Program-made: the position numbers and the translations under genes
The notes under the pieces: model-generated
The model's input: the letters and a program-made list of their open reading frames with translations, nothing else
Database searches by the model: none
What the model was told of the DNA's origin: nothing
Source of the DNA: Cyanophora paradoxa CCMP329
Lineage: Eukaryota > Plantae > Glaucophyta
NCBI GenBank assembly: GCA_004431415.1
Contig: QPMI01000116.1
Location: forward strand, 186,001-250,000
DNA: 64,000 nucleotides
Reading direction: 5' to 3'
In this document: positions 1 to 64,000 of the stretch, in pieces
How the letters are laid out: every line of letters starts with the position of its first letter
Position numbering within the stretch: position 1 is the first letter of the stretch

Positions 1-2565
1 AGGCGAGCGGGACGCGCGGCACTGACCGGCGAGCTGGGCGCCGGCTTCTGCCAGGACCGGGTCCCCCAGCGTATGGCTGCTTCCTCGGACCTCCTCCTCG
101 GCCCCGGCCTCGGGCCCGGCCGCGGGCCCGGGCCCGGCCGAATCGCACGCGAACTCGCGCGCCAGGCGTCCGTCCAGGTAGAGGCGGCAGACGGGGTGCT
201 CGGCGCCGGCCCCGGCCCCGCCGACGGTTAGCGCCACGTGCACCCAGCGCTCGAGGAGCGGGAAGGGGTGGAAGGAAAGCGGGAAGGCGCGGGCCCCTCC
301 GGTCCGCATGACCAGGTACTCGCGCCCGTCCGCGAGGGAGAGCGAGAGGGAAAGGGCGCTGGATCCGGATGCGAGCGCGTAGACCGTCACGTCCGTCTGC
401 GCCGCCATGCGCCACTGGAAGCGCAGCCTGCGGAGCGGCGCGGGTCGCGGTTCGCGGGTGCGGGAAACTTTGGGGGGAAGAGAAGTACTAGTGTCGTACC
501 GGAGCTCCAGGGTGAGGGGCGAGGGGAGGGCGAAGGGGGGAAGAGAGAGGGCGAGGGGACCGTCGCGATCGCGCGATCGGTTCCACTCGCCCACTACAAC
601 CGCGCGCTTCGCGTCACCGGAAGATGAAGCGAAAAACCAAAGGCGAAACGCGCACCGAGGGCGCCAAGCGGGAGGCGTGCGGTGCCGGCGGGGACGGCTA
701 CGGAGAAAGGGGAAGATCGGGTGCCGCCCCCCGCGGCGGCGCCTGTGCACTGGAGCTGGTACGGTTCCCCCGCAGCCGGAACGGGCACGTAGAGGAGTGC
801 CCAGACCGCCCCCGGCGCCAGCTGCGAGACGGCGGCGCCGTGCGAGCCAAAGGGGCCGGAGCAGGCCGCGTCGAGGGACGTCGACATAGCGCCGGCCGCG
901 TCGACGTCGGACAGCGACACGTTCAGTAGGACGGATCCGTTGCCGGAGGCGTGGGCGGACGCGATCGTCGGGGCGCCGAAGGAGACAGCGGGCACGAAGA
1001 CCGCGGCGGGGGCGGAAGGGGGCGACGCGGCCCCCGCGGCGGTGCGCACGGCGGCCGTGCAGCTGAGGGGGTAGCCCCGGTCGGCGGTCGGGCCCACGGG
1101 CACCAGGACGGAGGCGGCGGCCGCCCCGGAGGCGAGGGCGGACGAGGCGCGGAAGGGGCCGCCGGGCCCCGTGCAGGCCCCGTCCAGCCACGCGCCCGCC
1201 TCGCCAGGCGCCAGCGACACGGTCAGGAGGGCGCCACGCTGGCCCCCCGAGGCCGTGGCCGCGGCGGCCCGCGCCTCAGTGATCGTCGGCGCCGTCAGCG
1301 CCACTGCGCATGCCGTCGCTCTCAGCGAAGCTATCTCGAAGAAGTAGCAGAGGATTAATATTAGTACCGGCGGAGTAGGCGGCCTGGAATCCGTCCCCGG
1401 CGCCGATCCCGTCGCTCTGGAAGGTGACGAGGAGGGCGCGCCCCGAGCTGGTGAATCGGAGCGACTCGAGGGCCAGCGCGCCGCTGCCGCGGAAGAGCCG
1501 CCGCGCCGCGTCGGCCGCCGCTCCGTCGTAGACCTGCGATCGCGAGCACGAGCGTGCGTCGGTGAGAACAGGGAAAGGAGGCTTACGCAGAGAACATTGA
1601 AGCTTCAGGAGCATTACTTCCCAAGGAAAAGGAGCTTAGGCAGAGAATATTTAGCCATGTAACAAAGAAACCAGCTTTTAAGCGGGATTTAGAAGATTTA
1701 GAATGGAATGTTACTGCAGATCTAGATGCACGGGCTGCCATTACAGAGCCTCCGAACAAACGGCGCTGGATTCTCCCGTGAATCATCTTATGAGCCTTTA
1801 AGCTTTAATATAATGGAGCCTTGGAGCCTATACGCCATAAGACCGTGCTAGAACACAGGAGGCAGTCGGAAGGGGCGCGTTGAGTGTAGGCTGACGAACC
1901 TCAATAAAATCGTAGTTAGTTTCCGTGCGGAACGACAAGAAGCGCAGAAACACAAGGAACCCCTCGGGGGCGGTGATCAGCCTGCCGAGGGTCCGAAGGG
2001 GCGGGCGGGCTCGGCTCCTCAGAACCAAAACACCGAAAGGCGCACGGAGCGGACCCACGCACCATTCGGCGCTGCGGTTAGGCTCGTAGTTCGCGGGGCC
2101 GCTGCCGTCTTCGAAGGACTGTTCGCGGTCCGCCGCCGCGGCGGGAAGCTCCGCCCGCACCGGCCCCGCCGGCGCCGGCGTCGGCGTTGCGATCGGCGAC
2201 GCGTACAGCTGGCCGGCCGCTGGCGGGGGCAGGGGCGCCCCCAGGAGGGCGAGGAGCAGGAGGGGCAGGAAGAGAGCCGGCCGGCGCGTCCGGATCCGCG
2301 GCCGCGGCTGGAACGCGCGGCGACGGCGCGGCCTGATGCCGGGCTCCAAATCCCCGCTGTTGCAGCCGGCGCCGTCCGTTGAGGTTGCCGACGGCCGGTC
2401 GAAGGCGGACGAACTCTCGGAATCGGGGAACCGAGCTCGAGGCTGCAGCTGCTCCGCAAACCGACTGCACCGATGGCAATGTGAATGGAATCCCGGGTCC
2501 AGCCCGGTCAAGGTCGCTCGCTCCGCCAGGACGTCCGACTCCATTACAGGGTTGCAGCTGCGCAT
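1..2565 (-). CDS. Gene A: spliced secreted/surface protein with CUB domain, two Ala-rich beta-type repeats and LamG/concanavalin-like domain (3' end beyond window)
   Basis: Hydrophobic leader ALFLPLLLLALLGAP. CUB motifs across exons ending 2063, 1981-1900 and 1533-1368: FEDGSGPANYEPNRSAEW|LITAPEGFLVFLRFLSFRTETNYDFIE|VYDG..RLFRGSG..FTSSGRALLVTFQSDGIGAGDGFQAAYSA. GT-AG introns at 2062-1982 and 1899-1534. LamG-type motif WVHVALTV..CRLYLDG at ~170-245. Start codon uncertain (2565 or 2544). Confidence 0.85.
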
Positions 2566-3976
2566 GCTGCTTCTAGGCTGTACTCTGCAGCTTCGTCGCG
2601 TCGAACATGTGCATGGCCAGCTGCAGCTGAAAAACTTGAAAGCACGTGAACGTCGCGGGTGCCCTGCAGCTGCGCCGCTGCACGAAATCGATATATATAT
2701 CGAAATCGCGCGCGGCCGAACTCTGAATTCGATTCGAACGAAGGTGATGGCCTGGTAATTGCCGGCCGCCGTCGCGCATATATATCGCGGCCGATGCGTT
2801 GGTTCAACTTTGCTGTGATATATAATGAGAAAGCAGCGGATGGCGCGACGCTGGAGTCGGTTTGTTCGATGCTGCTGCTCCGCGGCAGGCGGGGCGCCGG
2901 CAAAGGCGTTTTGTCTGAAGACGGCTGCCTACTACGATCCTAGGCCTTGTACATGTGCGATCGCACGCACGCGCGCGCGTCCACTTGAACTTCACATGCG
3001 CTGATCGCCGAACTCCTGTCCGAACCGACCATCGCGCCGAATTCGACGGCCTGGAGTCCCTGGACCACCGAACGCGCGTCGCGCGCCGTCAGGGCCTGGC
3101 CCGGCCCCTAGGTCTGCTGGGCAGTGCTGGCGCTGCAGCTGCCTGCAGCGGTTGCGAGGCACCGATCGACGGCTAATCCGAGGTACGTATACGCGGTTGG
3201 CTTCGCGACCGGTCGCCGCTGCGCATGCTGCTCCAGCTGTTCAGCGGCGCCGCGGCGCAGGCGCCTGCTGGATGCCGGTGCGCAGCTGCCAGGCTGCTGC
3301 GTCCATCAAGTCCGACGACTCCGACCGTCTCCGCCGGGCCGCGCGCAGGCGGAGTTTGCAATTGCGCGGCGCCGCCGCCGCGCCGGCGAAGGGGAACGCT
3401 GGTAGCCGGCTTAGCCCGGCTACCGGTATCGCTTTCTAAAATCTCGATCTCCGAGGAGAACACACCGCCAAGAAGGAACTCGGCGGGGCGGGTACAGTAT
3501 TGTAAGAGTGCATACAGCGCCGGCGATTGCAAATTGCAATTGCTTGGCGCGACGGCCGGCCGTCGCGATCGGGTCCGGCGTCGGGGGCTCTTTTGCAGCC
3601 GCGAGCAGCAGCAGCGCTACCGGGTATAGCTAGCAGCTCGCGGCCGTGCGCGCGATCTTGCAGGCACGTTGCAGCTGTGCCGCGACGTTCTTGCGTGCTT
3701 AGGAGCTGCAGGATCAGCGGCCGCGCGACTTGGCGACCCTTAGCTATAGTCCTCTCCGAGGCTTCGATCGGATCGGAGCCTCCGAATCGCCGAGGCCGCG
3801 GGTCTGGGTCGGATACATACTCCAGCGCGCGCGCGCGCCGAGCCCGCCGCGCTGAGAGCGGCCGCGGCTCCAGCGCGCGGGCGCTGCGGCAGTCCCCGCG
3901 AATCGGCCGCGATCGGAAGGCTGGAGCGGCCTGCAGCCTGCAGCTTAGCCGCATTCCATCGCACGGAGGCCTGGGC

Positions 3977-6900
3977 ATGCCGTACTTCATGCCGTCGCCC
4001 TCGCCCTCGGGACACGACCCGCCCCCGCTAGCGCTCGCGACCGGTCGTAGCCCCATCCGAATCCGGAGGCGAGCCGTCGGCGGTCTCGCCGCCGCGTGGG
4101 GACTGCTGCTCCTCCTGGCGGCCCGCGCGAGCGGGCAGGCCGCCCCCGCCCCCGCCCCCGCGGCCGCCGTCGCGGAGCTCAACGCGACAAGCGGCGCGCA
4201 GTCCCTGCAGGACGGCAGCGGCGCCGCGAGCTACGCGCCGAACCTCGACCTCGCGTGGTACGCCTGCGCCTCCGCCGCCGGCCCCGCCGCGCGCCGCGCG
4301 CCGGCGCCGCTCACTTTCGCGCGCGCAGGCGCATATGGGCGCCCGAGGGCCACCTCGTCTTCCTGGCCTTCGCCGCCTTCGCCACGGAGGGCGGCCTGGA
4401 CTTCGTCGCCGTCTACGACGGCCCGGAGGCCTCGTCCGCGCCGCGGCTCTTCCGCGGCGCCGGCGCGCCGGCCCTCGAGGCGCTCCGGTTCACGAGCTCG
4501 GGGCGCGCGCTCCTCGTCACGTTCCACAGCGACTCGGAGGGCTCTGCGGAGGGCTTTTCCGCAACGTACGCCGCCGGTGCGCTTCACCCCCCCCCCCCCC
4601 CCCCTCCTGCCTCCTAACTCCCACCCCCGGCTGACCGACGCCCCCTCCGCAGTGCGGCTGAGCGCCCCGTCGATCGTGAGCGCCGCGCCGGTGGCCTCCG
4701 CCGCCTCCGTCAGCGTCGTCGTCCGCGTCCTCTGCGCGGCCGGCGAGGGCGCCGCCGCGATCGACGTCCGCTGCGCCGAAACCGGCGACGGCGGCGGGGG
4801 TACCGGATTCTCCGCCTCGGCCTCGGCCCCGGCCCCGGCCGACGGCGGCGAGGTCGACGTGGGGCTGGACGCCTCCGGGGCCGGCTTCCGCCGGCTCGAG
4901 CTCGCCTGCACCGCCGCCGCCCGCACCGCCGCCGGCGCCGCCTCGCCCCGCTCGGCCCCCTTTCCCCTCGTCCTCCCCGCCGTCTCCGTGGCCCGCCCGA
5001 CCCTCGACTCGGCCGAAGCCGACGGGGCCGGATCCGTCTCCCTGCACGCCTCCTTCAGCGCCGCCGACGGCGTCTCGGCCCTCGTCGGCTCCTGCTACGG
5101 CCCCGCCGGCTCCTTTTCCGCCGCCGCCCCCGTCTCCGGCGCCTCCGGCTCCGTCCGTGTACCCGTGCCCGCCTCCGTGGCGGGGTACAGCCTCTCCTGC
5201 GCCGTCGCCGCCCGCTCCGCCGCAGGGGCCCTCTCCCTCCAGTCCCAGCCCGCTATCATCTCCGTACCCCCCGGTTCGTCCTTCTTCTCCTCGATTCGTC
5301 CTCGAGCTTACCGGTACCCCCACCCGCAGGACTCGCCCGCCTTCCCTTCCGCGGCTCCGCCGCACGCCTGAACAGCAGCGAGGCGGCCGGCGCGGCGCGG
5401 AGCACGGGGCGCGTCCGCCTGCCCCCGCTCCTCTTCGGCGCGCCCTGCACCCTCGAGCTCCGCGTCAAGCTGGAGTCCGTGCAGGCGGAGACGGTCCTGC
5501 TCGAGGTCGGGGACCCCTCCGGCCTCTCCAACCTCGTCCTGCGGGTCCGCGTTGCTTTAATTTCCGCCCGATTCCCGCTGATCTCCGATCGGTTTCGAAG
5601 GTGGACTCGCAGCTGCGGCTGGCTGTCCTGGAGAACTGGGCGACGCCCCGCATGTCCTACCGCAACCACCCCACGGGCTTCGTCCCCCCCGTGCGCCCTT
5701 TCGCCGCTAAGCTAGCTAGAAGTGAGAAACGGAGATCTAAAAGAAGCAGATAATCCACTTATTATAATCTGCTAAGCTAGCTTAGAAGTGTGAGACGGGG
5801 ATCTAACTAAGGCTAGAAGTGAAGAACGGGGATACTATGATACAACCCTAAGCTTAAGTCCAACGGGGATCCAACTAAGGGTTGGATCTTAGGATAGTCT
5901 AACTAAGGTAACCCTAAGCTACTTATCTACTAATCTACTAGGATAGCTAGAAGTGCAAGACGGGGATCTGGCTAATCTACGGACGGACGGGCAGGCCGGC
6001 GTCTGGCTGCACCTCGCGCTAACGATCGGGCCCGGCGAGCGCCCCACCTGCCGCCTCTACGCCTCGGGGTACCCCCTGCTCGCCTACACCGCCGCGGCCC
6101 CGCCGCCCTCCGCGGCCCGCACGGGCAGCCTCCTGGGCGGCGGCGTGGCGGCCGACGGGACGGCGGGCTGGTACGCGCCGCGGGACCTCCGGGGGGCCCT
6201 CCTCGCGGACGTTCGCCTCTGGTCCGCCGCGCTATCGCCCGAGGAGGTCGCCGCCGCCCGCGCCGGCCTGCCCCTCGCCACCGATTCGCTCGAGCTGTAC
6301 CTTCCCCTCGCCTCCTCCCTCGAGGACGCCTCGGGGCGGGGCCGGCACGCGGCCTGGTCCCCAGGCTCAGGTGACCCAGTTCTGGGCCTCGAGTTCGTCT
6401 CAGTGGCCGAAGCGGAGGCGACGGCGTATACGTACGCGCCGCCGGCCGGCGCCCCGCGCGCCGGCCCGGCGCTCTCGGTCCAGAAGGTCCCGGCGGCTAA
6501 TCTATTCTAATCTAATCTTAATCTTCTAAGCTGATCTAATCTCAATCTTCTAAGCTGATCTAATCTTAGGTCCCGGCGGCGTCCATGGCCGGGCCCGTGC
6601 CCTCCCCCCGAGAAGCCCACGTGCGTATACGTGAGCTTTCTTACGCTTTCCTGACCTGACCTGACCTCGCCCCGGCAGGGCGCGGTGATCAACGACACGC
6701 TCTGGTCGATCGGCGGCCTGTGCGTCGGGCGGACGCGCTGCGCGGGCGGCGACGAGGCCCCCTTCGCCAAGCTCGACCTCACCGCCGGTCCGATACAATA
6801 ATAATGACAAGATAGCTTATAGGACGGCTGTCTATAAGGAGCTTAAAGCTTATAGGACGGCTGTCTTAAGGAGCTTAAGCACATTACCTCTAAGCATCGA

Positions 6901-9900
6901 TAACTTCGGCCTCCGGTCAACGCTTTAAGCTTCTCTAAGCATCGGACCTTTAAGCATCGCCCGTCAGCTTTGCTTGCTCTTGAGCTTCTCGCCCCCCTCG
7001 CTCACGAAGCGGACCGCGCGTGCGCAGACCCGCCCCGCTGGAGCGAGGTCGTCTTCGCCCCCGCCGGCGCTTCTTCTTCGGACCCGGCCCCGGCCGACGT
7101 CGAGAACAGGGCGCGTCTGTCCCGGCCATGGGCCTCCTCCTCCTCTTAACTGCGCCGAACCAACGCCTTATATATAAGCTAGCGAACCCTTCCTTCTAAG
7201 CTGATCTGAGCTTAGTCTGAGCTTAGTCTTTCCGCCCTTCCCTCCCTCGCCGAAAGGCTGAGGCTGCGGCAGGGCCGGGCGGTGGTGGTGAGCGACGGGG
7301 CCCGCTTTGTGTACGCGTACGGCGGGGTGAACCCGGCCGGCCGCACGGGCGCCCTCGAGCGCTTCGACACCTGGGCAGGTGTGCGGGAGCTCGAGCGCCC
7401 GCCTGCCTGCCTCTAGAACGAAATTCGAAGCTGCTTCCGTTCCGTTCCGTTCCGTTAGAACGGAAGCTCGCCCAGCTGGCGCCTCCGCCGCGCCCCGCCC
7501 CTCCTAGCTGGGGACCTGGTTCCCCTCGCTCACTTCGTAGCGGCAGGCGTTCGGGAGCGCATGCCGGACGGGCCGGCGCGCGGCGGCCACTGCGGCGTAG
7601 CCTACGGAGGCTCCCTCTGGGTCGCCTTTGGGTACGGCGCGAAAGGGACGGGCACCGTCTTCTCCCAGTACACGGGTACGGGGCCCTTCTCCCTCTACCC
7701 CCCGCTCCCCCCACTCTCCCCCCCCCCCCCCCCTCAGACGTGTACCGCTTCGATTTCGCGGCGCGCCAGTGGCGCTTCGACGAGGTGCCCGACGGGACGG
7801 GCGGGGCGCCCACGCCGCGCCAGTACCCCGCCTGCACCCTCCTAGGAGCCCGCTTCTACGCCTTCGGCGGGCGCGGGAGCAACCTCGAGGACCTGGTCGA
7901 CCTCGCGTGCGTACCCCCCTCCGTCTATTCCCGTACCCCCCCCTGAGGCCTTCGTTCGCAGATTCGTGGACCTGGCCGCCCGCCCGCTGCGCTGGCAGAA
8001 GGTCGCGCCCCCCGCCGGCTCCCCCGTACCCGCCTCCCGCTTCTACTCCCTGTGCGCCCCTTTCCGGCCCCCCGCCCACCCGCCCTTCGTTCTCATCCTG
8101 TCCTCCCCATGCAGCAACTGGGCCGTCGGCGACTCCTGGGTGCGCCCCCCCCCCCCCCCCTCCCTCCCTCCCTCCCTCCCTGGATCTAAATTTAGGCAGG
8201 TTGTGGTGGGCGGCTGCGCGTCGCTGCCGGTCTACACGTACGGCGAGGCGGCCACGATCCAGGACGCCTGGCTCTTCTCCGAGCGTGCGCCCGCGCCGCG
8301 CCACTCGGCTCCACCGCTCAGCCGCTTCTGCGCGCCTCTCTCCCCTGAGCGGCCCTTGTGCGTGCCTTGTGCGTGCAGGCTGCGGCGTCTGGACGCGCCT
8401 GCCCGTCGAGGGGCCCTTCCCGGAGCCCTACAGTCCGCCCCCGCTCCCCTCCCCGTCCTCCCCTCCCTTTCCTTGACGCCTCGGCAGCCTCGGCGGGCGG
8501 GTACTGGGCGCGGGGCGGGCGCGCCGTCGCCTTCGCGGGAGTGACGACGGGCGCCGTCTACTGGAACGACCTCTACCTCGCCTCTCTAGACCGTGCGCCC
8601 TAAGAGATTCTAACTAAAAGATCTAAGCTTTGAGAGGGTTATGAGCCCCTAAGGCCTAAGAGATTCCAACTAAAAGATTTTATGCTTTAAGGGGAACGAT
8701 CTCTATCTTGCCTCTCTGCACCGTGCGCCGCCCTAAGAGATTACAAGAGCTCTAAGCTTCTAAGATCAAGATCTAAGATAAGAGAGATCTTAGAGAGATC
8801 TAATACCGTGGACCGAGGTTCTGAGAGTCTAAGCTTTAAAGAGGAGCGCCGTCTACTGGAACGACCTCTATCTTGCCTCGCTGGACCGTGCGCCGCCCTA
8901 AGAGAGAGGTCCTAAGAGGTCGAAGCTTTAAGAGGGCTATGATATGAGCTCCTAAGAGTCTGAGCTCTGATCGTGAGAGGGCTCTGAGCCCTCGGGCCAC
9001 AGCGGCTAAGCTCTAAGCTCTAAGAGCGTTCTAATCCTCTAAGATGGTGGACCGAAATTGTAACAAGTCTACGCTCTGAGAGGGCTCTGAGCCCTCGGGC
9101 CGCGCGCGCGCAGCGGCGGGGGCGTTCGACGAGCGGTGCCGCGCGGTGCCGGCGGCGCCGTCCCTCCGCTTCGCGGCGGGCGGCGACGTCGACGGGGTGG
9201 CGGGGGTCAGCCTGCGGGCGGCCTTCAGGGCGGAGCAGGGCGCGGTCGCGCTGGAGGCGGTTTGCACTGCTGGCGCCGCCGGCCCTCTCGAGGCCCGCGG
9301 TTCCTTCGCCGTCTCGGACGCCGACGCGGCCGGCGGCGGCGCCGAGCTGCGGCTGCCGCGGCCGGCCGGCGCCTCCCCCGCCGCCCCGCTCGCCTGCGCC
9401 GTGTCCGTCCGCACCGCCGCCGGCGCCCTCTCCCCCGCCGCATCGCTCCGCGTGCCCCGGCCGCCCCGCCGGCCGCCCCGCGCCTCGCCCTCCTCCTCCC
9501 GCGGGCCCCGCCGCCCTCGCCGCCGCCGCTTTGGACCTCTCCGCCGCCTCCGCCGGCGGCGCCGCCGTCGACTCGGCCTTCGTGACCTGTACCCCCCATC
9601 TCGGCCGGGGCCCCGCCGTCACGGCCTCCTCCCGCATCGCCCCCGGGGCCCTCAACGCGACCGTACCCCTCCCCGGCCTCGCCCTCGGGACCTCGTACCT
9701 CTGCTCCGCGACGCTCGCCAACGAGGCCGGCGCTTCGCCCGCCGCCTTTGCAAACGCGACGGTTCCCGCCGAGGCCGCCGCGCCGGAGGGGGGCGAGCCG
9801 GGGCGGGCGGCGGCCCGGTCCCATCGCCGACGCCGACCGGCGCCCCGGCGGCCTCAGCAGCAGCAGCAGCGGGCCCGCCCGCGGCCGCGCCCCGCGTCGT

Positions 9901-12900
9901 GGCGGTGGCGAGGGGCCCGAGCGGGGAGAAGGCGCGCCTTCCGATGACCTCGCTGGCCCTCGACGGCTCCGGCTCCTGGTCCTCCTCCTCCTCCTCCTCC
10001 TCCTCCTCCGCCCTCCGCTGCGCCTGGGCGCAGCTCGCCGGCCCGCCTCTGGAGCTGCGGGCGCACGCGGGGCTCCCGTGCTCGGCGGCGGCGGCGCGGC
10101 CCAGGGCCGGCGCGTACCTCTTCGAGCTGTCGGTCGAGGACGCCGCCGCCGGCGCCCGCAACGCGACGGCGCTCCGCGTGGCCGTCCTGGCCCCTCTCAG
10201 TCCGCCCGCCCGCCTCACCTGACTTCTCCTTGTAGATAAAGAGATCTAGGACTGATTCGTGCGCGCGCAGCCTACGGAGTGTCGATCCGGCTGGAGGCCG
10301 ACTTCGGCGAGTTCGCGCGGCAGTACCCCTCCCCCGATTCGGCCCCCCTCGCCGACCGCCTCCTCGTCGCCGAGTCCGCCTACGGCCTCTCGGTACCCCC
10401 CTTCCTGTACCCCCACCCCTTTTTATCCTCGCCTGACTTTCGGCGCAGCTGTTCGGGGTTTCGTACCGCGCGGGGTCGGTCCTGCTGGACCACAAGCTGA
10501 CGTACCCCCCCTCCGAGGGCCCGGTCGCGGGGGTCGCGCTCCTGCGGGCCCGCGCGGCGGCGCTGGCGACCCCCGAGGGCCCCGCCGGCGTCTCGGCGGC
10601 CTTCGGCGGCGCGCCCGCGTCCGTCCGCGTGGCCGAGCTCGCCCCCGCAATCTCCGTACCCCGCCTGGAGGCCCTCGGGGGCGCGCGCCTGCTCGTGATC
10701 GGCCGGAGAGATGTCGTACCCCTCCTCTCCGCCGCGGCCTCGGACCCCGAGGTCCTCCCCCCCCCACTTCTTTTGCACTGTACCCTCTCCCTGACCTTTT
10801 TTAACAGGACGTGGTGTACGACGCCTCCTGGGAGCTCCTCTCCGCCGCGGGCCCGGCGGAGCTGAAGCCGGCGTACCCCTCCGACGGCGGCCCGGCCCTC
10901 TCCGCCTCCCTTCCCGGTACCCCCTCCCCCCATTCTCCGAAGCCGCCGGCCGCTCACGTAAGGAGCAGCGAACCTGACGGAGGGCCGCTACGTGGCGCGC
11001 CTGACGGTCTACAACCGCCTCAACTTCGGCGCGGCGCTTGACTTCGAGGTGGCGGTCGGCTATGGAGCGGAGGGCGGGGGCGGGGACGAGGCCGCAGGGA
11101 CCGAGGCCGGTGCGTCCGTCCCCCGCGCTCGCGCTGCTTCTTTAAGTTTAAGTTTAAGGGGTGCAGAGCCGGGGTCGCAGCAGCTGGCCGCGTCGCTGGG
11201 GGCGGCGGTCTCTGCGGCCGCGGCCGCCGCCGTCGCCGCGGCGGCCGTCGGCGCCGCGGCCACCGCGGCCGCCGCCTCCGTCTCCACCCTCGCCGCCGCC
11301 GCCGGGTCCGCCTTCTTGAACTGATTTGATGCTCGCCGCTGTCGCGTCGCGCCTCGCTGACTGACGCCTCGCATCGCCAGCGGGACGGGAGTGCACGCGC
11401 TGTCGCTCGCCGCCGCCGGGGCGGGGCGGGGGCGGGCGGACGGGCGGGCGGCGGCGGCGGCGGCGGCGGCGTCGACGGCGGCGGCCTCGGCGGCGGGGAG
11501 GCGGACCCTGCCGACTCGCTGCCGGACTCGCCGACGCACACGTGGGGGCCCTCGGCGGCCTCTACCAGGTCCCTTCTTTCTTTCCCGCGCGCGCGCGCCC
11601 CTCTGACGCTTCTCTTATGCAAGGATGCGAACCCCGTTCGGCCAGTGCCGCCGCGGCCGGACGCGCCGGCGTGGAAGCTCGCCAAGCAGCCGCCTCCCTC
11701 GCCGGGGGCCTTTCCCTCGTGAGCGGCAGCGCGGGCAGCGGCAGCGGCACAGGCGGCGGCAGCGGCGGCGGCGCGCGGTCGGGCGAGGTTCGGGAGGCGG
11801 AGGCGCCGGGCAAGCCCCGCCGCGCCTCGCGAGCGGCCAACTCGGTCTACCCCCTCGTCGTGACCGCGGGTTCGATATCGATCCCGTCCGAGGGCGGCGG
11901 CTCGGCGCGGGAGCTGGAGGGCGGGCTGGCCAGCACGCCCTCGTCGGGATCCGGCGGGCCGGCGCCGCCCGCCACCCGCGACGGCCGCGCCTTCCGCCGC
12001 GGCGGCAGCCAGATCCTCGTGCGCCCCCGCGTCCCTCCCGCGATCCCGTACCCCCCTGACTCTTTTCCCCCCCCAGCGCGTGCTGCAGCACGTGGGGTTC
12101 CTGGCGGGTACGGCGGCCGTCGGGGGCGGCTCCATCCCCCCCGCCTACGGCCTCTTCTCCCACGCCCTCGGTCGGCGGCCCCCGCGCTCGTCCCCCCCCT
12201 CTGAGGCTGACGAGGCGAGCGGGCGCAGGGTGGACGCTGCTGGCGCCCTCGGCGGGGCCCTTCGAGGGCGCCTTCGAGCCTTCCGCGGGGGGTACAGGCT
12301 CTCCATCGGCCGCCGAGCGCGAGCGGGCGGCGCTGGAGGCGGGGGCCAAGCGCGGCTTCGCCTCCGCCCTCTTCTGGACGGGCGTGGGCCTGGCAGCCAT
12401 CCAGGCCCGCCCCGCCCGCCCCCTCTCCCTTCTTAACATAGCGTCTGAGAGGGGCGCCCCCGCAGCTGATGCGGGTCCCCGCGGCGCTGGCGTACCGGCG
12501 CGCGGCGCGGCGCGCGGCGGCCGCGGGGCGTACCCCGCCCCGCGACTTCCGCCTCCTCGTCCCCCGCGCCGAGATCCTGGTACCCCCCTTCTTCAGATCT
12601 GACCCCTTCCCCCGTCCCTAAAACTTCGTTCGCAGTTCGGTATCTTCGCGGTGCAAGGCCTGGCCCTCCAGTCCGGGCGCGCCCTCTCCGTACCCGGGCC
12701 GCCCTTCTTCCCCGCCGCCGCCGCCGCCGTCCTCGTACCCCCCCCTCACCCCTCCCCCCCACCAAACCCGCCCCGTCCCCTCCGAATTATCGCCGGCGCA
12801 GCTCCTGCTGCTGGGGCTGCTCGTCGGCGCCGCCTTTCTGCTCTACCGGGCCGTCGCCGTCCGCGGGACCGTCGCCTACGAGGTACCCCCCCTCTACTCT

Positions 12901-15263
12901 CTTCTTCCCCCCTCTCGGCTCAGATCAGATCTGATCTGAGCCGCGGCTCGGCTCAGGCGATCCCGGACGAGGCGATGGAGCAGCTGCTGGGGGCCGGGGC
13001 GGGGCGCGGCTGGGCCTCCTTCCTCCCCTTCTCCTGGCGCCGGTCCGCTTTCCCCCATCTTCCTCCTCCTTCTCCTCCCCCCCTTAGAGTTGCCGGGCCG
13101 CAGGCCGCGGGGCCTGCTGGACGGAATCATCGCTGTGCTCTGGATGCCCCTCGGCCTCCTCCTGGGCACCCTCCGCGTGCGCTGTACCCCTCCCACCCCC
13201 CGCTCACCCGCCCCTCTGGAGCCGGTCTCCGATGTTAAGAGCGCGCGCAGGCCGTGGCGTGGCGGGTCCGCGAGGTCGAGCGCCTGGGCGACGCCGCCTG
13301 GTGGATCGCGTCGTCCTCCGTCCGCCCTTTTGACACTTTGAACCGCGTACCCCCGAGCCGTCCCTGAAGCGTGCGGGCGGGCGGGGGTACAGGACGAGGC
13401 GGACTTCTACACGCGCTTCACGCCGCTCTTCGAGCTCTACCGCCGCCGCCGCGCCGTGCGCCCCCCCCCCCCCCCCCCCCCCCCGAGCCCCGCCCCGCGC
13501 GAGCTCGGATCTGATGGGACCTCGGACGGGCAGGCCTACCTCACGGGTACGCTGGACCTCGCCAAGCGTGTCGCCGTCAGGTACCCCCCCTCGTCTCCCC
13601 CCCCCCCGCCTTCCGCCCCCTGAGGCTCCCGCGCCGCAGCTGCCTCCTAGGAGTGCTCTCCGTGCTTCCCGCCGGCGCCAACGCGACCGTCGGCCTCGCC
13701 GCCCTCGTCGCCATCTGCGCGGTACCGTACCCCCCCTCCCTTCTTCCGCTTCGACTCGAACCGGTACCCCCCGGGGCAGGCCTTCCTGGCGTACCTTCTG
13801 CTCTCGCGCCCGTACATCAACCCGCTGGACGGCGCCGTGCAGGCCCTCGCCTCGGGACTCGAGCTCGCCATCTTCTGCGCCCTCCTCGCCCGCCACCTCC
13901 TGGTACATTTCATTCAGACTAACTAACTTTGGTTCCAAAGCCCATAGCTTTATATTCCTTCTAAAAGAACCTATCTGATGAGTATCGTTACCAAGCCCGC
14001 CACCTCCTCGTGCCCTCCGCTTCGTTCGATCGGCTCCGCTTCGCGCCCTTCGAATTCGGCCCGCGAGTCTCTGACCGGCCGGCGCCCCCGCAGTCCCTCC
14101 GCTCGCCCTCCGACCCGCCCCCCGACATCCGTGCGCCCCCTGGCCCCTCGCTGCCCCCCCCTCCCCCCCCCGCCTCCGACCCCCCCCCTTCGTTCGCAGT
14201 GCCGGCGCTGCTCGTCTTCAACGGCGCGCTCGCGTTCCTTCTGGTCGCCAACCAGCTCCGCTCCCTCCGCGCCCTCCTCCTCGTCCGTACCCCCCCGCCC
14301 TCCCTCCTCCCTTTCTCCCTCCCCTCGCCCCCCGCTCACTTGGGCGTTTGAAAAGGCTCTTGTGCGGGCGGCGGCCTCTCTTCGGGGCCTGCCGCGCCCC
14401 GCCGCCATCCGCGCCCTCCGCCGCGGCCTCGCCCCCGCCGCCGTCGCCGAGGTACCCCTCCCCCGAGCGCTTCCTCCTGCTCAGATCAGATCAGATCTGA
14501 TCTGATCCGAGGGCTCGCGCAGGCAATGGCACGGCAGGGGACGCCGCAGGTCCGCTCGGGGCGCCTCTCGCCCGTCTCGGCCGCCGTGTCGGGGGCCGAG
14601 GACCCCGCCGCCGGGGCGTACCCCCGCCGCGACTCGGACCCGGGATCGCGTACCCCCCCGGGACGGCCCGGGCCGCTGTGGGCTCTGGGGAAGGCCGCCG
14701 CCGTCCCGCGGCCGCCCTCGCGCTCCAGCTCGTTCAAGCTCGTGGCGTACCCCCTCCCCCCGCCCCGCCCCCGCCCCCGCCGGAGCCGGCCGCCCGCAAC
14801 GGCGGCGAGCGCCCGCCGCGCCCCGCGGAGGCCGCGACGCCGCCCCGCCGGCCCTCTTCCACCTCCTCCCTCGGGGTCCCCCGCTCGCCCGCCGCCGTGG
14901 CCCGGCCCCGGCCCCGCCCGCCCCGCGCTTTCCCCGGCGCGAGCCGCCCACGCCGCCCCCGCGCGGCTGCCGCCCCTGCAGGGCCGGCCCCGCCCGCGCT
15001 CCCCGCCTCGGGCTCCTTCGGCCCCCGCGGGCGCGCCCTGCCGCCCTCTCCCCCGCCGCCCGCCGCGCCTCTGCGCCCGACGTCGCGCAGCTCCTCGGGA
15101 GGCCCTCGTGGGCGGTGGGCCCCCCGAGGGCCCGCCCCCGGCCCCGCCGCCGCCGCCGGCCCCGGCAGAGCCCGCGGCGGATTCCCCGCCGCCGCCGCCG
15201 CCCACGGCTTTCCAGGCGCCTCTGCCTTTGTACCCAGGAGACCCCAACCTGCCCACCTCGGAC

Positions 15264-15295
<32 letters not shown>

Positions 15296-16181
15296 GGCGG
15301 CGGCAAGCCCCCTCGGCTTCTACGACTCGTGGGAGGCGCCCCCTTGCGGCCCGCTCACGCCCGCGGCCGCCGCCGAGCTCCCGCTGCACGCCCCAAGCCT
15401 CGGCTCCGCGGTTCTCGAGACGCCGACGCCGACGCCGGGGGGCGCGGGGGGCGCGCACGCGCCGGCCTCGGCTGAGCTGTGGTCGGATTGGGGCAGCCCG
15501 CGGCCGGCCGTCGCCCGCTCCTTCTTCTTCGTCCCAGCGCCCGAAGACGACGAGGACCAGGACGGGGCCGCCGGCCTCGAGGCGCTCCTGCGGCGCTCCT
15601 CGAGGCTGCTGGCCTCGGGGGAGGAGGGGAGGCCGAGGCGGCGCTCGAGCGCGCGCTCGCGGCGGCGCTGCGGGAGCTGCGGGGGCCCCGGAGGGCGGCG
15701 GCGGCCGGCGCCGGCGCCGGCGCCGGCGCCGAGGGGCGGGAGGAGGAGGCGGAGGCGGAGGAGGAGCTGGCGGCGCTGGCGCGGCGCCTGGAGGCGCGGC
15801 GCGCGCGGCGCGGGGCGGCGCCGGCGCCGGCCGCGGCCGACTTTGACGCGGGGGGCCTCCTCGAGGCCCTCTGGCGCCGCGTCGCCCTCCGCCGGCAGCG
15901 CCGCGGGGCCGACCGGCGCGCCGGCGCCGGCGCCGGGCCGGGGCCGGGGCCGGCGCCGGGGCCGGGGCGGGGACTTGCCCCCTGACGACCCCCGCCGCAT
16001 CGAGTGGCTCCTGGGCGGGCGCGGGCCCCTGCCCGGCCCCCCGAGCCCGCCCCCTCCCCCACGCCCCCCCCTTGCCCGTGGCGTACTGTTTTTGATCTCT
16101 GCACTTTTTTGCAGTCTGCTTCGATTCTTTTTCTCAGAGTCTTTTTCGCTTTCAAGGTATCCTCTTGTAATTATCATATAG
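3977..16181 (+). CDS. Gene B: large multi-exon receptor-like membrane protein (signal peptide, CUB, LamG, Kelch beta-propeller, PKD-like repeat, multi-pass TM region, Pro-rich tail)
   Basis: Leader WGLLLLLAARASGQ. CUB QDGSGAASYAPNLDLAW|RIWAPEG..FATEGGLDFVAVYDG..VTFHSDSEGSAEGFSATY (4200-4576). LamG WLHLALT..RLYASG..ADVRLWSAALS..LYLPL (5995-6350). Kelch repeats PSPREAH..TLWSIGG, VYAYGG, PARGGH..LWVAFG, PTPRQYP..FYAFGG, VAFAG..WNDLY (6570-8592). PKD-like LALDGSGS..CAWAQLAGP..GAYLFELSVED (9950-10190). Several hydrophobic exons 11180-14285, including FTPLFELYR and LLLSRPY. 3' end approximate because of frameshifts in G/C runs. Confidence 0.85.
8552..9101 (+). repeat. Degenerate tandem re-duplication of exon end + donor inside a gene B intron
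   Basis: GGAACGA(C/T)CTCTA(C/T)CT(C/T)GCCTC..ACCGTGCGCC occurs at ~8563, ~8693 and ~8858. TGAGAGGGCTCTGAGCCCTCGGGCC occurs at ~8974 and ~9076. Confidence 0.85.
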
Positions 16182-16763
16182 TATTGAGATCTTGTAATTA
16201 TCATAGTATTGAGATGGATAGGCCTTCCGAGCTGCGTCGCGAGAAGATCAAACAGCCTGCTTTTCTGTATTCGCTTATTCTGTATGCGTGCCGGCTTTTC
16301 GCGCTGATCATGATCATGAATCAAGGCCTTCGAATTTCACCTTTCTTTTCCTTCTTCATTGTGTGATTACACAGCTTGATTTCATGGCCATTTGAGAATG
16401 TGCTCAATTTCAATCCGTCGATATCGATATCGCCCTTCTGCAGGGAGGCGACACTGTACATGTGACAGCCCGCCGACAGGGGCCAGGCAGCTGCAGCGCT
16501 AGCCCAGGCCGCCGGGCCCCGAGCCCGGATCGGCCTGCAGCTGAGATCCGGGAGGGCGCATGCGCACCGTATACGTAGGACATGGGATCGGACGCACGGA
16601 CCGGACATTGAGAAGCGCGCGCGCGCGTACGCGTCTGCGCATCGTGCTCATGGCATGCATGCGCGCGCTTGCAATTGCCATCTGCCCGCGCGCTCTTATT
16701 GTCGTTTTTGGTTGTGGGCACGTGCGCATGCGCCGCGGCGCAGAGCGCGCCGCGGCGCACGGC

Positions 16764-18855
16764 ATGCGCACCGGTACCCCGGCCCGGACCCGGGCCCCCG
16801 GGCCGCCCCCCACAGCCGCAGCCCCAGCGGATAGCAGCGCGATGCACGATGCCAGAGAAGATCCAGGCGAACAGAGTCCGTTCGACGGGCTGCCCAGAGA
16901 GATCCTGTCGCTGATCATCGAGTGCCTCGGCTTGCAATGCGCGGCCAGCGCGAGGGCAGTGTCCTCCAGTTGGCGCGAGGCAGCAGACGCGGTGCAGTGG
17001 AGGTGGCTGGAACTCACGACTCGGCGCGCGGCGCGCGCGGAACAGCTGGCGATGACGATCGTTCCGGCTGCAGCTGCGGCCGCGGCGCCCGATCATGATC
17101 AGGCGGCCGCGGCCGGCGAAGCCCGCGGCCGTTGGATCCGCCTGGCCGCCGGCGCGTGCGTCTGCTTGGAGTTCAGCGGCCCCGGAGACTTGAACGATGC
17201 CGAGGACGCCGAGCTGATCATGATCATAAGCTGGGGCGTGGCGCTCAAGCTCGTCGCGGCGTGCGCGGCGGCGAGCGGCGCCGGCGGCCTGGGGGGCCTG
17301 GAGCTCTCCTGCCAGCGCTCGTCGAGCTGCTGCGCCGGAGACCTCCTGCGCGCCCTCGCCCCGCCAGCGCCGCCCGGAGAATGCGCATGCGCGCAGGGCG
17401 CGCTCCGGTACCTCCGCCTCACCGGCAGCGACCGCAGCAGCTACAGCCCCAGCGGCGAGTCGCGGCAGTGCTCCGGCCTGCCCGCCGGCCTCGAGGATCT
17501 CCTGCGGCCCTTCCCGCGCCTCGAGGTCCTCGACCTTCCCTCGTGCTGCACCGCCGACGCCAGCGCTGTCTCCGCCCTCGCCCGCTCCCTCCCGCGCCTC
17601 AGGGAGGTCCGTAAACGTCCGCCCGCCTGCTTCTGCACTCTGCTGATCGGGGGGCACACCAGCTGCAGCTGGGGTTCGCCCCGGGCCTCGAGTGCGCGGC
17701 GGGCCTGGCGCCGCTGGCCGCCCTCGAGATCCTCGACCTGAAGGGCCGCCCGGGAGACGTGCCCGACCTCGCCCCCGTCCTCGAGGGCCTCGCCGCCGGG
17801 CCCGCCGCCCGCTCCCTCCAGCGGTGCGCCCCTAAACTAAGCTCTCCTCTGCTCTGCTTTGCTCTACTTTGCTGAAGCTAAGCTACACTAGAAACAGATC
17901 CTGTACTTTCTCCAAATCTTAACAGCTCTGAAGCTTAGTTCGCTAATCAAGCTTTTCCCGTCAGCATCCAGGGCGACGGGGAGCTGACGGAGTTCGGCCT
18001 ACGCGCCCTCCCGCGCCTCACCGCGCTGCGCTCGCTGCACGGGCAGTACGCGGTGCGCAAATTTCGAAGTCGCCCCGCCGGACTCGAACTCGAATTTGAT
18101 CCCGAATTTGATCTCCTCCTCTGCAGGTGGACGGGTCCGTCCCCGCGGCGGCCCTCGCCGCGCTGGCCGCCTGCCCGTCCCTCCGCCGCGTCGGGATACT
18201 CTACCTCCTCTTCTTCGGCCCCGAGGGCGAGGAGGCGGTACCCCTGCTCGCGGAGCTCCTCGCCGGCTTCCGGGCGGCCTTGGAGCGTACCACCTTCCTC
18301 CACCTCGATCTCAGCATCCGTGCGCGCGATTTTCCATCTTCTGACTTCCGCTCGCTCTGGCGTCAACCGTCGGTCGCGCGCGCGCGGCAGATTTGCCGCC
18401 CTCCTCGTCGGCCTTTGCGGCCCTGGCGGCCCTCGTGCGGGCGGCCGGGCCCAACCGCCTGGATCTCTCGCTCGACCTGAACTTCAGGGACGGCGGGGCC
18501 GGCCTGCCGGCCGACCCCGCCGCCTCCGGCGCCCTCTGCGACGCTTTCCTCGCCGCCCCGCCCCTCTGCGTCGCCTTCTACGTCACCGCCGACCCGCCGG
18601 CCGTCGCCGCCGGCCGCCTCGCCGCCCTCGCCGCCTTCGAGGGGTGCTCCGCCCTCAAAGACTTCGAGGCCCGTCCCTCCCTCGCCCTGCCCAGGCCTGC
18701 GCCTGCGCCTAAGTCTAAGCCTAAGCCTCTGGGCGCAGGTTCGGCTCCGGCTGGGCTCTCCCGAAGAATTCGCGGAGGCGGGCCCGGCGGCCGCCGAGGC
18801 CGTCCGGCGCGCCCTCCCCTTAGCTCAACTGGATCTGCTGAATTTACTGAGCTGA
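16764..18855 (+). CDS. Gene C: F-box protein with LRR-like C-terminal region
   Basis: F-box motif PFDGLPREILSLIIECLGLQCAASARAVSSSWREAA (~16878-16985). LRR-like segments FPRLEVLDLP, LPRLRE, LPRLTALRSL, CPSLRRVG. Last exon 18739-18855 VRLRLGSPEEF..LLNLLS*. Start may be 16764 or 16842. Confidence 0.85.
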
Positions 18856-19280
18856 ATGATCTAGAATTGAGCTTGGCGAGTTAGTTGAATGAGCTGTTGA
18901 GCTTCAAGCTTCGCCCCGGGCGCGGGCCCGCTGGCGACTTTGCCGAGAAAAGTTAAACCTCGAAACATGGGACGCCGCCTCGCGATCGGGGGAGGGGGGG
19001 GGGGGGGGGGGGGGGGCCGACGCCTCGGCCGCCTCCTTTCTCCCTCGAGCTTCCCCCCCCCCCCCCCCCCCCCGTCTCCTCAGCGCCTACATCTTGTGCC
19101 GATCCATGCATATGGGCCGACTCGCTCCATGCGCCAGGCTCAGGCGCGCGCGGATCCCCGCGGCACGCGGATCGGTCCGCGGATCGGTCTGCAGCTGCGT
19201 GTAGAGCCGCGAGGCTCGCGCCAGCTAGCGAGCCTGCCGCGCTGGCGCGTTGATATATATCGATCATCAATCGGTAGACG

Positions 19281-19600
19281 TAATCTATTTAAGCTACAAT
19301 GACGCATCTATATAGCTACATGTACAAGGTCCGAAATCCTCAGAGAATACTATAAAAGTTCGTACGTACAGATCAAGGCCAGTCGGCCGGAATGAGGCCG
19401 GGGGGGCAGCAACGCTCGGGCCGCGGGATCGGACGCTGGTCGACGGGCCGACTTAATCTATTTAAGCTACAACGATGACGCACGTACATGTACACATTCA
19501 TGCAAGAGAATACTATGAAAGTTATAGAGATCGAGGCCAGGCCTGGCCGCGGGCCAGCCGGCCAGAACGAGGCCGGGGGTCAGCAACGCTCGGGCCGCGG
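19281..19600. repeat. ~173-bp imperfect tandem duplication downstream of gene D
   Basis: TAATCTATTTAAGCTACAA at 19281 and 19454. AGAGAATACTAT(A/G)AAAGTT twice. CAGCAACGCTCGGGCCGCGG at ~19407 and 19581. Confidence 0.85.
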
Positions 19601-19654
19601 TCAGGAGGGCCGCCGGGGCGAGCCGAGCCCGACCGAGAGCGGCGGGGCCCGCTC

Positions 19655-22600
19655 TTACCAGCTCGGGGGGTACTCGAGCCCGGGCGGGGCGGGCGAGGCG
19701 GGCGCGGGGACGACCCCGTAGACGGGTATGTTGTAGAGCAGCTGGAAGGCGGCCCCGGGGGGCGGGCCCGGCGGCCCCGGCGGGCCGGGTGTCTGTGGCC
19801 AGAGCACGTGGTGGGCGTAGGAGCCGGGGGCGGGGGCGGGAACGGGCGTGCGGGGCTCCGAGGCGGGCCCCGGCGGCTTGGGCAGGATAGGCCGCCCCAG
19901 GCGGGGGTCCTGGTAGGGCATCACCTAACGTAAACGACAAGCATTAAAACAATTAGGAAGCTATAAGAAAGAATCAAAGAAAGAGAGAGGGGACCTGGAA
20001 GGGGACCTCGAGCTTGGGGGCGATGGGGCGCGCGGAGGCGGCCGAGGGGCGCGCCTCCGCCACCTGACGCAAGGACACGATCAGCTCTGAAACAGCAGCA
20101 ACAACGAGCTTGCTTTCGACTAACGACAGGAAGGAGCGGCCGCCCACCTTCCGCTTGCCCCTCCGCCGCTTCGCCGCCGCCTCCAGGAGCGAGCGCGCCG
20201 TCACCACGTCTGTCAGGCGGGCGGGCGGGCGGGCGGGTCGGACGCGCCCCAAACGAGCAGAGTTGGGCGGGGCCGGACGCACCGGCGGCGGTGGGCGTGT
20301 AGTCTGCTTCGGGGTCGGAGCGGGACCGGAGATCGTCCAAGAAGGTGGGCGCCGGCTCCCCCGCGCCCCCGCCCGCGCCCGCGCCCGCGCCAGGCGGCCT
20401 GCGCCGATACGCGACGAGAGCAGCAGTCAGCGGGCCGGCCGGTCTGCCGGTCGGCCGAAGCAACAGGGGCGAGCGGGCGCGCGCACGAGTGGGGCGCCGA
20501 GACGTGCCCGCGCGCGTGCGCCGGCTCGGGCTCGGGCTCCTTCGTGAGCGACATGCTCGCCACCCGAAGCGACAGGTCCAGGCTCACGCGCTGCCCGCAA
20601 GAAAGGAAGCGTGAGAAGGGGGGACGGAGCCGGGCCGGGGGCCGGGAAGTGGGGGGGGGGTACCGCACCATCGCCTCGGCGACCTTGACGACGCTCTCCT
20701 CGTCCTCCAGCACGTGCACCTGCGGCGGGAGGGGGGTACGCCCCACGTCAGGCGAGGCGGGGTACGGCGTTCTGGGAGGGGGAGGGGGGTACGCGCCTCC
20801 TCGCGCATCTCCTGCGGGGACTCGGGGTCGAGGGCGTCACGCCCCGGCGGGGGTACCGGCGGCTGGATGCCCATCAGCGTGAAGAACATCTGACGCGGCT
20901 CGGATCAGATCAGATCAGATCAGATCAGATCGGACCGAATCGGATCGGATCAGATCAGACCATACCTCGTTGGTGGGGGAGGGCGCGGGGGCCAGGGCCT
21001 GCCCCGGGGCGGAGGAGGAGGAGGGGGAGGGGTCCGGGGCGGCGGAGCGGGGCGCGATCTGGGGGCGGTACGAGTGGACTACGTGGCTTGGGCCCGAGCA
21101 GGCGGAGGAGAAGGGGGACGAGGGGGAATGCTCCGCCTGCGGGAAGAGCGTCAGCGCGGCCAGAACCAGATCGGATCGGATCAGATCTGATCTGAGGACC
21201 TGGGAGGAGGAGGACCCGGCTGGCCCGTGAGGCTCGTCGGCGGCGATGGCGAGGCCGCGGGCGCGGTAGGAGAACGGGGCGGAGGCCGAGCCCGAGGCAA
21301 AGGGCAGGCGCCGGGGCAGGGGCAGTGGGAGGGAGGAGCCGCCGAGGGCGGCCCACTCGCGGGCCGCGACGCGCTTGACGCCGAGCACGAAGACTACGCA
21401 GAGGCCCGAGAAGAGCTTCGTGCTCACTGCCCGGCGGAGGAGAAGGGAGTGAGTGAGATGAGTTTGGGAGCGGATGGAGGGCGAGAGAGGGCGCAGGCGG
21501 GCGGCTAGCTGGCGCGAGCAACGCGCTAGGCGCCCCCATCAGATCGAACTGATTCCGCTGTTTCCAGCGCCCCGCGATTGGCTAACAGCCGGCGCTATCG
21601 GCTAACATGGCGCTAGTTTAAGCGGGCGCTATCGGCTAACAGCGAACAGCGAACAGCCAACAGCGGACAGCGGACAGCTAAGCCGGGCGGGGCGCGGGGC
21701 GGGGCGCACGGGAGGACGTGAGGTAGCGCGCGATCGCCGCCTCCGATTCCGAGAAGAGCGAGAGGTACGTGAATCTTTGGGGGGGGAGAGGAGAGGGGGG
21801 TACGCGTTGGACGGACGGGGGCCGCCGGGCCGCTGGGCGGGCGGGCGGGGCGCGCGCGCACCGGCAGCCGTTGGGCGTCGGCGCCACGTGCCGCACGTTC
21901 AGCACCCGCCGCTTCTCGAGAAACCGCCGCGTCGTCCTGCATTCGGGTACCCCTGTAAGAGGGGGGGTGGGGGGTAGGTTTGGGTGGATGGGGGCTACCA
22001 GGTGCCGTCCTGGAGCTCGGCGGGGAGCTTGATTGACATCGCGCTCCCGTCCTCCAGCCTGCGGGGCGCCGCTCGAGAGGGATGGGGAGCAAGCAGGGAG
22101 GGGTACGCCACACCGCCGCGAGGCGTACATCATAAGGCTGTCGACTCTGCGCGCGGCGGCTAGCGCTCAGGGGCGGGGCGGGCGGGCGAGCGGCCGGGCG
22201 GGCGCCGAGGCGGGCGGGAAAAACTTCAGCTTAAGCTTCTATCTTAACAAGCTTCTATTTTAAGCTTAAGCTTCTATCTTAACAAGCTCCTATCTCAACA
22301 AGCTTAAGAAAAACAAGCCTGAAGCTTCTATCTAGGAACGTTGGGCGGGCTGGCGGGCGGGGGCGCCGGGACGCACCGCCAGCCGAACCACGCGGTGCGC
22401 GTCTCGTGGATCGCAACGCCGCCGAGCCCGTCCGGATCCGCCCACGACGCCTCCTCGAGGACCTCGGTGACGCCGTCGCTCACGACGAACTCCGTCAGCT
22501 CGTCGCCGCGCGAGCGCGCCACGAAGCACTGCGCCGCGAAGCCGGCCGGGACCTCCAGATCCACCACGATGCCTGCCCGCCGCCGCCCCGCAGTCAGTGA

Positions 22601-23067
22601 GCTCAAGGCATGCACACCGGTCGGGGCCCTGGAGCGGCGCGGGCGGCGGGGCGCGGCGGGGAGGGGTGCGGGCGCACGGAACCACCTCCAACGCGACGGC
22701 TTCCCGCCCTCCAGGTGCCGCCTGCGGTTAGGGGCGGTCGGGACTCGGGACCGAAGCGATCAGACTAGTACTGCGACCATGAAGGTCGCGCAAGCGTGGC
22801 CACTTGGCGAGACGCCAGATGTGGCGACAGACGCCAGATGTGGCGCCGACAGACCGCCCAACGTTGCTAAAGGCAGCGTAACGCGCAACGCACTGGCACT
22901 GCACTTCCACATCCTCGTGCACGAGAGCCGTGCGCCAGTCGCTCTTCCCGAAGCCGTTCTCTTGTACGAGCGCGAAGACCTGCACGAAAATCACCAATGG
23001 ATCGCGAAGGATCGCTCCCGGCCACCGGCACCTCGTCGAGGTGCCCAGCGTCGTACGGCGCCGGCAT
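19655..23067 (-). CDS. Gene D: multi-exon hypothetical protein with Pro-rich C-terminus and basic KRRRGKRK patch
   Basis: Chain of exons bounded by GT/GC-AG: MPAPYDAGHLDEV.., VFALVQENGFGKSDWRTALVHEDVEV, GIVVDLEVPAGFAAQCFVAR..TAWFGW, FTYLSLFSESEAAIARYL, MFFTLMGIQPP, VHVLEDEESVVKVAEAM, final exon MPYQDPRLGRPILPKPP..YPPSW*. No domain recognised. Confidence 0.65.
22219..22341 (-). repeat. Intronic dispersed repeat core, copy 1 (in gene D intron 22147-22376)
   Basis: Reverse complement reads ACGTTCCTAGATAGAAGCTTCAGGCTTGTT...GTTAAGATAGAAGCTTAAGCTGAAGTTTTT, matching 43237-43339. Confidence 0.85.
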
Positions 23068-23480
23068 GGGCGCGGCGCGCCGCGCTAGCGCTGCTGCCGA
23101 CTCGCCGCCCTCCTCAACAAGGCGTCCCTGATTGCTTTCCTATGTATGCCATGCAAAGCTGCCGCTGCTAACGGCTGCAGGCTCCAGCTTGCTCAGCTTA
23201 GCTTAAGCTTGCAGACGTGCCTTGCACGCACGCGCGATCTATTGTGTACTCGACCGCTGCGCCGATTCCGCTTCGGGGGGTAGTGCCACAGTGGGCGGGG
23301 GGGGGGGGGCGGGGGGGGGGAAGCCGCTCGCTTTTCATCCGCGCGCCGTCCCGCCGAGAACCCCACAATTGCAAGACCGCGCGCGTTGAAAGCTGAGCCC
23401 TGCGCGCGCACGCTCCAAACCCGCGCGCGTACCGCAGGGGCGCATTCGCAGTCGGCGAGCAGAGGATCGAGCAACGCCGC

Positions 23481-26400
23481 TTGCGGCGACGGCAGCAGCA
23501 GCTGCTGCACGATGTTGGATGCGATGCAGCAGCCGCGCGGCATGCGCAGCATTTCCGCCCCCATCCACGCGCTGTGCGCCGCCGGCGCCAGGGAGCATCG
23601 CGGCCGCCCGCAGCCGCAGCCGCAGCCCTGGCGGCAGGAGCGGCGCCCCTCCAGCGCGGGGCAGCGACGGGGCTCGCGGGCGCGCTCCTCGGGCCTTCGG
23701 CGGGGGCCGGCGCTGAGCTCGCGCCCACCGGGTGCGACCCGCTGCCGCGCCAGCCTCTAGCTGGGATTCGCTGGCCGCCTCTGATCCGCGCGGCGTCAGA
23801 CTGGGCCGAGCAGAGGCCGCGCGGTCCTATCTCCTCGCGCAGCGTGCGGTTCGCAGAAGCCGCGGTCACCGGTGGCGGCGGCGCGGACGCGGCGGCGGCG
23901 GGCGCGGCGGCAGGCCCAGAGGCTGCGGCGGCCGCGTGGAACAGGCGGGCGTCGCGGGCGAATTCGATCCGCGTGCGCCTGGGGAAGGGTCGCGCCGCGA
24001 AACGGGCGTCCCTCTTCGCCGCGACTCCCGCCGAGGCGCCCACGCTCCTCGACGACCTCCGAAAGATGTACGCCCCGCGGCTCTATTCCCCCGCGGCCCG
24101 CGTGACGTCACGCAGGTACGTCACGGGGGAGGAGGAGCGGCGGGCCCTCGAGGAGGGCTCCTTTTTCTACACACCGAAGGCCCTCCTCCAGGCCCGCCGC
24201 GTACCCCTCCCCCGCACTTCCCCCCCCCCCCCCAACAACTCACCGGGGGGTACGCGCGCGCAGCGGGAGGCGGCGAGGCTGGACGGGGACGTTCGGGCGC
24301 TCCTGGGCCGCTTCTGGGCGCTGGCGACCGACGGGGCGGGGGCGGGGGCGGGGGCCGGGGCGGGGTACGCCGCCGGGGCCATCCCCAAAAACGAGTACGG
24401 TCCGCGCCCGCCCACCCGCCCGCACCGCGCCGCCCTCCCGCCCGCCCGCCCGAATTATTGAAGCGTTCTCTCCATGGCCAACTGTAATACGCTCAATTAT
24501 AAGACACCAAAGTTAGTCACAGTCGCGTTGCGTTGTCTGTTGTTGTCTTACTTCGGCGCGGGCAGTGCGGCTGCACCGGGCGCTCTACCGCGCCCTACAC
24601 AGCGTGTGGGACCCCGCCGAGGCCCTCCGGTTCGCAGAGGTCCGCGTACCCCCCCTTTAATTTGGCCAACCCCACCGTCCCCGCCCTCGTCCCCGCCCCT
24701 CCGTTTCACCCCCCCCTCCCCCTCTTCCACCTAAATCTGATCTGACCTGATCTGACCGGAGCTATTTATAACACCAGGAGGACTGGGAGCGGGACCGGAA
24801 GGGAGCGGGGGCCGTCGACCGCGACCGCTGGGCCCTCTCCATCTTCGAGGCGCGTACCCCCCCCTCCGCTCTTCCCCCCCCCCTTCCTCGAACCGGGCCG
24901 AACCGGGGCGCAGCTGGCGGACCGGTGGACGGACAGCCTCGAGAAGGAAGCGTGCGCGGCTCCCCGGGGGGTAGGGAGGGGTAGCCGCGCTGGAGGGGTA
25001 CGGGGGCGTCGTAGGATACACATGTGAAGGGGCCTTTCCGGGCGCCTTAGTCGCCCCGAGCCGAGTCGCCCCAGAGCCCTCTAAGTGCCTGGGAGCCTTC
25101 AAGGGGGCCCCGGAGCAGACGACCGAAGCAAGCTAGTCAAAGGCTCGGGGGTCCCTGGGCCTCGGACTGGAGCTGGCGCCCGAAGCTAGCTAGTCCTAGC
25201 CGTCCTTCCTAGCCGTTCTAGCCGTCCTAGTCGCCTAAGCCTATAGCTAGGACCACCGCCTAACAGTCAACTAAGCCTAAGGACCGCCTAAGCCTTGGTC
25301 GCCCAAGCCTAGGACCGCTGTCAGTCCTTGTCGCCTACGTCTAGGACGGCCCCCTCGCCTCCCCCCTCCTCCGCCTAGGAGCGCTGACGCCCCCGCCCCG
25401 CGCGGGCCCTCCCTCGCTCCCGGCCCGCCCCCGAAGGAGCCGACGTGACTCACGCGCCGGGCCGGGGGTACAGGTACCTGGCGTTCCTCTCGCGTCTCTT
25501 CATGGCGGTGGCGGAGTGGGACGAGCGCCGCGCCCGCTTCCGCCTCCGCGACCTCGACGGTAAGTAAGATATAAATAGCGCCTAGGAAAGGAATTAGATC
25601 CGAATCTAGCTCGACCTAGAGCCTAGAAGCTAGGAAGGATATAGCACCTATAAAAGCGATTAGATCTGGATATAACTCGATTGAAGCAATCTGGCCGCGC
25701 CCGATTCCGCCTCCGCGGTCTCGACGGTGCGAGATACTAAGATATAGCGCCTTGAAAATCAATCAGATCTAGGCTGTAGCCTGAAGAGCAATAAGATCTA
25801 GACGGTGCGCGCGCGAATTGAAGCAGTCTGGCCGCGTTCCCATATTATAGCGTCTAATGAAGCAATTTGATCTGGATCTAGGTTAGATAACGCCCGCGGC
25901 TGACTTCGCGCCTGCAGAGATCGCGGAGGGGGTCGCCGCCGGCCCGTCGGACAGCAGCGACGAGGAGGACGAGGACGAGGAGGGGGAGGGGGAGGAAGAT
26001 AACGAGGACGAAAAGGACGAGGGGGGCGCTCGGAGCGCGCGCGACGGCGATCTCGGGGGGCGGAATTCGGGCCGGGGTACAGGGGCCGGGGCCGGCGTCC
26101 CGGCAGGCTCGCCCCACGCGGCGGTTGCCGCCCTACGGCGGGGCCCAGCGGCCGCGTCGCCGGGGCACGCCAACTCGAAGCCGGCGGGGTACGGCCCCCG
26201 CTCCGCCGTCCGCCCCATCGACGAGGACTACTACAAGTGCGGTACCCCTCTGCCTCATCCCCCCCCTTCGATCTAGGACATCTGGGACTCGACAAACGTT
26301 GGATAGAATTGTACCTAGGCCTCCCCCTAGGCTTCCAAACTTTAATTTCATATTGATCGATAGTGATCAGATAAGCGAACGGCGGCCCCCGTCCGCTCCG

Positions 26401-27088
26401 CCCCCGGCCGACTCTCATCCTCGCCGCCCTTCCTTTCGCCGCAGGCACCTCTGCGGCGGGTCGCGTGCCGGCGCGCAGGCGCGGCCGCCCTCGCCCGGCC
26501 CCTCCCGCCCCTCCCCCCCGGGCCTCGTCGGCTCCTTCGGCGGGCCGCGGGCCGTGGCGATCGGCGGCGTACCCCCCTTCCGAGAGGCGCCGGTACCCGT
26601 CCCCGTCCCCGCGGCGGGCCCGCGGCCGGGGCGGGCGCTGGGCCCCGCCTGGCGCGCTGTATCGGCGTCCTTTCCGGCCTCCTCCGCCTCCCTCGAGATC
26701 GGCCCCGCCCGCCCGCCCTCCGCCGCCTCCCTCGTATCCCTCGCCTCCGCCGCCTCCGCCCCCCCGCGCCCGCCTCCCGCGCCCCGGCCGCCCGCCTCCC
26801 GGCTGCCGTCCCGCGCCCGCGTCGGGTCACCTCGCCCCGCCCGCGACGCCTCCAGGCCGCGGGTTTGTTCTGGGTCAGGCCCTGCCGCCCCTGTCCCGCC
26901 CCTTAGTCGTAGGACAGGTCCAGGGCCTGGGCCTGGGCCTGAGGCCTAGGCCGGCCTCGCCCGCCCAGGCGGGGCCGGAGGCGGCGGCGCAGCGGCGGCT
27001 GGCGGCGGCGGTGGCGGCGCTGGGGGGCGGCCCCCGTCCCGGGACCGCCTCGGCCGCCCCATCAACGTTTCCTAGCAGTCCTCCCTGA
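23481..27088 (+). CDS. Gene E: protein with degenerate EF-hand-like module, acidic tract and low-complexity tail (paralogue of gene H)
   Basis: Spliced module FYTPKALLQ|REAARLDGDVRALLGRFWALA..IPKNEY|VRLHRALYRALHSVWDPAEALRFAE|EDWERDRKGAGAVDRDRWALSIFE|LADRWTDSLEKEA|YLAFLSRLFMAVAEWDERRARFRLRDLD (24165-25559). Acidic run DSSDEEDEDEEGEGEEDNEDEKDE at ~25950-26020. Start codon uncertain. Confidence 0.7.
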
Positions 27089-27887
27089 CGTCCACGGCCG
27101 CACATCGTCAAACACCGCAATTATAGCTTTAATTTAAATTTAGTGCTAATGTTATTAATGTCGATCGATCGCATGTTAGCTAGAGGGGAACAGGGGAATG
27201 CCATCTTATATAATCATGGCATCGCGATATCAGCTGCACTGCGGCAGCCTGGAAGAGGACATGCATTTGTGTTCATATGGCCCAACAATATTTAGAATGA
27301 TGTCTACGTCGCGATCGTGCTTATATAATTAGACCTCGCAATTGCAATTGCTTCGAATTCCTGGCCATGGCATGCCGGGCCATGGAGAAGTAGCTCTGAG
27401 ATCTAGAGCGCAGGCTCCGCCCGCGGGTCGCCGTACTCTGCCGTCACTATCGGTTAACGTTCTTATCCGATGATGATATGCAGCTGCAGCATGAAGCGTC
27501 GGAGTTGCGGCCGCGGATCGTTGCGGGCGGCGGGGCGGGCACTCCCCCCCCCCCACCCCACCCCCCCCCCCCCCCCCGCGATTTCTCTAGCACTCTCTGA
27601 AGGGAATTCGAAGTGAAGGAGCGCTCTAGCTTTCTCGACCCGGTGACCCGAGAGGCTGCATCGCTACACTTCTAAATTCGAGAGACACGTTATGTACACC
27701 CTACCAGGCTGCAGAAACCTCGCATGACCCAAGCTTAAGACTGGTCATGGCCCCGTGCAGCAACGCAAACGGCTATGAAGAGCTATAGCTATCGATCCAT
27801 GAACAGCGGACGGCCGCTGGTCGGGACTTGCAATTGGCTACGCGATGCGGATCCGGGTCCGGCCCGGCAGATCGAGCTGCAGGTCGC

Positions 27888-30043
27888 TCACTTGGGCGGG
27901 TCAAGGTAGAGTCTCAGGGACATCTCGTCCATCAGCATCTGAGTGTTGATGTCGGCTGCGCAGACGACGTCAGATATATACAGCTGCACAAATTAAAAGG
28001 CAGTCGAGGTGGTCATGGCGCACCAGTGTCCAGCTGGACGACGACCTCCTTGGTGGTCGGGTGGATGTAGTCGGTCGCGGCGCCCTTCGTGCAAGTCTGC
28101 TCGCTCCAGACCCTGCATGCGTCGCCGTTCAGGTAAACAATTTGCAACCTAATTATAAATAGCTAGTCGCAGCAGGAGAACAATCGCAAACGCGCCAGGC
28201 AGGAATCTCCAAGTTGGTGCAGATCTCGTCGAACTTGTCCGTTTTGACGTTCTTCACGGACCACGTCCACGTCTTCCCCTCCTCGCGAACGTTGTCGCCT
28301 GCATTGCCGCAAAGTTGTGTCAGTATTAATGCGGTTGTGCGCGCGCCTGATTACTTATATATATTTATATATTAATTAGCTATAGCGCTGCGCCGCGGAC
28401 CCTGGATCTTCATGAAGAGCTCGAGCGGCGACTTCGTGAGCTTCGCGAGGTCGGCCGTCACCTTGTAGACGAACTGCGTCTTCGACGGCTTCTGGGCGTT
28501 GTACGAGCCGAACTCAAAGTACTGAGCGTAGCAGTCGCGCTCGAGGTCGCAGCGGGTGGAAGAAGAGGCGAGGAGGGCGACGGTGTCTTTGTTGATCGGC
28601 TTGTCGATGGTGCCCTGTACATGTTGCAGGAAAGTCAGAGATCTAGATCTATGACGGCGAAAGATAGAGTCGCTCAAACTAAAACCACTCACGCCGATGG
28701 GGATGATGTCCGACGGCTGAGTCAAAACGACCTTAATGGGCACAGGCTCCGGCGGGGGCGGCACGGTGGTCGTCAGCTGCGCAGGTTGACGAAGATCACA
28801 TCAACGAGCATCTCCGTGGCGTAGGGGTCTGCGCCGATGATATCGATATCGATATCATCCCACGAAATTGCTGCGAAGATCTAGAGCTAGAGCTTCGAAT
28901 TCAACAACAGAACGCACGGTTGGTCGCCTGGTTGATCCTGATCTCCTTGTTGACCGGGTCGATGAAATTGACGGCGTTGTCGAGCTTGAAGTCCCGCCAG
29001 GTCCAATACCTGCGCCGCGATCGGCGTTGAGCTCGAGGCTGCAACTTGCAATTGCGCAATGGGGACGACGACGTCAGTTGCAAATCGAACCAGCTGGGGA
29101 AGCCGGGGCCCTTGTTGTCGCCAAGGGAAACGAACTTCTTCGCGTTGAAGTCGTAAGCGGAGTAGCTCCACAGAGCGTCGTAGCCAGCATCGCCTGCAGA
29201 ATTCGAAATATATATCAGCGCATGAGCACCGAATTCAAAGCGCTTATGATCACGCGTACGCTTACGCTAGCTCTAGATCTAGCGCTCAGCGGCTGCGACC
29301 CTAGTCGTTCAATTTCCGATCGCAAGGCGCGCCTTGGACTTTGATGGTCACGTCGAGCGAGCCCGTGATGTTCTTCGGGTCGATGTAGTCCGGCAGCTTG
29401 AAGACGAAGTCCGTGTCCGACGGCTTCTTGATGCCGGGGCGAGAGCGGAACTCGATGTAGGCGCCCCAGCAGTCCTGGAAGCCCGTGCACCGGACGTGAG
29501 CCTTCTTGGTGATCAGCATGTAGTTGTTCAGCACGACTCCCTGCAATGCGCAGCGCAGAAGTCAGCACTCGGTCAGGGAACGAGCTCGCGCGCAGTCTAA
29601 GCTTATATATATATGTGGCGCATGCGCAGAACTTCGGAATCTCAAATTAATTTAAAGCAACTCACGTTTTTGATGAGGTCCGACGACGCAACGAGGGAGA
29701 CCTTGTAGGTGGCGTCGACTGCCGCCGCCTGCATCTCGGTCGCGCCGACGTAGACGTACGCGGGGCCCGACTGGGCGGAGGCCGCCTTGTCGTCGCGACC
29801 CGCGGCGCCAACTCCGCGCTGACCGGTGCTCCCGGTCCCGCGGGCGGCGGCGGCGGCGGGCGCGACGAGTGCTGTCGCATTCCGAAGACGTCAGGGCGCT
29901 GCCGCAACACGCGAATTCGAACGGTTCTCCATACACGTGCACGCACCGAGCGCGATGACGGCGCCGAGGGCGACGACGAGGAGGAGCGAGGGCTGGCCGC
30001 CCTGAAGCTTGCGGCCGCCGCGATGGAGGGCGGCGGAGGCCAT
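27888..30043 (-). CDS. Gene F: secreted protein with two tandem ~160-170 aa Cys/Trp-containing beta-rich domains
   Basis: MASAALHRGG..SLLLVVALGAVIAL|ALVAPAAAAA leader. Repeat 1: RCTGFQDCWGAYIEF..KPSDTDFVFK..KVQG|D..WSYSAYDFNAKKF..NFIDPVNKEIRI..EMLVD. Repeat 2: RCDLERDCYAQYFEF..KPSKTQFVYK..KIQG|D..WTWSVKNVKTDKF..DYIHPTTKEVVV..QMLMD. Stop at 27888-27890. One apparent 1-nt frameshift near 28782. Confidence 0.8.
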
Positions 30044-30835
30044 CGCTGACAGAGCTTGCCTGTGCTGCTGCAGGTGCTCTTCCGAAGGAGGGACTGAGCG
30101 AATGCTGCAGCAATGGCGGCCGCCGTGCGAATTTAAAGAGACCACCAAACGATTCGCTCGAAACGGCGCGGGCTCAGCGGCTCAGCCGCTGAGCGGCTTT
30201 ATTGTTTTTTAATTTCGAGTCTCAATCGCCGTTCGGAGCGCCCAAAGCCCGCAGGTGACATTCTAGCCGAAGCGTTCGAAGCCCGTCCGACGGTCAACTT
30301 GAAAACCAGTCTCGCAGGCCTTGCACACGAAACGCCCGTCACGGCGTGACTTCGCAAGCGATCCACGCGTCACCGCGGGGCGCAGAGTGGTTTTCCGAGT
30401 TTTTTTCGCGCGGTTATGCAGGGTGACTTAAGCTTCGCGAGCGTGCAAGCTTAAAATCAGCGAACTCCGCCGCAGCGAAAGTCCGACGGTCGTCATTCAA
30501 TTGTCACCGCACAAGTCACTGCAGAATGTTAACAACCTGCAGAATTTCGAACCAGAATTTTTATAGATCATATATACGGTTCTAGTTCTATGTTAACCGT
30601 AAGACTAACCACCAGAAGTGGGGCTATTTCCGAAGTTCCGTATACGTAAGAAAAAGCGTTGGTTCATGGTCGGTAATTATAGAACCACTAGAAAGGTTTT
30701 CATGGTTCGTTCAACGGTTCTCATGGTTCTCATATGCATGATCATGCATGCAGATATATGAGAACCACCATGCATACTCAGTATGTAATTTGCGCGCGGC
30801 CCCCCTGCGCATGCCCGGCCCATGCCAGCCTGACT

Positions 30836-30940
30836 CCTGACAGTTGCACGCGCGGAGATCCGGATCCTAGCTATAGAGCCGCCTGACAGTTGCACGCGCG
30901 GCCCAGCCTGACAGTTGCACTGCGGCACGCGCGGAGATGC
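30836..30940. repeat. Three short direct repeats CCTGACAGTTGCAC(GCGCGG)
   Basis: Copies at 30836, 30882 and 30907 in the F-G intergenic region. Confidence 0.8.
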
Positions 30941-31471
30941 GCAGGATGCTGTTGTTCTGCTCCAGGCAACCAGGCAGGCTGCGCTGCTGCGCCGGCAGCC
31001 GCGCGCTAGCGGTGGCTGCTCCGTTACAATTGCAGAGTTGGGTTCGCATAATTTCCTACAGAACCATCATCTGCTTCGGGATTGATGTATCCGGATCGAA
31101 GTAATGAAAATTGCCGAGGATCGAGATCGAACTAGATATCAGGCTACAAGCTAGAGGAGTATGTTCAACGATAAACGTTAAATGTTCTACCTTGGCTTGC
31201 TAAGCTGCGTATGCATCCGGTAAAACGTCCTAGGGTCGTAGAATAGACATATAAACCATCATTGCACTATCTCCACACTGATTAATTCCAGACACTTATC
31301 TGAGCCACTTATCGTGGTACAGCCGCTAGCGGTGCCCCCGAACGCTGCCGCAGCGCTGCACCACGTACTCGCAGGAAAGCCGCCGGTCCCGAACGGCGCG
31401 AAAGAAGAAATCTCCAAAAATTGAAGGAAGAAGAAGAAAGGGATGGAAGCGGGGAGCGAAAGGGCGGCGCG

Positions 31472-34400
31472 CTAGCAGCGCAGATCGACGACGAGCGGGG
31501 CGCTGCCCTCGTCGGCCTCTTCGGGCCCCGGCGCACCGCCCAGCCTGCGCGCGGGGCGTCAGCGAAAGGCGCCCCGCGGACGGCAGGAGGGCAGCGGGCG
31601 GCGGTGGCGCACAGCGCGTGCGGGGCGGCGTGGTGCATCTCGTGCTTCGGGAGGGGGTGCTCGTGGTAGTCCCTGGGGTGGGCACACGGAAATCAGGAGG
31701 AGCGGGGTACGGGGTCAGAGGGGCGGGCGGCGGACCGGTGGGGGCACGCGGCGACGATGTGGAGGCCGCGCTCCGTCAGGCGGAACGCCGCGATGCTGCC
31801 GGGCAAGGCGGGGTACCGCGTTACAGGGCCGCGGGGGGGGTACAGAGCGACAAGCGGGGGGTACGCGCGCACTGGGCGTCGGACTTGGGCGCGACGACGA
31901 CCGACACGGCCTCGGGCAGCTCCATCTGGAACTGGGGCCGGGGCGCCTCAGGCCGGGCGGGCGGGGTACAGGGGACAACGGCGGAAAAAGGGGTACCGGG
32001 GCGAGGTCGTGCATGTCGATGGAGGAGAGGGAGCACTGCTGGGCGGGGGTGGCCTGCCGGGCGCCGGGCGTGAGGGAGCGCCGGGTCGAATCCGGGCAGC
32101 GGATTTAAGCATAAGGGACGCACGGTGATGAGGCCGGCGAGGACAAGGCCGCGGGCGGCGGCGGCGCGGGCCGCCTCGTCGCGTGCGTCCGGCGGCACGA
32201 CGCTCGCCTGCACCGAGCTGCACTGGCGCGGCACGAGCACGGCCCGCACGGCGAGCGCCGTCCCCGCCCCGCCCTCCCCGTCCGCCGCCGACGCCGCGAG
32301 GAAGCCGGCCGTCTTGCGGTACGCCTCCGTCGCCGGACGCGTGAGCGCCTCGAACGCGGCGAGCACGGCCGACGGCACGCGCAGCGCCCGCAGCGGCGGG
32401 GGCGCCGGGGCCGGAGCCGGCGCGGGCGCGGCCGGGTAGGGGCCCCGCGGGGCGAGGATGACGGGGGGCGCGTGGAAGGGCGGGGGGAAGAGGAAGGGGC
32501 CGGGGCGGGGTACAGGATGGTTCCGTCGGGGGCGACGAGGGCGCCGGGGGGGGAGGGCCGCCGCCGGCCGCGGCCTGCGGCGGGGGCGCCCCGGGCCGAA
32601 GAAGGCGTGCGGGGCCAGCGGCTGGCCGGGGAAGGGGCCCGGGGGCCGTGCGGGGCGGGGTACGCGAAGTGCGGCGGGGCGGGGCGGGGGGCGTGCCGAG
32701 GATGCCGGGGGCCGGCTCCTCGGGCGGGCGGGCGCGGCGGGGACGACGGGGATCGGGGCGGGGGCGGGGCCGGGACCGCAGCCGGGGCGGCGGGGGCCGG
32801 GGCCGGGGAGCGGGGCCCGGGGCTCGCCTCGCCGCCGCTCTCCGAGGCGGCGGGCGACTCTGGGGACGAGACGCCGCCGGGCCCGCCCGAGCAGACGTGC
32901 GGCTCGCCGAGGGCGGCGGAGACGGCGGAGCAGACGGCGCGGAGGGAGACGAGGAGGGCGACGAGGTCAGGGCGGGGGCGGCCCTCGAGCAGCGAGCCGG
33001 CGTCCTGCCCGCCCAGCAGCAGCCGCGCCCGCCAGTCCTCCTCCACCTTCTCCTCCCCCTTGGGCGACGCCTGCGCCGCGCCGGGGGCGGCGCCTGCCCC
33101 GGGGCGTCGCGGCGGCGGCGGGCGAGGGCCGCCTCGGCGTCGGCGGCGCGGCGAGCCTCACGCGCGGCGCGCGCCTCCGCCTCCTCCGCGCGGCGCCGCT
33201 CCTCCGCGAGGCGCCGGTGGACGGCCGCCAGCTCCTGCCGCGCCCCGCGCGCCGCCTCGCCGGCCCCGCGCTCCCGCCCCTCCGCCTCGGCCAGCCGCCG
33301 CTGCAGCGCCGCTCGGCCCTTCTCCGCCTCCTCCGCCGCCGCCTGCGCCCGCTGCAGCGCCGCCCGCGCCTCGCCGTGCGCCGCGCGCTCCGCCGCCAGC
33401 GCCGCCTCCGCCCGCCGCGCCGCTTCCTCGGCCGCCCCGGCGAGGCGCCCCGCGGCCGGCGGCGCCCGCCGTCGGTGTCTGCGCCGCCGGCGCCCGCCGC
33501 CGCGGGGAGCGCCTGGGCCGGCGCCGCGGCCGCGGCCGCCGCCGCCCCGGCGGCCTCTATCATGGATCGGCACGCGGCGTCCTGGCTCGCCGCCCACCGC
33601 TCCCGCACCTCCTTCAGGAACCGCTGCGGCGAATCTCAGGCGCGACCGGGTACGGGTGCAGGCCCAGGCGCCAGGACCCGTACCTGGTACCAGACGCACT
33701 CGAGGACGCTGCCGACGGCGTTCCAGAAGCGCGTCTGCTCGCCGCTGTACCCCCCTCAGAAACGAGAAGGGAGGAAGGGGGAAGGGAAGAGGCGGGGAGG
33801 GCGGACCCGAGGTGGACGAGCTCGATCATCTGGAGGCGGGTGGACTGCAGCTCCAGCTCCGTCTCGCGCAGGCGCAGCATCGAGTCCAGCCACTTGCCGC
33901 ACTTCTCAAGGTACCCCCGCACGTCCGCCTGGGGGCCCTGGCACATCGCCAGCACCCGCACCAGCGCCGTCCCGTCCCGCCGCGCCCCGCGCCGCTCCTG
34001 CCTTCCGCTCGACCGGGGAGGGGGGGAGGGGGGGAGGTGGGACGGGGTACGTGCACGCACGACGACGTGGTCGCGGAGGAGGCGGTGGAGGAACGGGGCG
34101 GGGAAGCGTTCGCCCAGGGCGAGGACCTGCGGGGGAACGGTCGCCTCGCCGGGGCCCGGCGCGGCGGCGCCGCCCTCCTCGTCGACAGAGTTCCACGCCG
34201 CCAGCACAGAGGAGACGGCGTCGCGGTACAGCTGCGCGGGTGGGGGGTACGTGAGCCGGAGCCGGAGCGGAGAAGCCTCGAAACGGGGCGGGCGCGCCTC
34301 GAGGGCGGTGTGCGTGCGCTTGCGGCGCTGGCCGATGAGGGGCGGCGCGTGCGGCCGCAGCGACATCGCCGCGTCGTCCACCGTGCAGATCTTCGACGCC

Positions 34401-37016
34401 AACTGTGGTGGGGGGTACGGGAAATCAGCGGGGAGGGGGCGGGAGGCGGCGGGTACGGGGTACACCGACCTGGAGGACCGCGTCCTCGAGGTGGAAATCG
34501 GAGGAGAAGAGGGGGGCGTTGGGGGGTACGCCCCCGGGGCTCCACCCCCCTGCCCAGTACGCGAGGGTTCCCTCGAGCTGTGAAGCCGGGTCAGAAGGCC
34601 AGGGGGGGGGGGCAAAGCGGGAGGGGGTACCTGGAACGCGAAGACGTGCGCGGCGTCCATCGCGGCGATCGGCTCGTAGAGAGGCTCCTCGCAGCCGCGC
34701 TCCATCCCTGCGGGGCCAGGGTCGGCGGAGCTGGGGGGGGGGGAAGAGGCGGGGGGGGGGGTACCGCGGATCTGGGCCTCGACGTCGCGGGCGACGCGGC
34801 GGGTCTTGCGGGCGTGCGCGGCGAGCTCGAGGAAGCGGCGCTCCAGCTCCTCGTACGAGGGCGGCGCCCCCGCCCCCTCCTCCTCCTCCCCGTCCCCCTC
34901 CCCCTCCTCCGGTGCAGGCGCCGCCGCCGCCGCGCCCGCGCCGGCGCCCGCGGGCGGGGGCGGGGTGAGGTGCTCAGGGTAGCGCTGGCGGATGAAGGCG
35001 AGGAGGTCGCGCTGGGGCCGGGGCGTGCTCCCCTCGTCGGGGAGGCAGGGCACGGTCACGCGCTCCGCCGCCGCGTCCGTCACGAGGATGGCCTCGCCGG
35101 CCGCGTCCAGCACCAGCGTCGGGCCGCCCTCGTCGGCCGCCTGCGCGTCGGCCGCCTCGCCGGCGGCCGCCGCCATCCCGGCGTGCGCCTCCGCCACCAG
35201 GGCGCACATGCCGCAGGGGCCGCACCGCCGGCCTCGCCGCCGCCCCCGCCGCCCGGCGCTCGCACGCCGGCGCCAGCCCGCGGTACGCCGGAAGCGCCCA
35301 GTAGTGCTGCGCACGGCTTCGATCAGCCCAGCGCAGCGCGGCTGGGCGGGCGGGGCCGGCGAACCAGGACGACGTCCCACATCATGCGGATCTCGAGGTT
35401 GTCGACCACGAAGAAGGAGCGGTCCCGCGCGTCCCGCGCCACCTCGCAGCGCACCGACAGGTCCTTCAGGCCCTCCTCGCCCAGCGCCGCCGCCGCCGCG
35501 CCGCCCGCGCCGCCGCCGCCGCCGCCGCCGGCTCCGCCGCCGCCCGACCCGCCCGAGCGCGCGTCCCCAGGCGCGCTCCTGCGCGAGCGCTGAGAGAAGG
35601 GCGGAGCGGCGGGCGATGCGGTGCGGCGCACGGCGGGGCGGCGGCGGCTGCTGCTGCTGCTGCGGCGGCGGCGCCGCGGCGTGGCTCGACGAAGCCGCGG
35701 CAGTCGAAGGCGCCCTCACGGACGTCCATGAGCTGGAACTCGGGGACGCCGACGGCCCGCGCCCCGCGCGCCCCGCGCCCCTCCAGCCGCTCCCGCGCCG
35801 CCCACACCTCGTCCGCGTCGAACTCCCACGAGAAGACCACGCGCCCCGCCGCCGGCATGTCGCTGCGCCGGCCGGTCAGGCGGCGGAGGAGGGCATCCGG
35901 CCGGCCGGCTCGCCTGTAGTCGGCCCAGGCGTCGCAGGAGTCGGCGAAGGGGCAGAGGATTAGCCGGACCGACACGCGGGTCCGCGGCGGCAGCGCGGCG
36001 CCGCCGGCGGCGTCGCCGGGCGCGTCGGCCTCGCGAGCAAAGGTGACGGAGGGCCCGCGGACGCCGTCTCCGGCGGAGCAGCGGAAGAGAACGAAGTCCG
36101 GCATCGAGACCGTGAAGCTCCGGTCCGTCCCCTCGACCACCGTGCTGCGAGGGCGCCGCGTGAGCGAGGGCCCGCGGCGCCGGGCCCGGTTCGGCGGCCG
36201 GCACCAGGGGATGTAGTGCGTTCGCTGGTTCGATTTGCCGAGGCCGTCTGTACAGCGAGCAGTCAGAGGCGCGCCGCCGACGGGGGAAGGGGCGGAGAAA
36301 GGTCTCACGGATGACCACTGCGCGGGAGACCGAGAAAAAGGAAAAGCGGAGGCGGTGTCAGCTCGATACGAGGCGGTCAATGAGGCGGCGGCTCCGCGGC
36401 GGCGCACCGGCGACGTAGAATGAAAGCAGGCCGGCCACCTTGGAGGGGGCCGGCTTGAACGGGATACGGCTGACACCAGCCGCGCTATCGTCGCCACCCT
36501 CGAGAAAGCAGCGTACGAGCTCCGTCGCGGTGGGTTTTTCCACCTTGCAGAGCCGCGCGAGCTCGTCCGCCGCCTACAGCCGCCCGGTTGACGGGTCAGT
36601 ACCGTGCGTCGAGCGGCGACGATTTGCTCGCACCTCTGCTACTGTCCAGTTCAGATTCTTTATCAGTTTCCTTCGATCTTCCTGATCCATGGAGCTGCAC
36701 GCGGGCGGAGCCTGAGCGAACCGGTCGCCCAGGTAAGCGGCACGTCCCGACGCACGAGAAGAACTTCTGCAGCCGGCTCGAGCCCTTTCCGCATCCGCTG
36801 ATCCGCGCGAGCTGCAGGCCTGCGTTGCATTTGCGACAGGCGGCAGCGAGTAAGCGGCAATTATACGGGTGGCTCGTGCCGCGTGCCCGGCCAGGCGGGA
36901 GAGCGGGGGCGCTGACCGACTTGCTCAGCGGTCTCCTGCATCGTGGCCTTACGCTGCATGAGCTTCTCCGAGAGCTTCGCCGCCTTCCCGGGGCGACCCG
37001 ACTGCTTTGACGCCAT
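31472..37016 (-). CDS. Gene G: large coiled-coil protein with C-terminal AMSH/STAMBP-like MPN (JAMM) domain lacking catalytic residues
   Basis: Start MASKQSGRPGKAAKLSEKLMQRK. Ala/Glu/Arg coiled coil ~33130-33440. C-terminal exons KTAGFLA..VLVPRQ..LVLAGLIT|ATPAQQCSLSIDMHDLAP|FQMELPEAVSVVVAPK|IAAFRLTERGLHIVAAC|..HP..|PLVVDLRC* follow the AMSH-family pattern ETCG..LIIPKQ..GWIHTHP..LSSVDLHT..YQ..LPEA.AIV..PK..FRLT..DLR. Confidence 0.8.
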
Positions 37017-38491
37017 CTGCTCGCGCTAGCACTGCGGATTGAACATGCACGTTACTGCTGCTTCATCAACACCGATCCGGGGCGCTGATCGGGACACAGC
37101 CGCCCCTGACCGCGGATCTAATCTCTAGCCCGGCTCGTGCGCACCGTGGCGCAGGAGGGCGTCGCCTGCGGTGCTAATCGCGCTCCCGGTGACGGTGCGA
37201 AGCGCTCCGTGCTGCGGATCGGCAGCGCTTGGCCGGCGGATTCTTTGGGGGGCGAAGTTTGGTTGGGGTACCGTCCGAGCAAGCGCTTGGGAGTACCCCG
37301 TCGACTGTTGGACCACGTACCCGGCCCTGAAGAACGTTAACTTTTCGAATTCGAAGCGCTAGCGAGTTTCCTCGCAAGGGAGCTCACAGATTGGATCGGA
37401 GCCAACTTCTTAATTCGCTTAGTTGTTATAATTATTGGGGCCCCAATGGGGGGAAACTTTAATCAAGAGATGACGTTTTGTGACGCCATCCGCATATAAT
37501 GCATATGCGTGATGCCTTTTTCCGATTTATCTCTTTACGAACCGACGAGAAACTTGCGTGACGGGTACACGGTGTTGTTGTCGAAATTCCGCTCATCGGC
37601 GTCATAATATTGCGTCCAATGAATCGGCGAACCGGGGCCCGGGGGTATATCGATATCGCGGAACTCAAATTCTGACCGCTGATTGAGATCCTTTTTTCTT
37701 CTCAGGGTAAACCTGCGAGCTTCTTCCGGCATTTCCATTGGCTAACTCACGTCATAAATCGATTATTAACAGGCACGCGCCGGATTAATGATGAGTGCGA
37801 CCGCATTGCGTACCCCGGGCTCGAGGCGGGGAGCAGCCTGCGCACGCAGCTCCCCAGGCTCCCGCCGCGAGTCCCGCGCGGCCGCGCAAGCTGAAGTCGG
37901 AGCTGGGCCGGGGCGTCGAGTCGTCGACCAGGCTCGGACCAGCCTGGCAGCTGCAGGCGCTGGGAATCGATCGGGCTGCGAGGAGCTAGTAGCCTAGTTG
38001 GCCCTAGTAGCAGCGGCGGGCGCGCAGCTCGCAGGCCCTGAGGATCGACGTCGACCGGGCGCGGCCGAGTCGATCTCCCGAAGTTCGGAGCGAGACTCGA
38101 GAACCTCAGCGACCCGCATACGCAGTTGCAACCTCCCCGACTCTCCCGGGTCCCGAAGTTCGGAGCGAGCTATAACTCGCTCCGGCCGCGGTAGTCGCGG
38201 GCTCGCTGCCGGGTCTCATTAGCGTCGCGAACCGCATGCGCAGTTGCAAGCTTCGCCTTGTCAGCATCAGCAGGATCAGTCCCTAGCTAGCTTAGCGGCC
38301 TCAGCCTTACTAGCTGGCCCAGCAGCCAGATTCGCGCCGTAGTAAGTGCAACTGTCGGGTCTCGTTCGGATTCGCGTCGGCTCTGCACTCGGCTGTGCCC
38401 GTTGCACAGCCACGGAGCGCATCTTTGCGGCGCACGATAGCAGCAGGGAGCTGCTAGTGTGTGAGAGCGTAGCTCCTCCCGCGGGTGCACG

Positions 38492-39742
38492 ATGGCGGAG
38501 GCAGCGTCGGCGCCTCCCCCAGGCGAAGGTGGCCCAGTGCGGCGGCGGCTTTCGAACGCGAAATCGATGCACGCTTCCTCTGCCGGGAAGGTGGAGGCCG
38601 GGGGCGAGGCCAGCAAGGTCGCTCCGGCGGCCCATCGGCCTCCCCCCTCTTGGCACGGCCAGCCCCTGGACAACGTCCGCGTGGTCGACGAGTCCATTAC
38701 GACGCGCCTTGAGCTTCGCACCGCGCGCCACGAGCTTCGGAAGCTCAGGGAGAGCGCAGCCGCGGCTCCGGCGGCCACGGCGGCGGCGGGCCCGGGCGCT
38801 GATGATGACGAGGGCGGAACGCTGGCGCTGATCCACGCGAGGGAGCGGCTCATGCGCCTGCAGCGCCGCAACACGATCAACCTGGGAGACCTGCGCTCCC
38901 TGAGGCCGCCGAAGGGCGTGGCCCTCATCCCCCAGCTCCAGCACTTCTACAAGGCCAACGGTGCGCGAGATGGGTCGAAGGACTCTCGCCCCGCCTTTGC
39001 TGCTCACGCCCGAAGGCAGAGGGGGGGCAGATCGAGCTCTTCACGCCCCAGGCGCTCCTCCGGCGCGAGTCGATCCGCTTCGAGCCCCGCATCGTGCTCT
39101 GGCTGTGCGCCCCGGCCCCGCCCCGCCCCAGCCCAGCGCCTGGCCCCGCCCTTAGCTCCCCGCAGGCACCTCTACTGGCGGAGCATCGACCTGGACGGGA
39201 GCAACACGCTCGAGGAGGACGAGTTCGTGCCCTACGCCATGTGCGCCGTGTTCCGCTTCGGCCCATAGGCCTTAGCTTAGCCGATTCCCTTAGGCTGCTC
39301 TTCAAGCTGCTGCACAAGAGCAAGAGCGGGGAGTTCAACGAGGAGAAGGCGCGGCGCTTCGCGATGGAGGACTGGGAGGAGGACCGGCAGGGCAAGAACT
39401 ACATCAACACGGAGACCTTCATGGTCTCCCTCTTCCAGGTACCCCCGCCCGCCCGCCCGCCCGCCCGCCCGCCCCTATGCTCCGAGTACGAGGCTCCAAA
39501 GCGGCGGCCGCTCGTCCAGGGCTGCCTTTAAGCCTCGTCCTAGCTGTAGGCGGGTCCTAGCGTTTGTTTCGTTCGAGCGTTCGAGGCGATATAGACTTGT
39601 CCCCGGGGCGATTTCGAGCGTTCGTTCGTTAGCTCGCTCGCTCGCTCGATCGCTGACGGCCCCGACTGCCCGCCCGCCGGTCGTCTCTGCGGCGGGCCCT
39701 CGTCCTCTCTAGATATTGGGCCCCGCGGGACGAATTTGAGCG

Positions 39743-39803
<61 letters not shown>

Positions 39804-42800
39804 GGCTCGCCCGCCCTCAGCTCGTGGACACATGGACGGAGGGCATATCGGAGTGGGAGTCGGAGCTCTTCCTCCGCACCCTCTTCCACACCGCCATGAA
39901 GTGGGACCCCGCAACCGGCCGCTACGTCCTCCGCGATCTCGAATGTGCGTGAGCTGATAAGCTAGCTGGCCGGCTATCTATAAAGCCTTGATCATCCAGC
40001 TACAAAAACAAGCTCCTCCCAATGAGCTGCTGCTGCCCTCGCGGTTTGGTTGTCTGATTCGCGGTCGCAGCGGTGCGCATGGGGGCGGCTGTGGACGCGC
40101 TCGAGGAGGAGCGCGCGCGGCGCAAGGCGGCGGCGCGCGCGGCGTCCGGCCGCTCGACGCGCCGCATGTCGCTCTTGGGCAACAACGCCAACGCCCGCCC
40201 TGACCTCTTCTCCGTTGTCGCGGCCGTCATGCGGGGCCCGGACGGCCCGGGCGGCTCGGGCGACGGCTCGGGCTCGGGCTCGGGCTCGGGAATCGGGGCC
40301 GGCGTTGCGGGCGGCGACGGGGCCGGCGGCGCGGGCGGCGCCGGTGCTTCGGGCGCCGGTGGGGCTGGGGCGCGGGCGGCGCGGGCGGCGCGGGCGGCGC
40401 GGGCGGACTCGGCGCCGGCGGCGCCGGCGGCGCGGCCGGCGCGGGCAGCTTCGGCGCGGTCGGCTTCGGCGCGGGGGGGGCCGCCGGGAGTGCCGGCGGG
40501 GCCGGCGGGGCCGGCGACGAGGACGGGGAGGGCTCGAAGGAGAACGATTGGAGCCGCCTCTTCGCCTTCCGCAGGGACCTCGGTGCGCTTCTGTCGATTC
40601 ATGACCTTAAGATTGTGCAGCGAAGCTTCCTTAGTCGAATTAGAACCTTAAGAAGCGAAGCTTCTTTAAAGCATGGCATGTGACAGTAGAATCACATTTG
40701 TCGGGGCCCCGTCTCTTTCTCCGCCCGCCCTCCGTTCGGGCGTGGCTGATGCGCGGAGAACAGCGGCGAAGCAGGCCGCGGAGCGCGAGCGGGCCGGAAA
40801 GTCGCAGCGGGGCCGCAAGCAGGACGGGCCCACGCCCGCCGGTGCGCCCCGCCCCTCGCTGGCTCATGATCGCTGGACCGTACTCACTGGACCGCAGAGG
40901 GCCTCAACCTTCCCTTCGTGCCCCAGATCCGCGAGGAGATGTACAAGAGGCTCCTGGGAGGGCGCTGGTCCAAGTCGATCCGCAAGGCGAGCATCGACCT
41001 GCAGCAGACGCGCGAGGTGCGCTGCGCTGCGCCCGTGCTTGAGAGCAGAGCAGAGCGCTGCGGGTACCAGGAAGCCGCCGTTTCGGATTCGTCATCGGAA
41101 GAAGGAGCTCAAGCTCGCCTGGCTAGCCAGCTAGCTAGCTAGCTAGCTCTCTCCGCCGCACCCGCCCGCTCACACGGGACCTGCCCCGCCCCTCCCGAGC
41201 GCTGACCCGCAGCAGGCCCGCGGGCGCTCGATCCTCCACCAGGTCACCCCCGTCGACGAAATGAAGGGTCCGCCCCCGCCCCCCTCTTGCTTTCGTTTGA
41301 ACTACAGAAACGTTGATGTTGACCTTCTGAGACTATAGAAGAAGCTAGAAGCTAGAGAGAGGCGTTGGTTGGCGCCGATTCTGGACTATATGTAATGAGA
41401 GCCCGCTTCGCGCGCGTGCAGAGCTGCAGGAGCGGCTGCTGGAGAGCGCGCTGCGGGGCGCCGGCATCCGGGACGACGGCGGGTCGACCTACACCGGATC
41501 CTCGGCGGGGCCCTCCCACGCCGAGAGCCCGGAGCGATCCTCCGTCGCCGGCACCGAAGAACGTGACCCGGACCGCGAACGCGAAAGGGACCGCGAGACG
41601 AGCTACAGGTGAGCTTGAGGATGTGCTATATACATCGCTGGGAAGACCCCCCTGGCCTGCCCGCTTCCTAGTGCTGGGCGGGCCTAGCCCTCTATCTTTT
41701 CTCTACATCTACCGGGCTGGGGCAGGCTCGCTGGGGCGGGGCGGGGCGGGCCTAGCCGGGAAACCTGCAGCTGCCGCTTGCGCTGCCCTCCTCCGCCCTC
41801 GCCTAACCCCCGCGCAGCTACTTCGGGGCCGGCTCCGAGCCGCCGCCGCCGCCGCGGCCCCGCGGCCGCCGCTACTCCATCGCGGGCGAGTACACGCCGC
41901 CCGTGCCGGGCGCGCCGGGCGGCCCCGACGACGGCTCCCGCCCCGTCTCCATGTCCATCAAGAGACGCGTCTCCCTCCTCATGAACAACGTCGTCCGCTT
42001 CCCCGCGGACGGCCCGGGCGCCCCGGCCGCCGGGCCCCGCGCCGGCATGCCGTTCTCGTCCCTGTCCAACTCAACCGGTGCGGTGCCGCCTCTGCCCCGC
42101 GCCCTCTGCTGCCCCGTCGCCTCTCGCTGACCGAGCCGCCGCCCCCGCCGCCGCAGCGTCCAGCACGCCCAACACGGGCGGGACGGGGGGCTACGGTACC
42201 CCGGGCTCGGGCGCCTGGACCCCGCAGTTCGCTGGCCCGGCCCCCGTCGAGGCCTCCGGAGCCTCGGCTACCCCCGGCGGCTCCAACAACACCTCCGGAA
42301 GTGCATACCCCCCGCCCCCCTTCGTGACGCCTTCGGCGAGGAAGCAAAGAAACTAACAAACGCACGAACAGGCCGCCCGGGCTCGCGCCCAGGCTCGCGC
42401 AAGAGCGTCGGCATGGCGATCCGCGCGGCGGCGCTGGCCGAGGCGGCGGCGGCGATGGCGGCGCTGGCGAACGGTCCCCCGGCGGGGCTCTCCTCGCCGG
42501 GCGGCCAGTCGGGCTCGACGCCCTTCTACTCGCCGGCCTCCTCCTCGGCCGAGTTCGCGAGCATGGGCGAGGGCGACCCGATGGGCCCCGGCCCCGCCTT
42601 CACCGTCCGCTCGCCCTTCGCGGCCGTGCAGGCGGCCCTGGGCGCCGCCTCCGGCTCGCGCACGGCGCGGTCGACGGAGTCGCGGGGCGCCTCCCGCTCG
42701 CCCATCTACAGGATGTCCTCGGACGATGCGGGGTACGGCTCCGGCACCAGCTCCCCCTTCACCGTCGTCGGCAGCGGCGCGGCCGCCGCCGCCGCGACCG

Positions 42801-43067
42801 GCGCGGCCGCCGTCCCCCACCCGCCCCCCCTCGTGCGCTGCTTCCTCCCCCCCTCTCCCCCCCTCCCGGCTCACCTGACTCAGGTGGACGGCGTCCCCGT
42901 GGAGCTGACGACGTTGCGCTCGAGCGCCCAGTCGGGAGCCGCCCGCTCCCTTCGCTTTGCCCTCGACGTGCGCGCGCACGAAAATTCGGGTCCCGCTTAA
43001 AAGAGATAGGCCTCGGGTCCCGTAGAGGACGAAAGAATTCTTCGCGTTTCGGGGACGACTTCTCCCG

Positions 43068-43099
<32 letters not shown>

Positions 43100-45537
43100 T
43101 GACGGCCGGCCGCGCGCAGGCGGGCGGCAGCGGCTCGTCGAGCGCCTCGCCGGCCCCCTCGGCCACCGTCTCCCGCCGCTCCTCCGTCTCCTTCGAGGTC
43201 CGTCCGCCCGCCCGCAGCGCCCGCCCGCAGCGCCCGACGTTCCTAGATAGAAGCTTAAGGCTTGTTAAAATAGAAGCTTAGAGCTTGTTAAGATAGAAGC
43301 TTAAGGCTTGTTAAGATAGAAGCTTAAGCTTAAGTTTTTCCCGCCCGCAGCGCCCGCCGCGCCCGCCCGCCCGCCTTCTTCGCGTATGATCGGTCTGATC
43401 CTTATCCGTCCGCTTTTCGGCGCAGCCGTCGGAGGACGGGCAGTCGACGGGGCGTGGCCCGGAAACGAACCGCCTGGGCGGCCGCCGCTCCCTGGAGGTC
43501 CGCCTTTGAACCAAGTTTGAGGGCCCCGTGTTCGAGAACCTTGAGGATGCTAAGATATATCGAATGTATTTATAGCTGCCCTGGGCCCGCCCCTGTCGAG
43601 ATGTCGTTTCGGTCTTGGGGCTTCCAGTCCTAACCTCCTCGCCTGCGCAGGTGCCGTCGTCCTCGATGCCGCACGCCGGCGGAGGGGCGGAGCGGTCCCA
43701 CTCGGCCAGCCCCTCGATCGCCATCCAGGCGAGCCCTCCCTTCTCTTATTATTATTCGTCCCTTGCGTATTCTAATCGATCTTCTTCTTCTTCTTGTAGA
43801 GGGCGATGGCGGAGGCGCGGGCGCGGGTGGCGCGGGGCGAGGGCGGCACCGGCTCCTCCGCGAGCGATGGGAGCGCCGGCGAGGAGGAGGGCGGCTCGCC
43901 GCCCCCGCCGCAGCTCCAGGGACAGGGCCAGGGTGCCCGCCTTCACGTGCCCCGCATCCCGGGCCTCACCGCCCCGGTGCGTACTGCGACCCTCCGGCCA
44001 AGTCTAGAAAACTTGGGTGGGGCGGGAGACTAACACGATGTTCTGCCCTCCTAACGCCTCCTAACAACCGCCCCCCTTGCCCCACAGCTGATCAACGTGG
44101 TCCCGAACACGCCGGGCGGGAGCGTGAACAACAGCCTGAAGACGCCGCACGGGCCCCCCGACGGCGTCTCCCTCCGCGACGAGCTCCGACGCCTCCACGA
44201 GGCCGACCTCCAGGCGAGCACTAAGCATATACTAGTACTGACGATAGACATTATTATTAGACGTACTAGAGCTGGTGCTCAAATCGAGGTCCATAGATCG
44301 ATTTATGCTTAAGAGGACAGGAGCCCCTTCTCCCCGCGCCTTCTTGAATTTAGAAGGAATCTGAAGAGCGAAGGCCTAACGGAGCTTTGGTTCCTTCTTC
44401 ACAACCGTTCTAACTTGCGCGGCGGCGGCAGGCGCGCCAGGCCTCCTCCTCGGGCCCCTCGTCCACGCGGGAGGACCGCTCGGGGGCGGGCCGCATCAAC
44501 CCGCTGCACCGCCGCCTCTCCAACGCCGCCGAGTACCCCCCGACCGGGCCCGGCGCCTTCGGCCCCGTGCGCTCTACCCCCCCTAAGCTTCATCTTCTCT
44601 TCTATCTATCCATCCATCTGATCCCTACGGGCAGCCCGAGGCGGCGAGCCTGCAGCCGAGCCCGCGGCGGCGGGGGTCCGTCGAGCTCCACACGAAGCCG
44701 CTGGTCTTCGAGGGCGACCCGACGACGCTGCGGGGGGTGCCCGCTCACCTCTCGGCCGACACGGTCGCCGCGGGCCTCCCGGGGGCCCCTGAGCCGCCCT
44801 CGGCCCCGGGCGCCCTCTCCCTGGGGCCCTATGCGGACCCGTCGCCCCCGGCGCGGGCGCTGGCGCCCCCCCAGCAGCAGCAGCATCCGCAGCAGCAGCA
44901 GTCCGGATCCCTCTCGCTGGGGCCGTTCGAGTCGCCTCGGCGCTCCCCCGCCCGGGGGGTCTCGCCGGCGCGGCAGGAGGTGAAGGTATTCACCATCGGG
45001 CCGGCCGCCGCCGCCCCGCTCACCGTCGCCGGGATCGGCCGGCCGGCCGCCCCCGCCGCCCCGCGAGGCGGTCGCGTCCAGTTCGAGGAGGGCGCCCGGC
45101 GCGCCGACGGCTCCGCGGCGGGGGCGGCCCGCCCGGCAGGCTGCCCCACACCCAGTCGCAGCCGACTGTGGAGACGTCCGCGGCGGCGGCCGCGGGGCGC
45201 CCCGGGAAGCTGCCGCACGCCCAGTCCCAGCCAAGCCAGTTGGTCCCCCGGGGGCCTCGCCCCGCCGGTCACCACCGCCCACCGCGTCACGCCCGCCGGT
45301 TCGCCGCCCGCGGGCCGCACGTCGCGGCGGCGGCCGGCGGCGGCGTCGCCACGCGGCGCGTCCTCGGGCAGACCAAGAGCCACTGAGCGGCGCACGGCGC
45401 GCACGGCGCCGGTGCCGGCGCCAGCGGTGCTCCGCCCCCTCCTCCCCCCCCCCCCCCCCCCCCCGCCGCCCCTCTGGACGGCCTTCCAACCTCGCGATCG
45501 GCTGGTCGCCTTTCCTTATACCCCCCGTCAAAACTGA
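38492..45537 (+). CDS. Gene H: EF-hand-containing protein with long Ser/Gly/Ala/Pro low-complexity region (paralogue of gene E)
   Basis: Canonical EF loop IDLDGSNTLEEDEF (39185-39226). Module LFTPQALLRRESIRFEPRIVLWL|..|LLFKLLH..EEKARRFAMEDWEEDRQGKNYINTETFMVSLFQ|LVDTWTEGISEWESELFLRTLFHTAMKWDPATGRYVLRDLE. Many downstream low-complexity exons. 3' end uncertain (45386 or 45537), and the distal part could be a separate gene. Confidence 0.7.
39742..39799 (+). repeat. (CT)n microsatellite in gene H intron
   Basis: About 58 bp of CT dinucleotide with one interruption, just upstream of CTGAC and the acceptor at 39820. Confidence 0.95.
43237..43339 (+). repeat. Intronic dispersed repeat core, copy 2 (in gene H intron 43198-43425)
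   Basis: ACGTTCCTAG followed by ~4 copies of the 23-bp unit ATAGAAGCTTAAGGCTTGTTAAG, ending GTTTTT. Flanked by perfect 17-bp direct repeat CCCGCCCGCAGCGCCCG (43220-43236, 43340-43356). Confidence 0.85.
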
Positions 45538-46718
45538 TACCCCGTCAATCCCTTCTTCTCCTTCGTTACCCCTCATCTCACGCCTCCAAATCATTCGCCC
45601 GAAAAACATCATTCTGCACAGCGTACATGTTTCGCCATTTAGAGTATTTTCCTGAACCGTGGCACTTCTTCCTTTGTCGTCTTCTTCTTCTCCTCCTTCA
45701 TTACCCCTCATTCCACGATGTCCATCTCACTCGGCACTTGTCGGTATCCATCATCGATATCGTAGTACGGAATGATTGCTCGGCCCTTCCCTTACTTTAC
45801 ATTTCCGAACGATTCGCTCTGCCTTGCAAAACCCTATATAGCTGCATGAACAGGACTCTACCGCTAATTTACCAAGCGCCGCTAATTTACCGCTAATGTA
45901 CTACAGATAAAGATACCAAAGCACCTCCGAGCTCTATGTTATACCATAACCCGTACGTAGACAGTTCAACCCAGTTCCGTCGCTAGCATAGTATGTCAGA
46001 CACCGCGCCCGTAGGGCACTCGTATATATGGCAGGCATTGGTAGCAGGTGTTACGTTTCGATCCAGGAGGACCAGTACCGGCTTCGGCCGCGGTGATTGG
46101 CTCGACGTTTGATTAGACTTCAAGGCTTCGAAATTGAAAACTCGACTTTTGATTAGACTTAGACTTTCTACGATCCCTCGCGATGTAAAATGTAAAACCA
46201 TGGACTTATGCATACAACGAATTCTGATCGAATGAATGGCTGATCGAATTCGGTCGACGTCGGCCGGCGCCTCGAGCTCCGCCCCGCGGGCGCGGCCATC
46301 CGACGTCGACGGTCCGGGGCAGTCACGTGCACCCTGCAGCTGGGCAAATGGCCATCGACCCTGCACAGTTCACCCCCACCCCCACCCCCCCCACCCCTCC
46401 CCCCCCCACTCCCCTCCCCCTGCTGCGCATGCCTGCGCTTACGTGTACTCCCTCTCGTGCTTGAGCTTGCACCGCAAAACCGCTAGCGCTTGCGCCGCTG
46501 ATCGCAGCCGAGCACGCCCCGCCGTCCAGACCGTGCTCTCTTGCCGCAGTGCTGCGCTCATGATCAGCACGCCGCCGACATCGAGCTTATACGTATACCG
46601 CAGAACCGCGTGCGCCGCTGCCCGCAGCCGATCGCGAGCACGCCGGCCGGGCCGGGCGCTCTTGTTGCGCTCGGCACTGGGCCGGGGTCGTTCTGCCGCG
46701 CGCATGTGCGTGCCACTA

Positions 46719-47062
46719 CCGTAAGACAGAATATTAGTTCGCGCATAATATTAGTTCGGTACCAAATTAGTGCGTTTTTTGCCGTGAAAACGCACTAATT
46801 TGAGACCGCACTAATTACAGGACGCTAAGAAAATGCTGTAGGGGTACAGCGTGTACCCCCCGCCTCCGCACTAATAAACGAATAAACGCACTAATTGAGA
46901 CCGAACTAATTATAATTACTATGGTCGGGGTCGATCCGCGGGTCTAAAAACGAACTAATATCTGTATACGCCCCCGCAGTGCTGGAGTAGACTAGAGGCT
47001 GTGGCCGGTAATTCACCAAAAAAAAACTAATATCGTGCGAATTAATATATTGTGTTTTACCG
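46719..47062. mobile_element. Non-autonomous DNA transposon (MITE), Tc1/mariner-pogo type
   Basis: TA on both sides (46717-18, 47063-64). Imperfect ~38 bp TIRs: CCGTAAGACAGAATATTAGTTCGCGCATAATATTAGTT vs reverse complement CGGTAAAACACAATATATTAATTCGCACGATATTAGTT. About 9 internal CG(A/C)ACTAAT motifs, inverted at the left end relative to the rest. No coding capacity. Confidence 0.8.
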
Positions 47063-47475
47063 TAGTACTAGTACGGTAGGACTCTTTCATTAGATCCCGG
47101 TTCGAATTCCCCCCTTGCAAGTTGCAACCCCGGCGCGAAAATCGCGGCCGGGCCACTAGTACTAGTAGCTATATAGTACCACGGTAGGCTACGTGGTAGT
47201 ACTAGTAGGTACTAGGTCGATCGGCGTTCTGCATCTGACATGATCTGACTCGAGACTCTGAGAGTCTTGACTCTTGACTCATCATTAAACCTATTAAACC
47301 TGAGGCTCGGGCCCCGGGGTACGTATCGCCGTAACGTCGGCGCGGCCGTGCACGTGGTTAAACTGCTCGAAGGGAGCGCAGAATGCCAAGCAGACCGTGG
47401 CACCCCCTTTCGCACGCGTCGCGCCCACGTGCACCCCGGAACCCCTGCTAAAGGCTAGGGCGCTTTCCGTTTGAC

Positions 47476-47640
47476 AAGGGCGCCCGGCGCGCATGCGCGG
47501 ACGGCTCCGCGGCAGCCCGCCCCGGCAGGCTGCCCCACACCTCGGGGCCCTTTTTTTCCCCAGCCGGTCGCTGGGCCCTTCCCCTATTTTACATTTCCAA
47601 ACGATTCGCTCATGATCAGTTTTTACAAATCCCTAAAACT
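47476..47640 (+). pseudogene. Decayed, internally deleted copy of the gene H 3' region
   Basis: AGGGCGCCCGGCGCGC..GACGGCTCCGCGGC..GCCCGCCCGGCAGG(G)CTGCCCCACACC matches 45089-45152. GGCCCTTCCC.TA.TTTACATTTCC.AACGATTCGCTC matches 45782-45819. Confidence 0.65.
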
Positions 47641-47674
47641 AGATAAACCCTTCTTACAAATTTAAAGAGGCCCG

Positions 47675-47756
47675 AGTGGCCTAAATACACATGCGACAAT
47701 TAATTGAAATACTATAGTGGCCTAAATACACATGCGACAATTAATTTAAATACTAT
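47675..47756. repeat. 41-bp tandem duplication downstream of the gene I stop
   Basis: AGTGGCCTAAATACACATGCGACAATTAATT(G/T)AAATACTAT twice, one mismatch. Confidence 0.95.
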
Positions 47757-47829
47757 AACTAACCGCACGGTTCAAGCCGTGGAAAGCTGCATCGAATAGC
47801 AGCGCAATAAGATACATTCGAGAATAAAT

Positions 47830-50800
47830 CTAAGCGAGGACGAGGGAGCTGGGGCGCCGGGCCTTCCGGGCGCCGCCTGCATCCCCGAAGGGCGCGTCGT
47901 CGTCGGATCCAGAGCCGTGTGCTTGGGCGTGTGCGTGTGCGTTGGTCGGCAGCTCGACGGACTTAGAGCGATGCGAGCGATGCGGCGGCGGCGGCGGCGT
48001 CCACGCGACGCGGGCCTGGGGCGGCAGGTCGACGTTCTCTGAAGCGCGCTCGCCGTCCGACGCGAGGACCTCGACGTGAGTCACGGCGTCCGCCTCGAGG
48101 TGGATGTTGAGGGCCAGCGACGCGGAGCGGCCGCGCGACGCCGTCGCCTGCATCGCGTGCTCTCGCGCGCTTCGGTGCCGACGCACGACGTAGAGCGCGG
48201 CGCCGATGGCAAGCAGGCCGACGGCCGCGCAGGCGGCGACGGCAGCAATGGCGGGAGCCGAGACGGGCTGACCGGTGGCCGGAGCGGGGGTGAGTGCGGG
48301 GCTCGCCGGAGCGGCGGCCTGCGAGCTCGAGCCCAGAGTCGCCTTGGCGTTCACGTGGGTTACGGTCGACGAGTCGGCCGCGACATAGGACGTCAACGTG
48401 ACGGCCTGGCCGAGGAAGGAGCTGCCGCCGGACGGCGGGCTGCCGACGGCGACGGCGAGGGTCCGCGCGAGCGAGGCGGCGGGCGCCGGCGCGCCGTCGA
48501 CGGGGCCGAACGCGAAGGCAGCCACGACGCTGCCCGGAGCGAAGGCGACGTCCTTGAGCGACGCGCGGACGGCAGCCGCGTCGAAGTTCTGTGCCACCGC
48601 GACGGCGGCGATGCCGTCGTCGGCGGCGCGGTCCCGGAGCGCCGCGAGCTCGCTGGCGGCGAGGCCGCCGACAAAGGCCGCAAAGTCAGCGTCCATAGTC
48701 ACGAGGGCGAGGGCCGAGCCGTCGGCGATGCCCGCGACGGCGGCGGCGGCGGGCGCCGCCGGGCAGCGCGGGAAGGCCGGCGTCCCGGCGACGCCCAGGA
48801 CGATGACGCCGCCGCCGCCGAGCGCGTTGCCGTCGCACACGGCGTGCTGCTGCACAGACGCGGCGAAGGCCATTCCGGTGACAGCGACGCCGTCGTACAG
48901 GGCGACGCGGCCGTCCAGCGTCGTGCCCGTCACGGCCGAAAGCGGCGAGCCAGGGATGGCGGCGTCGGCCGGGTGCAGCGCCGCCCGCGCGGCGTCGAGC
49001 GCGGCGCGCAGCGCCGCAGACGAGGCGCCCGCGAATCCGACGCTGTAGACGGCGGCAGGGTAGGGCACGGGCTGCGAGATCGCGAGGGCGACGACGGGCC
49101 GGCCGTAGAGGGCGCTCCACGGCGCGGCGAGCGCCGCCGCGAACGCGCGGGCGAAGGTGTGCGACGGGACGACGGCGGCGGACGTCGACGCCTCGTGGGC
49201 GAACGTGACGGCAAGGCTGCCGTTGGAGACTGCGCCGGAGACCATCGCGACCAGGCCCGAGTACGAGAGCGACGAGAAGGCCGACGCCGTTGTGGACATG
49301 ATCGCGCGGATCTCGGACGCCAGCTCCGTCGAGACGACGTCGGCCGCCGACAGCGCGGCGCCGGCGAGCTTGACGGAGACGGTCGACTGGCCGTAGGCAA
49401 GGCCCGTCGCGGGCACGCTGGTGACGGGAAGCGGCGGGACGGAGAGCTCCCACGTGAACGTCGCCAGCGACCGCGCGTATGCGTCCAGGGGCCGGGACGG
49501 GACCTGCGGGTTCGGCTTACTTCGCCGCGAAAAAGCAGCGAAACCCTATTTGAAGGACGCCGTACCTTCAGGCCGACGCGGTAAGAAACAGGCCACAGGC
49601 TGGCGACAAACGCGGGCGCCGGCGGAACGGCGCAGAGCGCCCGGGTCGAGTTCACGATTGTGGCGGGCGTCTGCATAACCGCCGCGGCGCTGGCGGCGGC
49701 GGTGGCGCCCAGCGGCTCGAAGCGGCACGCGACGCCGGCCCACTCCTGCTCGAATCCGGCGACAGGTTCGGGGAACCCCTCGCCGATGATCGATATCGTG
49801 GGCGGCGCGACCGAGAAGCCAGGCTCGCGGGTGTAGACGACCGCCGACGACGGCGGCAGCGCTGCAAACGCTTGCACGCATTTGTTGAGCTCGGGCGTCG
49901 CAGGGACGGTCGGCGCGACCGCCAGCGCGGTCACAGCCGCCCCCTCGAGCGGCGACCCTGCGCCGCGCGTCAGTCAGTCGTGATTGCACTCGTCTGACAG
50001 ACAGCCGTGGACGGCCTCACCGCGGCAGACGTAGAGGTCGAGGATGTGCTGCGCCATCGCCGTCGCCGTGAGCGCGTCATAGTCGAGCAGACGCAGCGTA
50101 ACGGCGATCGCGGCCGTCGACAGGTGGCGCAGGAACACTGTGTTGCGGCTGACGGCGAACTCGGCGAACTGCGCACAGAGCGCAGCGCGGAGCGCCGTCT
50201 CGATGGCGGAGGCCGCGGGTGGCGCCCCGCCGAACGTGAGGACGACGTCGAGAGGCACGGTGTCGGAGATGGTGATCGTCGAGATGGTGAAGCCGAGGAT
50301 CTTCGGGACGCTGGCCCTGGTCTGCAGCAGCTGGCTCGCGACGTACGAGGCCGGGATGCGGGACGGCCGGGTCACAATTGGCCCAAGCGTGAACATGAGG
50401 ACGGTGCCCGTCGTGCCCAGCGCGAACTCGGAGTCGCGAATGGACTCCTCCGCGATGTGCTTCGAGACGCCCGAGCGCGCCGTCGCGACGCGCTCCACGG
50501 CTTCCGACAGCGCCTGGGTCCGCATGCTCTGCCGCTCCTCGGCGCTCTTGCTCCCGAAGCTCTTCCTGAAATCTGTGGAAAGCGCGACGTGCACGAAGGT
50601 GCGCCCGTACGGCATCCCCTTGAGGCGCAGCAGCGGGTTGGTGCCCGCCGTCGCGCACTCCTTCAGCGCGGGCGCCTTCGCCGGCGTGTCGACGGTTGAC
50701 GAGTTGATCATCACGAACGCCATGTCGACAATGTTGCCTGCGCACCAATCGCGTCAGAAAGCTCATCGATATCCGCTAGCGCTAGCGCGCTGCGGTGATG

Positions 50801-53800
50801 ATATATATGGGCGCACCGTCGCAGAGAGCGTAGTCGCGAAGCGCCTGCGCGAAGGCGTGCGCCGTCGTCTGGAGCGTGTCGTACACTTCGACGCGGACGT
50901 CGTCGGCCATCGCGCTGCCGACGACCTGCGAGAGCCGTCAGTCCAAAACTTGAGACGGAGACGGAGACGCGAGCCGACGCACCGAGACGGAGGGGTACGT
51001 CGGCTCCGGGAGGGCCCCCCCCGGGAAGAGGACCTCCTCGCGGGCGTTGACGAGCGAGCGCGTGAGGCGGGCCTCTGGCGTCTCGCCCTCCAGGTCCTCG
51101 GTCGCAATGAAGGAGACCAGCTTGATGGAAATCGGGTACGAGACGGGGCTGGCGAGGCCGACGGCAAGGACCTCGGCGCCGCCAAAGCGGGCCCACGGCC
51201 TGGCAAGCTCGGCGGCGACTGCCCACGCGACGGCGCGCGCAGGAATGATGCTTGCCTGCGGCACGAGCGCGTGCTGGAAGTTGATGGTCAGGAGCGTCTC
51301 GCCGGGGGTCGATCCGGTCGCCGAGGACGAGACGGAAATCATGGAGGCGAGGAGTGTCGGCGTAAGGCTGGGGTTGCTGGCGACGACGGGCGACAGCGAG
51401 AGCCGCAGGATGGCGGAGGCGAGGCCCGAGGCGGTCACATCGACGTTCGCCCTTTGCGCCGCGAGCAGCACTCGGATCGACGTCTGCCCGTAGCGGGCGG
51501 TCGAGCTCGCCGGCGCGAAAGTCGAGACGACGCGACCAGGCGCGACAACGGCCCACGTGAAGGTCTTTGCGTTGGGCGCCGTCAGGGCCGGCAGCGCCAG
51601 CGTGGCGGAGACGACGTCCGCGCGGTACGTCACGTTCCACAGCTGCGGCAGGAACCGCGGGTGCGCCGGAGCAGAGCACTGCAGCTGCGAGACGCTGACG
51701 ACGGTGGCGGCCGTCTCCACCGTTGCAGCGTCGGCGTTTCCAAGATCACGGAAGGCGCAACGGAGGTTGGCGGTAGCGTCCAACGCGAGATTGGCGACAG
51801 TCACCGTGAGGATCGGAGGCGTGACAGTGAAGTTGTCCGGCGGGTGGTAGGCTACGGTGTAAATTGACGGGGCGACGGAAACGACGGACGGCTCGTCGCT
51901 GTCCGTCGGCACGGGATCGACGATGGCGCCGGAAGGGGTCACCAGCTTCAGCGTGTCGGAGTTGATGTTGACGGTGAGGCTGCTGCCCTCCGCGACGAGG
52001 CTGGTGGCGAGATTGTTCGAGAAGACTGTGATGCACGCATCGCAGCTGATCTGCTGCAGGAAGGACTGCGCGACGGCACCCGCGGGAACTGTGGAAGAAG
52101 CCGCAAAGACGTAGGTGACCTGCGAACGTATTAGCGACGACGTCGGATGACTGCGGCGATCGACGCGACGGACCTTGGTGCTCGACGCCTGGAGCGTGCG
52201 GCGCACGGTTGCGCACTCGACGGTGACGGCCGACGTGTCGACGCCCGCAGTGCTGGCGGCAGCGGCGACAAGAGCAGCCCGGGTCGCGGGGTCCTGGCAC
52301 TCGGCGAGAGAAAGCGGCAGGACGACCGACACGGAGGCGGGCTGGCTCGCGCAGGTCGGCGCCGGTGGTGCCGTCGTCGGGAAGTCTGTGGCGTCCGGCC
52401 GCACGAACGAGCCTGAGACCGCCTTAAGGTAGAACCTCGTCTGGACTGAAAGGCTTGCCGTCGCCACCTTCACACGGAAACCATTATTACGAGATTTCAT
52501 CGAGCAAGCGAAGCAAACCCACCGAGTCGAAGAACGACGCCGGGCTGACGACTGTGCGGGAGAAGACGCGAGTTGCCGCGCCCGATGCGCCCTTGCTCAT
52601 GTTGTAACCCAAGACGCTCGATGCCACCACAGAGGCTGCCGAAAGCGCGAAATGAGATGAATGGAGATTCAAGAAGAAAAGGCTCGCGCACCGTTGCTGA
52701 CGGTGAGCGTGGCCTGGGCTGATGCAGCGAGCGGTTCGGTCGAGGCGGCCGTCCACAGCAGAGTGGCCAACGAGGGCGGCAGGCAGCCGGCGTCGGACGA
52801 GCCGGAGAGGACGGCGTACGAGGCAAAGGTGCCCGGGACGGCGGTGAGCGGCCCCGAGATCGTCGTGTCGCTGTCAACGTCAGCAAGCGGTCAGCTGCAG
52901 CCGCCGATAACGAGCTCGAGCGCGGAAAGGCCACCGTACCGAATTGCGGTACCGTCCGCCGTGCGGAACGTGAGCGAGATAGTCACACCAGACTGCAGGG
53001 CGCCGTCGGACTGCGTAATGCCTGCAAAAAGCGTTCAGAAGGACGTTGAGACTTAAATTAAAGCTGCAGCTCATAAATACACCCACCAGAGAGGCCGTCG
53101 ACGGTCTCGACGAGGACATTCGCCGTCGAGGACGACGGCGTCTTGGTGACAGTGGCGCCCAGTCCGTTTGTGATGGCGTAGCTGACGACCTGTAGCCCGC
53201 TGTGGAGGCCGAAGAGGCGGACAGTCGTCGCGCCGGGCGCGCGTTCGACGAGCTTTGCGATGACCATTCCCTCTCTGCAGCATTGCACGGTGAGACCTAA
53301 CTACGGGTACTGCGGGCGGGCGGACGCCACGCGCACCCAGCGAACTGTGTGGGATCGGAGACCTTGAGGACAGCGTGCGCGTCGAAGACAGTTGCAGGCG
53401 AGGAGATTGGCAGCACGCTCGGCGACGGGCTCGGCGACGGGCTTGGGCTCGGCGTCTCCGCCGGCGAAGGGCTGGGCGACGGGCTTGGGCTCGGCGTCTC
53501 CGTCGGCGAAGGGCTGGGCGACGGGCTTGGGCTCGGCGTCTCCGTCGGCGAGGGGCTGGGCGACGGGCTGGGCGAGGGGCTCGGGCTCGGCGTCTCCGTC
53601 GGCGAGGGGCTCGGCGACGGGCTCGGGCTCGGCGTCTCCGTCGGCGAGGGGCTCGGCGACGGGCTCGGGCTCGGCGTCTCCGTCGGCGAAGGGCTGAGCG
53701 ACGGGCTCGGGCTCGGCGTCTCCGTCGGCGAAGGGCTGGGCGACGGGCTCGGGTTCGGCGTCTCCGTCGGCGAAGGACTGGGCGACGGGCTCGGGCTCGG

Positions 53801-56800
53801 CGTCTCCGTCGGCGACGGGCTCGGCGACGGGCTTGGGCTCGGCGTCTCTGTCGGCAACGGGCTCGGCGACGGGCTTGGGCTCAGCGTCTCCGTCGGCGAG
53901 GGGCTGGGCGACGGGCTCGGGCTCGGCGTCTCCGTCGGCGAGGGGCTGGGCGAGTGGCTCGGGCTCGACGTCTCCGTCGGCGAGGGGCTCGGCGACGGGC
54001 TCGGGCTCGGCGTCTCCGTCGGCGAGGGGCTCGGCGACGGGCTCGGCGACGGGCTTGGGCTTGGCGTCTCCGTCGGCGAGGGGCTGGGCGACGGGCTCGG
54101 GCTCGGCGTCTCCGTCGGCGAGGGGCTGGGCGACGGGCTCGGGCTCGGCGTCTCCGTCGGCGAGGGGCTGGGCGACGGGCTCGGGCTCGGCGTCTCCGTC
54201 GGCGAGGGGCTCGGCGACGGGCTGGGCGACGGGCTCGGGCTCGGCGTCTCCGTCGGCGAGGGGCTGGGCGACGGGCTCGGGCTCGGCGTCTCCGTCGGCG
54301 AGGGGCTGGGCGACGGGCTCGGGCTCGGCGTCTCCGTCGGCGAGGGGCTCGGCGACGGGCTCGGCGACGGGCTTGGGCTTGGCGTCTCCGTCGGCGAGGG
54401 GCTGGGCGACGGGCTCGGGCTCGGCGTCTCCGTCGGCGAGGGGCTCGGCGACGGGCTCGGGCTCGGCGTCTCCGTCGGCGAGGGGTTGGGCGACGGGCTC
54501 GGGCTCGGCGTCTCCGTCGGCGAGGGGCTGGGCGACGGGCTCGGGCTCGGCGTCTCCGTCGGCGAGGGGCTCGGCGACGGGCTCGGCGACGGGCTTGGGC
54601 TTGGCGTTTCCGTCGGCGAGGGGCTGGGCGACGGGCTCGGGCTTGGTGTCGGAGGCGTAGACACAATGAAGCGCTGTACCGCGGTCAGAGCAGTTCCGCC
54701 TATCACCACGCTGAAGCTGTAATCGCCAGAAGCCAGATTTGTGGTGGTGAGGTTGAAGGTCGCCGCTCCACCGACTGTTGTTACTTCGCTAGTCTGCAAC
54801 GACTCTTCACCACGCTTGATGACGAAGCCGACCGTTGTGCCATCTTGCACAGCGTTGTTAAATGTATCCCTGCGTGAGAACACAGAGCGTTATAATTAGA
54901 GCTACTTCAGTATTATTGAGGAAAGCAGGTGCTCACCGGACAACGACAGTCGCACTGCAAGTTTGAGACGCGCCCAAAACTTGATCCGCGCATCCATCGA
55001 AGGTGACTTCGCTCTTCGTAGCATTAGCCGCAGCCGGCACGACGGAGAACGCCAGCGGGCTCTTGTCCACGTCCGAGCTCCCGAGCTTCGCCGTAAGCTC
55101 GTACGAGCCGGCGTCGCTGAGGTTCGGCAGCGTTGCGGATGCCGCGCCGGACGAGCTCGTCACGGTCTGCATCCATGTGGCGGAGGCGGCGCCGGATTTG
55201 GTGATCGCAAAGACAACCGATGCGCCGTCGACGGCGTTGCCGAAGCGGTCGCGGACGGTAACCGTCGCGATGCCGACCTGCGCGCCAGCGACGACCTGTG
55301 CGGGCGCCGGGTCGACGGCCAGCGCCGACTCCGTCGAGTCTGGGGTGGACGGGGTGACAGTAATGCTGAGCGGGTCAAATCCTTGCGCGAGGGAAAGCTG
55401 GAATTCGCCCGCGAGTTCGCTTGCAATGGCGAACCCGTAGCGGCCCGCGCCTAGCGAGACGGGCCCCCACGCAGTAGTCGCGGTCGTCGGAGGAGCGAGC
55501 GCCCATGCGAAATGGCTGTTTGCATCAAACCGGACGTTGCCAAGCCTGCAAAGGGGAGCGTCATACTGAGTCCAGTGCGTAAAGGCGTGCGGCGCACCCA
55601 TCATAGGCAACGAACGTCAAGCAGACGCGGCCTGAGCCGGCCTCTATGGACGGGTGGAACTGAGGATTCGCCGCTCGTTCCTCGAGGATGGTGTTGCCAA
55701 GAGACTGGGCGGCTGCGAGCGAAAGTATAAGCTTTGGCTTGCGCAAGACGGCTGTAAGCAGACCGGCGGAGACGGTGAAAGGTGCGATCGTGGGCACGGG
55801 CGCCCCGTTGACGTCGACCTCGAGGCGGTACGCCGTTGCGACGTTGAGCGTGAAGGCCGCGGTGGACGAGGTGCCATCTGCACTAGCGGACATCTGGACC
55901 GTCGTTTCAAGCGATTCCGATGACGACGCGGATACGGTGAACGACGGGAAGGAGCATGAATCAAGAGCACGAGTGGAAGACTGGTTTGCCACCACCGATC
56001 CGACCGCTGACTTGTATAGGCGCACACTAACTGTCAGGCCCCCCGTCGACGCTACAATAACGTTGTCAAATTGGTCGCTGCGGTCTAGTCAGAACCTGCT
56101 TCGAAAGCTAAATCTGACAGAGCTTTCGCACCGCACGACCGCTGTCACAGTGCAATCGTCGCCAGCAAGCATCCCGGAGCAACCGCTGAGCGTGACAACT
56201 GTCTTGGACGCATCAACCGCAGCCGGCACGACGGAGAACGCCAGCGGGCTCTTGTCCACGTCCGAGCTCCCGAGCTTCGCCGTCAGCTCGTACGAGCCGG
56301 CGTCGCTAAGGCTCGGCAGCGTTGCGGATGCCGCGCCGGACGAGCTCGTCACGGTCTGCATCCATGTGGCGGAGGCGGCGCCGGATTTGGTGATCGCAAA
56401 GACAACCGATGCGCCGTCGACGGCGTTGCCGAAGCGGTCGCGGACGGTAACCGTCGCGATGCCGACCTGCGCGCCAGCGACGACCTGTGTGTGCGCCGGG
56501 TCGACGGCCAGCGCAGACGCCGCCGAATCCGCCGTCGATGGCGCAATAGAGAATGCCTTTGAGCTGCCGCTGATGTGCTCGCCGGCAACGGTCGCCGAAG
56601 CGACATACGCTCCAGCCTTTGTGAAGCCCGTTGGAAGGTTGACCGAGACAGTGCCGCTGGAGGACGTCTCCTTTGACGACGTCCACGGCGCAAGGGCGTC
56701 AGGTCCAGTGACTGCGAAGGTGACGGACTGCCCAGCAATGATGTTGCCAAAGCGGTCGCGGATCGTGGCCGAAGCGACGCCAATGGGCGCGCCCGCCTCA

Positions 56801-59800
56801 AGAGCGCCCCAGGTGAAGATCACCGCGGACGAGACGGGGTCGGCGGCCGCCGGCTGCACGTGGAGCGTGTACGGCGAGGACGCCACACTCGCACCCCCGA
56901 GGAGGACTTGCACTTCGTACTCGCCGGCGACGCTCTCCGCGAAAGTCATCGTACCGTTCCCGTCCTGCCCGACGCTGACGGAGAACGTCCGGACAGGTCG
57001 CGGCCGCTGCGTCGATTTGGGTGACACGATAATCGTGAAGGCTGCGAAGCAAGTCAGTGTTTTCGCTTCTGTAACAGACATGCAAGAACGCACAGACGCC
57101 AGGCTGGGTTGGCGCAGAGCCGTCTTCATCGCGGGCGGTCACTTGGAAAATTGCGGTGCTATCGGCCAACATTGAGTGCGGAATCGACACGAAGCTCTTG
57201 TCCGCGGCAGGGACGCTGTCCGCAGGGAAGACGGAAACTCCGATGCTGGCCTTGGCGTAGCTTCCGGCGTCAAAGACGGCCTTCTTGCTGGCGGAGCGCA
57301 CGGTGACCGTGAACGAGTATGCGGCGCCTGCAGTCTGGAAGAAGGATCCGGGTATCACCACCGCCGATTGGGTCTCAGCGCCTGCAACGCAGCGGCGGTC
57401 AGCGGGGCCATTTGTGAAGAGGTGTCTTCCGCGCACCGAGGAAATCGCTTCCGGCGCAGAGCGACCCCGAAGAGTCGACGCAAGTCCACGCGTAGGTCCA
57501 GTCGGACGTCGTGGCCGAGTCGGGGTCAGTGGCGGTCGCAGCGAGCGACAGGCCGCTGTGGGTGGCCTGCAAGATGGTGCCGCTCTTGTCGAGCGTGACT
57601 GAAATCGGCGACGGTGCAAACGTGAGGAGGACGGCGCTGGTGGAGATAAGAGTCGTCGAGCCGTCAACTGGGAGCTCCGCACGGAACTGCAACCGGAGAG
57701 AGGCGATATGGCGCGTGTCCAACTTCGTGAGATCGAGGCGGAGCTGGCGGCTGGTGACGTCGGCGGCGCTGGCGAGGTCGATGCCCGGCGCGTCGACGGC
57801 CGACCAAGCGAGCTTCAGGCGCGGAAGCAGGTCGGCTACGGGCTGGCAGCTCGCCAGCGCGACCTCGGCCCACAGGTCCATGGTGGCGGAGCGACGGACG
57901 GAAATCGGCGACGGCCCACGGATGGAGGTGCTGACGGTCAGATCCGACCGCTTGCTGACAAAGACGGACGACACGGGCCCGCGGTTGCCGAAGAAGTTCC
58001 GGGCCGAAAGAGAGAATTCAATCTCGGCGTTGTCGGGCAGATTGGGCACGACGGCAGTCAGGTTGACGCTCGAGCGGCCTTGCTGCGCCGCAATCGCTGC
58101 GGCGAGAGCCTCCGCCACGGCCGTTGCGGCGGCGCCCTGCGGGCTGACCACCCGGGACGACCAAGAGAGCGCGACGTCGCGGTTGCCGCCGCCGGAGACG
58201 GAGAGCGCCTGCAGCACCAGCTCCGAGCAGGCGCTGATGACGGGCGGCGCGACGGCGGTGGCTGAGGGCTCGAGCGGCCGCAGAGGCGCCAGGAGAGTGG
58301 ACGACGCCGTCGACGACAGCGAGTTGCCCACCGACGTGAACTGCGCTTCGGAGTGAGAATTCGAAGCTAAAAGCAGGCGCGGATCACGCGATCGCACGCA
58401 CGAGGACGCCGGCCTTGACGGCGATATTGTCGCCCGGCATAACAGAGCTTGCGCGGCCGATCGAGACGACGAGGAGAGAGGGGCTTGGCCACGCGCAGGT
58501 TGCTGGGGGCCGGTCAGCGGGCGAGCCAAATTTTTTAAGCCGCGAATCGCGCACCGCCCTCGAGGAACATAAGGGTAGACGCAGAGAGGACGCGTGCGCA
58601 GTCCTGGCTGGCGACAAAGCCGCTGTTCGGGTCGACCATGCCCGCCGTGTCGGTGTCCGCGTCGAACAGAACGTCGATCGCGTCGCCCGTCGGCGCGAAG
58701 ATGGCCCTCGAAATGGCGGGCGCCGCCGCTAAATTAAAGGAGCTTAAGTTCGAATCGGCCGAAAGGTTCAAGAGCACGCACCCGGCTGGAAAGGGACCAC
58801 GACAGAGGCGGACTGCGCAAAGGCAGAGGCTGTCGAGCTGCGCATGGAGACGGACACGCGGAAGGACCCGGCGGGCACGACGAGCAGGCGCGCCAGGACG
58901 GCGTCCTTTGCCGGAGTGTAATCGAGCTGCACGGACGGCGGGAATGCGGAGGCGGCCGGGCGCGTCTCGCCGACTGCAGCGACGGCGACGGCGAAGAGGT
59001 CGCCGACCGAGCCCCACGTGGCGAGGTCGATCGCGTTCCTGTACGCGTCGCGGATCTGCGGACGGTCAGTGCCGAGCGAAATTCGCCGGCGAAGGGGCGC
59101 GGCGCACCGAAATGCGGAGGGCGAGCTCGGAGCCAGCCGTCGGGGCGGACGCCGATGCCACGGACAGAACGGTCTGGGACGGGTCCGCGTCGGACGGCGT
59201 GACCGTCATCACGAGCGGGGCGAAGCCGCCGGCGAGAGTCAGACGGAAGCTGCCCGCCAGCGTGCTGCCCACGGCGACTCCGTACCGGCCGGCGCCCAGG
59301 GACACGGGGCTGGGCGCGATGGTCGTCTCGGACAGGTTGGTGCTCGGCGAGCCCGTGAGCTCGAGCGTCCACGGGAAAACGCTGGCAACGCCGTTTCGAG
59401 CGTTGCCGTAGCTGCGCGGGGTAGGTGAGATTTCGCGGCAATAGCGCCTGAGAGAACGTATGCAGCAAATGCGGGCCGAACCTGTCAAGCGCGGCGAACG
59501 TAAGGCACGCGCGACCAACGCCGGCTGCGAATGAAGGGGAGAAGGATGCGCTCCTTTCGCGCTCCTCCAGCAAAACTCCGGATTGTTCGCCTGCGACCGC
59601 GGTGGACATCAAGCACGGAATTGAGCCTTTATGTCCCTCTGAAGCGCACCGGCAACAACGGTGACGTGCGGAGCGGGTGGTAGCGAAAGCGCGACGACGT
59701 TGCCGTCGATCCTTAGGCTGACTGCGACGCGGTAGGTTGTGGCCTTGGTCATCGAGAGCACCGCCCGGAAGGCGACGCCGTCCGCCGCACGCGACAGCGT

Positions 59801-62800
59801 CACGGTGCTGCGCTGCACCTCCGCGGACGAGGCCGGGACCGTGTACGTGGGGAACGAGCACGTGTCCAGAGACACGGGAGACGACGAGTCGGCGGTTGCG
59901 GCCGCCGGGTTGCGGTCGGCCTCGAAAACCTGCATGACGACATCGAGCCCCGTACCCGTCGACCCGCCCGATGCGATGACGTTCTCGTTCGCGTCCCTGC
60001 GCGGCTGCTCGGATCGGCGCGGTGCGGGGCAACGATCAAAGCGAACCGAACGAGGACGTCCACGTTGCACGAGCCGCCCGCGGCGAGCGGCGAGCAGCCA
60101 AGGAAAGAGACGACGGTCTTGCTCGCGCTGGGTGCGCCGGGGACGACGTCGAAGGTCTGGAGCCCGCCCGGGAGGCTCGAGCCATCCATGGACACGGTCA
60201 GAACGTAGCTGCCCGCGACCTGCACGCTGGTCGCCGCGCTGAGATCCACACTTGCCGTTCCGTCAGCGCCGGTGGAGACCGTCGAACTCCACGCAACACT
60301 ATCATCGACGGCGCTGCGAATCGCTGCAAGCACGCTCTTGCCCCCGATTGAGTTGCCGAACGCGTCGCGGATTACAGCCGAGGCGCTGCCGGTGATGCTG
60401 CCGGCGACCCGCGACCGCACCGAGACGCTCACCGAAGAAACGCCGAAGCTGGCCGCTGCTGGCGTCACCACGAGATTCTTAGTTTGGATGCTCTGTGTGC
60501 CGAGGAGGACCTCGACTGAGTACTGTCCGGCGACAGCTTGCGTGTAGGAGACCGACGCCTGAGCGCCCTTGTCCGTAACGATAGTGCGAGTTTGAACGGA
60601 GCGCTGGGTCGAAATTGGAGTAATCACAATCTTGAAGGCTGGAATTTAAACCCGTGGTCAGATGCGTCGAAAACATTGCTGACAGGAGAGAACGCACTGA
60701 TATCCGGGTCTGCGTCGGGGGATGCCGCAGTAAACGTGACTGTGCTGCCAGCCTCCATGGATCCAGGCACATCCACGGTGCAAGTCGCCGCATTCGCGAG
60801 CACTGCCGTCACAAAACGTTAGAAGGGCGTAGATGCTAACAGAGAGGGCGGCTCGTACCGTACGTGAACTCCACGTGACCGGGGCTGGCCTCGCCCGAGG
60901 CCGAGTTTGCGATGCGCAGTTGGAGAGTCTTGCGGTTGCTGTTCGAGCTGTAGGGCGGCGCGCTGCAGGTCGCCGAAATGCTGTCCCGGAAGGTGGCAGC
61001 CGTCGAAGTGACCGCGCCGGCGAGGTCCGTCCAGAGGCACGTGAGCTGCCCGTTCGGGTTGAAGTTGCTGCCGTAGAGCGTGACGGTCGCGCTGGAGACG
61101 GACGAGGACGCCGTCGAAGGCGCGATGCTGCCGAGGGACGGCGGGCGCGTGTCGTCCCACACGGAGACGGCGCCAGCGTTCGTAAACGAGACGCCGTCGA
61201 GCGCCACCGAAAGAGCGATGCCGCCCGTCCACGACTCGCCGAGGTTCGGCAGCGTGCAGAGGATGGAAGACGCGCTCACAAAGCCGGCAACCGTTTCGGC
61301 GACGGCATCCTTGTCGGTTCCCCACTGGGCGCGGCACCGAAGCGCGGAGCCAGTGTTCGTGAAAGTCGATCCGCCGATGGCGACAGAGATGCAAGTGGGC
61401 TGGAAGCACGCGTGAGGAGCGAACCTACTTATATATAAAGCGAACAGAAATTTGTGCACGACATTGTCATCGCCGGTCGGCGGGCAGACCTGTGACACCG
61501 TGCGCACCAAGGAGATTGGTGTGACCGTGAACGGCGCTGCGAGGTTTTCGGTCACAGCAAGCTCTCTCTACAGTACTGGCAGGCAGAGCTCACAGATCAC
61601 GGTGACGGAGACGGACTTTTCCACGTCGCGGGGCGATCCCAGCGAGATCGCGAGCGTGTAGGTGCCTTTCGCGAGCTGGGCGGTCGGGCAAACGATTGCA
61701 TCGCTCGTGCTGGCGGCGAGGGCGTCCACTTCATTGCCGTTAAAAACGCAGCGGGTGCGACCCTGAACGTGGTAGAGCCGGCCCGTGACGAACACGGAAG
61801 CTGTCTGAGCGAAAACGGCCACAGGGGGAAGCGCAGCCGCGGGGCTCATCGCGTCTGCCGCATGGCGTCAGAGGTCATCCGGCGAGAGGATGGAGCGCGC
61901 GAGACGGACCGTAAACGGCGAGTGTGGCGGCGCTCTGCTGGGACCAGCTCGCGCCGTTTGTAATGGAGAGGGTGACGCTGTAGACCTGAGGCAAGGAAGC
62001 GCCCGAGACGACTCGCTGCAGATCGGGCAGCGTGCCGCAGTCGACGCTGCCGTCCGCTGCGGAGACGGCGGCCAACGAAGCGAGAATCTCCAGCGGCGCA
62101 GAGGGCGACGACGCGAAGGCAACGGCGCATTTCGGCAGCCCGGAGTCGGCGAACGAGAAGGCGGCGGAGCCGTCCGTCGTCGCGCGAACGGTGATGGGGA
62201 TGCCGCCGTGGATGGAGGCGAGCACGGGAGTCGGCGCGGCCCCCCAGGACACGACCGGGTCACCTGTCGCGCGGGCGCGGCTGAGCACGTGTACAAAGCC
62301 AAGCGGAAAACGTCTGAGCAGCAAAGCACCGATTACTGTGACGGAGGCGGCAGCGCCCGACGCTGGCGAGCGGCCGGAGCCCGGGGACAGACTGAAGGCG
62401 ATGGGCGCCGCGCCAGTGGTGGACATTGCGCCTGTGACGCAGGAGAGCGAGAGCGCCGAGGTGCTGAGCGTGAGGCCCGAGCACTCGACGCCGCCTAAGA
62501 ACACTGACGCGTCGACCAGCAGCGGCCGCAGGAGCGAGTACGAGGCTTGAGAGAGGGTAAGAGTCAGCTGGGAGCCACCGGAAGCCGGAACCCTGGCCGG
62601 CGACACGCTGACAACCTCGATGCGAGCTGCGCAGAAACGTAAGTAAATGATAAAAGAACCCGATCGGATATTAGAGGAGCGCACGGTAGAGGACGAAGTC
62701 CAGCTTTTTGTCTTCGGCATAGGTCACTCCGTCTGGAGCGAGGGCGACCTGAAGCGCGAAAGAGCCGCCCGCGAAAGCAGAGTCCGGAAGAGGCATATCG

Positions 62801-64000
62801 AAGGACTGAGGCGGGTTGTTGCTCGGAGCAGCCGTCGGCTGGCACGCGCAAGGGCCCGATGCGGGCTTCACGCAATTCGCGCCGAGCCTGAGAAGGCCCG
62901 CAGCGCCGCGGGTCCCCCACTCCGACTGGCGGACGGGGACGGGCGCGGGGCACGAGACGCCACTCTCGGTGCGGATCGCCTCGACCTCGACCTCGGACCC
63001 CGCCGCGGCCCCCGAGATGCTCCAGCGGCACCTGAAGGAAACAGTTATATAATTAGAGCGCCCTTGGAAGGAAGGGAAGCAATGCGGGCGCTCGGACCTG
63101 GCTTCCTTGGGCAGGCCGCCGAGGTTCTTGCCTACAAGGCGGATCGCGGAGGGCGACGAAACCACCATCCAGCCGCGGGACGGCGAGATGTGTGCGGCGT
63201 CCGGGTAGTTGTAGTACGAAAGCGACCGCGGATTCTCCGCCGCCTCGCGCCCGTCCGGGAAGTAGGTCAGAGTCTGCTCGTACGGGTCCGTTGCGCCCTT
63301 CCGAGGCAGGCTGAACGCGAAGGAGCAGCCGTCCTGGCTGAAGTTCGTGGGCCGCACCCTCAAATCGCCGACCTGGACGAACGCGTTCCCGTCCGCCTGG
63401 ATCAGACCGGAGCCGAAGACAGTGACAGAGGTGGAGCCGGCGCCAAAGGCAGGGGCCGAGGCGGGGACGATCGCCGCCAGCGCGCCGACGCCGTCGCGGT
63501 AGGTGTACGTGACGGGCGTCGTGTGGAAGGTGTGGACGGCCTGCACGCCGAGGGCGACCTTGTGGGCGACGCGAGTGAACTCGACGACGACGGACACGGC
63601 GCCCGTCGTGGGGCTCAGCGGGGCGGTGCAGAGGACGGCGTGGAGGTCGTCTGGGCTGCGGACGAGCCTCGCAGCGACGCGCATGCCGTCGAACAGGCAG
63701 GCCAGGTCCTCGGTCTGGGATCGTGTCAACAGAGCTCGAGGCGAGGCGGGAGCAGAGAAAAGCAACGCGGACCGCGAGGAAGTTCGTGCCGCGAATGGTG
63801 AGGGTCACGGGGCTGCGGCGGTTGCCCGAGGTGGGGAAGAGGGGGTTGGACGCCGCCAGGACGGGCCTGCAGGCCGTGTTGTCCCCTCCGCACACGTTGC
63901 AAGCGTCGTACGTCTTCCCGTCGATGGCGCCGTCGCAACCCTTGCAGGTGGTCCCGTCGCCGCCGCACACGCCCTGCTCGACAGCGTCAGCGGCAGCCGT
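47830..64000 (-). CDS. Gene I: giant single-pass cell-surface/adhesion protein (Cys-rich CGGD repeats, IPT/TIG, filamin/Big-1 Ig-like repeats, REJ-like region, SP-rich stalk, TM, short tail); 5' end beyond window
   Basis: [27 protein letters not shown] (63870-63970). IPT-like [34 protein letters not shown]. Invasin/Big-1-like [20 protein letters not shown] and [16 protein letters not shown]-like [49 protein letters not shown] (57480-58730). [25 protein letters not shown] followed by RRHR. Stop at 47830. Confidence 0.85.
53415..54650 (-). repeat. Coding minisatellite encoding a ([12 protein letters not shown])n stalk
   Basis: About 30 copies of a 36-bp unit (some 48-bp variants), GGCGTCTCCGTCGGCGAGGGGCTGGGCGACGGGCTCGGGCTC-like, in frame in ORF 53297-54883. 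Confidence 0.95.
55028..56514 (-). repeat. Near-identical internal domain duplication in gene I (55028-55325 vs 56217-56514)
   Basis: About 298 bp repeated with only a handful of substitutions. Both copies encode [39 protein letters not shown]. Confidence 0.9.

Follow-up and report, generated by a model that had tools for sequence, protein, structure and literature searches.

An AT-rich core shared by two predicted introns of unrelated genes in Cyanophora paradoxa, a candidate interspersed repeat

Two unrelated genes of Cyanophora paradoxa carry a common AT-rich core (Table 1), and its two copies lie 21 kb apart on the same contig, within the 64-kb stretch of DNA that was analyzed (hereafter the window). 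The core pair is real and far beyond chance. We judge the odds to be about even that these are two inserted copies of a short (103-123 bp) AT-rich interspersed repeat with internal tandem units, drawn from a candidate family. The two host genes are unrelated orphans, and each copy would sit within the C-rich tract of a short, otherwise ordinary intron, with sense orientation in both cases. The repeat would then be cargo inside intron sequence rather than the intron itself.

Over 102 aligned non-gap columns the two cores share 93% identity, and most of the differences between them are 8- and 12-base indels; the chance expectation for such a match is zero. The window has exactly two instances of the head 20-mer ACGTTCCTAGATAGAAGCTT, at 22322-22341 (-) and 43237-43256 (+), and 100 shuffles gave no match even when up to three mismatches were permitted. 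The tail AAGTTTTTCCCGCCCGC is likewise exact in both copies, and it is the middle of the core that varies by whole units. Units of the GATAGAAGCTT type number nine in the window, where 0.33 are expected, and all are confined to the two core loci. By blastn, 22377-22164 aligns with 43197-43392 at 74% over 219 columns (E 2e-34), and a comparison of the 1.5 kb on either side of each locus found, beyond the core pair, only low-complexity noise in common. The core pair is also the sole long-range homologous pair among the 71 AT-rich islands in the window, and no third copy, even a diverged one, was found within these 64 kb. The 20-mer, the tail, the units, the blastn alignment and the shuffles thus bear out the preliminary description of this DNA, which had reported a core shared by two introns. 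A local minisatellite at a single locus is ruled out: although the units are tandem, two loci 21 kb apart have the array together with its unique head and tail.

Table 1. Positions in the window of the two core copies, their flanking sequences and the associated intron and exon models
Feature	Position	Strand	Description
Copy 1 core	22219..22341	-	123 bp, 34% GC; head ACGTTCC..., irregular 16/19-bp AAGCTT units, tail AAGCTGAAGTTTTT
Copy 1 5′ flank	22342..22376	-	35 nt; donor and generic C-rich tract
Copy 1 3′ flank	22147..22218	-	72 nt; generic C-rich tract, CTGAG branch-like site, acceptor
Gene D intron (model of the preliminary description)	22147..22376	-	230 bp; species-consensus donor GTGCGT, acceptor GCGCAG; no counterpart among annotated introns
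Last annotated exon of g1048 (P0001, 136 aa)	22328..22570	-	reads through the 22376 donor; stops at TAG 22328-22330 inside the core
Copy 2 core	43237..43339	+	103 bp, 33% GC; head as in copy 1, three 23-bp units in register, tail AAGCTTAAGTTTTT
Copy 2 direct repeat, left	43220..43236	+	17 bp, adjoins core; within 13-bp tandem array 43207-43236
Copy 2 direct repeat, right	43340..43356	+	17 bp, adjoins core
Gene H intron (model of the preliminary description)	43198..43425	+	228 bp; donor GTCCGT, acceptor GGCGCAG
Annotated intron of g1055 (P0002, 814 aa)	43264..43425	+	atypical donor CTT|GTTAAA inside the core; acceptor is that of the gene H model

As a control for the contribution of the flanks, each intron was cut into its 5′ flank, core and 3′ flank, and these pieces were compared with the window. 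The core-core match scored 86.8 bits, whereas the best unrelated hit scored approximately 25. Each flank matches unrelated C-rich tracts (e.g., 39434-39476, 11396-11463 and 24415-24450) as well as or better than it matches its counterpart flank, and therefore the homology is confined to the core, which makes up the middle 45-54% of each intron. The preliminary description had entertained whole-intron (Introner) mobility and had raised the matter of whether homology reaches the splice sites. By the flank control it stops short on both sides, 35-39 nt inside the donor and 72-86 nt ahead of the acceptor, and whole-intron mobility is unsupported because only the cores match.

The two introns had also been described as having the same layout, and this holds for the core. 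The donor, the C-tracts and the acceptor are generic to the genome. For example, the GT[GC]CGTCC motif occurs 17 times in the window. The CCCGCCCGC tracts are sense-strand intron filler, with C-tracts that follow the gene strand and that open other introns as well, such as GTACCCCCGCCCGCC at 39439. Annotated introns usually end in ...GCAG, and CGCAG is ordinary here. Given that GT(G/C)CGTCC, CCCGCCCGC and CGCAG are ordinary intron features of this genome, they are no part of a mobile unit. The other option offered previously, an element of 100-120 bp without TIRs residing inside CCCGCCCGC intron tracts, fits these observations. The consensus donor lies 35-39 nt upstream of the core and the acceptor/branch region 72-86 nt downstream, so the core itself would provide neither, and its sense strand, as read by eye in both copies, is without a CTRAY branch motif. 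Stop codons in all three frames would restrict the core to places where splicing removes it or that lie past the coding end.

The ends of the core offer several further clues to its nature. No terminal inverted repeats were found there, in keeping with the earlier account, and the only palindromes are internal (AAGCTTAAGCTT). The core runs from ACGTT to TTTTT, with A or G as the neighboring base on one side and C on the other. A Helitron-derived element was rejected on this basis, since 5′-TC ... CTRR-3′ ends between A and T would be expected. A SINE was rejected as well: there is no tRNA-like head (ARAGORN) and no Rfam match, and the tail is T5 rather than A-rich. The perfect 17-bp direct repeat previously reported around copy 2 is real, and it abuts both ends of the core. 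However, a tandem array of 13 bp makes up the left flank of this copy, so that the repeat is ambiguous: duplications of 0, 4 and 17 bp all account for it. Copy 1 has no clean duplication, and the match of 10 bp that is present there is set 9 nt from the core.

Direct repeats of at least 10 bp flank 9 of the 71 AT-rich islands versus 4 of 493 mismatched-flank controls, some of these repeats being tandem duplications. Another island in the window, at 6485-6580, is a clean 70-nt AT-rich insert with tandem units of approximately 24 bp inside a gene. This insert has a 13-bp duplication that bears AGGT, and its removal by splicing restores the reading frame. Its similarity to the core is weak and is seen in antisense only (local score of 18-19, which 1-2 of 500 shuffles reach).

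Scans of viral contigs and of metagenome contigs yielded no match to the core. A single 20-mer match in a Flavobacteriaceae MAG among genome contigs is attributed to chance, as the similarity does not extend beyond it and approximately one chance hit is expected in 596 Gb. Gene models that extend into a copy were sought by the TFLDRS... peptide among proteins of 448-1424 aa and of approximately 160-510 aa, and none was found; this is a weak test that covers one frame and short matches.

The host genes were sought with their exons searched separately rather than as a joined spliced model. The ORF upstream of copy 1, used in a word search, recovered one protein, EukProt EP00741 Cyanophora paradoxa tig00000455_g1048.t1, and a HMMER search with the exon near copy 2 recovered tig00000455_g1055.t1. 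These two proteins are unrelated to each other, and both are singletons in the collections (cluster size 1 each; 1 hit / 1 real hit). No orthologue or paralogue of either protein was found in the collections searched, and the host exons have no match in Pfam. A look-up of contigs that encode P0001 gave no record.

The stretches given as introns in the preliminary description are as it described them, but the published models of g1048 and g1055 disagree with them. The TAG that ends g1048 is the first TAG of the copy 1 core, and the published (Augustus) model of g1055 passes 43198 into the core and then splices from 43264 to 43425. Among the annotated donors of these two genes, 11 of 15 begin with GTGC, typically as GTGCGC or GTGCGT. 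For this reason, GTGCGT and GTCCGT look to be better donors than GTTAAA, judging from the letters of the sites. This comparison suggests that the published gene models mishandle both loci. The C. paradoxa genome (712 contigs, 99.94 Mb, 67.6% GC) has 9.2 introns per gene with a mean intron length of 86 bp (PMC6704402). With the core included, both predicted introns are 2.6 times this mean, and without it they are 107 and 125 bp, which is near the published value.

Several of these observations support the reading in which a repeat was inserted at both loci. The homology that passes the flank control is that of the core only, and the core has an exact head and tail with a middle that varies by units. 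A 17-bp repeat abuts copy 2, duplication-flanked AT-rich islands are over-represented in the window, and the insert at 6485-6580 is similar in kind. Furthermore, the host proteins are unrelated, the core-less introns are near the mean length, and their donors and acceptors are the species norm. Perhaps the repeat arrived by insertion into C-rich tracts, possibly with target duplication in the case of copy 2. The same reading is weakened by the fact that two copies are known, both on one contig, and that the viral and metagenome scans were blank. It is also weakened because copy 1 is without a clean duplication, because the 13-bp array with 0 or 4 extra bases would account for the repeat at copy 2, because the transposon hallmarks (inverted ends, a tRNA-like head, an A-rich tail) are absent, and because the published models disagree with the predicted introns.

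A second reading, which we regard as somewhat unlikely, is one-off ectopic copying with no family behind it. One intron might have suffered a break in its C-rich tract that was repaired off the other intron, 21 kb away, with the CCCGCCCGC tracts serving as homology and the AT-rich core being copied across. Such an event is consistent with the location of both core boundaries inside generic C-tracts and with the nine identical bases that directly follow the core on its 3′ side in both copies. The shared orientation would follow automatically from the strand-specific C-tracts. The presence of only two copies in the window, on one contig, the lack of inverted ends, the lack of a clean duplication at copy 1, and the failure of peptide-word searches (a weak test) to find gene models reading into copies are all compatible with repair of this kind. 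However, the 17-bp repeat of copy 2 abuts both ends exactly, and the sharply conserved head and tail around a variable middle resemble the termini of an element. The other duplication-flanked AT-rich inserts nearby also speak for insertion over repair.

It is decidedly improbable that the two introns are true introners, created when insertion into a C-rich exon coding for proline/arginine co-opted a host GT and AG. The homology stops short of the splice sites, and the flanks have the makeup of standard intron sequence (consensus donor, C-tract, branch-like CTGAG/CTGAT). Moreover, what remains of copy 2 after the core and repeat are subtracted has, by reading, an in-frame TGA, and the collections hold no orthologue or paralogue that might display an empty site. 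These points stand against some suggestive parallels, as Florenciella introners that co-opt both splice sites have been described (PMC9860276), the introns at both loci are unusually long, both copies are sense-oriented, and the island at 6485-6580 resembles an intron that arose from an AT-rich insertion, its duplication bearing AGGT. Least credible of all, and in our opinion very improbable, is a functional element of the intron that has been kept in two genes, whether as a non-coding RNA or as a DNA array that binds protein. The conserved head and tail and the palindrome-rich units (AAGCTT, CTTAAG) would be expected of such an element. However, the cores fold no better than shuffles (z of +0.62 and -0.71), Rfam has no match at the gathering threshold or at E values up to 1, and ARAGORN detects no tRNA. 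In addition, AAGCT, CTAAGC and AGCTTA are over-represented 5-9 times in the other 69 AT-rich islands, and the AAGCTT vocabulary is therefore genome-wide rather than specific to this element.

As it stands, the core is a two-copy intronic repeat, and it can be compared with several known types of intron insertion. Introners are known from Micromonas, Aureococcus, Chrysochromulina, Florenciella and others (Gozashti et al. 2022, PMC9860276). Like these, the core is one sequence that recurs, sense-oriented, in the introns of genes unrelated to each other; its host is a GC-rich alga, and it may have a target duplication. Unlike these, its homology covers only the middle 45-54% of the intron, it has two known copies and no inverted ends, and there is no sign that its insertion made either intron. 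The core also resembles intron inserts of the MITE or SINE type in being short, non-coding and AT-rich, in having a direct repeat at one copy, and in being tolerated in introns. It differs from them in that it is without inverted ends, a Pol III/tRNA-like head or an A-rich tail, and has instead a T5 end and a body made of a 16/23-bp minisatellite.

Closer to home, the core and the insert at 6485-6580 are both AT-rich, with tandem units rich in AAGCT words and a long direct repeat (17 bp for the core, 13 bp for the insert), and both lie inside a gene. In contrast to the core, the insert at 6485-6580 has AG|GT in its duplication and makes up the intron by itself. We can speculate, as an unlikely prospect, that the core is one member of a superfamily of glaucophyte insertions that are AT-rich, contain a minisatellite and have long target duplications of 13-17 bp. 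In such a superfamily, one orientation would create introns (as at 6485-6580) and the other would survive only inside existing introns. If so, Glaucophyta would gain its first introner-like system. The 2022 introner survey probably left Glaucophyta unscreened, because it lists assembly GCA_004431415.1 with 0 genes. If the core proves to represent a large family, Cyanophora would join the algae whose intron content is shaped by insertions, and the long flanking duplications would point to an insertion route unlike that of known introners.

Direct repeats of at least 10 bp flank 9 of the 71 AT-rich islands in the window, compared with 4 of the 493 mismatched-flank pairings used as controls. In the 69 islands that remain when the two copies of the intronic repeat are set aside, the short motifs AAGCT, CTAAGC, AGCTTA, and AAGCTT are over-represented 5-9 times.

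AT-rich inserts and the repeats associated with them
Feature	Position	Strand	Repeat
AT-rich insert, 70 nt	6485-6580	+	tandem units of 24 bp
AT-rich insert, 93 nt	13888-14008	+	14-bp repeat around insert

The 70-nt insert has a perfect 13-bp duplication, AGGTCCCGGCGGC, on both sides, and the reading frame is regained (...SVQK|VPAAS...) if the sequence is spliced as AG|GT...AG|. It looks like an intron created through insertion. At the 93-nt insert, GCCCGCCACCTCCT stands at the exon end and recurs 107 nt downstream. The first bases of this insert are GGTACAT, and it may have contributed a new donor ahead of the old GTGCCC. Elsewhere, the exon-intron junction ..TTCCGCCTCCGCG.CTCGACG|GT.. at 25538-25810 (+) has a tandem duplicate within the next intron.

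Both published Augustus models at the repeat loci run into the repeat and are probably mis-modelled: g1048 (22328-22570, -) terminates within it, and g1055 (43120-43425, +) uses an atypical donor, GTTAAA, located there.

Several other features of the window were also recorded. The two copies of a 42-nt direct repeat (45778-45819 and 47570-47611; 90% identical, 1.8 kb apart) enclose a low-GC stretch. Within it are a 41-bp tandem pair and, at 46750-46815, a hairpin of 29 nt, and the whole arrangement may be a small mobile element. A long periodic repeat at 53400-54660 reads open on both strands. Minus-strand exons score well in an island of 58-60% GC at 28000-31500; among them, one has a match to GH114_assoc (PF14741, E 3.5e-5), while similar motifs containing cysteine are present in two. 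Finally, the genes at 24033-25558 (+) and 38654-39940 (+) share the exon motifs DWE.DR.G... and W....R..LRDL, and they appear to be paralogues within one unnamed family.
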